Shown: piece by piece, positions 1 through 32,000 of the stretch
Layout of the letters: every line of letters begins with the position of its first letter
How positions within the stretch are numbered: the first letter of the stretch is position 1
Source of the DNA: PVC group bacterium
GTDB taxonomy: Bacteria > GCA-001730085 > JADFSZ01
Assembly (NCBI GenBank): GCA_022560555.1
Contig: JADFSZ010000002.1
Coordinates: 3,843-35,842, forward strand
Direction of reading: 5' to 3'
DNA: 32,000 bases
Program-made: the position numbers and the translations under genes
The notes under the pieces: model-generated
Seen by the model: only the letters and a program-made list of their open reading frames with translations
The model's database searches: none
What the model was told of the DNA's origin: nothing

Positions 1-632
1 CCCGTTTGATTACAAGCGCAAAAATAGACTTGATTTTCTATGGCCCGGGCTCGAGTCAGGTATCGCCACGCGATTGATCCTGTTTTGGTTCTGAAGGATG
101 AGGGTAAAAAAATAATTTCGGCTCCTTTACGGACTAAGCGGCGAAAATACTCAGGATAGCGCAAATCAACACATATCCCCAATCCAATACGAATGCCGTC
201 CAAAACCACGATTCCGTCTCTCACGCCTTTCGATGTATGCCGGGATTCATCTATAATAAAATCTTTTCGTTTAACAATGTACCAATACTTTTTGTGATAG
301 GCATGGACCACACGCCCCCCACGATGGATCACCAGGGTTGTGTTTGTTGGTTTTTGTTTTCGAGAACGCCTTAACAGTAAACTTCCTAAAATCAAATGAA
401 CCTTGTTTTTCCGCGCAAATTCTTGAAACCATTTTATCCACGGAGAATTCCGTTCTACCATGTTTTTTTCCGTGAATGTCCCAAAATAGAGAAAAGTCTC
501 AGGCAAACAAATGATTTCCGGCCGGTCGATCATCGCTCTATTCAATAGACGGCATGTTTTTTTAAAATTATTTTCCGGATGTGATGATGCGGTCAATTGA
601 ATGAGAGTAATTCGGACAGTTTCTTTCGGCAT
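1..632 (-). CDS. carbon-nitrogen hydrolase (nitrilase superfamily) protein; C-terminus runs off the window edge
   Basis: Absent from the ORF track because it is truncated. My own translation from the ATG at 632..630 reads MPKETVRITLIQLTASSHPENNFKK..EIICLPETFLY..VVLDGIRIGLGICVDLRYPEYFRR..RARAIENQVYFCACNQT. It carries the CN-hydrolase catalytic Glu (LPE) and Cys (GICVDLRYPE) contexts. Confidence 0.75.
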   Translation of the reverse strand, partial: MPKETVRITLIQLTASSHPENNFKKTCRLLNRAMIDRPEIICLPETFLYFGTFTEKNMVERNSPWIKWFQEFARKNKVHLILGSLLLRRSRKQKPTNTTLVIHRGGRVVHAYHKKYWYIVKRKDFIIDESRHTSKGVRDGIVVLDGIRIGLGICVDLRYPEYFRRLVRKGAEIIFLPSSFRTKTGSIAWRYLTRARAIENQVYFCACNQT

Positions 633-656
633 TGTATCTATTTATGTTATTCCTAA

Positions 657-884
657 TTATTTTTTCCTGAGAATCTTATCAAGGAGGGATCGTGCTTCTT
701 TTTTACGCGCTTTCGTGATTTTCTTCGTTTTTCTTGTTTTTTTAAGATAAAGCGTCAACACATCACCTTCTTTCGCGCCAGACGGCAAAAGCCACGAGGG
801 CAATATCACCTTAAAGGCTCGCCCATGAATTTCCAAAATGGCCCGATCCTTTTCTACGCGATCCAATATCACTTTTGTAATCAT
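657..884 (-). CDS. small DUF3006-like protein
   Basis: 75 aa. The pattern ILDRVEKDRAILEI..LPSGAKEGDVL followed by a basic K/R-rich tail matches my recollection of the DUF3006 family. Confidence 0.5.
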   Translation of the reverse strand: MITKVILDRVEKDRAILEIHGRAFKVILPSWLLPSGAKEGDVLTLYLKKTRKTKKITKARKKEARSLLDKILRKK

Positions 885-887
885 TGA

Positions 888-1442
888 TTATTTAGTTGTC
901 GTTAATTTAATGGCTTGTTTTTTTATAGAATTTAAAAGCTCATGTATCTCTTCCGCCCACTTATCTCCGCCGGGAAGCGACAGACATTTGTTGAAATGCT
1001 TGTCGGCAAGCTTGGGATTATTTTCTTCACAGGCGATTTTTCCTAATTGAAAATAGCAATCCTGATCTCTCTTGTTTTCTCTAATAATTTGCTCAAAAAC
1101 CATTCGGGCATCCATGCGCTCGCCTTGAAGATACAGGGCGAGGGCTTGACGGTATCGTTCCTCTGCTTTTTGGGAATACGGAGTCGGGGCCAAAGAAGTG
1201 TTGAGTGTGCAAATATCGATCAAGTTGTACAGCCACACCCAAAGAGCAAGAATACCAAATCCAATCGCCAAAACTTTGTTGATGGGAGTGGGCATCCATC
1301 GAATGCTCCCTAACGCGAGAATGAAACAAACAAGAAACGTCCCAAAAAATGCGGCACCTCTTTTTGGATACCCTTTGAGCCAATGGCCTGTCCCGCAGAC
1401 AAGCAAACTGCTTGTGAGAGCTATCATATCCCGCATTGCCAT
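888..1442 (-). CDS. membrane protein with C-terminal TPR-like region
   Basis: 184 aa with an ATG at 1442. There are three hydrophobic segments in the N-terminal half. The C-terminal half (AEERYRQALALYLQGERMDARMVFEQII..YFQLGKIACEENNPKLADKHFNKCL) looks TPR-like. Confidence 0.5.
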   Translation of the reverse strand: MAMRDMIALTSSLLVCGTGHWLKGYPKRGAAFFGTFLVCFILALGSIRWMPTPINKVLAIGFGILALWVWLYNLIDICTLNTSLAPTPYSQKAEERYRQALALYLQGERMDARMVFEQIIRENKRDQDCYFQLGKIACEENNPKLADKHFNKCLSLPGGDKWAEEIHELLNSIKKQAIKLTTTK

Positions 1443-1475
1443 CCGATCCTGATTAGGGTTATCATGTTTACACTT

Positions 1476-3449
1476 TTAATGTATTTGTCCATACTGCCGC
1501 TCAATGTCATCACGGTATTTTATAAACTGAGGATTTTCTTCAAAGAACTTCGAATCGATTTTGCGGATAAGGTCAACTTGTTCCTTCGCTTCGGGAATCA
1601 TTTTCTTTTTCCAATAATACATAGCAAGATTCATTCGGGTTCCCGCGTGCAATGGATTAATCTTGCTTGCCGTTTGATAAATCTCGTACGCTCGATCTAT
1701 TTGGCCGTCTAAGGTATAAACAGCCCCGAGATTGTTTAAGATAATCTCATAATACGGATACAACTTCAAGGCTTTTTTATACTTTTCGATGGCTTTTTCG
1801 AAAGAATCATGCGCGGCCATGAGCCGATTTTCTTTTCGATATTTTTCCCCGTTTCGCTGATGAATTCTTCCCAGAAAAAATCCGATTTGTTCATCGGCAA
1901 AATACCATTCTTCAGCTTGATGAAGATCACGCAAAGCTGAATTCAAATTTTCTCGACGATAATGGACGATCCCATCTTTTATATACCTGCTGCCGATCCA
2001 ACGGCGCGGGACAACAGAAAAAGCATAAAGAAAAAGACAAACGGTGAGACACAAGATAAACATACGTCTAAAAATTTGTTTTGAAGACAATGAGATTCCC
2101 CATACATCATCGGATTTTTTGCCGGATCCCCAAATAGAATTTCCGGCCCAGATCATTCCGCCTGTTGCCCAAAACATCCAAGCCCCGGCCGGGACAGTCA
2201 GCAAAACATATCCGAATAATCCCTGGATCAGACACCCAACAAAAACGCCGCCAAAACAATAAACATAAAATCGTTTGGCCCTGTCGCTCGATTTAAATAA
2301 AGCAAAAAGACTCCATCCCCAATGTCCGATAAGAAGCATAAAAACACCGATCCCCAACACACCCGTTTCGCTCATGATGTTAAGGTACTCATTGTGGGCT
2401 TTGACATACTTTATGCCTTTTCCGGTAAAGCCCCGTTCTTCTGTACTTCGAAACTTCATGTGCTCCACCTTAAAATTACCGATACCATGACCCAGCAACG
2501 GAGCATCTTTGATAATGGATACAGTATCTTTCCACACAAGAAGTCTTGTTTTTCTCGCATAATTGTCCGGATCAAAAATGGATATAAATCGATCTGTAAA
2601 TCCCTGAACGCTCTCGGGCATGTTGTGCCGATAAGAACTTTTCTCATTGGAAACCAACAGCACGACCGCAAACAATAGGACGAGAACCAGGGGGATCATC
2701 CGTAATAATCTTATCATCCATTTGCCAAGAGATTTGCCTCCCCAAACGACAATGAGCGTATAAACAAGGAAAATCCCTCCGAGAGAACCGAGCCAAACTC
2801 CACGGGTTTGTGCTACTAAGAGAAACAAGCCGCATACAAGCGCTACAAAACCAGCAAAGATTTTCATGGGACGAGTTGGGGCGAACATCATCCCGACTGA
2901 AATCAAAAACGGGGTCAGCATATATTCCGACGCATAATTATAATGTCCTAAAAGAGCCTTGTGTTCCGTTCTAGGTAAATCAAAATGAATCCCCTGATGA
3001 ATCACAACATCATAGATAAATGTTCCCAGCCCACCGGCCATCATAGCTAAAATCAGCATCTTAAGATGGGATTCCTTTTGAAAAGTTTCCGAAATGATGA
3101 TGGCGAGCATAACAAACCCGAGAACGCTTCTTAAAACAAAAAGAGCCTCATACTTATTTACAGCCGGGATGAGCGAAAAAATATTTATACTCCCAAACAG
3201 TATCGCAAAAATATATCCTGCGTTTCTTTTAAGATATAAGCCTCCTAAAGCGAGGCCCCTTACAAGGAAGAAACTTGAGATGAGGCACAAAAACATTTGT
3301 ATGCTTGTGCTTTTCGGCAAGCTATGAATATTGTCCGTAAAAGGAGAATGAATAAACGGGATGAAGAACGTCATCCCAAGAATGCTCCACCTAATGATTC
3401 TATCCCAAACAGGCGCCTGATTTTGCCCTACATGATTTTGATTCATCAT
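1476..3449 (-). CDS. O-antigen ligase/polymerase family (Wzy_C-type) membrane protein with C-terminal TPR repeats
   Basis: 657 aa and polytopic. It has the characteristic loop motif AHNEYLNIMSETGVLGIGVF. The C-terminal roughly 180 aa are TPR-like (YKKALKLYPYYEIILNNLGAVYTLDGQIDRAYEIYQTASKINP). Confidence 0.75.
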   Translation of the reverse strand: MMNQNHVGQNQAPVWDRIIRWSILGMTFFIPFIHSPFTDNIHSLPKSTSIQMFLCLISSFFLVRGLALGGLYLKRNAGYIFAILFGSINIFSLIPAVNKYEALFVLRSVLGFVMLAIIISETFQKESHLKMLILAMMAGGLGTFIYDVVIHQGIHFDLPRTEHKALLGHYNYASEYMLTPFLISVGMMFAPTRPMKIFAGFVALVCGLFLLVAQTRGVWLGSLGGIFLVYTLIVVWGGKSLGKWMIRLLRMIPLVLVLLFAVVLLVSNEKSSYRHNMPESVQGFTDRFISIFDPDNYARKTRLLVWKDTVSIIKDAPLLGHGIGNFKVEHMKFRSTEERGFTGKGIKYVKAHNEYLNIMSETGVLGIGVFMLLIGHWGWSLFALFKSSDRAKRFYVYCFGGVFVGCLIQGLFGYVLLTVPAGAWMFWATGGMIWAGNSIWGSGKKSDDVWGISLSSKQIFRRMFILCLTVCLFLYAFSVVPRRWIGSRYIKDGIVHYRRENLNSALRDLHQAEEWYFADEQIGFFLGRIHQRNGEKYRKENRLMAAHDSFEKAIEKYKKALKLYPYYEIILNNLGAVYTLDGQIDRAYEIYQTASKINPLHAGTRMNLAMYYWKKKMIPEAKEQVDLIRKIDSKFFEENPQFIKYRDDIERQYGQIH

Positions 3450-4741
3450 GATGCCCTTTGAAATTTCTTGCTTGCGTGCTCCAACAGATAGATCGATCCC
3501 GTAACCAAGACAACATCTCTTTCAGGTTTTTGAAGGTTTTTTTTAGTTTCGGAGAACGCGGAGATAAAATCAGGATAAATTTTTACGGCTCGGCCAAGAT
3601 TTTTAACCAAACCAGCCAGTCGATCAACGTGGCGAAATCGCGCCGTTTTTAGCCGCACAATGGCAACTTGGCGCACCCTCGGAATAAGAATGCGGCACAT
3701 GAGAGCCGCATGTTTGTCATCGAGAATAGACAGTATCAGATAGATATCTTTGTCGAAAAAGTAGCAATTGAGATTATCCTTGAGAACATGAAAAGCGGGA
3801 GCATTATGCGCGGCATCCAATACAACATAAGGATTTTTTGAAACAATCTCAAATCGACAGGGCCACCGGGTGTGTTTCAGCCCTTGACGCATCCGATGGA
3901 CTTGTATGGGAAAATGGTCCCGCAAAACATGGAGCGATGTTATGGCGGCGGCTAAATTATCCCGCTGATGAAGCCCCAGAAGCGGGACCGTAAAGTTCTC
4001 ATAGAGACTTCCATTCGCCTTAACCGAAATCTTCTTTTGGGCGTGACAAGTCCGGTGACTTTGAAAAAGGACGCCCCAAAGGGGCGCTCTTTGTTTTTCG
4101 CAAGTTTTTTTCAAAACAAGAAGGGCCTCTTTTTTTGTTTCTCCGCTAATGCAGGGGATACGATTTTTGACAATCCCGGCCTTTTCTCCGGCAATCTTAC
4201 GGATATTATCTCCGAGCCAATACGTATGGTCCTTGGCAATATTCGTGATCACGGTGACTAAAGGCCTAATGACGTTCGTCGCGTCCAGACGTCCTCCCAT
4301 TCCAACTTCCATAATAGCAATATCAACCTTCATTTTTTCAAAATACATGAATGCGATAGCCGTTACAGCTTCAAAAAAAGTCATTGAAACCCCGGGGGGA
4401 AGATTTCGAGATAATTTTTTAACCTCCTCGGCTAGACCAGAAAGGGCCTTTTCGGATATCGTCTTTTCAATTTGAAGGGGGTTAATAATTTTTATTCTTT
4501 CGGCAAGCTGACAGATATGAGGCGATGTGTAGAGACCCACTTTGAGATCGTGCGCCGCTAACATCCGAGCTATCATGGATGCCGTTGATCCTTTGCCGTT
4601 TGTTCCCGCGATATGAATCGTCTTATAAGCGTTTTGAGGGAAACCCGCCGCGGCAAGGAGAGTTTCCATGTTAGATAAGCCGAATTTGATACCAAATAAA
4701 GTTAAGGACTGCAGATATTTTTGAGTACAAACAGCTGCCAT
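3446..4741 (-). CDS. folC: bifunctional folylpolyglutamate synthase / dihydrofolate synthase
   Basis: 431 aa. It has the Mur-ligase P-loop HIAGTNGKGST, plus TSPH and DATNV motifs and a typical FolC length. Confidence 0.85.
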   Translation of the reverse strand: MAAVCTQKYLQSLTLFGIKFGLSNMETLLAAAGFPQNAYKTIHIAGTNGKGSTASMIARMLAAHDLKVGLYTSPHICQLAERIKIINPLQIEKTISEKALSGLAEEVKKLSRNLPPGVSMTFFEAVTAIAFMYFEKMKVDIAIMEVGMGGRLDATNVIRPLVTVITNIAKDHTYWLGDNIRKIAGEKAGIVKNRIPCISGETKKEALLVLKKTCEKQRAPLWGVLFQSHRTCHAQKKISVKANGSLYENFTVPLLGLHQRDNLAAAITSLHVLRDHFPIQVHRMRQGLKHTRWPCRFEIVSKNPYVVLDAAHNAPAFHVLKDNLNCYFFDKDIYLILSILDDKHAALMCRILIPRVRQVAIVRLKTARFRHVDRLAGLVKNLGRAVKIYPDFISAFSETKKNLQKPERDVVLVTGSIYLLEHASKKFQRAS

Positions 4742-4784
4742 AAGAGGAAGGCCGGTTTTTCTTACTACCAGGGTTATAAATAGC

Positions 4785-5621
4785 TTAGGGGCTTAAATAA
4801 TCAAGCAACGAGGCGATTCGGGCTTTTAATTCGGACCTCTCGACAATAATATCAATCATGCCGTGTTCTAAAAGAAATTCTGATCGTTGAAACCCTTCCG
4901 GGAGTTTTTGCCGTATGGTCTGTTCAATCACGCGGGGGCCGGTAAATCCTATGAGGGCCTTCGGCTCGGCAACAATCACATCTCCTACGGACGCAAAACT
5001 GGCCATCACGCCGGCCATCGTAGGATTTGTCAAAATAGATATAAAAGGCAGATTCGCTTGGCGTAGGAGCCCTAAAGCCGCGCAGGTTTTCGCCATCTGC
5101 ATCAAAGAATACAAGCCTTCATACATACGCGCTCCACCACCTGATCCCGAGATAATCAGAACCGGACGTCGTTCATCGATAGCTTTTTCGATCATACGTG
5201 TCAACTTTTCTCCCACAACAGATCCCATGCTGCCCATAATAAAGTTGGAATCTGTAACCCCAATGCGAACACCATAACCCAGAACTTTCCCGCTTCCGGT
5301 AATAACGGCATCATCCAGACCGGTTTTTTTCTGATCGGCCTTTAACTTTTCCTTATAGGGCTTTGTCCCCGTGAAATTCAGAGGATCGTTCGCGCGCAAC
5401 CTCCATGGATCCTCACAAAATGTCCCTTTATCAATCAAGTAATCGATTCTTCTCTGAGCGGTCAACGGGATATGGTGTCCGCATTCCGGACAGACGTATA
5501 ACGTTTCCTCAAGCTTTTTTGTATAGATGAGTTTTCCGCAACCGGTACATTTTGACCAAATGCCTTCGGGCATACTACGTTTTTTTGTCAATTTCCAACG
5601 AGGGAAACCAAACCAACTCAT
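4785..5621 (-). CDS. accD: acetyl-CoA carboxylase carboxyltransferase beta subunit
   Basis: 278 aa. It has the N-terminal Zn-ribbon CTGCGKLIYTKKLEETLYVCPECGHH followed by the carboxyltransferase core (GSMGSVVGEK, SGGARMYEG). Confidence 0.9.
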   Translation of the reverse strand: MSWFGFPRWKLTKKRSMPEGIWSKCTGCGKLIYTKKLEETLYVCPECGHHIPLTAQRRIDYLIDKGTFCEDPWRLRANDPLNFTGTKPYKEKLKADQKKTGLDDAVITGSGKVLGYGVRIGVTDSNFIMGSMGSVVGEKLTRMIEKAIDERRPVLIISGSGGGARMYEGLYSLMQMAKTCAALGLLRQANLPFISILTNPTMAGVMASFASVGDVIVAEPKALIGFTGPRVIEQTIRQKLPEGFQRSEFLLEHGMIDIIVERSELKARIASLLDYLSP

Positions 5622-6457
5622 ATCTGCTCCTCTAATACCCGCACCGCCCCATAGCCTCCGACAGACGTCCCATCCGCTTCTAGTTCTATACAGCGGCTGA
5701 CACGGTCCTGAAAAGTGGCGTTCATTGAAACATGCGGATATCCATTTTGCATGACAACATCATGATTGACGGCAAGAGCCCGTTTAGAATCATTGCATTC
5801 CTGTGACAAATGGACCAAAAACACATAATAAAGTTCTTTATGTAAAACTTTTTCAATGATATGAGCGCACTCCTCATTCGAAAGGTGGCCAAAATTCCCC
5901 ATGATCCTCTTTTTGAGATAACTCGGCCGTTTTGACTTCGCCAGCAACTCAACATCGTGATTAGATTCTATCACAAGAATATTCACATTGAGAAGATTTT
6001 CAAGAACGGTCGGAGTCAAACATCCCAAATCTAAGGCAATCCCGATTTTACAGCTTTCAGTTTGAATTCTGAATCCGACAGGGTCCGTACTGTCATGCAT
6101 AACGGAGAAAGGCTTTATCGTAAAATCTCCGATCGTAAATTCTTTAAGTGTTTCAAAAATTTGAAAACTTTTATGGTTTCGACTTTTTCTGTTGATCGCT
6201 TTATGTGTGAGGCGGCTCGTATATATGACAGGAGCATCTGTGCTTGACATATCTTTGAGGGCCCTGATATGATCCATATGCTCATGCGTAATCAGGATCG
6301 CGTCTATGGACTCCCACTCGACAGAAATGGCCTTTAAGCGGTTTTTCAGCTCTTTGAGGGGCAATCCCGCGTCCACAAGCACATGCGTTTTTCCAACTGA
6401 TACATAAATCGCATTGCCCTTGCTCCCACTCGCCAAAACACAAAATTTTAACATCAC
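5618..6457 (-). CDS. MBL-fold metallo-hydrolase
   Basis: 279 aa. The HEHMDH metal-binding motif comes after VLASGSKGNAIYV..VLVDAG. There is a 4-nt overlap with the accD start. Confidence 0.8.
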   Translation of the reverse strand: MMLKFCVLASGSKGNAIYVSVGKTHVLVDAGLPLKELKNRLKAISVEWESIDAILITHEHMDHIRALKDMSSTDAPVIYTSRLTHKAINRKSRNHKSFQIFETLKEFTIGDFTIKPFSVMHDSTDPVGFRIQTESCKIGIALDLGCLTPTVLENLLNVNILVIESNHDVELLAKSKRPSYLKKRIMGNFGHLSNEECAHIIEKVLHKELYYVFLVHLSQECNDSKRALAVNHDVVMQNGYPHVSMNATFQDRVSRCIELEADGTSVGGYGAVRVLEEQI

Positions 6458-6489
6458 TGGTTCATCCTACGCGTTGTGCAGCTCTCGTA

Positions 6490-6969
6490 TCATTGGTTCA
6501 ATCGGTATTTCAACGGGTCATGCGGGAGTACATAAGGTTTGATCGGTTGCGGCGCTTTGTTTAATGTGTTTGATAAAGGGCTGGTCGGACTCGTATAAGG
6601 CGGGATGCCGCCCGGAACATTCTGCAATGTGTTGGGATACCTGAGTGGTTTTTGATAGTTTTCAAGTTTGTAACGTAACGGATCCCGCGGATCATTCAGC
6701 GGATCATAATCAGGAAACACGCTTTGTTCTTGAGTGTCCGACACATCCCGTATCACTTCCTGCGCTAGAGCTTCATCTTTTATCGATTCTTCGAATCTGT
6801 CGCTCGGAAGATCTTTGCCGGAAAGCTCCGGAGACATATCTTCGTCAACTTGGGATACTTCATCTGGGGGCTCGGGACTTTCGAGATCTTTTTTGGAGCT
6901 CAAAGATGACCAGAAAACAATACCGACGATGGATAGCAAAACAAGTATTACGAATATCTTTTTATTCAT
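6490..6969 (-). CDS. hypothetical membrane-anchored or secreted acidic, proline-rich protein
   Basis: 159 aa. An N-terminal hydrophobic anchor or signal (KKIFVILVLLSIVGIVFW) is followed by an acidic stretch and a Pro-rich tail with repeated DPL(R/K)Y(K/R)L. I recognise no family. Confidence 0.45.
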   Translation of the reverse strand: MNKKIFVILVLLSIVGIVFWSSLSSKKDLESPEPPDEVSQVDEDMSPELSGKDLPSDRFEESIKDEALAQEVIRDVSDTQEQSVFPDYDPLNDPRDPLRYKLENYQKPLRYPNTLQNVPGGIPPYTSPTSPLSNTLNKAPQPIKPYVLPHDPLKYRLNQ

Positions 6970-7351
6970 GAGAAACCGCCTTATTTTGGTTAGGTGGGAT
7001 TTTTAACGCCTGCCCCGCATAAATTTTTGACGCGTCTTCAATATGATTCATCTCCGTGATTTCTTTTAATGCAACCTGATGCCGTTGTGCAATACCGTAT
7101 AGGGTCTCTCCTTTTTTGACGATATAGATGATCGTGTTTTGATGAAAATTCAGCTTTTCCGGAGCAACAACATCAATCGTTTGAAACTTGAATTCACTTC
7201 TCTCTTCAAGAGACTTTTCGGGCAAAATATCTTCCTCTTTAACCATCGGCAAATGCCGGTAAGGGACATCTCCGGATCGTGCTGTTTCGGTAGACCGGCA
7301 TCCGGCCATGCACATGATGACAACAAAAAAAATAAGATATTTCTTCTTCAT
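6962..7351 (-). CDS. LysM peptidoglycan-binding lipoprotein
   Basis: LysM motif YIVKKGETLYGIAQRHQVALKEITEMNHIEDASKIYAGQALKIP. I place the start at the ATG at 7351 (MKKKYLIFFVVIMCMAGC, which has a lipobox), 20 nt after the comEA stop. The track start at 7405 would overlap comEA. Confidence 0.7.
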   Translation of the reverse strand: MKKKYLIFFVVIMCMAGCRSTETARSGDVPYRHLPMVKEEDILPEKSLEERSEFKFQTIDVVAPEKLNFHQNTIIYIVKKGETLYGIAQRHQVALKEITEMNHIEDASKIYAGQALKIPPNQNKAVSHE

Positions 7352-7370
7352 AAAGTCGCGTATTCGTTCT

Positions 7371-7976
7371 TCACCAAACCACAATTTGATCACGCAAAGC
7401 TTCATAGCGTTTCTGTCCGATTCCGGGAACGCTCATAAGATCAACTGGCGATTTAAAAGAACCGTTTTTCTCTCTAAATTGAACAATACTTGCGGCCAGT
7501 TTCGGACCAATCCCCGGCAATGTTTCTAATTCGCTTATCCGGGCTCGATTAATATCGATTTGTTGGGGCCCAAGCGCGAACACGGAGGCTTGGAATTGTG
7601 TGCTATTCAAAAAAGACGCGTTCTCTTTATCCTTAGTCGAAAAGACCATTACTTTTTCTTCATCTCGAAGCTTTCTGGCCAGATTAATTCGGGTGCGATC
7701 CGCGTCCTCCCGGAGACCTGCCAGGTGCATGAGATCTATCAAACGATCGCCTTTCTCTAACTGATACACTCCCGGTTTTTTCACGGCTCCTTCGACATGA
7801 ACAATAATGGTTTCGGCTTGCTTTTCGACTTTTGCGTGCGAAACAGTTATTTTTTCATCGGACGCGTTCGTCGTATTATTGATCAACATGAGGACGAGCC
7901 CTATGACACCAAAAAGCCCTAAAAAGAAAATGGTTTTTTTTTCAGCTGTTGATAGGTATTCTGACATAATGTTCAC
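7371..7976 (-). CDS. comEA: ComEA-family DNA-binding protein (SLBB domain plus tandem helix-hairpin-helix)
   Basis: 201 aa with an N-terminal TM helix. SLBB-like segment VHVEGAVKKPGVYQLEKGDRLIDLMHLAG. C-terminal HhH segment INRARISELETLPGIGPKLAASIVQFREKNGSFKSPVDLMSVPGIGQKRYEAL. Confidence 0.8.
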   Translation of the reverse strand: MNIMSEYLSTAEKKTIFFLGLFGVIGLVLMLINNTTNASDEKITVSHAKVEKQAETIIVHVEGAVKKPGVYQLEKGDRLIDLMHLAGLREDADRTRINLARKLRDEEKVMVFSTKDKENASFLNSTQFQASVFALGPQQIDINRARISELETLPGIGPKLAASIVQFREKNGSFKSPVDLMSVPGIGQKRYEALRDQIVVW

Positions 7977-8019
7977 ACCCGGTTAAACTTGTGTAGTTTA
8001 ACAGATTCGTGCATACTAT

Positions 8020-8454
8020 TCAATATTGCTTGGACATATCTTCCATGGGCGGATGCTTTATCTTAATCCAGTACGAGCTCTTCTGCCCGGGCCACTTACG
8101 ATCTAAAAACCGCACGCCAACAAGTTTTGCGATAAGGGATATGAAAAGGAAAACACCGTAAAAAAGCACAAATAAGACCAATGTGGTTATGATGTGTCCG
8201 ATGCAAGCCGCGAGCGTGACCCACGGGATATAAATCGGCAAAATTCCTTTAGGGTTAATGAGTGTGATTGTCAAGATGACACCGGATATTATGAACCACT
8301 TCGGATAGTGGATAGAGCCTTTTGACAACCCGAAGAGTCCGATCCCTAAAAGAATGACACTTAAAATCAGCCCGAAGATTTTCCAATCTTTGGGATTTTT
8401 AGAGAAAATTGCATTTTTAGTGAAAGTAAGATTTTTTTCAATCCAGTTCTTCAT
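8020..8454 (-). CDS. small polytopic membrane protein, possibly SxtJ family
   Basis: The ATG at 8454 is preceded by GGAG at 6-nt spacing; the track start at 8505 is a TTG extension. It has three or four TM helices. It sits directly downstream of a carbamoyltransferase, the usual position of SxtJ-family proteins as I recall. Confidence 0.4.
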   Translation of the reverse strand: MKNWIEKNLTFTKNAIFSKNPKDWKIFGLILSVILLGIGLFGLSKGSIHYPKWFIISGVILTITLINPKGILPIYIPWVTLAACIGHIITTLVLFVLFYGVFLFISLIAKLVGVRFLDRKWPGQKSSYWIKIKHPPMEDMSKQY

Positions 8455-10251
8455 AAGGCACTCCACGGAACACCGTTTCAGGTTCCGGTTGATCTTTTTT
8501 ATCAATCAGGAAATTTTCTAAAACAAGATAGTCTATCCCCGTCCGCATAAAACACCGCCAGGCATCCTCCGGGGAGCACACGATCGGCTCGCCCCTAACA
8601 TTAAACGATGTGTTGATCAGAACAGGACAAGCCGTTAAATCTTCAAACGCTTTAATGAGCTGATAAAAGTCCGGGTGATCGGCTTTATCGACAGTTTGAA
8701 CGCGACTTGAATAATCGACGTGAGTCACGGAAGGGATCATCGAACGGACAAGCGAAAGCTTTTCAAACCCTTCTTTGCCTTGGGGCTCACCGCCGCCTCT
8801 TTGGGCCGCGGAGGCCACATCAGCGACAAGAAGCATGTATGGACTGGGCTCTTTAAGATCAAAATATTCTTCTTTTTTTTCGTTTAAAACAACCGGAGCA
8901 AACGGACGGAAACTTTCCCGGAATTTGATTTTTAGATTTAGCTTTGCCTGCATTGCGGAGTCCCGCGGATCGGCAATAATACTTCTGGCCCCTAAGGCTC
9001 GCGCCCCGAATTCCATAGGCCCCCGAAACCATCCGATGACATTTTGCTGGGCTATCAAACCGGCAACGTTTTGAAACAAGACTTCATCTTCCAGTTTTTT
9101 GTATTTAATATTTTCCCGATCTAAAAACGACTGAATATCTGTCTCTTTGTAGCAGGGGCCTAGCAAAGAGAGCTTCTGATCATCATGATGATTGTGTCTG
9201 TGCCGTTTATGTTCTTTATTTTGATACCAGGCAATAAGAGCCGCCCCGAGAGCGCCGCCCGCGTCTCCGCTGGCCGGTTGAATCCAAATCTTCTCGAAAG
9301 AGCCGTCTTTGAGGATTTTGCCATTTGCGACACAGTTAAGAGCGACGCCGCCGGCTAAACACAAATTTTTCATTTTCGTTTCTTTCCGGATATGACGGGC
9401 CATCTTTACCATAATATCTTCTGTAACATTTTGAATGGATCGGGCTATATCCATTTCTTTTTGCGTGATTTTTGTTTCCGGTTTTCTTGGTTTCCCGCCG
9501 AATAATTTATGAAATTTTCGATGGGTCATCGTTAATCCTGAGCCATAATTAAAATAGCTCATATTCAGATGAAAAGATCCGTCTTCCTTTACATCAATTA
9601 AGTGATCCGAATCAATTTTTCATAAGAAGGCTCTCCGTACGGAGCCAAGCCCATCAGTTTGTACTCGCCGGAGTTCACCCGAAATCCTGCATAATAGGTA
9701 AAAGCAGAATAAAGAAGGCCCAACGAATGAGGAAACCGTATTTCATTTTCGAGAGTGATATCTGTATCACGGCCCACCCCGAAGGTGCATGTTTGCCATT
9801 CCCCCACTCCATCGACAGTAAAAATCGCTGATTCCTTGAACGGAGACGGATAAAAAGCCGAAGCGGCATGACTGGCATGATGCGCGGGAAAAAGAATTTC
9901 GTATCGGCCGGATAGTTCTTGCCGGATCAAATCTTTGATCCATAATTTTTGTTTCAACCAAATCGGGATAGCTTTAAGAAACGAGGGGAATCCAATAGGG
10001 ACATAGTCCAGATAGGTTTCTATGAGGCGCTCGAATTTAAGAAAGGGCTTTTCGTAAAAACTCACGACCGACAAATCATGACTCGTGATTTTAGCTTCAT
10101 TGAGGCAGAACCGAATAGCACGAGAGGGAAAAGAGCTATCATGCTTTTTTCTTGTAAAACGTTCTTCTTGTGCCGCAAACAAAATTTCGCCGTCTTTGAT
10201 AAGGCACGCGGCACTGTCATGATAGTAGGCTGAGATTCCTAGAATGTACAT
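8438..10251 (-). pseudogene. carbamoyltransferase (NodU/CmcH family) split by a single-base frameshift
   Basis: The N-terminal ORF 9598..10251 (MYILGISAYYHDSAACL..GLAPYGEPSYEKLIRIT*) and the C-terminal ORF 8438..9562 are two halves of one roughly 600-aa carbamoyltransferase. The second frame is open from 9619 and reads ..SDHLIDVKEDGSFHLNMSYFNYGSGLTM. One extra base near 9607-9609 (CGG AT to CGG GAT) restores ..EKLIRDHLIDVKEDGSF... Confidence 0.8.
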
Positions 10252-10371
10252 AAGGGATATGGGTTTGGAAAATTAAAGATACAGGTCTAATCAAAGGCGT
10301 GAATCATCCGCCTTATAAAGGGATCAGGCTGTCAATTCATTTCCCCGGGATTCACACGGACATCCGGGGCG

Positions 10372-11670
10372 CTAACATTTAGCTTCACATTGTTTGGAGA
10401 TACGGATCGTTTGATCCCTTTTTGACCCCACAGAAACCAATTCGATGTTCGCTTCAAGAAGTTCTTCGATGCGATCAAGATAGTTTTTGAGCTCTTGAGG
10501 GAATTCCTCATATTGAGTCAACCCGGTCGTATCTGTCTTCCATCCCGGATGTTCTTCATAAATCGGTTTGCATCGTTTCAAGATGTCGATTGAGTTCGGA
10601 AAACGATCGAGGATTTTTCCGTCACATTCATACCGGGTGCATATTTTAATAGTTTCAAGCTCATCAAGGACATCCAGTTTTGTCACAGCCAGAGCATTGA
10701 TCCCGTTAATCATGACCGCGTACCGGGTCACAACCGCATCCAGCCAGCCGCACCGGCGAGGGCGGCCCGTTGTCGCTCCAAACTCTTCACCTTTTGCGCG
10801 GATTTTTTCTCCGAATTCCGGAGGGAACTCTGTAGGGAGAGGACCTTCTCCGACCCGGGTTGAATACGCTTTAACGACGCCCATGGCTTTTTCGATTTTC
10901 GTCGGTCCGACACCCGTTCCCGTACAGGCTCCGCCGCACGTTGAATTGGATGATGTCACATAGGGATACGTTCCATGATCGACGTCAAGCAGGGTCCCCT
11001 GAGCGCCTTCAAACAAAACGGACTTTCCTTGATCGATGGCTTCGTTCAATATCCATGATACGTCAGCAATATACTCTTTTAACTCCCCGGCAATCTGGAT
11101 ATATTCATCAAAAATATCTTTTGTCACAAAACTGCCCAAGCCGTATATTTTACTCATAATTTCATTTTTTTCTTTAAGATTATCCTCAAGCTTCTTGTAG
11201 AAAACATCCCGGTCCAATACATCCCCCACACGAATTCCGGTACGCGCGATTTTGTCCACATAGGCCGGCCCAATCCCGCGACCGGTCGTGCCGATCTTTT
11301 CAAGCCCTTTACGTTCTTCTTTAATCTTATCGAGTGCTTTATGATACGGAAAAATCAAATGGGCGTATTGACTGATAAAAAGCCGCCCCTTAACAGAGAT
11401 CCCTTGCGATTCTAGTCCCTTGATTTCGGAATAAAGATCCGCGAGATCGATAACAACGCCGTTGCCGATAACACAGATTTTGTCTTTGTGAAGAATCCCG
11501 GATGGAATGAGGTGAAGAATATATCTGTCGTCTCCGATCACGACCGTGTGTCCGGCATTGTTTCCCCCTTGATAACGAACAATATAGTCCGCCTCAACTG
11601 TGAGGTAATCTACAATTTTCCCTTTGCCTTCGTCACCCCACTGGGCACCCACAATCACGATATTGGACAT
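10372..11670 (-). CDS. purA: adenylosuccinate synthase
   Basis: 432 aa. It has the canonical N-terminus MSNIVIVGAQWGDEGKGKIVDYL, plus GGNNAGHTV, TTGRGIGPAY and GTTGRPRRCGWLD. Confidence 0.95.
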   Translation of the reverse strand: MSNIVIVGAQWGDEGKGKIVDYLTVEADYIVRYQGGNNAGHTVVIGDDRYILHLIPSGILHKDKICVIGNGVVIDLADLYSEIKGLESQGISVKGRLFISQYAHLIFPYHKALDKIKEERKGLEKIGTTGRGIGPAYVDKIARTGIRVGDVLDRDVFYKKLEDNLKEKNEIMSKIYGLGSFVTKDIFDEYIQIAGELKEYIADVSWILNEAIDQGKSVLFEGAQGTLLDVDHGTYPYVTSSNSTCGGACTGTGVGPTKIEKAMGVVKAYSTRVGEGPLPTEFPPEFGEKIRAKGEEFGATTGRPRRCGWLDAVVTRYAVMINGINALAVTKLDVLDELETIKICTRYECDGKILDRFPNSIDILKRCKPIYEEHPGWKTDTTGLTQYEEFPQELKNYLDRIEELLEANIELVSVGSKRDQTIRISKQCEAKC

Positions 11671-11706
11671 TACGATCCTCTTTGAGGAAATACTATAAAC
11701 AAGTGT

Positions 11707-11741
11707 ATAAGAAATAAAGGCTTCGGGGCAATCCCGGAGCC
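11707..11741 (-). terminator. candidate intrinsic terminator or attenuator hairpin just upstream of purA
   Basis: The minus strand reads GGCTCCGGG-ATTGC-CCCGAAGCC (9-bp GC-rich stem with one C/A mismatch, 11719..11741) followed by TTTATTTCTTAT. It lies 49 nt upstream of the purA ATG. Confidence 0.4.
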
Positions 11742-11793
11742 GAAAAAACCACGCAGAAAACTAACATACCTCCCGTGGGGAGTCAAGCATTGA

Positions 11794-11853
11794 TTTTCCC
11801 TGTCTTTTCCCTTTAGAACTTTTCCCTTTTAGAATCTTTCCCTTTAAAAAAGG
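11794..11853. repeat. four tandem pyrimidine-rich units (TTTTCCCT..; AAAGGGAAA on the minus strand)
   Basis: The plus strand reads ttttccctgtc / ttttccctttagaac / ttttcccttttagaatc / tttccctttaaaaaagg, back to back, in the purA-CheY intergenic region. Confidence 0.7.
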
Positions 11854-11911
11854 TGCGCTTCAGGAAAGACATGAAGACCCCCGCGCTCTTTTGCCCACGA
11901 GATGATGGCAC

Positions 11912-11939
11912 AAAAAAACCTTGCTTCCTTTGGGCAAGG
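11912..11939 (-). terminator. candidate rho-independent terminator of the pilus/secretion operon
   Basis: The minus strand reads CCTTGC-CCAAAGGAA-GCAAGG followed by TTTTTTT, 53 nt downstream of the CheY stop at 11992. Confidence 0.5.
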
Positions 11940-11991
11940 ATGGTCAAACACCTGGGTAATCTGTCGACATCACAGAGTGTCTTTTTAATAT

Positions 11992-12366
11992 TTACACAGC
12001 CGGCCCGATATATTTATTAATCTTTTGAAGGAGGTCCTCCGGATCATACGGTTTGCTGAGATAATCATCGGCTCCGACTTTTTCGCCCAAATGCCGGTCC
12101 TCATCCGTTGATTTTGCCGAAGAAATGATGATCGGAATATGCTTATATTTCTCGTCAAATTTTAATAAGCGGCACACCTCATATCCTTCCATCTTCGGCA
12201 TCATGAGATCCAAGATGATCAGATCCGGGTTTTGTGATCTCGCTTTTTCCAGGCCTTCGGCTCCATCTGAAGCGGTCAACACCTCATAGCCTGACGCTTT
12301 AAGACGCATTGACAGGAGTTTTGTGATATTCGGTTCATCCTCCACAAACAGTATTTTTTTAGCCAT
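11992..12366 (-). CDS. stand-alone CheY-like response regulator (receiver domain only)
   Basis: 124 aa: KKILFVEDEPN..DLIILDLMMPKMEGYEV..IPIIISSAK..GADDYLSKPYDPEDL. There is no output domain. It is the last gene of the operon. Confidence 0.85.
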   Translation of the reverse strand: MAKKILFVEDEPNITKLLSMRLKASGYEVLTASDGAEGLEKARSQNPDLIILDLMMPKMEGYEVCRLLKFDEKYKHIPIIISSAKSTDEDRHLGEKVGADDYLSKPYDPEDLLQKINKYIGPAV

Positions 12367-12436
12367 TCTCTATTTCCCCTCATTCGATGTTGTTCATGTG
12401 CGCGTCATAGCATAGCCGTGAGTTCATTTCCCCCTC

Positions 12437-13699
12437 TCAGGGTCTAACAAATAAAGCGGCCCCCCGGGGCTCCATTTTGACAACTTCAAGATCTACGAGA
12501 CCGCGTAAGAATACCACATTCTCTTTGCCCTTGTCAAAATCGTAGTCATACCGTCCGTCCGGACCTAAACTTAAAAAATTAAGCGGAATATCCGTCGTCA
12601 AATTCACATTCTCACTTAAGACAACGTGGCCCGGAGGATACTCGACCATGTATTTCGTGATCACAGGCGCGTCATGGTCATATCCTAAGGTGACTTGAAT
12701 GCGCCACATACGCCCCGTCTCGGGTTTGGCCTCTAGAACAATCCGATCGCCGCTCTCAAAGGTTCGGATATTCGCTAGGCTAAAAACACGTATATGTTCT
12801 GAGTCCGGAATCCGGATCCGTGTTCCCTCGGCGATGAGCAAGCCCGACCCGGAACTCCGGGTATTTCGCATATGAACAAACGCTGTTCCTGTTTTTTGGG
12901 TTTGAATATCTTTTTCTTGAGCGTGTCCTATCGACGCGGTCACACTTACTTTGACGGCCGAAATATTGGGGATGTTTACTTTCAAAGGAGAGAGTTCCTG
13001 GTTCATGTTATTAAAATACTGAAAATGACATTGAGAAATTTTACCTCCCGAGGGCAGCCGCCCCGGAATCGATTGCGTCAGGCCCCGGTAGGTACGACTG
13101 AGACTATCATCTTTCCAGGAGAGTGTCATCGCGCAGTCCGGAAAATGTTCGGCATCCGGATGGAATATAAAACGAATGCGATCACCCGCGCGAACCGCCT
13201 GGGTGAGATAAACTTTATCATTCAGTTCCCGGGCGCGTTCTTTTTCCCCGGGCACAAATGTCACCGGTATTTGAGACCATTTCTCTTTTCCGGATTCCGA
13301 CACTTCTTCCAAGATTTCGGCAATCGGCGTAAAGCTTCCGGGTTTATACGGACGGTTGAGGATAAACGGTTTTTGTGCGGCCGTTCGAGACGATTGATGA
13401 ACGAATGAAGGATCATGGGTCTCGTCCGTCCATAAAGGAACAAACCGAATGAAAGTTTCCCCAAGATCCAAAATTTCCAGAGAATCTTTGACGCCAAGAT
13501 TGTCAAAACCTCCCTGAATGATTTCTTCGAGACAATCATCTATGGCTTTTTCGAGAAGGATCTCCTGTTGGCTATACGTGTAAGCGTCCAGGCTGGCTTG
13601 AAGCATATACAGCGTGACTCCCGTCAGCATGCCTGCGATCGCGATCGCGATCAAGAGCTCCAAGAGCGTTAGCCCTTTGTGGTTTAGCCGTTTGTCCAT
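12437..13699 (-). CDS. unusually large pseudopilin (prepilin-type N-terminal cleavage/methylation domain, about 420 aa)
   Basis: The ATG at 13699 is preceded by AAGAGGGG and follows the upstream stop at 13722; the track start at 13756 is TTG. The N-terminus MDKRLNHKG/LTLLELLIAIAIAGMLTGV is a class III signal with Glu at +5. The remaining roughly 390 aa have no family I recognise. Confidence 0.7.
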   Translation of the reverse strand: MDKRLNHKGLTLLELLIAIAIAGMLTGVTLYMLQASLDAYTYSQQEILLEKAIDDCLEEIIQGGFDNLGVKDSLEILDLGETFIRFVPLWTDETHDPSFVHQSSRTAAQKPFILNRPYKPGSFTPIAEILEEVSESGKEKWSQIPVTFVPGEKERARELNDKVYLTQAVRAGDRIRFIFHPDAEHFPDCAMTLSWKDDSLSRTYRGLTQSIPGRLPSGGKISQCHFQYFNNMNQELSPLKVNIPNISAVKVSVTASIGHAQEKDIQTQKTGTAFVHMRNTRSSGSGLLIAEGTRIRIPDSEHIRVFSLANIRTFESGDRIVLEAKPETGRMWRIQVTLGYDHDAPVITKYMVEYPPGHVVLSENVNLTTDIPLNFLSLGPDGRYDYDFDKGKENVVFLRGLVDLEVVKMEPRGAALFVRP

Positions 13700-13721
13700 G
13701 CCGGACACCCCTCTTATTTTT

Positions 13722-14210
13722 TTATTCCACGCTGTTAAACCAATCCAGGTCTTCAATGAGTGTCACGGCTTGGGCTTCCGGGAGCCCCTCAGGTTCCGAA
13801 AGAGTCGCCTCTGTTAGCTGGTAAGCCAAAATGCGAACTTCCAGAGGATCTGTTTGAAGATCCACCGTTCTCTTTATACGCCAGTACTTTTTGTTCAGTG
13901 TAACGGGAGCCTCATCCAGGGGCGGATCCCAAACATCGCCTAAAGCTTTTAGTTGGGCCTCCGTAAGCCCCATGTTTTTAACTTTTTCCATTCCTTCCTG
14001 GATCAGATATCTGGCGGTAGTCAAGTCCTGATCCATAGACACTTGTTCCAAAGAAGCTGTAAACATGCGCATGAGAGGAACAAACACAATGGCAATTACG
14101 GCAAGCGTGATGAGAAGCTCGATGAATGTAAAACCCTTTTTAGTTCGGAGGGCAAAACGCATTCTCTGTGATCTCTGTGTGCTCTGTGGTGAAGGTCTTA
14201 AAAAAGTCAT
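13722..14210 (-). CDS. pseudopilin (prepilin-type N-terminal cleavage/methylation domain)
   Basis: Motif KKG/FTFIELLITLAVIAIVFVPL. The ATG at 14210 overlaps the stop of the 1194-aa gene (ATGA). An alternative ATG at 14162 gives the short leader MRFALRTKKG. Confidence 0.7.
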   Translation of the reverse strand: MTFLRPSPQSTQRSQRMRFALRTKKGFTFIELLITLAVIAIVFVPLMRMFTASLEQVSMDQDLTTARYLIQEGMEKVKNMGLTEAQLKALGDVWDPPLDEAPVTLNKKYWRIKRTVDLQTDPLEVRILAYQLTEATLSEPEGLPEAQAVTLIEDLDWFNSVE

Positions 14211-17200
14211 GGAATTTCTCGATAAAGCTGCACGCCCACACCGGTCCTGGAAACGGTACCAAACTGCACGGTCCCATCTTGCGGAATCAGGATGGGATCC
14301 GACGTTGGTGTTACTGTAACGGTTTCTGCCTCATCATCCGTTACGGCGATCGTGGCTTTGCCCTGCGACACACTCACAGCAATGGTTTCGGCTGGTGATG
14401 TCGCGGAGGCGTTATCCGCCAGAAACTCTTCTAAAACAATGATGAAAATGGTCGCACTATCTTGTAAAAGAATCTCCCCGTTGGCATCGAGCAGCTGCAC
14501 GTTTACGCTTACCGTCCCGACCGGACCGGAGGTTGAAATAACCTGAATCGTCCCCTGTTTAATAGTGATAGCTTCAGAGTCTCCCGTTACCGTTGTGTGT
14601 ACGGTATCTGTGACGGTTAATGTTGTTTCAATCTCATCCGATCCGGCACTGGTTTCAAACAAATGTATACCTGCATCCACAGCAGTGAATGTATAATCAT
14701 CGGGAAGTGCCAGATCATCTCCCGCGAAGGTGACGGTTCCCTGATAATTGGATATGCTTGCGTCATTAAAATCCCGCGCGGTGACGATGGCTGAGAATTC
14801 CTCATCAATGTAAAAGTATGTTCGGAACGCCGGAATGGCCGATAGTGTTAAGAGTAAATCCTTGGGAATAAATGTGATCTCAACGGAAATTCCCGTTTGA
14901 GTTGTGAGGGTCGTATCCGTGGACGTGATCGTGATCGTTCCCCATTTGTCATAGATCATGTCCGTGATGACGGCAACACCGTTCGTCCAATTGGTAGATG
15001 AAAGAGTTGTCGTGTTTAAGGCTCCGGATTGATCGGCCGCGGGCGAAATCGTATTCACAGTTAAAGTGGTCGAGCCCAAATAATTCGGGCATGGGACTCC
15101 GGCGGCATTGCGAGCCGTTACGGTTAATGTAAAAGGTTTATTGACGGTGTGAAGCGCGGACGCGGTATCATCCAGTTCTGTTCCCACAACTGTAAAGTCA
15201 AACGGGACAAACAAAATGTTTCCGGTAATACCCGTGACCGTGGGATCGCTTGCATCCGTTGCTGTGATCGTAATTGTCCCACAATCCGAAAAAGTTTGAT
15301 TCGTCAAGGTGGCGACTCCTTCAACAAACGCGGAGGTGGATGTCACGCCTAAAGTGGCCAAGCCGGAATCCGGTGACACGAAACTAACCGTCATGTTTGC
15401 TGTTCCGGAATAACCCGTGAAGACGCCCCCTGTATTGTCTAAAGCCGTAATGGTTATGGTAAAATTAGTTCCGGCAATTTGCGGGCTAGAAACTGTGACG
15501 GAAAATGAGTTCACATTCGTACTGATGGTGAATTGTTGTGTGGCATCGGTCCATCCTTGGGACGGATTTTCCGAAGCGGTAAGGGTCGGGGTACCGACTT
15601 GCGAATCCCGGTAATAAAATTCGGCCGTGCTTTGCCCTGAGGAGATGGTGATTTGTGTGATGGTTGTTGCAAATGAACTGTTATCGGAAAATGTTCCTTG
15701 CGCGGATGAACTTGTGAGATCCAGCACAGTGTCTGACGAGACATTAACGGCATCACCGGAAGAGTTTTGGGTCTGTACAGTGATCACGCTTGAGATCTGA
15801 TTTTGAACTAATGTTTGGGGTGATGTCGTAAAAACAATCTGACTGATAGCATCAATAATTATATCAGCTGACACAGCCGTATCTTGATCAATCGTGATGC
15901 TTCCGCCCAACGTTTGCGTTTTAATCGAATAAGTTCCCGTTGAACCCGCCGAGCTTGGATTCGTGATACTGTTAATCTGGAAACTGACAGCTGTTGAACT
16001 CGAAACTTTTGTTCCGCCGCTTCTGGTGATCGTGATCACATCATTGGTGCCGTCCCCGTTGGATGTTGCGACGGAGAAACTTCCGTCAATGCCTGATGCC
16101 GAGGACACGGTATCCGAACCCGTTCCGTTAAACCCGGACGGAAAATCAATAACAATCAAACCATTGATCGGAATCACATTGGCTGTGGTAAAACTGATCG
16201 TCACGAGACCCTCCGCACCTGCCGAGAGAGAGTCTGGCTCGACATCCGTGCTTGTGAGTGTTCCCGGGACAAAAAACCAGTTCGTGTTTCCACCGCTGTC
16301 GGTTGAATTTGTGGCAAAAATATCTTGGCCCGTCGCATTGGAGTCTTTCACATCGACAAAATCGGCTTGATACGTGGCCCCGGTGTTGACGTTAAGTGTC
16401 CAAGCAGAGTTGTTTTGATCACTTTTTAGTGTGACAAGGCTCCCTGATGATCCCGTAAAATTGATGGCGGCACCGCTCGCAACGGAAACGGTATCGGCAT
16501 TATCGATTGTATACGTAAAACCTCCGTCAAAATCCAAGGTCCCGGCCGTCACGGTAATATTTTGAATCCCGGTACAGGTTCCTGTCAGAGTCACGGTCCC
16601 TGAAGATTTATTGATCGTGAGATTATCCTGAAAATCTCCGCCGGAATTTCCCGTAATTGTTTGATCTCCCGTGGCTGTTAAAGACAAACTTGTGGTACCC
16701 CCGTCGGCAGAAGCGCCGACGGTCACGTTGCCCTCAGGCGCCAGTGTCCCTCCGTTGATCGTGTAGTTTGTCAGACTTAATGTTCCGGTGATTGTCAGCG
16801 TCGTTCCGGCGCCAATCGTTACGGTCTTGTTACCCCCCCCGGAATCAAAGGTAAGATGATTAAAGCTCATGGATCCTGTTATATTCAAATTATTGTCCGC
16901 AAAGACCACCGTGGAGCTCCCGGCATCCACGGTTCCCTGGGTATACGTCCAATCACTGCCTGTTCGAATGATGCTGGCCAATGTCAGTGTTCCCGATGAT
17001 TTATTGATGTTGACAGCGGGACATTCTCCTGTTGAGGCCGATCCGCCGCCGGTAAACGTTTGAGCTGATGTACCTGAAATATCAAGTGTCGCTGATCCTC
17101 CGTCAAACGTTGTGGCCAGATTGATAGCTCCTTTGCTTCCCAGCGTTCCCGTGTTCACGGTTCCGTCTGTCAGATTCAGTGTTCCGTTGACTGTGAGTGT

Positions 17201-17791
17201 TTGCCCGGAAGAAATCGTAAATGTTTTGTTTGCGTTAAACGTGACATTATTGAATACGGCACTGCCCGGACTGATCGTGAGGTTATTCGTATCAAATTCC
17301 ACGGTCCCCGAATTATGTGTAAACGTTCCGGAAGAAAACGTAAAAGCTTTAGCACAAAACATTGTCCCGGACGTGGATGTAAAACTAGCACCGTTCACAG
17401 TGAATGTTCCGTTCACATCAATCGTGGAGGACCCTCCGGTAAATGTTCCGCCCGTAAAAGCGGCATTCCCTGTTCCGACGGTAAAGCTGTTCGCCCCTTG
17501 AGAAAGCGTTGTTGTGTTCCCGCTTTGCATGTCGAGGCCTCTCACATTGACCGTTTGATCAACAGTGCAGATTCCTCCGCCGGAGCTGCCGTCAAAAAAC
17601 GCCTTATCCGACGACCCGGGTACGGATTGATTTCCCGCCCCTCCGGACATGTTTGACCAATGCGCGGTGTCCGACCAATTCCCGGTCCCTCCGATCCAAT
17701 AGCGATTCGCGGCCCATGACTCGCGCGGACAAAACGCAATAACCAAAAAGACAAAAAGAAAAACCTTTTTTGAAAAAAACCCTTTTATCAT
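14207..17791 (-). CDS. 1194-aa secreted beta-helix-like / Ig-like repeat protein (candidate exoprotein or adhesin)
   Basis: Sec signal peptide MIKGFFSKKVFLFVFLVIAFCPRESWA/A. Residues about 30-508 are G/T/S/N-rich short repeats (GGTFTGGSSTIDVNGTFTVNGASFTSTSGT..). Residues about 648-1180 form five units of roughly 105 aa that share xFTxTVTAxD..G....NYxGTxxxTV. I see no recognisable C-terminal anchor or sorting signal. Confidence 0.7.
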   Translation of the reverse strand: MIKGFFSKKVFLFVFLVIAFCPRESWAANRYWIGGTGNWSDTAHWSNMSGGAGNQSVPGSSDKAFFDGSSGGGICTVDQTVNVRGLDMQSGNTTTLSQGANSFTVGTGNAAFTGGTFTGGSSTIDVNGTFTVNGASFTSTSGTMFCAKAFTFSSGTFTHNSGTVEFDTNNLTISPGSAVFNNVTFNANKTFTISSGQTLTVNGTLNLTDGTVNTGTLGSKGAINLATTFDGGSATLDISGTSAQTFTGGGSASTGECPAVNINKSSGTLTLASIIRTGSDWTYTQGTVDAGSSTVVFADNNLNITGSMSFNHLTFDSGGGNKTVTIGAGTTLTITGTLSLTNYTINGGTLAPEGNVTVGASADGGTTSLSLTATGDQTITGNSGGDFQDNLTINKSSGTVTLTGTCTGIQNITVTAGTLDFDGGFTYTIDNADTVSVASGAAINFTGSSGSLVTLKSDQNNSAWTLNVNTGATYQADFVDVKDSNATGQDIFATNSTDSGGNTNWFFVPGTLTSTDVEPDSLSAGAEGLVTISFTTANVIPINGLIVIDFPSGFNGTGSDTVSSASGIDGSFSVATSNGDGTNDVITITRSGGTKVSSSTAVSFQINSITNPSSAGSTGTYSIKTQTLGGSITIDQDTAVSADIIIDAISQIVFTTSPQTLVQNQISSVITVQTQNSSGDAVNVSSDTVLDLTSSSAQGTFSDNSSFATTITQITISSGQSTAEFYYRDSQVGTPTLTASENPSQGWTDATQQFTISTNVNSFSVTVSSPQIAGTNFTITITALDNTGGVFTGYSGTANMTVSFVSPDSGLATLGVTSTSAFVEGVATLTNQTFSDCGTITITATDASDPTVTGITGNILFVPFDFTVVGTELDDTASALHTVNKPFTLTVTARNAAGVPCPNYLGSTTLTVNTISPAADQSGALNTTTLSSTNWTNGVAVITDMIYDKWGTITITSTDTTLTTQTGISVEITFIPKDLLLTLSAIPAFRTYFYIDEEFSAIVTARDFNDASISNYQGTVTFAGDDLALPDDYTFTAVDAGIHLFETSAGSDEIETTLTVTDTVHTTVTGDSEAITIKQGTIQVISTSGPVGTVSVNVQLLDANGEILLQDSATIFIIVLEEFLADNASATSPAETIAVSVSQGKATIAVTDDEAETVTVTPTSDPILIPQDGTVQFGTVSRTGVGVQLYREIP

Positions 17792-17837
17792 TTTTTATGT
17801 TTTCTTGTTTATTTTGAAAGGGGTCGTGAAATTTTAA

Positions 17838-19544
17838 TCAGACATCTCGGGTAACTCTCAAGACTTCACTTAAACTTGTCAGACCCTGCAGAACTTTTTC
17901 AACACCGTTTTGCTGCAAGGTCTTCATTCCCGTTGATTGGGCCGCGGCTTTCACCTCATGAGCGGGAGCCTTTTGGTCAATGAGTTCTTTAATCCGGTTA
18001 TCCGTAAGAAATATTTCGAAAAGGCTTGTGCGTCCTTTGTATCCTAGTTTGAGGCAGGCTTTACACCCTTCGGCCCGATAAATTTTCTTCCCCTCAAGCT
18101 CTGTCAACGTACCGGCCATTCCGGCCCAGTCGCTCGGATGCGGTATAAATTCTTTTTTGCATTTCGGACACAATTTTCTCACAAGTCGTTGGGCCGCGAC
18201 GCCCAAAAGAGACGCTGAAATCAGGTACGGCTCAATTCCGATATCCACCAACCTGGCGACAGCCGCCGCGGCATCATTGGTGTGCAGCGTGGAAAAAACA
18301 AGGTGACCTGTCAACGCGGCATGAATGGCGATGTCGGCGGTTTCTCTATCCCGGATCTCTCCGATCATGATGATATCCGGATCGAGCCGAAGCATGGAAC
18401 GCAGCCCCGTCGCGAATGTGAACCCGGCCTTGGCATTGACTTGCGCTTGATTGACCCGCGGGATCGTGTATTCAATCGGATCCTCCAGGGTCACAATATT
18501 TTTTTTCAGATCATTGATGGTGTTTAAAATCGCGTACAGCGTTGTGCTTTTTCCCGTTCCTGTCGGGCCTGTGACTAAGATCATTCCGTGCGGCCGGTTA
18601 ATAAGATCCTTGATTTTATTAAGGTCATCGCCTTGAAATCCCAATTGATCAAGGTTCATGATGCCTTGAGATTTATCCAAAATGCGTATGGACACGTGCT
18701 CGCCGTACAGCGTCGGGAAGGTTGCGATCCTCAGATCGACTTCTTTTCCAGAGATGTTTGTCTGAACACGCCCGTCCTCCGGCAAACGGCTTTGCGCGAT
18801 ATCCATCTCGGCTAAAATCTTAATGCGGGACACGATCGCCCTGTACAATTTTGCCGGGGGTGGTTTCACGTCATGAAGAATTCCGTCAATCCTCATCCGG
18901 CAATACGTCGTTCTTTCATGCGGCTCGAGATGAATGTCACTTGCGCCCGATTTCACGGCATCCTCAATGATCTGATCAACGATTTTTTTCACCACCGCCT
19001 GTTCCACATCATCAACAAACGAAGGCGTTTTTTCTAAAACTGCTTTGTCGCCTTGGGATGGTCCCTGAGGGCTTGTTGGAGTCTGTAGAGGGGTGATCTT
19101 TTGTGTCGGCACACCACCATAAAATTTATCAATGGCCGCTCTAATGCCTGACGGGGTCGCGATCATCGATTTAATTCTTAGATTTCCTGTCAGCTGGGTT
19201 ATTTCATCGATCAGGCTAATGTTAAGAGGATTGGCCATGGCCACGTTTAACGTTTGTCCGAGCTGAAAAACGGGAATCACCTCCAGGCGACGCGCCTCCT
19301 CCTCAGGAATTAAGGTTAGGGCCTCCTCCTCCACCTGGTAAGTTGATAAATCTATAAAAGGGAATCCGAGCTGATCAGAGAGAATTTTGGCAATATCTTC
19401 TTCAGTCGCGAATTGATTGCGCACAATGATCTCTCCGATCTTTTTATTGGTCCGCTTTTGCTCTCGGAGCACCTCATCCAGCTGAACCTGGGTGATGATG
19501 CCTTGTTCAACCAAAATTTCTCCGATCAATCCTCGTTTGGCCAT
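17838..19544 (-). CDS. GspE/PilB/MshE-family type IV filament assembly ATPase with MshEN-type N-terminal domain
   Basis: 568 aa. Walker A is LVTGPTGTGKSTTL, with Asp/His boxes and a tetracysteine cluster (CPKC..CKAC). The N-terminus LIGEILVEQGIITQVQLDEVLREQ-KRTNK-KIGEIIVRNQFATEEDIAKILSDQ is two 24-residue MshEN-type motifs separated by 5 residues. Confidence 0.9.
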   Translation of the reverse strand: MAKRGLIGEILVEQGIITQVQLDEVLREQKRTNKKIGEIIVRNQFATEEDIAKILSDQLGFPFIDLSTYQVEEEALTLIPEEEARRLEVIPVFQLGQTLNVAMANPLNISLIDEITQLTGNLRIKSMIATPSGIRAAIDKFYGGVPTQKITPLQTPTSPQGPSQGDKAVLEKTPSFVDDVEQAVVKKIVDQIIEDAVKSGASDIHLEPHERTTYCRMRIDGILHDVKPPPAKLYRAIVSRIKILAEMDIAQSRLPEDGRVQTNISGKEVDLRIATFPTLYGEHVSIRILDKSQGIMNLDQLGFQGDDLNKIKDLINRPHGMILVTGPTGTGKSTTLYAILNTINDLKKNIVTLEDPIEYTIPRVNQAQVNAKAGFTFATGLRSMLRLDPDIIMIGEIRDRETADIAIHAALTGHLVFSTLHTNDAAAAVARLVDIGIEPYLISASLLGVAAQRLVRKLCPKCKKEFIPHPSDWAGMAGTLTELEGKKIYRAEGCKACLKLGYKGRTSLFEIFLTDNRIKELIDQKAPAHEVKAAAQSTGMKTLQQNGVEKVLQGLTSLSEVLRVTRDV

Positions 19545-19587
19545 AGTGATTTTGTCCTCTTTGATGACTCCGTTTTTATTCTTGTGT

Positions 19588-19986
19588 CTAAATCGCGGTG
19601 TATTGGATTTGCACCGTTCTTTGGACGCGGTTAAATTCTCCCGTTGCCGTGATAGTCGCGTTTTGAAAATCGTGTTCAGCCCAAAAATAACCTTGATCCA
19701 ATTCGGTTTTCACAATATTGCCGGTTCCGTTATGATCAAGATCCGTGTCGTATCTCAATTCCCAAATGGATTTCGCAATCCCCGCTTCCGCGAGATACAA
19801 AGCCCGAAGCCGATCAAATTGCATCTGCGAATAAAGAATGCGGGAATACAGTATCGCCACAAGAGCCGTTCCTAAAAGCGCGAGAAACGTTAATATAATA
19901 ATCGTCGTAAGCAAAATCACCCCCCGGTTTCGGAGCGTATGTCCGTTGCGACAAAGCCGGGTTTTACCATTCCAATGGAATCTCAC
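19588..19986 (-). CDS. PilX_N / GspK-like minor pseudopilin-like protein
   Basis: The hydrophobic N-terminus RNRGVILLTTIIILTFLALLGTALVAI resembles the PilX N-terminal domain. The track start at 20112 is a TTG inside the upstream pilin gene. The only plausible start is the GTG at 19986, so the start is uncertain. Confidence 0.45.
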   Translation of the reverse strand: MRFHWNGKTRLCRNGHTLRNRGVILLTTIIILTFLALLGTALVAILYSRILYSQMQFDRLRALYLAEAGIAKSIWELRYDTDLDHNGTGNIVKTELDQGYFWAEHDFQNATITATGEFNRVQRTVQIQYTAI

Positions 19987-20446
19987 CTTTAATATCTCCC
20001 CATGTGTCGTCCAGAGGCTGATCGATATTAATAAACACGTCGGCCTTATCCGTATAATACACCCATCCGCCGTTGCGCTTTCCCGGACGATCTTTTGATT
20101 TAAGATCGACAAACAGGGAACTGCCGGATTTGGCGCTCATCATTTCCAGAGGAAGTTTTTTCAGATACGGTTTTTCGATCCCCGCGTCCGTGTAGGTTTT
20201 CTCTAAAAGATCATTCAAGCTCTTCGGATAATATCCTTCTTTGGCGCGAAAGAGCATGATGCGGGTACGCAGTGTGTCCAGATTGGCTTTGGACGCGGCT
20301 ACGCGGGCCTCTGTGTCAAACCCGATAAAATTCGGAATCATGGTCGCGGCTAAAATGGCAATGATCGAAATCACGATCAAAAGTTCAATCAATGTAAATC
20401 CCCGACGGCCAGCGGGGGAATATTTAAGAAATGTTCGTCTCATCAT
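19964..20446 (-). CDS. GspG-like major pseudopilin (prepilin-type N-terminal domain)
   Basis: Motif RRG/FTLIELLIVISIIAILAATMIPNF, then ASKANLDTLRTRIMLFRAKEGYYPKSLNDL, typical of T2SS GspG-type pilins. An AAGGAG SD lies upstream. Confidence 0.8.
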   Translation of the reverse strand: MMRRTFLKYSPAGRRGFTLIELLIVISIIAILAATMIPNFIGFDTEARVAASKANLDTLRTRIMLFRAKEGYYPKSLNDLLEKTYTDAGIEKPYLKKLPLEMMSAKSGSSLFVDLKSKDRPGKRNGGWVYYTDKADVFINIDQPLDDTWGDIKGEIPLEW

Positions 20447-20496
20447 TCTTCTCCTTATTTCTTTTAACGAAACAGTTTTTTCAATAAAACAGTTTT

Positions 20497-21720
20497 TTAA
20501 TGAAATAATTTAATCAAATTAAAAATCGGCATCAAAATAGATAGAGCAATAAAAGCCACGACCCCACCCATCACGAGGAGCAAGGCCGGTTCTAAAATGG
20601 TGGCCATATTTTTCAGCGCGTACTCAACTTCCCGATCATAGAAGGTGGCTGCTTCCTGGAGCATTTGATCCAATGATCCGCTTTTCTCGCCCATAACAAC
20701 CATCTGTGTAACAGCCTGAGGAAAAATGCCGCTGGTGATCAAAGGTTCGCTCAATGGGGCGCCTTCTGAAATCGCGAAACGGATCCCTTCCATTTTTTTC
20801 GCGATAAACTGATTCCCGGCGACTTTCTCAACCGTCATGAGGGCTTCCGTGATAGGAACACCCGTATGGAGCAAAACTCCCAGGGTTCGTGTCACACGCG
20901 CAACGATCCCTTTCAATTGTAACGATCCAAAAAGAGGTATTTTCAAAATCCAAGTATCCACACGCAAGCGCCCATGGGCGGTTTTGATATACCGTTTGAT
21001 CCATAAGACCGCCAAGATTACGGCCGCGATCGCGCCAAACCAAAATCGTCGAAAAAAGAGGCTTGCCCCAAGCAAAAATTGCGTGGACAAAGGCAGATCT
21101 GTATCATACGCTTCAAAAATGACCGTGAATTTTGGAACCGTATTGACCAAAAGGAACCCGACGATACCGATTGCGGCCAGAGCTAAAAACACCGGATAGG
21201 TCATAGCCGTCCGGATTCGGATCTTAAACTCATATTCACGCGCGTACATGTCCGCCGTTCTTTCCAAAACATCATCCAGGATTCCGCCGGTTTCTCCAAC
21301 ACGGACCATACTCACGAACAGATCCGTAAAAATATCCGGATGTTTCCTCAAGGACTCCGAAAAGGAGTCTCCTCCTTCTAAATCTCTCGCGACTTTGCCG
21401 AGAGTTTTCTTCAATTTTCGATTCTTGGTTTGCTCTTCTAAGCTTTTAACGGCACTCACTATGGGAATTCCGGCTTTTATGAGGGCTGCGAGCTGCCGGG
21501 TTAAAAAAACAATCTCGGTTTTATGAGACTGGGTCAGGATCTGATAGACATCGTTCCACCACTCTTTCAGACCTCTTTGTTTTGTTTGGAGGGAGATGAC
21601 GCTGTACCCCAAAGAACGCAGCCTCACGGCCGCGGCCATATCATCCTGGGCTTCAATTGTTGATGAGAACATTTCTCCGTCCTTATCACGGACTTTGTAA
21701 AAAAAGAGAGGCATTGTCAA
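20497..21720 (-). CDS. GspF/PilC-family inner-membrane platform protein
   Basis: 407 aa. N-terminus FFYKVRDKDGEMFSSTIEAQDDMAAAVRLRSLGYSVISL, two T2SSF repeats and three TM segments. There is a 4-nt overlap with the secretin stop. Confidence 0.9.
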   Translation of the reverse strand: MTMPLFFYKVRDKDGEMFSSTIEAQDDMAAAVRLRSLGYSVISLQTKQRGLKEWWNDVYQILTQSHKTEIVFLTRQLAALIKAGIPIVSAVKSLEEQTKNRKLKKTLGKVARDLEGGDSFSESLRKHPDIFTDLFVSMVRVGETGGILDDVLERTADMYAREYEFKIRIRTAMTYPVFLALAAIGIVGFLLVNTVPKFTVIFEAYDTDLPLSTQFLLGASLFFRRFWFGAIAAVILAVLWIKRYIKTAHGRLRVDTWILKIPLFGSLQLKGIVARVTRTLGVLLHTGVPITEALMTVEKVAGNQFIAKKMEGIRFAISEGAPLSEPLITSGIFPQAVTQMVVMGEKSGSLDQMLQEAATFYDREVEYALKNMATILEPALLLVMGGVVAFIALSILMPIFNLIKLFH

Positions 21721-23372
21721 GCCCCTCTTCGTCTTTTCATGAATTTACGGTTTTTGGAAAGGATTTTTTTATCGATCTGTTTTAACAATTTTTTGGCTTT
21801 CCTGATCAGAGAAGACTCCGGATATTCATGAATGAGTTCGACCAACATGGCTTGCGCGGCCACCAGATCATCAAAATATTTATAGGCTAAGTTCCCGCCG
21901 CGAAAGAGGGCTTCCGGTGTTTTCTCGCTTTGGGGATATATGGACACGATCTTTTGATATCGCCTGAGGGCAAGAACCATCCGGTCCCGTCGATCTTTAT
22001 TACGCGAAATGATCCCGCGCCCTTTTTCCAAATCGGCAGCCTCTTGCCACAATTGATGCACCAGAACCTGTTCACCGGTTTCTTTAATTTGAACAAAAAC
22101 CTCCCGGGGAATTTCCGGGCGCTGGTTTCCCGGTGAATCCCTATACTTGATTATCGTTGGGGTGATAAACACGACCAATTCCGTTGACGTCGTGTCACTA
22201 CTTCTGTGCCGAAAGAGTCGTCCCAGGATCGGAATGCTTCCCAGGATCGGAATTTTTCCCTTAATGCTATCCTCCTGGCGCTTAATGAGACCTCCGATGA
22301 CAATCGTCTCTCCGTCTTTCACAACAATCGTGGCATCCGCTTCCCGGGTGGCCACACGCGGACCGGCCTCCAACTCTGCGGTTAAGGATGAAACCTCGGG
22401 ATGAACGTACATTGTGATCCAGCCGTCGGGAGAGACCCAGGGCGTCACTCTCAGTGTGGTTCCGATATCGACAAATTTTGTTGTTTCCGTTGTTCCGGTT
22501 GTCGTTTGAGTTTTCTCTTTATAGGGAAACCGTTCTCCGATAATGATCCGGGCTTCTTTTCCGCTGAGAGTCATAATGGAGGGTGATGCCAAAAGATGGG
22601 CTTTATTATCTCTGATCAAGGCATCAATCGTGGCCGTGGCGGTGATTCCTTTTGTTGCAAAGGACGTTAATTTGAGTTGACCGCCGGAAAGGGTTGAGGA
22701 AGGGCCTGCCATATCTCCGCTTCCTCCCAAATCAAAAAACCGGCTTTGAACGGTCCAGCTAAAGCCTGCGTTTCGACTATCTTGCTCGGTGATGTCAATC
22801 AATCTGGCTTCGATCAGGACTTGAATCGGCGGTGTATCCAATTCCTCCAGGGTTTTTCGTAAATTCTCGATGTACGCCGGATAATCCGTGACCACAAGCG
22901 TGTTGTTCGCTTCATTCACCCGAATCTTTCCAAGAGAAGACAGTCCATCCGTTAAGAGACGGCTCGCGTCATGCGCGTTTAAATAGTTCAGGACTACGGT
23001 TTCTGTTGTCACACGCACACCGTCGACTCCAGGGCTCGGCGTGATGTAAATCAGATTTCCTTTTTTGATATAGGTGTATCCATTAATGCTTAAGATCACC
23101 TGAAGAGCTTCTTCGACCGTCACATTTGTCAACGGGAAAGACACGGTCCCCTCAATATTTTTGGGGGCCACCAAATTTAAGTTGTACGAATAGGCAAGCG
23201 ATCTTAAAACGCTGGTAAGAGACGCGTCCTGAAAATCGAGCGTGATCAATTCTTGATCCATTTCATGGCTGATGGTGTCCTCCGTTGCTAGCACCACCCC
23301 TGCGGGGGGCATCATGGAGAGGAGCAAGACCAAACACATCATCTTGCCTAAGGGTATTATGCGTGCCGACAT
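21717..23372 (-). CDS. secretin (GspD/PilQ/MshL family) with a 141-aa C-terminal TPR-like extension
   Basis: The ATG at 23372 is preceded by AAGGAG; the track start at 23417 is TTG. The protein has a signal peptide, an N0-like domain (ITLDFQDASLTSVLRSLA..EEALQVILSINGYTY) and a secretin core ending GKIPILGSIPILGRLFRHRSSDTTSTELVVFITPTII. An extra tail follows, with RRYQKIVSIYPQSEKTPEALFRGGNLAY..LVELIHEYPESSLIRKAKKLL. Confidence 0.85.
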   Translation of the reverse strand: MSARIIPLGKMMCLVLLLSMMPPAGVVLATEDTISHEMDQELITLDFQDASLTSVLRSLAYSYNLNLVAPKNIEGTVSFPLTNVTVEEALQVILSINGYTYIKKGNLIYITPSPGVDGVRVTTETVVLNYLNAHDASRLLTDGLSSLGKIRVNEANNTLVVTDYPAYIENLRKTLEELDTPPIQVLIEARLIDITEQDSRNAGFSWTVQSRFFDLGGSGDMAGPSSTLSGGQLKLTSFATKGITATATIDALIRDNKAHLLASPSIMTLSGKEARIIIGERFPYKEKTQTTTGTTETTKFVDIGTTLRVTPWVSPDGWITMYVHPEVSSLTAELEAGPRVATREADATIVVKDGETIVIGGLIKRQEDSIKGKIPILGSIPILGRLFRHRSSDTTSTELVVFITPTIIKYRDSPGNQRPEIPREVFVQIKETGEQVLVHQLWQEAADLEKGRGIISRNKDRRDRMVLALRRYQKIVSIYPQSEKTPEALFRGGNLAYKYFDDLVAAQAMLVELIHEYPESSLIRKAKKLLKQIDKKILSKNRKFMKRRRGA

Positions 23373-23391
23373 ATGTGTCTCCTTTTTCGTA

Positions 23392-24279
23392 TTATTCCGG
23401 ACGATACGATAAAACAATATCTGAGATACCGTCCGTTAAAACGATTTGGTTCCGAGTAATTTTTTTAATCGTTTTTTTATCGATGGCGTCTCCCACACGG
23501 TACACCCGGCCATTAATAATCACTGTGGGATTTTTTCCCGTTGGGATCACCCCGCTGATATGATATGTTTCTTCCTGCCCGGAAACCGCTTTTGGAGACG
23601 GCCCCTGGATGTCGCTCACGAGCGGATTTCGACTCATTTGAATTTCAGGAATATCTTGAACTTCTGCGGGGCCTTGATCTTTTATGGCTTCTCCTAACAA
23701 CGTAGACAGTGTCAGTTTGATTTCGGCTCTACCTTGAAAGCCGTTCTCCATTTTTTCCATAACCATTTCATTCGGTTTCAAGAATTGTGATAAAGCTTCC
23801 AGGCGATAAAGATAGTTCACAAGGCCCGGATAATCCGCATGAAATATCATCTCCACATCCAGACGGGAATATTCTTCCAACGGATCACCCAGTTTGGGTT
23901 TAATGGAAATCAAATCAATCGGGTATCCCTCGGCTTGGCGGGCTATTTGACCCAAAATTTGCGGAATGCTGCCCTGCCGGGGCAGCTCGGCCTCTACATC
24001 GGCTAACTCGGACATAAGCCATTTGTACCGTTCTTGATCCGCTTGAAGGGCCTCTTCTTCTTTTTGAACATTCGGGGTCTCGCTTTGAATCCTGATCCTT
24101 TGATTGTCCAATTGAAGTGCGTGGGCTTTCAAGTCCCTGAGGACGGCTGCTCGCGGTTTATAAGAAAACCGGACATAGGCGCTAAAGATAATCACAAGCG
24201 CTAAAAGGCCCAGAAGCATTTTTCTCTGCAGGGTCTGCGCGTGAAATCCTTCGATAAGCTTATGTGTTTTTTTTGTCAC
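23392..24279 (-). CDS. PilO-like protein fused to a PilP/GspC-HR-like C-terminal domain
   Basis: 295 aa. A TM helix and coiled coil are followed by a PilO-like core (LPRQGSIPQILGQIARQAEGYPIDLISIKP..ADYPGLVNYLYRLEAL). After a linker comes YHISGVIPTGKNPTVIINGRVYRVGDAIDKKTIKKITRNQIVLTDG. Confidence 0.6.
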   Translation of the reverse strand: MTKKTHKLIEGFHAQTLQRKMLLGLLALVIIFSAYVRFSYKPRAAVLRDLKAHALQLDNQRIRIQSETPNVQKEEEALQADQERYKWLMSELADVEAELPRQGSIPQILGQIARQAEGYPIDLISIKPKLGDPLEEYSRLDVEMIFHADYPGLVNYLYRLEALSQFLKPNEMVMEKMENGFQGRAEIKLTLSTLLGEAIKDQGPAEVQDIPEIQMSRNPLVSDIQGPSPKAVSGQEETYHISGVIPTGKNPTVIINGRVYRVGDAIDKKTIKKITRNQIVLTDGISDIVLSYRPE

Positions 24280-24866
24280 AATGCCCCGGTTGACATCAAT
24301 ATATGCGTTGTTACCTCAAAATTAATAAGAGGTCTTCCGTCCAAATCGGTTTTTTCGGTATAGTTAAAACCCGTGCGTTCAAAAGTAACTGAAGTATCCA
24401 GGCGCTCCATAAACTGACTCACTTTGATATTGTCCAGCGTTGTGCCGATAATGGTGATCTGGTTTTGATCCAGCATCATTTTATCGATCCATAAATCCGA
24501 CGGAACATATTCAGAGAGGGTTTTTAAAACTTCAGAAAAATCGATCTGACGGCTTCGGGACATTCGAATGACTCTCAATTTTCCTTCAAGACGCTTACTA
24601 TTCTCCCGGATCCGTTTTCTTTGCTCCTCGGCTTTAGTTACGGCGCTTTGTTGTTCGATCAGATTTGCTTCATCATTTTGTATGGCTTTTTGCTGCCGGG
24701 GGATGCGGATACGCAGGCTCATTATCCACAGGGACTGCCCCAGAAAGACAAGCCCCATGATGACAAAAACACTGATCACACCAAACCATATGCGATTTTT
24801 CGGCAAAGTCCGCCATTCGGCTTGTTTTTTTGAAACGCTCCTCGTTATGAGATTGATCCGTCTCAT
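24276..24866 (-). CDS. PilN-like assembly protein
   Basis: 196 aa. The N-terminal MRRINLI motif is followed by a TM helix, a coiled coil and a ferredoxin-like C-terminal part. It has 4-nt overlaps with both neighbouring genes. Confidence 0.7.
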   Translation of the reverse strand: MRRINLITRSVSKKQAEWRTLPKNRIWFGVISVFVIMGLVFLGQSLWIMSLRIRIPRQQKAIQNDEANLIEQQSAVTKAEEQRKRIRENSKRLEGKLRVIRMSRSRQIDFSEVLKTLSEYVPSDLWIDKMMLDQNQITIIGTTLDNIKVSQFMERLDTSVTFERTGFNYTEKTDLDGRPLINFEVTTHILMSTGAL

Positions 24867-26095
24867 TCTTCTAAGCCTCTTAGGGCCAAACCCAAGGCCA
24901 CATTGAAGGCCCCTCCTGTCGGAATCCCCATTTGCCCGGCCATCAAATCTCCCAAAGGATCGGCAAGTGTAACAGGAACGTTAAGACGCGAAGTTAAAAA
25001 GGGGACAAAACCCTTGAGAGACGAGGCCCCTCCACAGACAATAACGCGGTTATATTTCGTGATCTGCGACCGTGTGATCTGAAACGAAAAATGCTTAAAC
25101 GTATGTTCGATGTCTTGAACAAGATGTTCCAAATGAGAAAGAATCGCGTTCCGCACCTGAGTCGCATGATTTGTCATTTCCGGAGCCTGATCATCCAAAG
25201 TTTGATCCCCGGTACCGATGGAAATGCCATGCTCACGTTTTAAGAGTTCGGCCTCTTCCCAGCTGGTTTGACAGTATTGACTGATGGCTTTGGTTAAAAA
25301 GTTTCCCGTGATGTTTAAGCTCCTCACAGAAATCAGTTCTTTGTTGCTAATAATTCCAACCGTTGTTTGTCCCGCGCCAAAATCAAGGTAAAGCACAACT
25401 TCCTGCTCGTGAAGATAGCCATTACCATAGCTTAAAGCTGCCACATCCGAAAGAGCCTCGACATCAGTCGCGAGGGTTTCCAGGCCGACGGATTTCAAAA
25501 GGCCGAGTTGTTCGTGAACAACTTTTCTTTGGGTCACGATCACCAGGAATCCGACGTCATTGTCAAACAAATCCCGGCTTTGCTTCTCAAGAACAAGATA
25601 GTCATAGGTGATTTCATCGGGATTCCGGCGAAACTGTTGTTGGATTTCCCAGTACATGGCTTTGTCCACTTCCTGGGGTGGAATTCTGGGAAGTTTGATA
25701 AGATCCAGTTTGCAGGCTGAGATGGGCACATGTGTGAAACAAGCGTCTTTCAAATTTATGCTTTTGCTGATCTTTCTGAGGATTTCCGATATATAGATCG
25801 CTTTTTGGTCGGGATGCTCTCGCACGGACGAGGGAAAATCTTCAGTTAGGGCATGGATCACACGTATTCGTCCCTCGCTTTCAAGGCCTAGCTGAACAAT
25901 TTTGAGGGAATGTGTTCCTATATCGAGTCCGAAGGGATATCGTTTGCTGATCAGGATCTGAGGGCTCGGGATCTTTGGCTCTTCAACATTTTGACGCCCT
26001 TTTTGATCAAAGAGGCGGGACGCCTTTTTTTTGGACGGACGTGAAAAGACTGTTTGAACAATATCCGGATTATGAGATGGTTTCGATTCCGGCAC
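24863..26095 (-). CDS. PilM-like actin-fold assembly protein with an N-terminal extension
   Basis: The signature FGLDIGTHSLKIVQL and an ASKHA fold run throughout. The track start at 26167 is TTG. I prefer the GTG at 26095, preceded by GGAG at 7-nt spacing. Either start overlaps the 3-prime end of the ParA-like gene. Confidence 0.75.
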   Translation of the reverse strand: MPESKPSHNPDIVQTVFSRPSKKKASRLFDQKGRQNVEEPKIPSPQILISKRYPFGLDIGTHSLKIVQLGLESEGRIRVIHALTEDFPSSVREHPDQKAIYISEILRKISKSINLKDACFTHVPISACKLDLIKLPRIPPQEVDKAMYWEIQQQFRRNPDEITYDYLVLEKQSRDLFDNDVGFLVIVTQRKVVHEQLGLLKSVGLETLATDVEALSDVAALSYGNGYLHEQEVVLYLDFGAGQTTVGIISNKELISVRSLNITGNFLTKAISQYCQTSWEEAELLKREHGISIGTGDQTLDDQAPEMTNHATQVRNAILSHLEHLVQDIEHTFKHFSFQITRSQITKYNRVIVCGGASSLKGFVPFLTSRLNVPVTLADPLGDLMAGQMGIPTGGAFNVALGLALRGLEE

Positions 26096-27035
26096 CAAGG
26101 CTCTCCGATACGGGTAAGTGATTAACGTTTTGAGAACACTGAGGGTCTTTTGCAAGAGTGCGTTCAATGACCTCCTGGGTCAGGGCCCAATAATCTTTGG
26201 CCCCTTGGGATGTCCGGGCATATAGATGAATGGGCTTTTTATAAATCGGGGCTTCACAGAGTTTGACATTGTAATGAATAGGGGTCCGGAAAACCAAGTC
26301 CTTGAAGTAGTTTTGAATTTGATCTAACACGCGGTGGCTGACCTTGGTTCTTTTATCAAAGAGTGTCGCGAGGATCCCGAGAATCTTCACGTCAAAATTG
26401 AGCCGTTCTTTCACAATATCGATGGTGGAAAACAGCTCTTTCATCCCCTCTAAAGAATAATAATGCGTTTGGACGGGGATAATCACGTAATCGGCCGCGA
26501 CGATGGCATTCAGGGTCACGAGATTCAGACTCGGGGAGCAATCGATTAGTGTATATTGGTATTTTTTACGAAGGCGCAATTTGTGAATCGCGATCCTGAG
26601 GATGGATTCTCTTCCCAGGACTGTTGCCAGCTCTAATTGAGCATCGGCGAGAGAGACGTTGGCCGAAGCGATATCCAGATTTTTGACGGATGTTTTTTGA
26701 ATCACATCTTCAAGTCCCGCATTGTTGATCAGCACATCATACGTTGATTTTTCTGTCTGTTCGATGTCGACCCCGAGGCCAAGCGACGCGTGGGCCTGAG
26801 CATCAAGATCAATCAGGAGAACCCGGTATCCTTTCTCGGCCAGACAAGACGAGAGATTGATAGCCGTCGTTGTTTTGCTGCATCCTCCTTTTTGATTACA
26901 GATGGCGATGCAAATTTGTTGAGTTGTCGATATAGGGACATCATTTTTGGAATTCAATGAGGTGGGCTGGTTTTGGACACGTTCTTCTTTCAGGGCTTTA
27001 TCTCGCGAAAAACTATTTTTGAATTGATCAAACAT
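26070..27035 (-). CDS. ParA/MinD-family P-loop ATPase, first gene of the pilus/secretion operon
   Basis: 321 aa. The ATG at 27035 is preceded by AGAGGGGG. It has the deviant Walker A CNQKGGCSKTTTAINLS, plus LLIDLDAQA and YTLIDCSPSL. About 40 aa of unique N-terminal extension and about 25 aa of C-terminal tail are present. Confidence 0.85.
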   Translation of the reverse strand: MFDQFKNSFSRDKALKEERVQNQPTSLNSKNDVPISTTQQICIAICNQKGGCSKTTTAINLSSCLAEKGYRVLLIDLDAQAHASLGLGVDIEQTEKSTYDVLINNAGLEDVIQKTSVKNLDIASANVSLADAQLELATVLGRESILRIAIHKLRLRKKYQYTLIDCSPSLNLVTLNAIVAADYVIIPVQTHYYSLEGMKELFSTIDIVKERLNFDVKILGILATLFDKRTKVSHRVLDQIQNYFKDLVFRTPIHYNVKLCEAPIYKKPIHLYARTSQGAKDYWALTQEVIERTLAKDPQCSQNVNHLPVSESLGAGIETIS

Positions 27036-27137
27036 GTTGTTCCCCCTCTTTTACAGTAAACTTTCGGTTAAACAGGTTTTCCATTCGAACTTTATCTGCC
27101 AGATAATTGAAAATTCTTTAACGATGTTCATATGTGA

Positions 27138-27305
27138 CTCCCCATATCTGGAACCCAAAATATCTCGTGCCTGGATTTCGAGAAGCGCAGTTCCTCCCCA
27201 TCTCTGGAACCCAAAATATCTCGTGTCAGGATTTCGTAGATCGAAGAGCTACGAAATTCCTGACCTCCCGAACCAGCTACCCAATTACCTCGTGCATAAT
27301 TTTCG
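27138..27305. repeat. three direct repeats (two near-identical 43-mers plus one degenerate copy) in the operon leader
   Basis: R1 27138..27180 is ctccccatatctggaacccaaaatatctcgtgcctggatttcg. R2 27194..27236 is ctccccatctctggaacccaaaatatctcgtgtcaggatttcg, matching R1 at 40 of 43 positions by my count. R3 27265..27305 is ctcccgaaccagctacccaattacctcgtgcataattttcg and keeps the ctccc, acccaa, ctcgtg and tttcg blocks. Confidence 0.8.
27226..27263. other. long imperfect inverted repeat (14-bp stem, one bulge, 9-nt loop)
   Basis: tcaggatttcgtag - atcgaagag - ctacgaaattcctga. The left arm is the 3-prime end of repeat R2. Confidence 0.7.
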
Positions 27306-27378
27306 ATGAGCTTGACTCATCGGAAACTAAGGCCTTATCGGAAAGCCAGGCCTTGCTGGTATAGCTTACAGTAATTTA

Positions 27379-27407
27379 ATTTTAGTTTGCAAGCCTTTGC
27401 TTGTCAA
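27379..27407 (-). promoter_or_regulatory. candidate sigma-70 promoter for the ParA-PilM...CheY operon
   Basis: The minus strand reads TTGACA (27407..27402), a 17-nt spacer, then TAAAAT (27384..27379). It would give a leader of roughly 340 nt before the ATG at 27035. Confidence 0.45.
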
Positions 27408-27434
27408 CGTGAAATACCCACCATGTATCGGACA

Positions 27435-27806
27435 TTAGCTCCCGCCAACGTTTTTCACGGCGTCTAAAAGAGGTTCGTAATCCGATGTTTTAACACAATA
27501 GTCATTCGCGCCCATTTTCTTGGCCTTAACCGCGTCCACAGCATCGACAGCCCCTGTCATAATGATGATCTTGGGAGTGTCCGGACCAAAATGTTCCCGG
27601 ATTTGACGGCAGACCTCGAATCCGTCAATTCCGGGAAGCATGGTATCCGACACAACAATGTCGGGGTTCTCAACTTTAGCTTTTGCGACTCCCTCTTCTC
27701 CCGATTCCGCAAAAACAACGTCTTCATAGCCGGATTTCTTAAGATACCGTCCTATAATTTTACGGTCTTGGTCGTTATCTTCAATAACTAAAATCTTTGT
27801 GCTCAT
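27435..27806 (-). CDS. stand-alone response regulator (receiver domain only)
   Basis: The ATG at 27806 is preceded by GGAGGAGGG; the track start at 27833 is GTG. Sequence: MSTKILVIEDNDQD..DIVVSDTMLPGIDGFEV..KIIIMTGA..GANDYCVKT. Confidence 0.85.
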   Translation of the reverse strand: MSTKILVIEDNDQDRKIIGRYLKKSGYEDVVFAESGEEGVAKAKVENPDIVVSDTMLPGIDGFEVCRQIREHFGPDTPKIIIMTGAVDAVDAVKAKKMGANDYCVKTSDYEPLLDAVKNVGGS

Positions 27807-27833
27807 ATTTCCCTCCTCCCCTGCAGACCCCAC

Positions 27834-28310
27834 TTACAATGAATTTTCTCTATCAGGCAACTGGTTCATGACATTCCAATAATAATTAAATCCGTCCACA
27901 AACCGCACAAAAGCTTCATAACTCACAGGCTTGGGGATATATCCCGCCGCTCCGTAATTGTAGCTGTTATTAATATCATTGGCGTCTTTCGATGTTGTAA
28001 ACATAATAACGGGAATCATACTAACCTTAGGATCACTTTTCAGTGTTTTAAGCACTTGAATCCCGTCCATCTTCGGCATATTGATATCCAGCAAAATGAG
28101 ATCGGGGCGAGGGTACGCGGCCGGATCCGTGTACGGAGGCCGGTGATAGATAAAATCCAAAGCCGCTTGTCCGTCTTTGACAAAGGTAAATTGATTTTGA
28201 TACTTCGCTTTGGCAAACGCTCTCTGTGCTATTTTGATATCCGCCTCGGTATCTTCAACGAGCAGGATCTTGAGAGATTTGCCCCACTCCTCATGGTCTT
28301 CATGAATCAT
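27834..28310 (-). CDS. stand-alone response regulator (receiver domain only)
   Basis: 158 aa. The ATG is preceded by GGAAGGAG. Sequence: KILLVEDTEADIKIA..PDLILLDINMPKMDGIQVLK..IPVIMFTTS..GAAGYIPKPVSYEAF. There is no output domain. Confidence 0.85.
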   Translation of the reverse strand: MIHEDHEEWGKSLKILLVEDTEADIKIAQRAFAKAKYQNQFTFVKDGQAALDFIYHRPPYTDPAAYPRPDLILLDINMPKMDGIQVLKTLKSDPKVSMIPVIMFTTSKDANDINNSYNYGAAGYIPKPVSYEAFVRFVDGFNYYWNVMNQLPDRENSL

Positions 28311-28338
28311 ATGAACTCCTTCCTATCCGGGAATGATC

Positions 28339-30348
28339 TCACACTTCCTGGCTTTTCTGCTTGTCCAGTTCTTGGTTAAGAACATCTTGAGAAACAAATC
28401 CGTCTTCGACAAGGATTTCACCGATTTTCTTTTTCTCTTTCAGCTCTTTCGGGATCGTAAACACGAATGTCGCACCTTGGCCCACAACGGATTCAATCCA
28501 AATACGCCCGTGATGATCTTCGATCACTTTTTTGACTATTCCCAGGCCCGCTCCCGTTCCTTCGTATTCCGCGTTGGAGTGAAGGCGTTTAAACATCCCA
28601 AAAATTTGGTCATGGTATTTCGGATCAATGCCGATCCCATTGTCTTTAACAAAAAATTTATGGTTATCAGCTTCAGACACATATCCCACTTCCACGCGAG
28701 GGTGATCCGGATTGTCTTTGGATGAAAATTTGATCCCATTGTTGATCAAATTCAGGAAAACTTCCGTCATTTTGATACGATCACAGCAGACAACAGGAAT
28801 ATTTGGAGGAATCACCATCTCGACCTTGTGTTCTTTGATATCAAATTCTATACGCTTTAAAACAGCTTCTAATAGTTCATTGATATTAACGTCTTCAAAC
28901 GGATTTTGAATACGTGAAATGCGTGACAGCGCCAAAAGATCATCAATTAATTGGTTCATTCTGTTCACACCGCCGATGATTTCCTGGATATGATCCCGCC
29001 CCTCGTCATCCAGCTTGTCCCGGTAATCTTCTTCCAAAAACTTGGCAAACGAGGCAATTCCCCGTAAAGGAGCTCTCAAGTCATGGCTGGCGGTGTATGT
29101 AAAACTATCCAGCTCTTTATTAACTTTTTCCAGCATGCCTTTTTGACTTTCGAGTTCCGCCCTTTTTTGCTCAATATTTTTATTAGCCTCCACCAAATTG
29201 TCCGTCATCTGATTAAAAGCGAGCGCCAGTTCTCCGATTTCGTCCTGGCCATACACGGCGGCCCGTGCGGAAAGATTGCCTTCGGCAATGGACGCGGAGA
29301 CATCCGTTAGAGCGCGAATGGGACGCGATATCGTGCGGGCAATCACAATCGCGATAACAACAACGGCGCACATGAGAAGTATGCTGATGTTCATCAATTT
29401 CTTTCTGAGTTGATTGGCGGACGAAAAAACTTCTTTTGTGTCCATTTTAACAATGAGTCCCCATCGAAAACTAGGAATGTACCGGCTGACGAACAGAACT
29501 TCTTCTTGGCGATAATCCAGGGCTCGTCCAACATCTCTATTTGAAGTAGATCTTTTTTTGAGGCTGGAAGCCTCAAACGAATTTTTTTTGACCGAACGGA
29601 CAAAAGCGGCATTTTTATCAAATCGGAGCGGGGTCGCGAAAACCACGTTATCGCCTGAATGTGCCATGATCATCGTTCCGCCCGTGTTCCCCAGGCTGGA
29701 GTAATCTTTGACAAGTTCGCTTATGCCCGCGTTATTCATTTTGACAATCAAAACACCGATCAGCTCGGCGCCTTTCAAGATGGGCGCGGAAATAAAAAGG
29801 GCGGCCTTCTCGGTATTATAATCATATTCGAAATCCGAAATTTCTGTCTTGGATGATTCTTTTGCCCGGATAAAAACCTTCGTCAATTCGGATTCTTCAT
29901 AAAGCGCGATTTCGTAAATAGAGCTGATGGAAAGGCGTTCAACGGAAAATACAATTTCGCCGCGCGGACGGATCAGGTACAAATCTTCAAATTCCGATGT
30001 TTTTTTGTAGTACGTCAAAAAGGGGCGATACTCTTTCTTTATATCTTGGAAGGCTTCAGGATTCGCAACTTTATCTTCAAACGCCGCGCTCAACTCCTCC
30101 ATGGCTTCGATAATGTCCGACGTATGAGAGAGATTCGTAACGGCCCGCTCTTTTTCCCGCAGATAAAACTCAATTTGATTGGTTTTGTTATCAGCGACCG
30201 CGACCAAGCTATTGGTGACCTCAGTTTCAAGAACTTTTTTAGATGTGTTATAGCTGATGTTGATCGCAACAGCCATCGGCACAAGCGCGATGACCAAGAA
30301 AGACAATACAAACTTCGTCGTGATGGGGAGATTATTAAAAAAGGTCAT
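28339..30348 (-). CDS. membrane sensor histidine kinase (double-Cache-like periplasmic domain, HAMP, HisKA, HATPase_c) with a C-terminal MshEN-like tail
   Basis: 669 aa. Two TM helices flank a periplasmic domain of about 290 aa. HAMP is SRPIRALTDVSASIAEGNL..DEIGELALAFNQM, the H-box is SFTYTASHDLRAPLRGI, and N/G boxes are present. The last 38 aa are KELKEKKKIGEILVEDGFVSQDVLNQELDKQKSQEV. Confidence 0.9.
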   Translation of the reverse strand: MTFFNNLPITTKFVLSFLVIALVPMAVAINISYNTSKKVLETEVTNSLVAVADNKTNQIEFYLREKERAVTNLSHTSDIIEAMEELSAAFEDKVANPEAFQDIKKEYRPFLTYYKKTSEFEDLYLIRPRGEIVFSVERLSISSIYEIALYEESELTKVFIRAKESSKTEISDFEYDYNTEKAALFISAPILKGAELIGVLIVKMNNAGISELVKDYSSLGNTGGTMIMAHSGDNVVFATPLRFDKNAAFVRSVKKNSFEASSLKKRSTSNRDVGRALDYRQEEVLFVSRYIPSFRWGLIVKMDTKEVFSSANQLRKKLMNISILLMCAVVVIAIVIARTISRPIRALTDVSASIAEGNLSARAAVYGQDEIGELALAFNQMTDNLVEANKNIEQKRAELESQKGMLEKVNKELDSFTYTASHDLRAPLRGIASFAKFLEEDYRDKLDDEGRDHIQEIIGGVNRMNQLIDDLLALSRISRIQNPFEDVNINELLEAVLKRIEFDIKEHKVEMVIPPNIPVVCCDRIKMTEVFLNLINNGIKFSSKDNPDHPRVEVGYVSEADNHKFFVKDNGIGIDPKYHDQIFGMFKRLHSNAEYEGTGAGLGIVKKVIEDHHGRIWIESVVGQGATFVFTIPKELKEKKKIGEILVEDGFVSQDVLNQELDKQKSQEV

Positions 30349-31877
30349 AGTTTATTTTTTGCCTGCACTTTACACTGATCAATATGTTCAAAAAATTCTT
30401 CGACATCTATCACATCATCCGGATATGTCAGCCATTGAAATTCCAAATTAATATTTTGTATGCCATTTTCTTTTTCCTCTTGTTGTATCCAAGCCGATCT
30501 TAAACGTTTTTCAATTTTTACGGCTTGGTCTTTATCACAATATAAAAGGGCAATCACGATCTTGCCATGAAGCGTTATCACCGTATCCTTAACTTGTCTC
30601 AATGCGTAGTTAAGCGTGCTTTCAGCTTTCTTTAGGAGGTCCGTCTTTGTCAGGGTGGAAGCCGCCTCTTTTCCGCCAGGACCCTTCAAGGAGATAATGG
30701 TCAAGGAAACTTGAGTGCCTTTTTTCTGGGCATCTTCGATCGCTTGCGTCAATATTTCTTTGAGAAACGACTCCGGAGTGTATTTCGGCAGAGTAAAAAC
30801 AAATTGTGTTCCTTTGCCGTATTCGCTCTCGACCCAAATGCGTCCCTTATGAAGCTCAACAATGCCTTTGGCAATCGAAAGCCCCAACCCCGTTCCTTTT
30901 TCTCCGGCACCGTGTTTACGACCAAACTGCTGGAACTTGCTGAACACTTTTGTTAAATCTTCTTCGGTAATTCCCATTCCGGTATCACTGACTTGGCATT
31001 CAAATTCGTCGTCTTTTTCGAGCACAGAGATTTCAATAGAGCCTTCGTGTGTAAATTTGAGCGCGTTGTTAATCAAGTTCATAAAAACTTGGATTAATTT
31101 ATCATGATCGGAATAGATGCGGATCTCATGAGTTGGCAGAGTGGATTTCAGGGTTAATCCTTTTTTTTCCACCTTAAATTGAAGCGAAGTAATGATCTGA
31201 TGAATCAGGGATTTTAAATCAATGAGCTCACGTTTAAGTTCGATCTGGCCGGCTTCAATCTTGGAGATATCCAAGAGATTGTTAATAATCCGTGTCAGAC
31301 GGTCAACATCTTCTTTGCAAATATTCAAAAATTCGCGTTGATTTTCCGTTGTCGGTCCCAAAATCCCTTCGGCGATTTGCGAAACGGTTTCACGGATGGT
31401 GGTGAGAGGGGTCCGAAGCTCATGAGAAACCGTTGATATAAAGTCGGATTTCATTTGATCAAGTTTTTGCAGTTCTTTATTTTTTTTCTCCAGTTCTTTA
31501 TATAAAAGCTTAATGGCGTCATTTGTTTTTTTCATCCCCCATATCTGCAAATCAAGATCTTCTTTCGTCTGATGCAAATCCTGTAAAATCCGCCCCACAA
31601 ACCGCCCCAAGGCCAGTGAACTGTTTTGAGCCAACTGAGCATCTTGGATCCACTGATCGTCTTTTTGTTCCAATCCAACCATGAGATCAAAATTCAGGTT
31701 TTTGTCCCAATCATTTGTACCATGAAAGCAAGGGATTTTGAGGGCCTCGGATATTTCTTTGGACTCCGCCGATTGATCCGTATCCACGATGGCACAAAGC
31801 AAAGGATTTTCCTGTTTTTTTAGGAAATCGGCCATCTTTTTTAACGGTTTGCCGGATCCAACCAAAACAATATGCAT
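30345..31877 (-). CDS. cytoplasmic histidine kinase with an unknown N-terminal module and a C-terminal degenerate GGDEF-like domain
   Basis: The H-box is DFISTVSHELRTPLTTI, and HATPase_c carries DTGMGI and GTGLGLSIAKGIVELH. There is no TM segment. I prefer the ATG at 31877, preceded by AAGGAG; the track start at 31958 is TTG. There is a 4-nt ATGA overlap with the downstream kinase. Confidence 0.8.
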   Translation of the reverse strand: MHIVLVGSGKPLKKMADFLKKQENPLLCAIVDTDQSAESKEISEALKIPCFHGTNDWDKNLNFDLMVGLEQKDDQWIQDAQLAQNSSLALGRFVGRILQDLHQTKEDLDLQIWGMKKTNDAIKLLYKELEKKNKELQKLDQMKSDFISTVSHELRTPLTTIRETVSQIAEGILGPTTENQREFLNICKEDVDRLTRIINNLLDISKIEAGQIELKRELIDLKSLIHQIITSLQFKVEKKGLTLKSTLPTHEIRIYSDHDKLIQVFMNLINNALKFTHEGSIEISVLEKDDEFECQVSDTGMGITEEDLTKVFSKFQQFGRKHGAGEKGTGLGLSIAKGIVELHKGRIWVESEYGKGTQFVFTLPKYTPESFLKEILTQAIEDAQKKGTQVSLTIISLKGPGGKEAASTLTKTDLLKKAESTLNYALRQVKDTVITLHGKIVIALLYCDKDQAVKIEKRLRSAWIQQEEKENGIQNINLEFQWLTYPDDVIDVEEFFEHIDQCKVQAKNKL

Positions 31878-32000
31878 TTTTTCCGTGCTCCTTATATGAT
31901 TGCATGTTCCCAATGGCTCATGTCCTTTCATGCCGCGGGTTTCCCCTTGAACATCCAAGAGACAAACTGTCTCACTTTAATATAAATATATATAACAGAA

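What the first reader, a model, noticed from the sequence alone, without database searches (positions are those of the whole stretch)
11992..27035. Atypical hybrid type IV filament / type II secretion-like operon (MSH-, T4aP- and T2SS-like parts combined)
Seen: 13 co-oriented genes run from the ParA-like ATPase to the terminal CheY. They have 4-nt ATGA-type overlaps at 24863-24866, 24276-24279, 21717-21720 and 14207-14210. The order is ParA-like ATPase, PilM, PilN, PilO/PilP-like fusion, secretin with TPR tail, GspF/PilC, GspG-like pilin, PilX_N-like protein, MshE-like ATPase, a 1194-aa signal-peptide protein, two pseudopilins and CheY. Established: T4aP machines use PilMNOPQ plus PilB, PilT and PilC. 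T2SS machines use GspC/L/M with GspG-K. MSH pili use a c-di-GMP-binding MshE and a TPR protein (MshN) beside the secretin MshL. This locus mixes a PilMNOP-type alignment complex with a GspG-type pilin and an MshE-type ATPase. The ATPase sits downstream of the pilins, and a giant exoprotein gene lies between the ATPase and the minor pilins. Within the window there is no retraction ATPase, no prepilin peptidase and no GspC/L/M. Inference: this may be a distinct, poorly described subtype of the type IV filament superfamily that secretes or displays its own encoded cargo.
Basis: partly seen in the sequence, partly recalled or inferred. Interest (0 to 1): 0.8.

Follow-up and report, generated by a model that had tools for sequence, protein, structure and literature searches.

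The report
Omnitrophota pilus operon with tip adhesin
This is a real 13-gene operon from an uncultivated Omnitrophota ("PVC group") bacterium that most likely builds a type IV pilus-like fibre carrying its own large, MshQ-like adhesin at the tip; it is a lineage-specific variant of a known machine, not a new kind of machine.

Summary
Thirteen co-oriented minus-strand genes (11992-27035) encode, in order, a ParA-like ATPase, PilM, PilN, a PilO protein with a PilP/GspC-HR-like tail, a secretin with a TPR tail, a platform protein, a major pilin, a small pilin lacking Glu5, a PilB/GspE-family ATPase, a 1194-aa exported protein, two pseudopilins and a CheY.

The same cassette recurs in Omnitrophota at 50-61% ATPase identity. 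The order giant-pseudopilin-pseudopilin is kept in 14 of 23 metagenome loci.

The "hybrid" look is mostly nomenclature plus equidistance. ATPase, platform and secretin each form their own clade. They fall outside the reference T2SS clades, and the secretin falls outside the MSH clade. They score below every equivalog cut-off. Gene content (split PilM/PilN, PilO, no GspC/L/M) is T4aP-like.

New here: the large protein has a variable N-terminus, a conserved stalk of Ig-like domains and a near-invariant C-terminal peptide (FGTVSGxGVGIQLWREI). It is remotely homologous to MshQ, whose C-terminus carries the same motif. With I-, J- and K-type minor pilins, this fits a tip-initiation complex displaying an adhesin rather than secreting cargo.

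PilT and the prepilin peptidase cannot be assessed from this window. Verdict: new variant of a known kind, moderate interest.

The parts
27379..27407 (-). Best sigma-70-like promoter match (TTGACA-17-TAAAAT, 11/12) in the 400-nt ORF-free region upstream of parA. Candidate operon promoter.
   Evidence: Consensus match only; the number of such sites in the region is not above the shuffled expectation.
27138..27236 (.). Two 43-nt direct repeats (93% identical, 56-nt spacing) between the promoter-like site and parA. Possible regulator sites or a leader element.
   Evidence: 0 matches expected by chance; no Rfam family; not found in the related loci.
26070..27035 (-). Orphan ParA/MinD-family ATPase (deviant Walker A KGGCSKTT). 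Proposed positioning ATPase for the machine.
   Evidence: AAA_31 192 bits, CbiA 85 bits. Below all NCBIfam partition cut-offs. Its stop overlaps the pilM start here and in L001, L003 and L005.
24863..26095 (-). PilM, cytoplasmic actin-like component of the alignment subcomplex.
   Evidence: PilM_2 92 bits, TIGR01175 108 bits. The start is inferred from ortholog alignment.
24276..24866 (-). PilN, bitopic, with the N-terminal INLI motif of PilM-binding PilN proteins.
   Evidence: PF05137 54.5 bits; sequence read; ATGA overlap with pilM.
23392..24279 (-). PilO fused to a C-terminal PilP/GspC-HR-like beta domain (residues about 238-284).
   Evidence: PilO 32.5 bits, CdsD_C 29.6 bits, Y4YQ_C and T2SSB weak. 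Orthologs carry CdsD_C, Y4YQ_C and T2SSC marks. All orthologs are 292-314 aa.
21717..23372 (-). Secretin (N0/STN, one N domain, secretin domain) with a C-terminal TPR tail (about 472-552).
   Evidence: Secretin 171 bits. TIGR02515 PilQ 247 bits (<284), GspD 229 (<351), MshL 136 (<250), YbgF-type TPR 31 bits. PDB: PilQ 136 bits, GspD 118 bits. The tail is present in L001, L003 and L097 and absent in L005.
20497..21714 (-). Inner-membrane platform protein (PilC/GspF/MshG family).
   Evidence: T2SSF 209 bits. TIGR02120 GspF 364 bits (<424), Thermus PilC 334 (<700). BLAST: MshG 34%, PilC 31.5%, XcpS 34%.
19964..20446 (-). Major pilin (G|FTLIELL, Glu5 present, leader up to 16 aa, 144-aa mature part, no Cys pair).
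   Evidence: N_methyl 35 bits, T2SSG 21.4 bits. GspG 45.9 bits (<88.85). 55-66% identical to orthologs.
19588..19986 (-). Small K-type (PilK/PilX/GspK/MshP-like) minor pilin: RG|VILLT, Thr instead of Glu at +5.
   Evidence: Orthologs in L001, L003 and L005 all have Thr5. PilX_N (weak) on the L003/L004 ortholog. Weak match to Aeromonas MshP.
17838..19544 (-). Extension ATPase of the PilB/GspE/MshE family, with an N-terminal MshEN-type region and a tetracysteine motif.
   Evidence: T2SSE 458 bits, MshEN 78 bits. PilB 602 bits (<675.65), GspE 560 (<630.25), c-di-GMP motif domain 63 bits (>38). PDB: PilF 504, PilB 482 and 465 bits.
14207..17791 (-). 1194-aa exported protein. It has a variable beta-helix-like N-terminal half, a conserved stalk of Ig/MG-like domains (about 650-1180) and a conserved C-terminal peptide ...FGTVSRTGVGVQLYREIP. 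Proposed MshQ-like tip adhesin.
13722..14210 (-). I-type minor pilin (G|FTFIELL, Glu5). Its start overlaps the adhesin stop (ATGA).
   Evidence: N_methyl 30.8 bits. GspI 24.6 bits (<44.35). 51-53% identical to orthologs. Junction.
12437..13699 (-). 420-aa minor pilin (G|LTLLELL, Glu5), proposed J-type, with a large all-beta head that has no match in the PDB.
   Evidence: 26% to E. coli GspJ over 99 aa; 67 representatives at E<=1e-30.
11992..12366 (-). Stand-alone CheY-type receiver, conserved directly after the long pseudopilin.
   Evidence: Response_reg 104 bits. 61-65% identical receivers follow mp2 in at least 11 metagenome loci.
27435..31958 (-). Two receivers and two histidine kinases directly upstream (one dCache/HAMP kinase, one with a degenerate GGDEF-like end). 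Possible regulators; whether they belong to the system is uncertain.
   Evidence: Two-component genes also flank the cassette in L001 and L003, but they are not the same genes.

Best explanation
The operon encodes an Omnitrophota-specific, T4aP-like envelope-spanning pilus machine that assembles a fibre primed by, and tipped with, its own large adhesin.

Shown by sequence and family tests:
- A PilM-PilN-PilO alignment module.
- A secretin.
- A PilC/GspF-family platform.
- A PilB/GspE-family hexameric ATPase with an MshEN-type N-terminus.
- One major pilin and three minor pilins.

Inferred:
1. The PilP-like beta domain fused to PilO contacts the secretin N0 domain. The TPR tail fused to the secretin stands in for a separate TPR pilotin or partner (PilF, PilW, Tgl or MshN type).
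2. The Glu5-less small pilin (K-type), the 162-aa pilin (I-type) and the 420-aa pilin (J-type) form the tip-initiation complex.
3. The 1194-aa Sec-exported protein docks into that complex through its conserved extreme C-terminal peptide (FG...VGxQL[WY]REI) by beta-strand addition, as proposed for PilC/PilY1 and MshQ. It then rides out through the secretin on the growing fibre. Its lineage-variable N-terminal domain (beta-helix here; LamG, PA14 or DUF2341 in orthologs) is presented on an Ig-domain stalk to bind a surface, probably a host or prey cell or a glycan.
4. The orphan ParA, translationally coupled to pilM, positions or counts machines, as TadZ/CpaE, BcsQ and FlhG do for other envelope machines.
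5. The CheY-type receiver and the neighbouring two-component genes, and possibly c-di-GMP through the ATPase N-terminus, tune assembly.

The prepilin peptidase and any retraction ATPase must be encoded elsewhere.
For: Conserved cassette:
- The same gene order occurs in L003/L004 (ATPase 58% identical), L005 (51%), L096 (50%), L098, L107 and L110, with partial copies in L001/L002.
- Adhesin-mp1-mp2 are adjacent in 14 of 23 metagenome loci. An adhesin-mp2 gene pair overlaps in a complete Omnitrophota genome far from the core genes (L095).

T4aP-like core:
- PilM and PilN are split, PilO is present, and there is no GspL/M/C.
- PilB is the best NCBIfam model (602 bits).
- The ATPase aligns over its whole length to Thermus PilF and to Geobacter and Myxococcus PilB, at 40-43% identity.

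Adhesin:
- Only the C-terminal ~545 aa are conserved (45-57% identity). The N-termini differ between orthologs.
- The C-terminal motif is near-invariant in 30+ homologs. It is essentially absent elsewhere: 1 internal match in 364,305 residues.
- In the AlphaFold model the stalk has pLDDT >90, but the last 14 residues are unstructured in the monomer.
- Foldseek finds only Ig/MG-domain chains.
- hhalign against Aeromonas MshQ gives 91.5% probability, E 8.7e-7, over 192 columns. hmmsearch gives 34.7 bits.
- MshQ ends ...FGSSRGNDRVIYRREVLH, the same motif type.

Minor pilin types: Thr5 in all X orthologs, Glu5 in the others, and weak GspI, GspJ and MshP similarities.

The tip-complex model and the proposal that MshQ is a functional PilY1 homologue come from PMC12918778. 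Omnitrophota T4aP calls and the attachment hypothesis come from PMC10066038.
Against: - No experiment bears on this system, and no multimer model could be run. C-terminal docking is therefore an inference.
- The K-type gene lies apart from the I/J genes, unlike the usually syntenic I-J-K order.
- The more distant adhesin homologs P0148 and P0151 are not next to pilus genes.
- L001/L002 have the core genes without the adhesin or the I/J pilins nearby.
- The MshQ similarity rests on a single MshQ sequence. It lies in repeat-like, compositionally biased beta domains (bias 13.9). The motif pattern was also written after seeing MshQ.
- The major pilin is GspG-like at the margin, and no PilT is seen. 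A short pseudopilus therefore cannot be excluded.
- ParA is absent from L096, and the MerR-like gene seen upstream of parA in three relatives is absent here.
- The Arg residues of both MshEN motifs are replaced (Leu6, Lys35), so c-di-GMP binding is uncertain.
- My NJ trees leave the deep nodes unresolved.
Confidence: 0.6

Rival explanations
1. The operon is a T2SS-like secretion machine. A short pseudopilus of the GspG-like pilin pushes the 1194-aa protein, exported to the periplasm by Sec, through the secretin as released cargo. The pseudopilins form the piston tip.
For: - The major pilin has a marginal T2SSG/GspG match.
- The platform scores best against the GspF model.
- No retraction ATPase lies in the window.
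- The large protein has a signal peptide.
- T2SS operons that carry their own cargo gene are known (pulA; yghJ/SslE; from my own knowledge).
- West-Roberts et al. report T2SS-like loci upstream of giant genes in Omnitrophota.
Against: - There is no GspC, GspL or GspM. PilM and PilN are split as in T4P.
- The ATPase N-terminus is MshEN/PilB-type, not the GspL-binding N1E type. XcpR and GspE align only from residue ~170 onward.
- ATPase, platform and secretin lie outside the GspE/XcpR, GspF/XcpS and GspD/XcpQ clades.
- A released cargo needs no conserved terminal docking peptide. This protein shares one with MshQ and is translationally coupled to minor pilins.
- The locus described by West-Roberts contains RcpC and a rotamase, so it is a different cassette.
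Confidence: 0.15
2. It is an ordinary T4aP operon. The apparent peculiarities come from naming and divergence, and the large protein is just a neighbouring surface protein with no role in the pilus.
For: TXSScan already calls Omnitrophota loci T4aP in nearly all genomes. The best ATPase and secretin models are PilB and PilQ. The large protein matches no curated family. Distant homologs occur away from pilus genes.
Against: - The adhesin-mp1-mp2 order is conserved in 14 loci, with a 4-nt start/stop overlap here and a 22-nt overlap in L095.
- There is remote homology to MshQ and a shared C-terminal motif.
- All core proteins fall below the equivalog cut-offs.
- The PilO-PilP and secretin-TPR fusions, the coupled ParA and the unusual gene order recur across orthologs.
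Confidence: 0.15
3. It is a DNA-uptake (competence) pilus, and the large protein or the big pseudopilin acts as a tip DNA receptor.
For: A ComEA-type gene (SLBB + HHH_3) lies about 4 kb downstream at 7371-7976. The closest solved ATPase is Thermus PilF, from a competence-linked T4aP.
Against: ComEA is separated from the operon by purA and a carbamoyltransferase gene and is not conserved next to the cassette in the related loci. The adhesin N-terminal modules in orthologs are carbohydrate- or adhesion-type (LamG, PA14, DUF2341). No DNA-binding domain was detected.
Confidence: 0.05

Closest known systems
Type IVa pilus machines (PilMNOPQ-PilBC, minor pilins FimU/PilVWX with the PilY1/PilC tip adhesin), especially the deep-branching Thermus, Myxococcus and Geobacter types
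   Same: - PilM, PilN and PilO are separate genes, with a secretin and a PilC-family platform.
- The ATPase is PilB-type and full length, with an MshEN-type N-terminus (40-43% identical to Geobacter and Myxococcus PilB and to Thermus PilF).
- The minor pilin set is I/J/K-type, with a large non-pilin, Sec-exported protein encoded among them.
- A TPR partner of the secretin exists in these systems (PilF, PilW, Tgl).
   Different: - PilP is fused to PilO, and the TPR module is fused to the secretin.
- The secretin has no AMIN domains.
- The tip protein has no PilY1 beta-propeller. It has an Ig-domain stalk and an MshQ-type C-terminus.
- The ATPase gene sits between the K-type pilin and the adhesin/I/J genes.
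- A ParA gene is coupled to pilM.
- All core proteins score below the equivalog cut-offs.
- PilT and PilD are not seen in the window.
MSHA pilus system (mshIJKLMNEGF-BACDOPQ) of Vibrio and Aeromonas, and the MSH-like loci of Thermodesulfobacteriota
   Same: - The large terminal protein is remotely homologous to MshQ and ends in the same FG...[YW]R(R)E[VI] motif.
- The K-type pilin is small, the size of MshP.
- The ATPase has an MshEN-type N-terminus.
- A TPR element accompanies the secretin (MshN).
- The platform's best BLAST match is MshG (34%).
   Different: - The secretin lies outside the MshL clade, which includes the Syntrophaceae loci at 92% bootstrap.
- There is no MshM (ExeA-like AAA+) protein.
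- PilM and PilN are not fused as in MshI.
- The ATPase is only 37% identical to Aeromonas MshE and does not group with it.
- The gene order differs.
Type II secretion systems (GspC-O)
   Same: A secretin, a GspE-family ATPase core, a GspF-family platform, a marginally GspG-like major (pseudo)pilin, and an I/J/K-type tip. Operons that include a cargo gene are known.
   Different: There is no GspC, GspL or GspM. The ATPase N-terminus is not the GspL-binding type. The core proteins lie outside the reference T2SS clades. The K-type pilin is very small and is accompanied by a separate large protein with a conserved terminal peptide.
Tad pilus TadZ/CpaE and other orphan ParA/MinD positioning ATPases (BcsQ, FlhG, PpfA)
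   Same: A ParA/MinD-family ATPase is encoded inside the operon of an envelope-spanning machine.
   Different: It has no TadZ-type receiver-like N-domain. It is generic AAA_31/Soj-like by sequence. The association is with pilMNO, not with Tad genes. It is also seen next to pilMNO in a Sedimentisphaerales locus (L071).
T2SS/Tad-like locus upstream of giant genes in Omnitrophota (West-Roberts et al. 2023, bioRxiv 10.1101/2023.11.21.568195)
   Same: The phylum is the same, and a type IV filament-family locus is followed by a large exported protein thought to mediate attachment.
   Different: That locus has RcpC, a rotamase and class III signal peptide genes, and it precedes proteins more than 10 times longer with many transmembrane segments. 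This cassette has PilMNO, no RcpC, and a 0.7-2 kaa MshQ-like protein.

Membership tests
Type IVa pilus (T4aP) | PilB-type extension ATPase | tested here: inconclusive
   TIGR02538 is the best model at 602 bits but lies below its 675.65 cut-off. Full-length alignment to PilB and PilF structures. In the NJ tree it lies outside the proteobacterial PilB clade, with deep nodes unresolved.
Type IVa pilus (T4aP) | Separate PilM, PilN and PilO alignment proteins | tested here: met
   PilM_2 92 bits, PilN 54.5 bits and PilO 32.5 bits, all above the Pfam cut-offs.
Type IVa pilus (T4aP) | PilP lipoprotein linking PilNO to the secretin | tested here: inconclusive
   There is no separate gene. A small beta domain is fused to PilO (CdsD_C 29.6 bits; T2SSB, T2SSC and Y4YQ_C weak).
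Type IVa pilus (T4aP) | PilQ secretin | tested here: inconclusive
   TIGR02515 scores 247 bits, below its 284.35 cut-off. PDB PilQ 136 bits against GspD 118 bits. No AMIN domain. No PilQ reference was included in my tree.
Type IVa pilus (T4aP) | PilT retraction ATPase and PilD prepilin peptidase | not testable with these tools
   Neither is in the 32-kb window. The rest of the genome is not available.
Type IVa pilus (T4aP) | PilY1/PilC tip adhesin with a C-terminal beta-propeller | tested here: not met
   The conserved C-terminal half is modelled as a chain of Ig/MG-like sandwiches, not a propeller. No PilY1 family hit.
Type II secretion system | GspC, GspL and GspM assembly platform proteins | tested here: not met
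   No hits above cut-off: T2SSM_b 18.5 bits (<21.7), GspM 24.8 bits (<60). No BLAST match to E. coli GspC/L/M.
Type II secretion system | GspE, GspF, GspD and GspG equivalogs | tested here: not met
   GspE 560 bits (<630), GspF 364 (<424), GspD 229 (<351), GspG 45.9 (<88.85). The proteins lie outside the GspE/XcpR, GspF/XcpS and GspD/XcpQ clades, which have 99-100% bootstrap.
MSHA pilus system | MshL-type secretin | tested here: not met
   TIGR02519 scores 136 bits (<250). 24% identity to Aeromonas MshL. The secretin lies outside the MshL plus Syntrophaceae clade, which has 92% bootstrap.
MSHA pilus system | MshM (ExeA-like AAA+) and MshN (TPR) proteins | tested here: not met
   There is no ExeA-like gene in the cassette. 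The only TPR element is the secretin tail. The MSH-like Syntrophaceae loci do have both proteins.
MSHA pilus system | MshE ATPase with a c-di-GMP-binding MshEN domain | tested here: inconclusive
   The NF053729 motif domain scores 63 bits (>38) and PF05157 scores 78 bits. However, the motif Arg residues are Leu6 and Lys35. The domain is shared with T4aP PilB proteins. Identity to Aeromonas MshE is 37%.
MSHA pilus system | MshQ large terminal protein next to MshO/MshP-type minor pilins | tested here: met
   hhalign gives 91.5% probability, E 8.7e-7. hmmsearch gives 34.7 bits. The C-terminal motif is shared. This is remote homology to one MshQ sequence only.
Orphan ParA/MinD positioning ATPases | Deviant Walker A ATPase of the ParA/MinD fold, encoded with its cargo machine and without a ParB/centromere context | tested here: met
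   AAA_31 192 bits and the KGGCSKTT motif. Below all partition-protein cut-offs. Overlaps pilM in four distinct loci. A positioning function was not tested.

The most novel reading that the evidence does not exclude
The cassette may represent a separate, phylum-level branch of the type IV filament superfamily, equidistant from T4aP, T2SS and MSH. It would be the host or prey attachment organelle of Omnitrophota nanobacteria. In this reading, a swappable adhesin head is mounted on a conserved Ig stalk. The head is plugged into a K/I/J minor-pilin tip through an FG...WRE terminal strand inherited from a common ancestor with MshQ. A dedicated ParA places the machine.
Probability: 0.3. Interest if true: 0.65.

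Novelty: new variant of a known kind. Interest (0 to 1): 0.45.

Why it matters
Omnitrophota are abundant, uncultivated ultra-small bacteria suspected of predatory or parasitic lifestyles. How they attach to partners is unknown.

This cassette offers a concrete, testable candidate for the attachment device. It names a candidate docking peptide (FG...WRE) and a module whose N-terminal domain varies between lineages and could track host range.

It also extends the recently proposed tip-complex beta-strand-addition model, and the idea that MshQ is a PilY1 analogue, to a distant phylum.

Finally, it points to ParA-coupled pilMNO operons in PVC-related bacteria, a link between positioning ATPases and non-Tad type IV filaments that I did not find described.

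Tried and rejected
- **Exact-sequence look-ups.** Look-ups of the ATPase and of P0241 found no contig on record.
- **GTDB genome scan with the ATPase.** The scan depends on six exact peptide patterns. It missed the true orthologs and returned mostly Syntrophaceae, Dehalococcoidia and Planctomycetota PilB-family loci. I used these only as comparison and outgroup material.
- **Large protein against curated libraries.** Pfam, NCBIfam and PDB sequence searches gave nothing. The PF20419/PF28247 marks on homologs come from a newer Pfam release and could not be reproduced locally.
- **Foldseek.** The adhesin model returned only generic Ig/MG chains. The 420-aa pseudopilin model had no match (best E 0.04).
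- **Literature search.** The first search for 'MshQ' returned only a urology questionnaire.
- **More MshQ sequences.** A search of the plasmid collection found only the query itself. The MshQ comparison therefore rests on one Aeromonas sequence, which is split by IS elements.
- **Locus scanning with A2.** The 51-sequence alignment was too diverse, so I used a 15-sequence alignment instead.
- **Rfam.** No RNA family was found in the window. In particular there is no c-di-GMP riboswitch in the leader.
- **MerR gene.** No remnant of the MerR-like gene seen in relatives was found.
- **Motif-only profile search.** I considered this against the 1.84-billion library but rejected it. A ~20-residue motif cannot reach significance there.
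- **NJ trees.** Deep nodes have under 40% bootstrap. I use the trees only to say what the proteins are not nested in.

Full report
**1. What is in the window**

All large ORFs between 11992 and 31958 lie on the minus strand. Composition is uniform at 0.44-0.50 GC.

- ParA/MinD-family ATPase (AAA_31, 192 bits).
- PilM (92 bits) and PilN (54.5 bits).
- A 295-aa PilO (32.5 bits) with an extra C-terminal beta domain matching CdsD_C, Y4YQ_C and T2SSB.
- A secretin (171 bits; STN and one N domain) with a weak TPR/YbgF-type tail.
- A T2SSF-family platform (209 bits).
- A prepilin with a marginal T2SSG match.
- A small protein with a GspK/PilX-like N-terminus.
- A T2SSE ATPase (458 bits) with an MshEN domain.
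- A 1194-aa protein with a signal peptide and no family match.
- Two N_methyl pseudopilins.
- A stand-alone receiver.

Two receivers and two histidine kinases lie directly upstream.

Ortholog alignments and the junction sequences refine several starts: pilM GTG 26095, secretin ATG 23372, platform ATG 21714, X GTG 19986, long pseudopilin ATG 13699. Three of the four claimed 4-nt overlaps are real. The one at 21717-21720 depends on an unlikely TTG start.

Intergenic gaps inside the cassette are at most ~70 nt. Terminator-like sites are not enriched. This is consistent with one operon driven from the 400-nt ORF-free region upstream of parA, which holds the best promoter-like site.

**2. Source and conservation**

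The long pseudopilin is 100% identical to an NCBI protein from a 'PVC group bacterium' on a 35.8-kb contig. The named ATPase relatives are all Candidatus Omnitrophota.

The cassette is conserved in other Omnitrophota contigs:
- L003/L004 (ATPase 58% identical) and L005 (GCA_964478715.1, 51%) have MerR-like HTH, ParA, PilM, PilN, PilO(P), secretin, platform, pilin, X, ATPase, large protein, mp1, mp2.
- L001/L002 (61%) have ParA through ATPase, followed by a kinase and a regulator.
- L096 (50%) has the same genes without ParA, with a PilZ gene inserted, and with mp1 before the large protein.
- L097, from the sister ATPase clade, has secretin, platform, pilin, X, mp1, mp2, ATPase. Its large-protein homolog lies elsewhere in the same assembly.

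A metagenome scan seeded with the long pseudopilin returned 23 loci. In 14 of them the order is large protein (with the C-terminal motif in 13), mp1, mp2. In at least 11, a receiver 61-65% identical to the window's CheY follows.

In a complete 1.43-Mb Omnitrophota genome, an adhesin homolog overlaps the mp2 homolog by 22 nt, away from the core genes.

The long pseudopilin family is small. It has 67 representatives at E<=1e-30 among 1.84 billion cluster representatives.

**3. Is it a hybrid?**

By curated models, every core protein falls below every equivalog cut-off:

| Protein | Model scores (cut-off) |
|---|---|
| ATPase | PilB 602 (675), GspE 560 (630) |
| Secretin | PilQ 247 (284), GspD 229 (351), MshL 136 (250) |
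| Platform | GspF 364 (424), Thermus PilC 334 (700) |
| Pilin | GspG 46 (89) |

Against solved structures, the ATPase aligns over its full length, N-terminus included, to T4aP ATPases: Thermus PilF 504 bits, Geobacter PilB 482 bits, Myxococcus PilB 465 bits. An MshEN-type N-terminus is therefore not an MSH signature.

BLAST against references pulled from annotated records gives mixed and distant best hits:
- ATPase: 43% to Geobacter PilB, 37% to Aeromonas MshE. It matches XcpR and GspE only over the C-terminal 400 residues.
- Platform: 34% to MshG.
- Secretin: 31% to GspD, 24% to MshL.

I built neighbour-joining trees with 100 bootstraps. The cassette proteins form their own clades (70% for the ATPase with all Omnitrophota relatives; 100% for platform and secretin). 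They lie outside:
- proteobacterial PilB (97%);
- GspE/XcpR (99%), GspF/XcpS (100%) and GspD/XcpQ (99%);
- for the secretin, the MshL clade (92%), which includes the MSH-like loci of Thermodesulfobacteriota.

Deep nodes are unresolved and references are few. They do not show that this is a separate superfamily branch.

Gene content decides the functional type. Split PilM/PilN plus PilO, with no GspC/L/M and no MshM, is T4aP-like. This agrees with published TXSScan calls of T4aP in nearly all Omnitrophota genomes (PMC10066038).

**4. The large protein**

Only its C-terminal ~545 residues are conserved (45-57% identity). The N-terminal halves differ between orthologs:
- Gly/Thr-rich beta-helix-like repeats here;
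- DUF2341 and PA14 in L003, L005 and L096;
- Laminin_G_3 in P0133.

AlphaFold2 with a 30-sequence alignment models residues 650-1180 at pLDDT >90 as consecutive Ig/MG-like sandwiches. The N-terminal part comes out as moderate-confidence beta-helix. The last 14 residues are unstructured. Foldseek returns only titin, complement MG domains and S-layer chains.

The extreme C-terminus is the most conserved short element of the family: G-x-V-x-F-G-T-V-S-G-x-G-V-G-I-Q-L-W-R-E-I, usually followed by a short acidic tail. In the window it reads ...FGTVSRTGVGVQLYREIP-stop. A regular expression for it matches 13 family members at their C-termini. It matches only once internally in 364,305 residues of other ORFs.

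Homologs carry weak precomputed DUF6701 marks. I recalled DUF6701 as the MshQ domain, so I recovered an Aeromonas caviae MSH locus from a chromosome mis-filed among plasmids. Its MshQ is split by IS elements. The comparison gave three results:
- Its C-terminal fragment aligns to the family profile with hhalign at 91.5% probability, E 8.7e-7, over 192 columns. The alignment covers two copies of an F-x-P-x-D-F ... pFtLtvtArN..G...NY.G unit.
- hmmsearch gives 34.7 bits.
- The fragment ends ...AIFGSSRGNDRVIYRREVLH, the same motif type.

**5. Minor pilins and mechanism**

The small X protein and all three orthologs examined have Thr at +5 instead of Glu. This is the mark of the apical PilK/PilX/GspK/MshP class. 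X is also MshP-sized, with a weak MshP match.

mp1 (162 aa) has Glu5 and a weak GspI match. mp2 (420 aa) has Glu5 and a weak GspJ match. Its confident model (pLDDT 87.8, pTM 0.80) shows a pilin helix plus a large all-beta head with no PDB neighbour.

A 2026 study (PMC12918778) reports three points:
- The extreme C-terminal strand of PilC/PilY1 completes the beta-sheet of the K-type minor pilin. This licenses assembly and anchors the adhesin.
- T2SS GspK supplies this strand itself.
- AlphaFold models predict that MshQ docks in the same way onto MshP.

The window's set matches that scheme: a K-type pilin, an I-type pilin, a J-type pilin, and an MshQ-like protein whose conserved terminal peptide is disordered on its own. 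I therefore favour display of a tip adhesin over release of a cargo. This step is inferred. No multimer model or experiment was possible.

**6. Other recurrent features**

- *PilO-PilP fusion.* The C-terminal domain of PilO matches families related to the GspC-HR/PilP fold: T2SSB here, T2SSC faint in L096. The fusion length is conserved at 292-314 aa.
- *Secretin TPR tail.* It is present in most orthologs but not in L005. It may replace a separate TPR partner.
- *ParA.* The gene overlaps pilM in four distinct loci. A 47%-identical ParA follows pilMNO in a Sedimentisphaerales locus (L071). I found no paper describing a ParA-pilM operon. By analogy with TadZ/CpaE, BcsQ and FlhG (from my own knowledge) I propose positioning, untested.
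- *c-di-GMP.* The MshEN c-di-GMP motif domain passes its NCBIfam cut-off. However, the motif Arg residues are Leu6 and Lys35 in the window and are similarly replaced across the cassette clade. c-di-GMP control is possible but unproven. A PilZ gene inside L096 and an RR-GGDEF gene next to L003 hint at it.

**7. What remains open**

- PilT and the prepilin peptidase are not in the window and could not be searched in the genome.
- The MshQ link rests on one sequence and on repeat-like domains.
- More distant adhesin homologs are unlinked to pilus genes.
- The phylogenetic position needs a proper reference set.

Literature already covers two neighbouring facts: Omnitrophota T4aP (PMC10066038), and a different T2SS/Tad-like locus upstream of giant genes (bioRxiv 10.1101/2023.11.21.568195; also 10.64898/2026.06.07.730766). 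I found no description of this particular cassette, its MshQ-like adhesin or its C-terminal motif.

**8. Verdict**

The finding is a real, conserved, lineage-specific variant of a T4aP-like machine with an MshQ-like tip adhesin module. It is a new variant of a known kind.

Noticed in passing
window 27036-27434: This is a 400-nt ORF-free region upstream of parA. It contains two 43-nt direct repeats (27138-27180 and 27194-27236, 93% identical), an 18-nt tandem pair (27316-27351) and a 12-nt inverted repeat (27231-27257). Relatives carry a MerR/HTH_17-like gene at this position, but no remnant of it is found here.
   Followed up: partly
window 8438-10251 (minus strand): A carbamoyltransferase (NodU/CmcH type) is split into two ORFs in different frames. 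The break lies between Carbam_trans_N profile positions 220 and 239. This is a frameshift, a pseudogene or an assembly error.
   Followed up: partly
window 6962-7976 (minus strand): A ComEA-type gene (SLBB + HHH_3) overlaps a LysM protein gene, about 4 kb downstream of the pilus operon. This may link to DNA uptake, but the arrangement is not conserved next to the cassette in relatives.
   Followed up: partly
window 30345-31958 (minus strand): A histidine kinase whose C-terminal ~140 residues give a sub-threshold GGDEF match (21.7 bits against a cut-off of 23.8). This may be a degenerate diguanylate cyclase-like output or receptor domain.
   Followed up: no
L001/L002 3021-3317: A 98-aa GIY-YIG/T5orf172-type gene is inserted between pilM and pilN, overlapping both. 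It looks like a homing-endonuclease-like insertion inside the operon.
   Followed up: no
L096 9067-9480; protein P0079: One ortholog locus has a PilZ-domain gene between the pilin and the K-type pilin. One ATPase homolog (P0079, 685 aa) has a fused receiver domain. Both point to varied signalling inputs into these machines.
   Followed up: no
L005 1-2244: A second PilM-like gene (548 aa) followed by 193-aa and 141-aa genes lies directly upstream of the MerR-ParA-PilM cassette. Omnitrophota genomes carry several type IV filament loci: P0038 and P0068 appear to be paralogous ATPases on one contig, judged only from their identical listed contig length (132,175 bp).
   Followed up: no
L008-L013, L016-L027, L082 (GTDB genomes): Syntrophaceae and other Thermodesulfobacteriota carry MSH-type loci: pilins, a fused PilM/N (MshI-like), MshJ and MshK-like genes, a lipoprotein secretin, an ExeA-like MshM, a TPR MshN and MshE. 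Their secretins group with Aeromonas MshL at 92% bootstrap.
   Followed up: partly
L088 (NZ_AP026896.1 324635-366314): A 4.9-Mb Aeromonas caviae chromosome is filed as a plasmid in PLSDB. Its mshQ gene is broken into three pieces by two IS elements.
   Followed up: partly
L071 17195-20486: A Sedimentisphaerales (Planctomycetota) pilus locus has a ParA gene (47% identical to the window's) directly after pilM-pilN-pilO. The ParA-pilMNO link therefore extends beyond Omnitrophota.
   Followed up: partly

Follow-up and report, generated by a model that had tools for sequence, protein, structure and literature searches.

By profile comparison, a 1194-residue protein encoded among pilus genes of a PVC group bacterium is a distant relative of MshQ and a probable pilus-associated adhesin

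When the gene for a large exported protein sits inside the operon of a filament-building machine, does the protein leave the cell as that machine's cargo, or is it mounted on the filament? This question is raised by a 32,000-nt stretch of contig JADFSZ010000002.1 from a PVC group bacterium (hereafter, the window), in which the ORF list and translation confirm an open reading frame with an ATG start that encodes 1194 aa (Table 1). A preliminary description, made from the sequence alone, had left both readings standing: cognate cargo, by analogy with pulA, or a filament-associated adhesin. A partial orthologue that is 97% identical to the protein (P0171) comes from a MAG that is also labeled “PVC group bacterium.”

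Table 1. Coordinates of the 1194-aa protein, its parts, and neighboring pilus genes within the window
Feature	Position	Strand	Basis
1194-aa MshQ-like protein gene	14207..17791	(-)	ORF list and translation
Residues 1-27, Sec-type signal segment (MIKGFFSKKVFLFVFLVIAFCPRESWA/A)	17711..17791	(-)	Sole hydrophobic segment, no lipobox
Residues 28-508, beta-solenoid head, ending ...NTNWFF	16268..17710	(-)	AF2 of domain alone
Residues 509-646, unannotated mobile ~135-aa module	15854..16267	(-)	Recurrence in other proteins
Residues 647-1180, five Ig-sized beta-sandwich units, MshQ/DUF6701-like stalk	14252..15853	(-)	AF2, Foldseek, hhalign
Residues 1177-1194, conserved C-terminal motif FGTVSRTGVGVQLYREIP, candidate docking strand	14210..14263	(-)	36-member alignment
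Large minor pilin, 439 aa (G/LTLLELL)	12437..13756	(-)	Pfam N_methyl 5.3e-6
Minor pilin, 162 aa, GspI/PilV-like (G/FTFIELL)	13722..14210	(-)	Pfam N_methyl 1.9e-7
Extension ATPase, MshEN-type N-terminal domain	17838..19544	(-)	Pfam T2SSE 2.9e-137, MshEN 6.4e-22
~124-aa PilX/GspK-type minor pilin candidate (RG/VILLT, no Glu5)	19588..19962	(-)	N-terminal pattern
Major pilin (G/FTLIELL)	19964..20446	(-)	Pfam N_methyl, T2SSG
Platform protein (PilC/GspF), secretin, PilO, PilN, PilM	20497..26167	(-)	Pfam matches

The N terminus (MIKGFFSKK-VFLFVFLVIAF-CPRESWA, then A) is organized into n, h, and c regions in the manner of a Sec signal peptide, as previously described, with S at -3 and A at -1 relative to the putative cleavage site. 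This segment is the only strongly hydrophobic stretch of the protein, its residues 6 to 19 are modelled as a helix by AF2, and cleavage, as read from the sequence, would fall after SWA. Neither a prepilin motif nor LPXTG nor a lipobox was found in the protein, again as described, and there is no C-terminal hydrophobic segment. The stop codon does overlap the start of the next pilin gene (ATGA), which had been taken as a sign of translational coupling; this ATG may not be the start codon in use, however, because another ATG lies 48 nt downstream and would give the pilin a normal short leader (MRFALRTKKG/FTFIELL).

What the preliminary description missed is the family to which the protein belongs: judged by profile comparison, it is distantly related to MshQ, a large protein of MSHA type IV pili that is a putative adhesin. 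The link to MshQ and DUF6701 runs through relatives and profiles; the protein itself has no Pfam or NCBIfam match at E ≤ 1 except for a chance DUF5085; DUF6701 (PF20419) was matched neither by the whole protein at E ≤ 1 nor by its C-terminal 554 aa at E ≤ 0.01, in a Pfam copy without the newer subdomain models PF28243 and PF28247. The C-terminal ~550 aa form a conserved module whose position at the extreme C terminus holds for 56 or more representative proteins (331 to 3073 aa); in all 56 single-stretch family representatives, it ends no more than 30 residues from the C terminus. The profile of this family (A2) aligns by hhalign with P0189 over 464 columns, up to the last residues (97.8% probability; E = 1.1e-12). 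P0189 is annotated as MshQ, carries DUF6701 together with its second, third, and fourth subdomains, and lies in a canonical msh locus (MshL-type secretin, AAA_22, TPR, MshE, T2SSF, and pilins). Another family member, P0147, matches both Pfam DUF6701 (E = 2.3e-24; 86.9 bits versus a cutoff of 27) and, directly, P0189 (E = 6.9e-8); DUF6701 is matched by 4/36 and 12/38 sampled family members, and the closest homologues carry precomputed DUF6701_3rd matches. Above the module, the heads are interchangeable: LamG, DUF2341, PA14, H-lectin, GLEYA, TIG, CBM, or beta-helix. Those of the relatives are domains with a known part in adhesion or carbohydrate binding, and in some relatives a much larger array takes the place of the head. 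A LamG head is present in P0136, P0131, and P0139; the window protein has no Laminin_G_3 match in Pfam.

The family resemblance extends to the final residues. The motif FG(T/S)xSGxG(V/I)G(I/V)xLWRE(I/V) occurs in every one of 36 aligned family members, with F and G invariant and W, R, and E nearly so, and the version in our protein (FGTVSRTGVGVQLYREIP) aligns with the C terminus of the P0189 MshQ (...FGIYRGRDRVISWEELP), FG...W-E being common to both. The strand is not always at the very end, since many members have a short acidic tail beyond the motif. A C-terminal motif of this kind was recently proposed to dock PilC/PilY1/MshQ on the minor-pilin tip complex (PMC13533445). Residues 1181 to 1194 have a pLDDT of <50 in the AF2 monomer model, disorder that would fit a strand dependent on a binding partner.

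The five aligned Ig-like repeats of ~105 aa claimed earlier hold better in structure than in sequence: AF2 models residues 650 to 1180 as five beta-sandwich-sized blocks (pLDDT > 90), but clear sequence relatedness is limited to the three central units (Smith-Waterman z = 12.7, 5.6, and 4.6 versus shuffles), the first and last being weakly related (z = 4.5), and a BLAST self-comparison of the protein found no internal repeat. Foldseek matches of the array are to tandem Ig arrays (titin), macroglobulin MG domains, and S-layer proteins. The last of these (SbsB, SbsC, EA1, and a Nitrosopumilus S-layer protein), along with family copies located away from pilus genes, would fit a cell-surface coat or S-layer-like protein that is merely cotranscribed with pilus genes and uncoupled from the filament; we hold this to be highly improbable, given that the matches are to generic tandem Ig arrays at low TM scores (0.09 to 0.18), that Pfam detected no SLH or other anchor domain, and that neither the homology to MshQ nor the tight, conserved placement between the ATPase and the minor pilins would be accounted for. 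The tie to the filament machine had also been said to depend on the absence of a sorting domain from another pathway (T5SS, T9SS, or S-layer), and none was detected in the protein: Pfam and NCBIfam yielded no autotransporter barrel, TPS domain, T9SS CTD (PF18962), or SLH.

At the other end of the protein, T, G, S, and N make up 54% of residues 28 to 508, which AF2, given the domain alone, models as an all-beta array of short strands (pLDDT 96.7; pTM 0.91). The beta-helix that had been suspected here, to be checked by AlphaFold and HMM searches, gains a confident all-beta fold but neither a Beta_helix Pfam match nor a significant Foldseek match in PDB (best E = 0.44; TM ≤ 0.32), and the model and the weak matches support a beta-helix as a fold class, not as a member of a named family. 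Among the weak Foldseek matches listed, nearly all are beta-helix or beta-roll proteins: HMW1, Ag43, IgA1 protease, PL6 lyases, tailspikes, and tapirins. Homologues of the head number in the hundreds and bear other C-terminal parts, including T9SS CTD and DUF11; those from Bacteroidota, at 35 to 44% identity over ~35 to 40% of the query, carry T9SS C-terminal domains (PF18962). The separate ~135-aa module said to follow this region is real, in that proteins with no other relationship (P0148, P0151 to P0170, and others) contain it at 37 to 50% identity, often as tandem copies; AF2 models it poorly (pLDDT 41 to 58). Overall, the anatomy first read from the sequence (signal segment, beta-solenoid, ~135-aa module, and five Ig-sized units) is largely upheld.

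The gene lies in the window between the extension ATPase and two prepilin-type genes, within a machine that includes PilM, PilN, PilO, a secretin with STN and Secretin_N domains, and a ParA-like ATPase. The extension ATPase carries the c-di-GMP-binding motif of NCBIfam NF053729 (63 bits versus a cutoff of 38), and the major pilin matches NCBIfam PilA_Myxo (3.6e-13) and GspG (5.4e-12). The 162-aa pilin, which matches NCBIfam gspI at 2.6e-5 (under that family's cutoff), adjoins the MshQ-like gene also in loci L001 to L004 and L009, and the 439-aa pilin is kept downstream in L002 to L004, L006, L009, L013, and L014. The ~124-aa candidate matches no Pfam or NCBIfam family; counterparts of 58 to 60% identity occupy the same position in L002 to L004, and its N terminus suggests a PilX/GspK-type minor pilin. 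Pfam finds none of the MSHA-specific MshM (AAA_22), MshN (TPR), and Secretin_N_2 in the window, the canonical set being seen in L005, which has an MshEN-type ATPase in common with the window. With its PilM/N/O and MshEN-type ATPase, the machine looks like a type IV pilus and not a classical type II secretion system. Co-occurrence of homologues with the operon in other genomes, put forward earlier as a check, is seen in most loci: pilus genes adjoin the module in 13 of 19, and the related metagenomic loci L002, L003, and L004 share the order PilMNO, secretin, PilC, pilin, small PilX-like protein, MshE-type ATPase, MshQ-like gene, 145-aa pilin, and 410- to 430-aa pilin (the order from platform protein to PilM is repeated in L002 and L003). 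The family copies in L018 to L020 are far from any detectable pilus gene.

This arrangement bears on the possibility that the protein is free cargo, for example, a beta-helix polysaccharide-degrading enzyme or toxin that a type II-like machine pushes through the secretin and releases. A gene inside the operon, a Sec-type N terminus with no membrane or wall anchor, a head whose weak Foldseek matches include PL6 alginate lyases and tailspikes, and a major pilin that scores about equally for GspG and PilA would all suit such a substrate. We nevertheless judge it quite improbable: the machine has PilM/N/O and no GspC/L/M, Pfam and NCBIfam detect no catalytic family, and the lyase matches fall short of significance (E > 1; TM < 0.2). 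Moreover, the conserved part of the family is the MshQ-like C-terminal module with its invariant terminal motif, whereas the “business end” varies freely, and an enzyme is disfavored because a constant C-terminal module below a variable N-terminal part is what an anchor with exchangeable heads would look like.

Mounting on the pilus is therefore the most likely arrangement, favored over secretion as free cargo, and we think it likely that the protein is a pilus-associated, probably tip-mounted adhesin that acts like PilY1/MshQ in an Omnitrophota/PVC-type bacterium. Of the two original readings, the filament-associated adhesin gains from the homology to MshQ, the adjacent minor pilins, and the C-terminal motif, whereas nothing specific emerged for cognate cargo and its pulA analogy. 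As we picture it, the protein would be exported to the periplasm by Sec, and its extreme C terminus (FG..G.G....[WY]RE[IV]) would insert as a beta-strand into a minor-pilin priming complex that would comprise the 124-aa PilX/GspK-like protein together with the GspI-like pilin of 162 aa and the pilin of 439 aa. The growing pilus tip would then carry the protein out through the secretin; the 480-aa beta-solenoid and the ~135-aa module would act as the distal binding head, borne on a stalk of five Ig-like units. Since relatives swap it for LamG, PA14, H-lectin, GLEYA, DUF2341, TIG, or larger arrays, this head is probably what determines the binding target of the pilus; ligand binding, like the adhesin function itself, is a prediction.

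Studies of MshQ bear on this scheme in two ways. MshQ has been called a putative MSHA adhesin, and deletion of mshQ in V. cholerae lowers surface piliation (PMC7096442); in AlphaFold models, MshQ is predicted to donate a C-terminal strand to a PilK homologue and to dock in this way, like PilC/PilY1 (PMC13533445), and its tip location is likewise a prediction in the literature. The deletion phenotype, the label “MSHA biogenesis protein,” and a strand model that is primarily about assembly licensing would suit a factor that acts in assembly only, priming or stabilizing the minor-pilin initiation complex in the periplasm without being displayed, with its large N-terminal part in another role, for example, spanning the envelope or gating the secretin. 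This we consider unlikely: the heads of relatives (PA14, GLEYA, H-lectin, LamG, and CBM) have no obvious periplasmic use, and heads that are freely exchanged while the anchor stays fixed point to a part that faces outward and is specific for a ligand.

Nearly all Omnitrophota carry type IVa pilus clusters, for which a role in attaching to hosts has been suggested (PMC10066038). With somewhat less than even confidence, we propose that the MshQ-type stalk with its FG...WRE strand is a universal pilus-tip plug in Omnitrophota and neighboring phyla, on which swapped heads (beta-solenoid, LamG, PA14, H-lectin, or arrays of >2000 aa) set the host or surface. If so, the window protein would be one allele of a phylum-wide, swappable pilus-tip adhesin system that determines host range.

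Several known systems invite comparison. Type V and two-partner beta-helix adhesins (Ag43, Hap, HMW1, and EtpA) and T9SS-sorted Bacteroidota proteins have an elongated beta-solenoid head like that of our protein, which differs in having no autotransporter barrel, TPS domain, or T9SS CTD and in an export that appears coupled to a pilus locus. Another comparison is with the tapirins of Caldicellulosiruptor, reportedly described by Blumer-Schuette and colleagues in 2015 as beta-helix adhesins encoded beside a type IV pilus locus: in both cases, a beta-helix binding domain (a predicted one in the window protein) is genetically linked to such a locus. The head's weak Foldseek matches include C-terminal domains of tapirins, at values that are not significant (E, 3.4 to 7.4; TM, 0.12 to 0.17).

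The likeness to PilC/PilY1 would be one of function. Both are large nonpilin proteins with a signal peptide, encoded with minor pilins of the PilV/W/X type, and the proposed attachment (a C-terminal strand given to a PilK/PilX homologue) and the proposed role (tip adhesin and assembly primer) are the same (PMC13533445). They differ in having no sequence or fold relation: our protein has no PilY1/PilC beta-propeller or vWA domain in Pfam, and the AF2 model shows an Ig-array stalk instead of the PilY1 beta-propeller.

MshQ of the MSHA pili of Vibrio, Shewanella, and Aeromonas differs in several ways. The two proteins share only ~23% identity, and the window protein goes unrecognized by the DUF6701 model; its machine has PilM/N/O and is without MshM/MshN; and where MshQ family members with a head carry LamG, it carries a 480-aa beta-solenoid and an unannotated module. 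MshQ belongs to Gammaproteobacteria and the window protein to Omnitrophota/PVC, the Omnitrophota being ultra-small and thought to be host-dependent. Even so, both are large Sec-type proteins of a head-plus-stalk design, encoded with minor pilins and a pilus ATPase with an MshEN domain, and profile comparison shows homology over their C-terminal ~470 residues, with the FG...W-E motif at the end included.

The 1194-aa protein (14207..17791, minus strand) is encoded within a long minus-strand gene cluster of the window, and its preliminary description proved essentially correct. The protein begins with a segment organized like a Sec signal peptide, the sole strongly hydrophobic one in its sequence, and, as had been described, a lipobox, a prepilin motif, and LPXTG are all missing. 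Modeled with AlphaFold2 (alignment of 52 sequences; mean pLDDT 86.8), residues 30 to 510 and 650 to 1180 are all beta throughout (pLDDT > 90), residues 511 to 646 are of low confidence, and the C-terminal 14 residues have no structure; the matches of the full model in Foldseek are generic tandem Ig arrays only. Five units of ~105 aa had been counted in the stalk: the central three show a clear relationship in sequence (z = 12.7, 5.6, and 4.6 by Smith-Waterman against shuffles, which revealed internal repeats that a BLAST self-comparison did not find), the outer two no more than a weak one. The gene overlaps the next at ATGA, as reported; a second ATG in this downstream pilin, 48 nt past the overlapping start, would yield a more usual leader. 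Promoter and terminator scans remained at chance level, and tandem DNA repeats, which would point to slipped-strand phase variation, are absent. We rejected the protein as a T9SS, T5SS, or sortase substrate because it has no sorting domain, and as a PilY1 homologue because it has no propeller.

The beta-helix proposed for the N-terminal part agrees with a confident all-beta model: folded alone, this domain reaches pLDDT 96.7 and pTM 0.91. No Foldseek match to the head is significant (E ≥ 0.44, TM ≤ 0.32), and nearly all of those listed are beta-helix or beta-roll proteins, including HMW1, Ag43, IgA1 protease, Hbp, PL6 lyases, the HK620 tailspike, tapirins, and EtpA. With no catalytic family detected and the lyase matches not significant, a role as an enzyme was rejected. 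The head is built from a super-repeat (consensus ...NTGTIxAxGxI...GGxATxxIxGTGxQTxTG...LPxxxINKxSGTLTL...NWTYTxGT...STVxF...) for which the copy of Pfam searched holds no model. Hundreds of relatives of the head have unrelated C-terminal parts, among them T9SS-sorted Bacteroidota proteins and DUF11 proteins; the super-repeat is common to both and seems to travel among proteins whose export routes differ. The separate module described after the head is indeed a distinct, mobile domain: many surface-type proteins that are otherwise unrelated (P0148, P0151-P0170) have it too, as one copy or as a tandem array, and AlphaFold, run on a shallow alignment, modeled it poorly.

Pfam and NCBIfam scans of the protein returned no match, and a profile search of PDB sequences gave nothing useful; its family was therefore assigned through relatives. 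Homologue searches divide the protein into the beta-solenoid head and a C-terminal ~550 aa, the latter a conserved module (40 to 57% identity) that in relatives lies below LamG, DUF2341, TIG, G8, or beta-helix regions. The closest relatives carry precomputed DUF6701_3rd and DUF6701 annotations; in local scans, DUF6701 is matched by 4/36 and 12/38 sampled family members, and one member matches it at 2.3e-24. A search from this last member led to P0189, annotated as MSHA biogenesis protein MshQ, whose gene sits in a canonical msh locus, and the family profile aligns with P0189 over 464 columns up to the C-terminus (97.8% probability, E 1.1e-12). The most conserved short stretch is the extreme C-terminus, FG(T/S)xSGxG(V/I)G(I/V)xLWRE(I/V), which aligns with FGIYRGRDRVISWEELP of P0189. 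On this profile evidence, the protein appears to belong to the MshQ/DUF6701 superfamily.

An exhaustive profile search was flooded by the Ig repeats of giant proteins, and we counted as family members only matches that reach the C-terminus as one stretch. In all 56 such representatives (331 to 3073 aa), the module ends 30 or fewer residues from the C-terminus; the strand motif is kept across at least 56 representatives, and everything N-terminal to the stalk varies, with heads in a sample of these that include PA14, GLEYA, H-type lectin, LamG, DUF2341, fn3, Big_1, and CBM. If a type II-like machine released the protein as free cargo, a conserved anchor beneath variable heads would be left unexplained, and no enzyme family was detected in it; we consider this quite improbable. 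A purely periplasmic assembly factor is somewhat less improbable, yet still unlikely, as the lectin-type heads of relatives are hard to reconcile with such a role.

The surrounding cluster (coordinates are collected in the table) lies on the same strand and reads, in order of transcription, two histidine kinases and two response regulators, a ParA-like ATPase, PilM, PilN, PilO, a secretin, a PilC/GspF platform protein, a major pilin (G|FTLIE), a ~124-aa protein with a PilX/GspK-type N-terminus (RG|VILLT, no Glu5), a PilB/GspE-type ATPase with an MshEN domain and a c-di-GMP-binding motif, and the 1194-aa gene, followed 3′ by a 162-aa GspI-like pilin, a 439-aa pilin, and a response regulator. 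The machine is type IV pilus-like, with none of GspC, GspL, or GspM, and pilus extension is probably under c-di-GMP control. In the related locus L002, two PilZ-domain genes are inserted before the ATPase. Fusions of the kinds seen in the secretin and PilO proteins are unusual for a type IVa pilus. The ComEA-like gene hints at DNA uptake as one possible function of a pilus in this organism. In the split carbamoyltransferase, the start of Carbam_trans_N falls in the first ORF and its remainder, together with Carbam_trans_C, in the second; this frameshift marks either a pseudogene or a mistake in the assembly.

Features of the window and of related loci (L numbers) carrying the MshQ-like module
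Feature	Positions	Strand	Remarks
ComEA-like protein	7371-7976	-	SLBB + HHH_3 domains; ~4.5 kb downstream of pilus cluster
Carbamoyltransferase, split in two ORFs	8438-9562 and 9598-10251	-	Different frames, 35 nt apart
Unannotated ~135-aa domain	15854-16267	-	Residues 509-646; sequence …SAGAEGLVTISFTTANVIPINGLIVIDFPSGF…
Beta-solenoid head	16268-17710	-	Residues 28-508; super-repeat of roughly 110 aa
Pilus ATPase	17838-19544	-	MshEN N-terminal; NCBIfam c-di-GMP-binding motif model 63 bits vs cut-off 38
Secretin	21717-23417	-	Weak TPR_6/YfiO-like matches after secretin domain, ~residues 476-535, E 0.005-0.009
PilO protein	23392-24279	-	C-terminal CdsD_C/T2SSB-like domain, residues 238-284
ParA/MinD-like ATPase	26070-27035	-	Directly before pilM; position kept in L003, 64% identity
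Two response regulators + two histidine kinases	27435-31958	-	Upstream of ParA/MinD-like ATPase
Paired MshQ-like module copies	L018 2575-4236 and 8956-11130		Also paired in L019, L020
119-aa four-helix-bundle gene	L001 3761-4120; L002 13625-13984		Pfam 23S_rRNA_IVP / bAvd-like
2217-aa giant ORF and 759-aa MshQ-like protein	L015 2540-9193 and 9362-11641		Another Omnitrophota MAG

L002 and L003/L004 have their genes in the same order as the window, starting with the assembly genes and continuing through the two downstream pilins, and a "PVC group bacterium" MAG contains a 97%-identical partial orthologue of the protein. When species-representative genomes were scanned, 16 loci emerged, most labeled Omnitrophota, one Auribacterota, and several Planctomycetia, Peribacteria, or Woesearchaeota; the 15 with a strong match (E ≤ 4e-78) entered the neighborhood count, from which a weak Myxococcota match (E 4e-4) was excluded. 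Matching pilins and/or an MshE-type ATPase adjoin the module in 13 of 19 loci. The other six are one short contig, two loci with nothing else detectable, and L018 to L020, where no pilus genes were detected near the paired copies within the fetched flanks (up to 10 kb) and where, in L018, the neighbors are unrelated genes, the copies lying among radical SAM, EamA transporter, and methyltransferase genes and adjoining a large serine recombinase. Reading the protein as a surface coat protein unlinked to the pilus would ignore both this synteny and the homology to MshQ, and is very improbable.

In L001 and L002, the MshQ-like gene is separated from the first pilin downstream of it by the bAvd-like gene, which the window lacks; since diversity-generating retroelements are accompanied by proteins of the bAvd type, a link to adhesin diversification is conceivable. 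In L015, the order is pilin, PilX-like, 140-aa pilin, 409-aa pilin, 171-aa ORF, 2217-aa ORF, MshQ-like gene, and MshE-type ATPase, so that the giant protein separates the MshQ-like gene from the minor pilins.

MshQ is regarded as a putative MSHA adhesin, and its loss reduces surface piliation (PMC7096442). In a 2026 study, PilC/PilY1 docks to the minor-pilin initiation complex through its final ~10 residues, which join the PilK/PilX homologue as a donated beta-strand, and AlphaFold models predict the same docking of MshQ with MshP (PMC13533445). The 1194-aa protein fits this scheme: its C-terminal motif is fixed and is disordered alone, its stalk is rigid, its distal head varies, and the operon contains a candidate for each of the three core minor-pilin types (I-, J-, and K-like). 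Given this fit, we propose that the protein would be exported by Sec, dock by its C-terminus, and be displayed at the pilus tip as a putative adhesin; it may also help to prime pilus assembly.

In the pilus and adhesin passages of an Omnitrophota genome survey (PMC10066038), type IVa pilus clusters are almost universal and thought to mediate host-cell attachment, and an MshQ-type protein is not mentioned. The protein is a candidate for the part of these pili that does the binding. With it as a member, the MshQ family would extend past Gammaproteobacteria and past machines of the canonical MSHA type, and the proposed donation of a C-terminal strand by large tip proteins to a minor pilin can be tested comparatively on the family alignment. 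The finding is of use in annotation, in the host-attachment biology of ultra-small bacteria, and as comparative support for the strand-addition model.

The protein and its machine are not a new kind of system: the proposed mode of working is the same as that of PilY1 and MshQ. Whereas the described MshQ bears a LamG head, this protein has a beta-solenoid and an unannotated module instead; its host is an Omnitrophota-type bacterium, its machine is not the canonical MSHA system, and the MshQ family model does not recognize it. We regard it as a divergent MshQ-type protein, combining a conserved anchor with interchangeable heads, that standard domain databases miss in this genome.

What the first reader, a model, noticed from the sequence alone, without database searches (positions are those of the whole stretch)
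28357..28431. Histidine kinase ends in a single 24-residue MshEN-type (c-di-GMP receptor) motif that mirrors the N-terminus of the operon ATPase
Seen: after the HATPase_c domain the kinase terminates with KKIGEILVEDGFVSQDVLNQELDKQ-KSQEV. Aligned to the ATPase N-terminus GLIGEILVEQGIITQVQLDEVLREQK, I count 13 identical residues out of 26. Established: the MshEN c-di-GMP-binding motif is RLGxx(L/V/I)(L/V/I)xxG(L/V/I)(L/V/I)xxxxLxxxLxxQ. The kinase tail fits every fixed position with K for R, I for L and F/V at the hydrophobic pair. MshEN normally occurs as two tandem motifs at the N-terminus of GspE/PilB/MshE ATPases. A lone motif appended to the C-terminus of a sensor kinase is not an architecture I know. 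Inference: the tail could make kinase output c-di-GMP-responsive. Alternatively it could pair in trans with another half-motif, including that of the ATPase.
Basis: partly seen in the sequence, partly recalled or inferred. Interest (0 to 1): 0.7.

Follow-up and report, generated by a model that had tools for sequence, protein, structure and literature searches.

The report
Kinase tail carries half c-di-GMP site
A membrane sensor kinase of an uncultured Omnitrophota bacterium ends in one conserved copy of a 24-residue motif that normally works in pairs to bind the bacterial messenger c-di-GMP, which suggests, without yet proving, that two kinase subunits together form one messenger-binding site.

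Summary
The dCache-HAMP-HisKA-HATPase_c kinase (window 28339..30348, minus strand) ends, 7 residues after its ATP-binding domain, in KIGEILVEDGFVSQDVLNQELDKQ (28357..28428). This is the only perfect match in the window to the published relaxed MshEN motif.

A profile of 44 such tails finds significant matches among solved structures only in the c-di-GMP-binding motifs of MshE, PilB and PilF. The tail sits at the same position in 43 of 120 orthologous Omnitrophota kinases. These are scattered over the whole family tree, and the ligand-contacting Gly, Leu and Gln residues are invariant or nearly so. One orthologue duplicated the unit into a full two-motif domain that models onto c-di-GMP-bound MshE.

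The likeness to the operon ATPase is only family resemblance. PF05157 cannot test the motif, because it does not cover that subdomain.

In MshE each guanine touches residues of both motifs, so one copy cannot bind alone. The most likely mechanism (inferred) is that tails of two kinase subunits pair into one site. c-di-GMP binding is untested, and 64% of orthologues lack the tail.

I found no description of this architecture: a new variant of a known receptor.

The parts
28357..28428 (-). Single MshEN-type 24-residue motif (one alpha-hairpin, 'alpha-clip' unit), aa 641-664: KIGEILVEDGFVSQDVLNQELDKQ
   Evidence: 11/11 match to the relaxed motif. 49.8 bits against the tail HMM. The tail-family profile hits the c-di-GMP motifs of 5HTL, 5TSG and 6F8L. 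hhalign 98.3%.
28429..28449 (-). Lys-rich 7-residue linker KELKEKK (aa 634-640) between the HATPase_c end and the motif. It corresponds to the basic patch that precedes motif I in MshE.
   Evidence: The gap between the catalytic-domain end and the motif is 7-9 aa in 41 of the 43 orthologue tails and 11 at most. Lys at the position before the motif is at least 90% conserved. The basic patch K5/R7/K8/R9 of MshE is described in PMC5013675.
28339..28356 (-). Last five residues KSQEV plus the stop codon; there is no second motif
28339..30348 (-). Sensor histidine kinase, 669 aa: TM - dCache_1 - TM - HAMP - HisKA - HATPase_c - tail
   Evidence: Pfam hits. The H-box His422 and the N and G box residues are invariant in 62 orthologues.
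28444..28782 (-). HATPase_c (ATP-binding, CA) domain, aa 523-635, to which the tail is tethered
   Evidence: Pfam PF02518, E = 3e-24
28915..29109 (-). HisKA dimerisation and phosphoacceptor domain, aa 414-478. It is the basis for expecting a homodimer.
   Evidence: Pfam PF00512, E = 7e-15. That HisKA kinases are homodimers is established knowledge.
17838..19544 (-). PilB/GspE-type ATPase of the pilus operon, with a complete two-motif MshEN_N at its N-terminus
   Evidence: Pfam T2SSE, and MshEN at aa 59-144. Motifs found. 120 homologues keep both motifs, mostly 29 residues apart.
19458..19529 (-). ATPase motif I: LIGEILVEQGIITQVQLDEVLREQ
   Evidence: 10/11; 24.7 bits
19371..19442 (-). ATPase motif II: KIGEIIVRNQFATEEDIAKILSDQ
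   Evidence: 10/11; 12.9 bits
27435..28310 (-). Two single-domain response regulators directly downstream of the kinase (27834..28310 and 27435..27833), the likely phosphotransfer partners
   Evidence: Pfam Response_reg. The same kinase-REC-REC order is seen in L003 and L004; L001 has kinase-REC and then the second kinase.
30345..31958 (-). Upstream second kinase: HisKA-HATPase_c with a degenerate GGDEF-like C-terminal domain; a conserved neighbour
   Evidence: Pfam GGDEF E = 2e-4. No GG(D/E)EF signature, and no RxxD motif in the window copy. Present in L001, L003 and L004.
19964..27035 (-). Type IV pilus / T2SS-like assembly genes between kinase cassette and ATPase: AAA_31 (ParA-like), PilM, PilN, PilO, secretin, PilC/GspF, pseudopilin
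   Evidence: Pfam

Best explanation
The tail is one alpha-hairpin unit, that is, half of an MshEN_N c-di-GMP-binding four-helix bundle, fused by a 7-residue Lys-rich linker to the ATP-binding domain of a classical HisKA sensor kinase.

Shown here:
- It is homologous to the experimentally defined c-di-GMP motifs of MshE, PilB and PilF.
- It is under purifying selection in a large part of an Omnitrophota kinase family.
- It keeps the residues that contact the ligand in MshE.
- It is single.

Inferred:
- In MshE each guanine is held by residues of both motifs, so one tail cannot form a site.
- HisKA kinases are homodimers, so two tails (within a dimer, or between neighbouring dimers) could pair into a symmetric bundle that binds one c-di-GMP.
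- Binding would tie the two ATP-binding domains together through their short linkers and shift the kinase/phosphatase balance.
- This would pass the cellular c-di-GMP level to the two downstream response regulators and so to the adjacent pilus genes.
For: Homology:
- The tail-family profile's significant, full-motif PDB matches are the c-di-GMP motifs of PilF 6F8L (2e-18), PilB 5TSG/5ZFR (1e-11) and MshE 5HTL aa 7-33 (34.4 bits). The remaining entries listed at E <= 0.001 are one flagellin chain with no stretch passing threshold and further PilF/PilB domain constructs.
- hhalign against an MshEN_N profile gives 98.3%.

Selection:
- 43 of 120 orthologues (51-61% identical overall) carry one motif 7-11 aa after the catalytic domain, 7-9 aa in 41 of them.
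- Tail-bearing sequences occur in all major clades of an NJ tree built on the core only.
- Mean column identity is 66% in the tail against 59% for the whole protein.

Ligand residues:
- Motif positions 6, 21 and 24 (Leu, Leu, Gln) are invariant, and Gly3, Gly10 and Leu17 are at least 90% conserved.
- In MshE these are the Gly whose backbone amide reads guanine O6/N7, the Leu residues that stack on guanine, and the Gln that H-bonds ribose and phosphate. An invariant surface Gln is hard to explain by folding alone.

Need for a partner: Gua1 is sandwiched by Arg9, Leu25 and Leu29 plus Leu39 of motif II, and Gua2 by Leu54 and Leu58 plus Leu10 of motif I.

Natural experiment:
- Orthologue P0033 duplicated an 84-nt unit (leader plus motif; 79% nt identity, 16/24 aa) into a tandem pair.
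- The pair aligns colinearly with ATPase MshEN_N domains.
- It models at pLDDT 86 and superposes on c-di-GMP-bound MshE 5HTL at TM 0.85, rmsd 0.9 A.

Precedent for a half-site that works by homodimerising: single-motif RsiG (PMC8325347).

Context: the kinase lies in a cassette next to pilus genes with other c-di-GMP modules, namely MshEN ATPases, PilZ and a GGDEF-like domain.
Against: - There are no binding data of any kind.
- 77 of 120 orthologues lack the tail yet keep the same gene neighbourhood, so it is dispensable.
- Motif position 1 is Lys in 39 of 44 tails, not the Arg that stacks on guanine in MshE. Lys is allowed in the published relaxed motif, and the charged-residue changes tested earlier in MshE, Arg9 among them, altered affinity less than fivefold.
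- Whether two CA-domain C-termini of one kinase dimer can come close enough for 7-residue linkers to let the tails pair was not testable here.
- No multimer prediction was possible.
- The P0033 model used an alignment of true MshEN_N domains, so it shows compatibility rather than giving independent proof.
- No active diguanylate cyclase is encoded in the window; the neighbouring GGDEF-like domain lacks the GG(D/E)EF signature.
Confidence: 0.45

Rival explanations
1. The hairpin is a docking module that pairs with a hairpin on a different protein or with pilus-motor components. It would place the kinase at the pilus machine or recruit a partner, with or without c-di-GMP bridging the two halves.
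For: [quoted passage not shown]
- Motifs that are unpaired in sequence exist elsewhere. P0187 has four single motifs separated by GAF domains.
- The kinase is encoded beside a pilus operon.
Against: - No other half-motif is found in the 32-kb window.
- The operon ATPase already has two motifs. In orthologous loci the ATPase motifs are degenerate whether or not the kinase has the tail.
- The residues conserved in the tail are the ligand-contacting ones, including the invariant Gln.
Confidence: 0.22
2. The hairpin folds back in cis onto the kinase's own catalytic or DHp domain as an autoregulatory lid. It has kept the MshEN-like sequence for folding and packing only and binds no nucleotide.
For: - The short 7-residue tether keeps the hairpin close to the CA domain.
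- The conserved hydrophobic face of a lone hairpin must be buried against something.
- Many MshEN domains are known to have lost c-di-GMP binding, for example XpsE.
Against: - An invariant Gln at position 24, near-invariant Gly3 and a basic leader are features of ligand binding rather than packing.
- Non-binding MshEN domains typically lose exactly these residues, as the neighbouring ATPases in L003 and L005 did, whereas the tails did not.
- The P0033 duplication makes a self-contained bundle, which is hard to reconcile with a cis-docking role.
Confidence: 0.15
3. The tail is a decaying remnant of an ancestral complete C-terminal MshEN_N domain, or of a gene fusion, and has no present function.
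For: - 64% of orthologues lack it.
- Some show eroded versions (P0016, P0027, P0034, P0059).
- Its distribution on the tree is patchy.
Against: - It is retained with 66% mean column identity and invariant key residues across deep branches whose cores are only 51-61% identical.
- There is no trace of a second motif after it in any single-motif orthologue.
- Where function seems to have been lost, the sequence decays quickly.
Confidence: 0.08
4. The similarity is due to chance in a Lys/Glu/Leu-rich helical tail.
For: - The region is short.
- Lys- and Glu-rich helical tails are common at the C-termini of the tail-less orthologues.
Against: - It is the only 11/11 match in the window.
- About 2 unrelated 11/11 matches were found per 10^6 residues scanned.
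- Profile hits go specifically to c-di-GMP motifs.
- It is conserved in 43 orthologues.
Confidence: 0.01

Closest known systems
MshEN_N c-di-GMP-binding subdomain of MshE/PilB/PilF ATPases (V. cholerae MshE, PDB 5HTL; Wang et al. 2016, PMC5013675)
   Same: The same 24-residue helix-turn-helix motif, with all fixed Gly, hydrophobic and Gln positions and a basic leader. There is profile-level homology. A duplicated version in P0033 models onto 5HTL.
   Different: One motif instead of two tandem motifs joined by about 5 residues. It lies at the extreme C-terminus of a HisKA sensor kinase instead of the N-terminus of an ATPase. There is no MshEN_C subdomain. Position 1 is Lys rather than Arg.
CheA with an internal MshEN_N domain (Aeromonas veronii CheA, Suppl. 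Table 4 of PMC5013675; P0189 here)
   Same: A histidine kinase combined with MshEN-type motifs.
   Different: CheA-class kinase (Hpt, H-kinase_dim, CheW). It has complete two-motif domains placed between Hpt and the dimerisation domain, not a single motif after the ATP-binding domain of a membrane-bound HisKA kinase.
NfrB-type glycosyltransferases with a C-terminal MshEN domain (E. coli NfrB; PMC8669469, PMC5013675)
   Same: The MshEN module sits C-terminal to an enzyme domain whose output it controls (P0130).
   Different: NfrB has a complete MshEN domain. The enzyme is a glycosyltransferase, not a kinase.
Single-motif RsiG anti-sigma factors (Rubrobacter; PMC8325347)
   Same: A half-site for c-di-GMP that becomes functional by homodimerisation. 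Twin-motif relatives arose by intragenic duplication, which parallels P0033.
   Different: An unrelated fold and motif (coiled coil, E(X)3S(X)2R(X)3Q(X)3D). It binds a c-di-GMP dimer. This is an analogy of mechanism, not homology.
Histidine kinases that bind c-di-GMP through other modules: CckA (site on the CA domain) and SgmT (degenerate GGDEF I-site; PMC3509222)
   Same: c-di-GMP acts directly on a sensor kinase. In CckA it switches kinase to phosphatase (own knowledge: Lori et al. 2015).
   Different: Different binding determinants; neither uses an MshEN-type motif.
alpha-clip units of PATAN (DUF4388, PF14332) domains
   Same: The same two-antiparallel-helix repeat unit. PF14332 weakly matches the motif region of the window ATPase and of multi-motif proteins.
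   Different: PATAN carries two units inserted in a larger domain and acts by binding PilB and PilC. The kinase tail gave no PF14332 hit.

Membership tests
MshEN_N c-di-GMP-binding domain (Wang et al. 2016) | 24-residue motif RLGxx(L/V/I)(L/V/I)xxG(L/V/I)(L/V/I)xxxxLxxxLxxQ, or its relaxed search form [RKPN]hGxxhhxx[GAS]hhxxxxhxxxhxx[QNKRYWST] | tested here: met
   The relaxed form is matched 11/11. The strict form is met except for K in place of R at position 1, I in place of L at position 2 and F at position 11. 31 of 44 family tails match the relaxed form fully, and all 44 score at least 9/11.
MshEN_N c-di-GMP-binding domain (Wang et al. 2016) | Two tandem motifs joined by about 5 residues, forming a 53-residue four-helix bundle | tested here: not met
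   There is one motif only in the window kinase and in 43 orthologues. Nothing else in the protein or the window matches. Only orthologue P0033 has two. The tail is therefore a half-domain, not a member in the full sense.
MshEN_N c-di-GMP-binding domain (Wang et al. 2016) | Sequence-profile homology to motifs whose c-di-GMP complexes are solved | tested here: met
   hmmsearch of the tail profile against PDB sequences: 6F8L 2e-18, 5TSG 1e-11, 5HTL 5e-9, with aligned regions that are the binding motifs. hhalign 98.3%.
MshEN_N c-di-GMP-binding domain (Wang et al. 2016) | Four-helix-bundle fold superposable on MshE | tested here: inconclusive
   Testable only for the duplicated tail of P0033: pLDDT 86, TM 0.85 and rmsd 0.9 A to 5HTL. 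However, the alignment used was made of true MshEN_N domains and the Foldseek E-value is only 0.03 because the model is small. The single-sequence model was poor, pLDDT 54. A dimer of single tails could not be modelled.
MshEN_N c-di-GMP-binding domain (Wang et al. 2016) | Specific binding of c-di-GMP at nanomolar to micromolar affinity | not testable with these tools
   Needs DRaCALA, ITC or MST on purified protein.
Pfam PF05157 (MshEN / T2SSE_N) | Match to the Pfam model above its gathering score | tested here: not met
   The kinase and its last 53 aa give no hit at E <= 1. This says little, because in the window ATPase the model covers aa 59-144 (MshEN_C) and not the motifs at aa 6-58.
HisKA-type two-component sensor histidine kinase | HisKA domain with the phosphoacceptor His, plus HATPase_c with N, G1 and G2 boxes | tested here: met
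   Pfam HisKA 7e-15 and HATPase_c 3e-24. H422, N533/N537, D569/G573 and G597/G599/G601 are invariant in 62 orthologues.
HisKA-type two-component sensor histidine kinase | Homodimer through the HAMP and DHp helices | not tested
   Assumed from established knowledge of the HAMP and HisKA families; no multimer modelling was available.

The most novel reading that the evidence does not exclude
The kinase is a split c-di-GMP receptor. Each subunit contributes one half of an MshEN-type site, so ligand binding and the arrangement of the two ATP-binding domains (or the clustering of kinase dimers) depend on each other. This would be the first MshEN-type site assembled across a subunit interface. It would also be the first classical membrane sensor kinase gated directly by this receptor type, combining an external signal (dCache) with the internal c-di-GMP level to control a pilus system in Omnitrophota.
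Probability: 0.4. Interest if true: 0.7.

Novelty: new variant of a known kind. Interest (0 to 1): 0.55.

Why it matters
c-di-GMP receptors are hard to recognise from sequence, and many bacteria have too few known receptors for their signalling enzymes. A conserved half-site that standard domain models do not detect (Pfam reports nothing for the tail) would mean that current censuses miss receptors built from single alpha-hairpin units.

If two tails pair across a kinase dimer, this gives a simple and testable way for a second messenger to set the kinase/phosphatase balance of a two-component system. It would also add a second example, after RsiG, of how symmetric ligand sites evolve by homodimerisation and internal duplication; orthologue P0033 shows the duplication step.

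It would also give a first handle on the regulation of pilus systems in Omnitrophota, a phylum known here only from metagenome-assembled and single-cell genomes.

Tried and rejected
The model does not cover the motif subdomain even in the ATPase, so this is not evidence against the finding.
- A homologue search with the last 75 aa, meant to find tails on other kinase families, returned only 5 short fragments and was uninformative.
- An exhaustive profile search of 1.84 billion representatives with the tail profile gave 9225 hits at E <= 0.001. The 150 listed all carry several motif copies (2-14 by my regex count, 3-12 matched stretches by HMMER) and none has kinase boxes. It shows that the motif is widespread, mostly in pairs 28-31 residues apart. 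It cannot count single-motif kinases.
- The genome scan returned 13 full-length orthologues, 3 of them with the tail, and 67 other kinases, none with it. This sample is small.
- The single-sequence AlphaFold model of the P0033 tail had low confidence, pLDDT 54, and was not used.
- Local synthesis of c-di-GMP by the neighbouring kinase-GGDEF protein is rejected. That domain lacks GG(D/E)EF in all four copies examined, and RxxD in three of the four, including the window copy.
- A special relation between the tail and the operon ATPase is rejected.
- Literature searches for a single or half MshEN motif found nothing. The library does not include most subscription journals.
- Not attempted: the correlation of tail presence with PilZ or cyclase genes across genomes, because too few long loci were available.
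Full report
**What is in the sequence**

The minus-strand ORF at 28339..30348 encodes a 669-aa membrane sensor kinase. Pfam finds dCache_1 (aa 40-300), HAMP (335-386), HisKA (414-478) and HATPase_c (523-635).

After the last strand of the ATP-binding domain (...ATFVFTIPK) come three elements:
- a Lys-rich 7-residue linker, KELKEKK;
- the 24 residues KIGEILVEDGFVSQDVLNQELDKQ (aa 641-664, window 28357..28428);
- five more residues and the stop codon.

The next gene starts 28 bp later. BLASTP gives 13/30 identities and E = 4e-6 for the single comparison, plus a second weaker hit to the ATPase's second motif.

**Is it more than chance?**

I scanned all six frames of the window with the relaxed motif that Wang et al. 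used for their own census, [RKPN]hGxxhhxx[GAS]hhxxxxhxxxhxx[QNKRYWST] (PMC5013675).
- The kinase tail is the only 11/11 match. The two motifs at the ATPase N-terminus score 10/11.
- In about 973,000 residues of six-frame ORFs from 84 other loci, 11/11 matches were the orthologous kinase tails and only two unrelated segments.
- An HMM built from 44 tails scores the window tail 49.8 bits, ATPase motif I 24.7 bits and motif II 12.9 bits. Nothing else in the window scores above 3 bits.

There is therefore exactly one copy in the kinase and no hidden partner half-motif within 32 kb.

**Is it an MshEN-type motif?**

In the operon ATPase it matches aa 59-144, the MshEN_C subdomain, and not the c-di-GMP-binding motifs at aa 6-58. 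This test therefore cannot decide the question.

I instead aligned the tails of the window protein and 43 orthologues (alignment A1) and searched all PDB sequences with the profile. The significant full-motif matches are the c-di-GMP-binding motifs of:
- T. thermophilus PilF (6F8L, 2e-18);
- Geobacter PilB (5TSG and 5ZFR, about 1e-11);
- V. cholerae MshE (5HTL, aa 7-33, 34.4 bits for that single motif);
- further PilF and PilB N-terminal domain constructs.

One flagellin chain is also listed (6B5B, 5.6e-7), but none of its matched stretches passes the threshold. Everything else lies above E = 0.001.

A profile-profile comparison with an alignment of two-motif MshEN_N domains gives 98.3% probability and E = 1.3e-14, aligned to motif I. 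The homology claim is therefore well supported.

**Conservation**

The kinase has many orthologues. All that carry a name are Candidatus Omnitrophota, and they are 51-61% identical to the window protein.
- Of the 120 listed, 43 have one motif starting 7-11 residues (7-9 in 41 of them) after the end of the catalytic domain.
- One (P0033) has two tandem motifs.
- 76 have short, unrelated acidic or Lys-rich ends. P0098 is a truncated partial sequence. A few look like eroded motifs: P0016, P0027, P0034 and P0059.

In a neighbour-joining tree built only from the core (aa 1-634), tail-bearing sequences occur in all major clades, with tail-less lineages nested among them. This fits an old feature that was lost repeatedly.

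Within the tails:
- motif positions 6, 21 and 24 (Leu, Leu, Gln) are invariant;
- Gly3, Gly10, Leu17 and the Lys before the motif are at least 90% conserved;
- mean column identity is 66%, against 59% for the whole protein.

In the MshE complex, Gly at position 3 gives a backbone amide to guanine O6/N7. The Leu residues at positions 17 and 21 stack on the base. The Gln at position 24 H-bonds the ribose 3'-OH and a phosphate. A basic patch precedes the motif. The tail family thus preserves exactly the ligand-contacting set. Position 1 is Lys in 39 of 44 tails and Arg in 3.

**Why a single copy is the point of interest**

In MshE the two motifs form a four-helix bundle, and each guanine is held by residues of both. 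Gua1 lies between Arg9, Leu25 and Leu29 and Leu39 of motif II. Gua2 lies on Leu54 and Leu58 and Leu10 of motif I. One hairpin cannot make a site.

In the exhaustive search of 1.84 billion representative proteins, the tail profile found 9225 proteins at E <= 0.001. In the 150 best, motifs come overwhelmingly in pairs 28-31 residues apart, with up to 14 copies per protein, and none shows kinase boxes.

The published list of MshEN architectures includes ATPases, REC, HD-GYP, CheA, CheX, cyclases, Ser/Thr kinase, glycosyltransferases, peptidase M23, TrxB and AAA_31. All of these carry complete domains. It has no HisKA/HATPase_c kinase with a C-terminal motif. Among 67 non-orthologous kinases fetched from reference genomes, none has the tail. 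Literature searches found no description of a single or half motif.

**A natural experiment**

Orthologue P0033 ends in ...KKIGEILIEDGFLTPQELDEGLKKQKTKKKIGQILIEDGSISNQELEKGLKEQ.
- The two units (4-residue leader plus motif, 84 nt) are 79% identical in DNA and 16/24 in protein. This is a lineage-specific tandem duplication of the family's own tail.
- The pair aligns colinearly with the MshEN_N domains of ATPases, with one gap in the linker.
- With that alignment AlphaFold2 gives four helices at pLDDT 86.
- Foldseek's best PDB matches are c-di-GMP-bound MshE (5HTL, TM 0.85-0.86, rmsd 0.9 A over 56-57 residues) and c-di-GMP-bound PilF GSPII-B.

The alignment consisted of real MshEN_N domains. The model therefore shows that two tail units are compatible with the fold; it is not an independent proof. 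The single-sequence model was poor, pLDDT 54.

**Relation to the operon ATPase**

The ATPase (17838..19544) has a complete pair of motifs, and 120 homologues keep both, mostly 29 residues apart.

The tail is not specially related to it.
- By my residue-by-residue comparison the tail is 12/24 identical to the ATPase's motif I and 11/24 to V. cholerae MshE motif I.
- The tail profile scores MshE higher (34.4 bits) than the ATPase (24.7 bits).
- In orthologous loci the neighbouring ATPase has degenerate motifs both where the kinase has the tail (L003, L005) and where it lacks it (L004, L008, L011).

'Mirror' therefore means shared family consensus. Pairing of the tail with an ATPase half-motif is not supported.

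**Context**

The kinase is followed by two single-domain response regulators and preceded by a second kinase with a degenerate GGDEF-like end. Downstream lie AAA_31/ParA-like, PilM, PilN, PilO, secretin, PilC, a pseudopilin, the ATPase, a 1194-aa surface-protein-like gene and minor pseudopilins.

The cassette dCache kinase, REC (two in L003 and L004, one in L001) and kinase-GGDEF-like recurs in those three loci. In L003 and L004 it is followed by further REC genes, an MshEN ATPase, T2SSF and pseudopilins, for a tail-bearing and a tail-less orthologue respectively. The tail-less locus L004 also has a PilZ gene, and L003 has a second ATPase with a PilZ domain. c-di-GMP modules are thus a recurrent theme around these pilus genes.

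**Most likely mechanism**

Shown: a conserved, single, ligand-residue-preserving half of an MshEN_N domain is tethered by 7 residues to the ATP-binding domain of a HisKA kinase.

Inferred:
- HisKA/HAMP kinases are homodimers (established knowledge), so two tails per dimer are available. They could pair into a truly symmetric version of the pseudo-symmetric MshEN_N bundle and bind one c-di-GMP.
- In a helical hairpin, helix 1 starts beside the end of helix 2. In MshEN_N a 5-residue linker leads from the end of helix 2 to the start of helix 3. The N-termini of the two hairpins therefore lie at the same end of the bundle.
- Pairing would pull the two CA domains towards each other through short linkers. 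This is a plausible way to change the kinase/phosphatase balance.
- Single-motif RsiG, which homodimerises to bind c-di-GMP and whose twin-motif relatives arose by internal duplication, is a direct precedent for the principle.
- CckA shows that c-di-GMP can switch a kinase to a phosphatase (own knowledge).

I put this explanation at about 0.45.

**Rival explanations**
- A docking hairpin for another protein or the pilus motor, about 0.22. PATAN alpha-clip units bind PilB and PilC, and P0187 carries isolated single motifs between GAF domains.
- A cis autoregulatory lid without ligand, about 0.15.
- A functionless remnant, about 0.08.
- Chance, about 0.01.

**Main weaknesses**
- There are no binding data.
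- Two thirds of orthologues do without the tail.
- Position 1 is Lys rather than Arg.
- The geometry of the CA C-termini is untested.
- No cyclase is encoded in the window.

**Verdict**

The 'mirror of the ATPase' and 'trans-pairing with the ATPase' ideas are not supported. c-di-GMP control of the kinase is plausible but untested.

I classify it as a new variant of a known kind: a half-dose of a known receptor module on a new host domain.

Noticed in passing
window 30345..31958 (-): The second kinase directly upstream (HisKA-HATPase_c) ends in a GGDEF-like domain (Pfam E = 2e-4) that lacks the GG(D/E)EF signature and an RxxD I-site. The same kinase accompanies the dCache kinase in L001, L003 and L004. 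Its role (receptor, or a protein-interaction domain?) is unknown.
   Followed up: partly
orthologues P0001, P0007, P0009, P0015, P0018, P0019, P0037, P0038, P0054, P0058 and others; also tail-less P0043 and P0057 (C-termini): Many orthologues have a second short conserved C-terminal motif, roughly PPEYKGE, 5-10 residues after the MshEN-type motif. In two cases it occurs without that motif. It is absent from the window protein, which ends KSQEV.
   Followed up: no
L002 635..3064 (protein P0119): One member of the same kinase family carries an N-terminal PF05157 MshEN domain with degenerate motifs, ahead of the first transmembrane segment, and has no C-terminal tail. The contig is only 3 kb long, so a misassembly cannot be excluded.
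   Followed up: partly
protein P0187 (610 aa, from the representative search): A GAF-domain protein has four isolated single motifs at aa 5, 194, 385 and 585, about 190 residues apart, the last at the extreme C-terminus (KLGHILIERGAIAEENLKKALKKQLE). This is another case of motifs that are unpaired in sequence; they may pair in three dimensions.
   Followed up: partly
proteins P0121-P0132 (from the representative search): Some proteins carry 6-14 copies of the motif in blocks of four, for example P0121 (1162 aa, with Hpt, TSP3 and dockerin hits). Arrays this large are not discussed in the MshEN papers I read.
   Followed up: no
window 17838..19544 (-), aa 6-58 against aa 59-144: The Pfam model named 'MshEN' (PF05157) does not cover the c-di-GMP-binding motifs. 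The motif region is weakly matched only by PF14332 (DUF4388/PATAN). Domain-based censuses will therefore miss proteins that have MshEN_N only, or a single motif.
   Followed up: yes
L003 15625..17355, L004 16268..17962, L005 16366..18090, L008 6212..7981, L011 15217..16926: The pilus ATPases next to orthologous kinases have degenerate motifs: Gly3, Leu21 or Gln24 is lost, or the whole RLG start is missing. The window ATPase family keeps both motifs. These are two different ATPase lineages with probably different c-di-GMP competence.
   Followed up: partly
window 8438..9562 (-) and 9598..10251 (-): Two adjacent ORFs (217 aa and 374 aa) look like the N- and C-terminal parts of one carbamoyltransferase-like protein. 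This may be a frameshift, a pseudogene or a sequencing error.
   Followed up: no
window 14207..17791 (-): A 1194-aa Thr/Ser/Gly-rich repetitive protein with a signal-peptide-like start lies inside the pilus operon, between the ATPase and the minor pseudopilins. It may be a pilus-associated adhesin.
   Followed up: no
window 17838..19544 (-) against the protein databases: The ATPase has a 98% identical database relative (P0276). The best relative of the kinase is only 61% identical, so the window organism itself is barely represented in public data.
   Followed up: no
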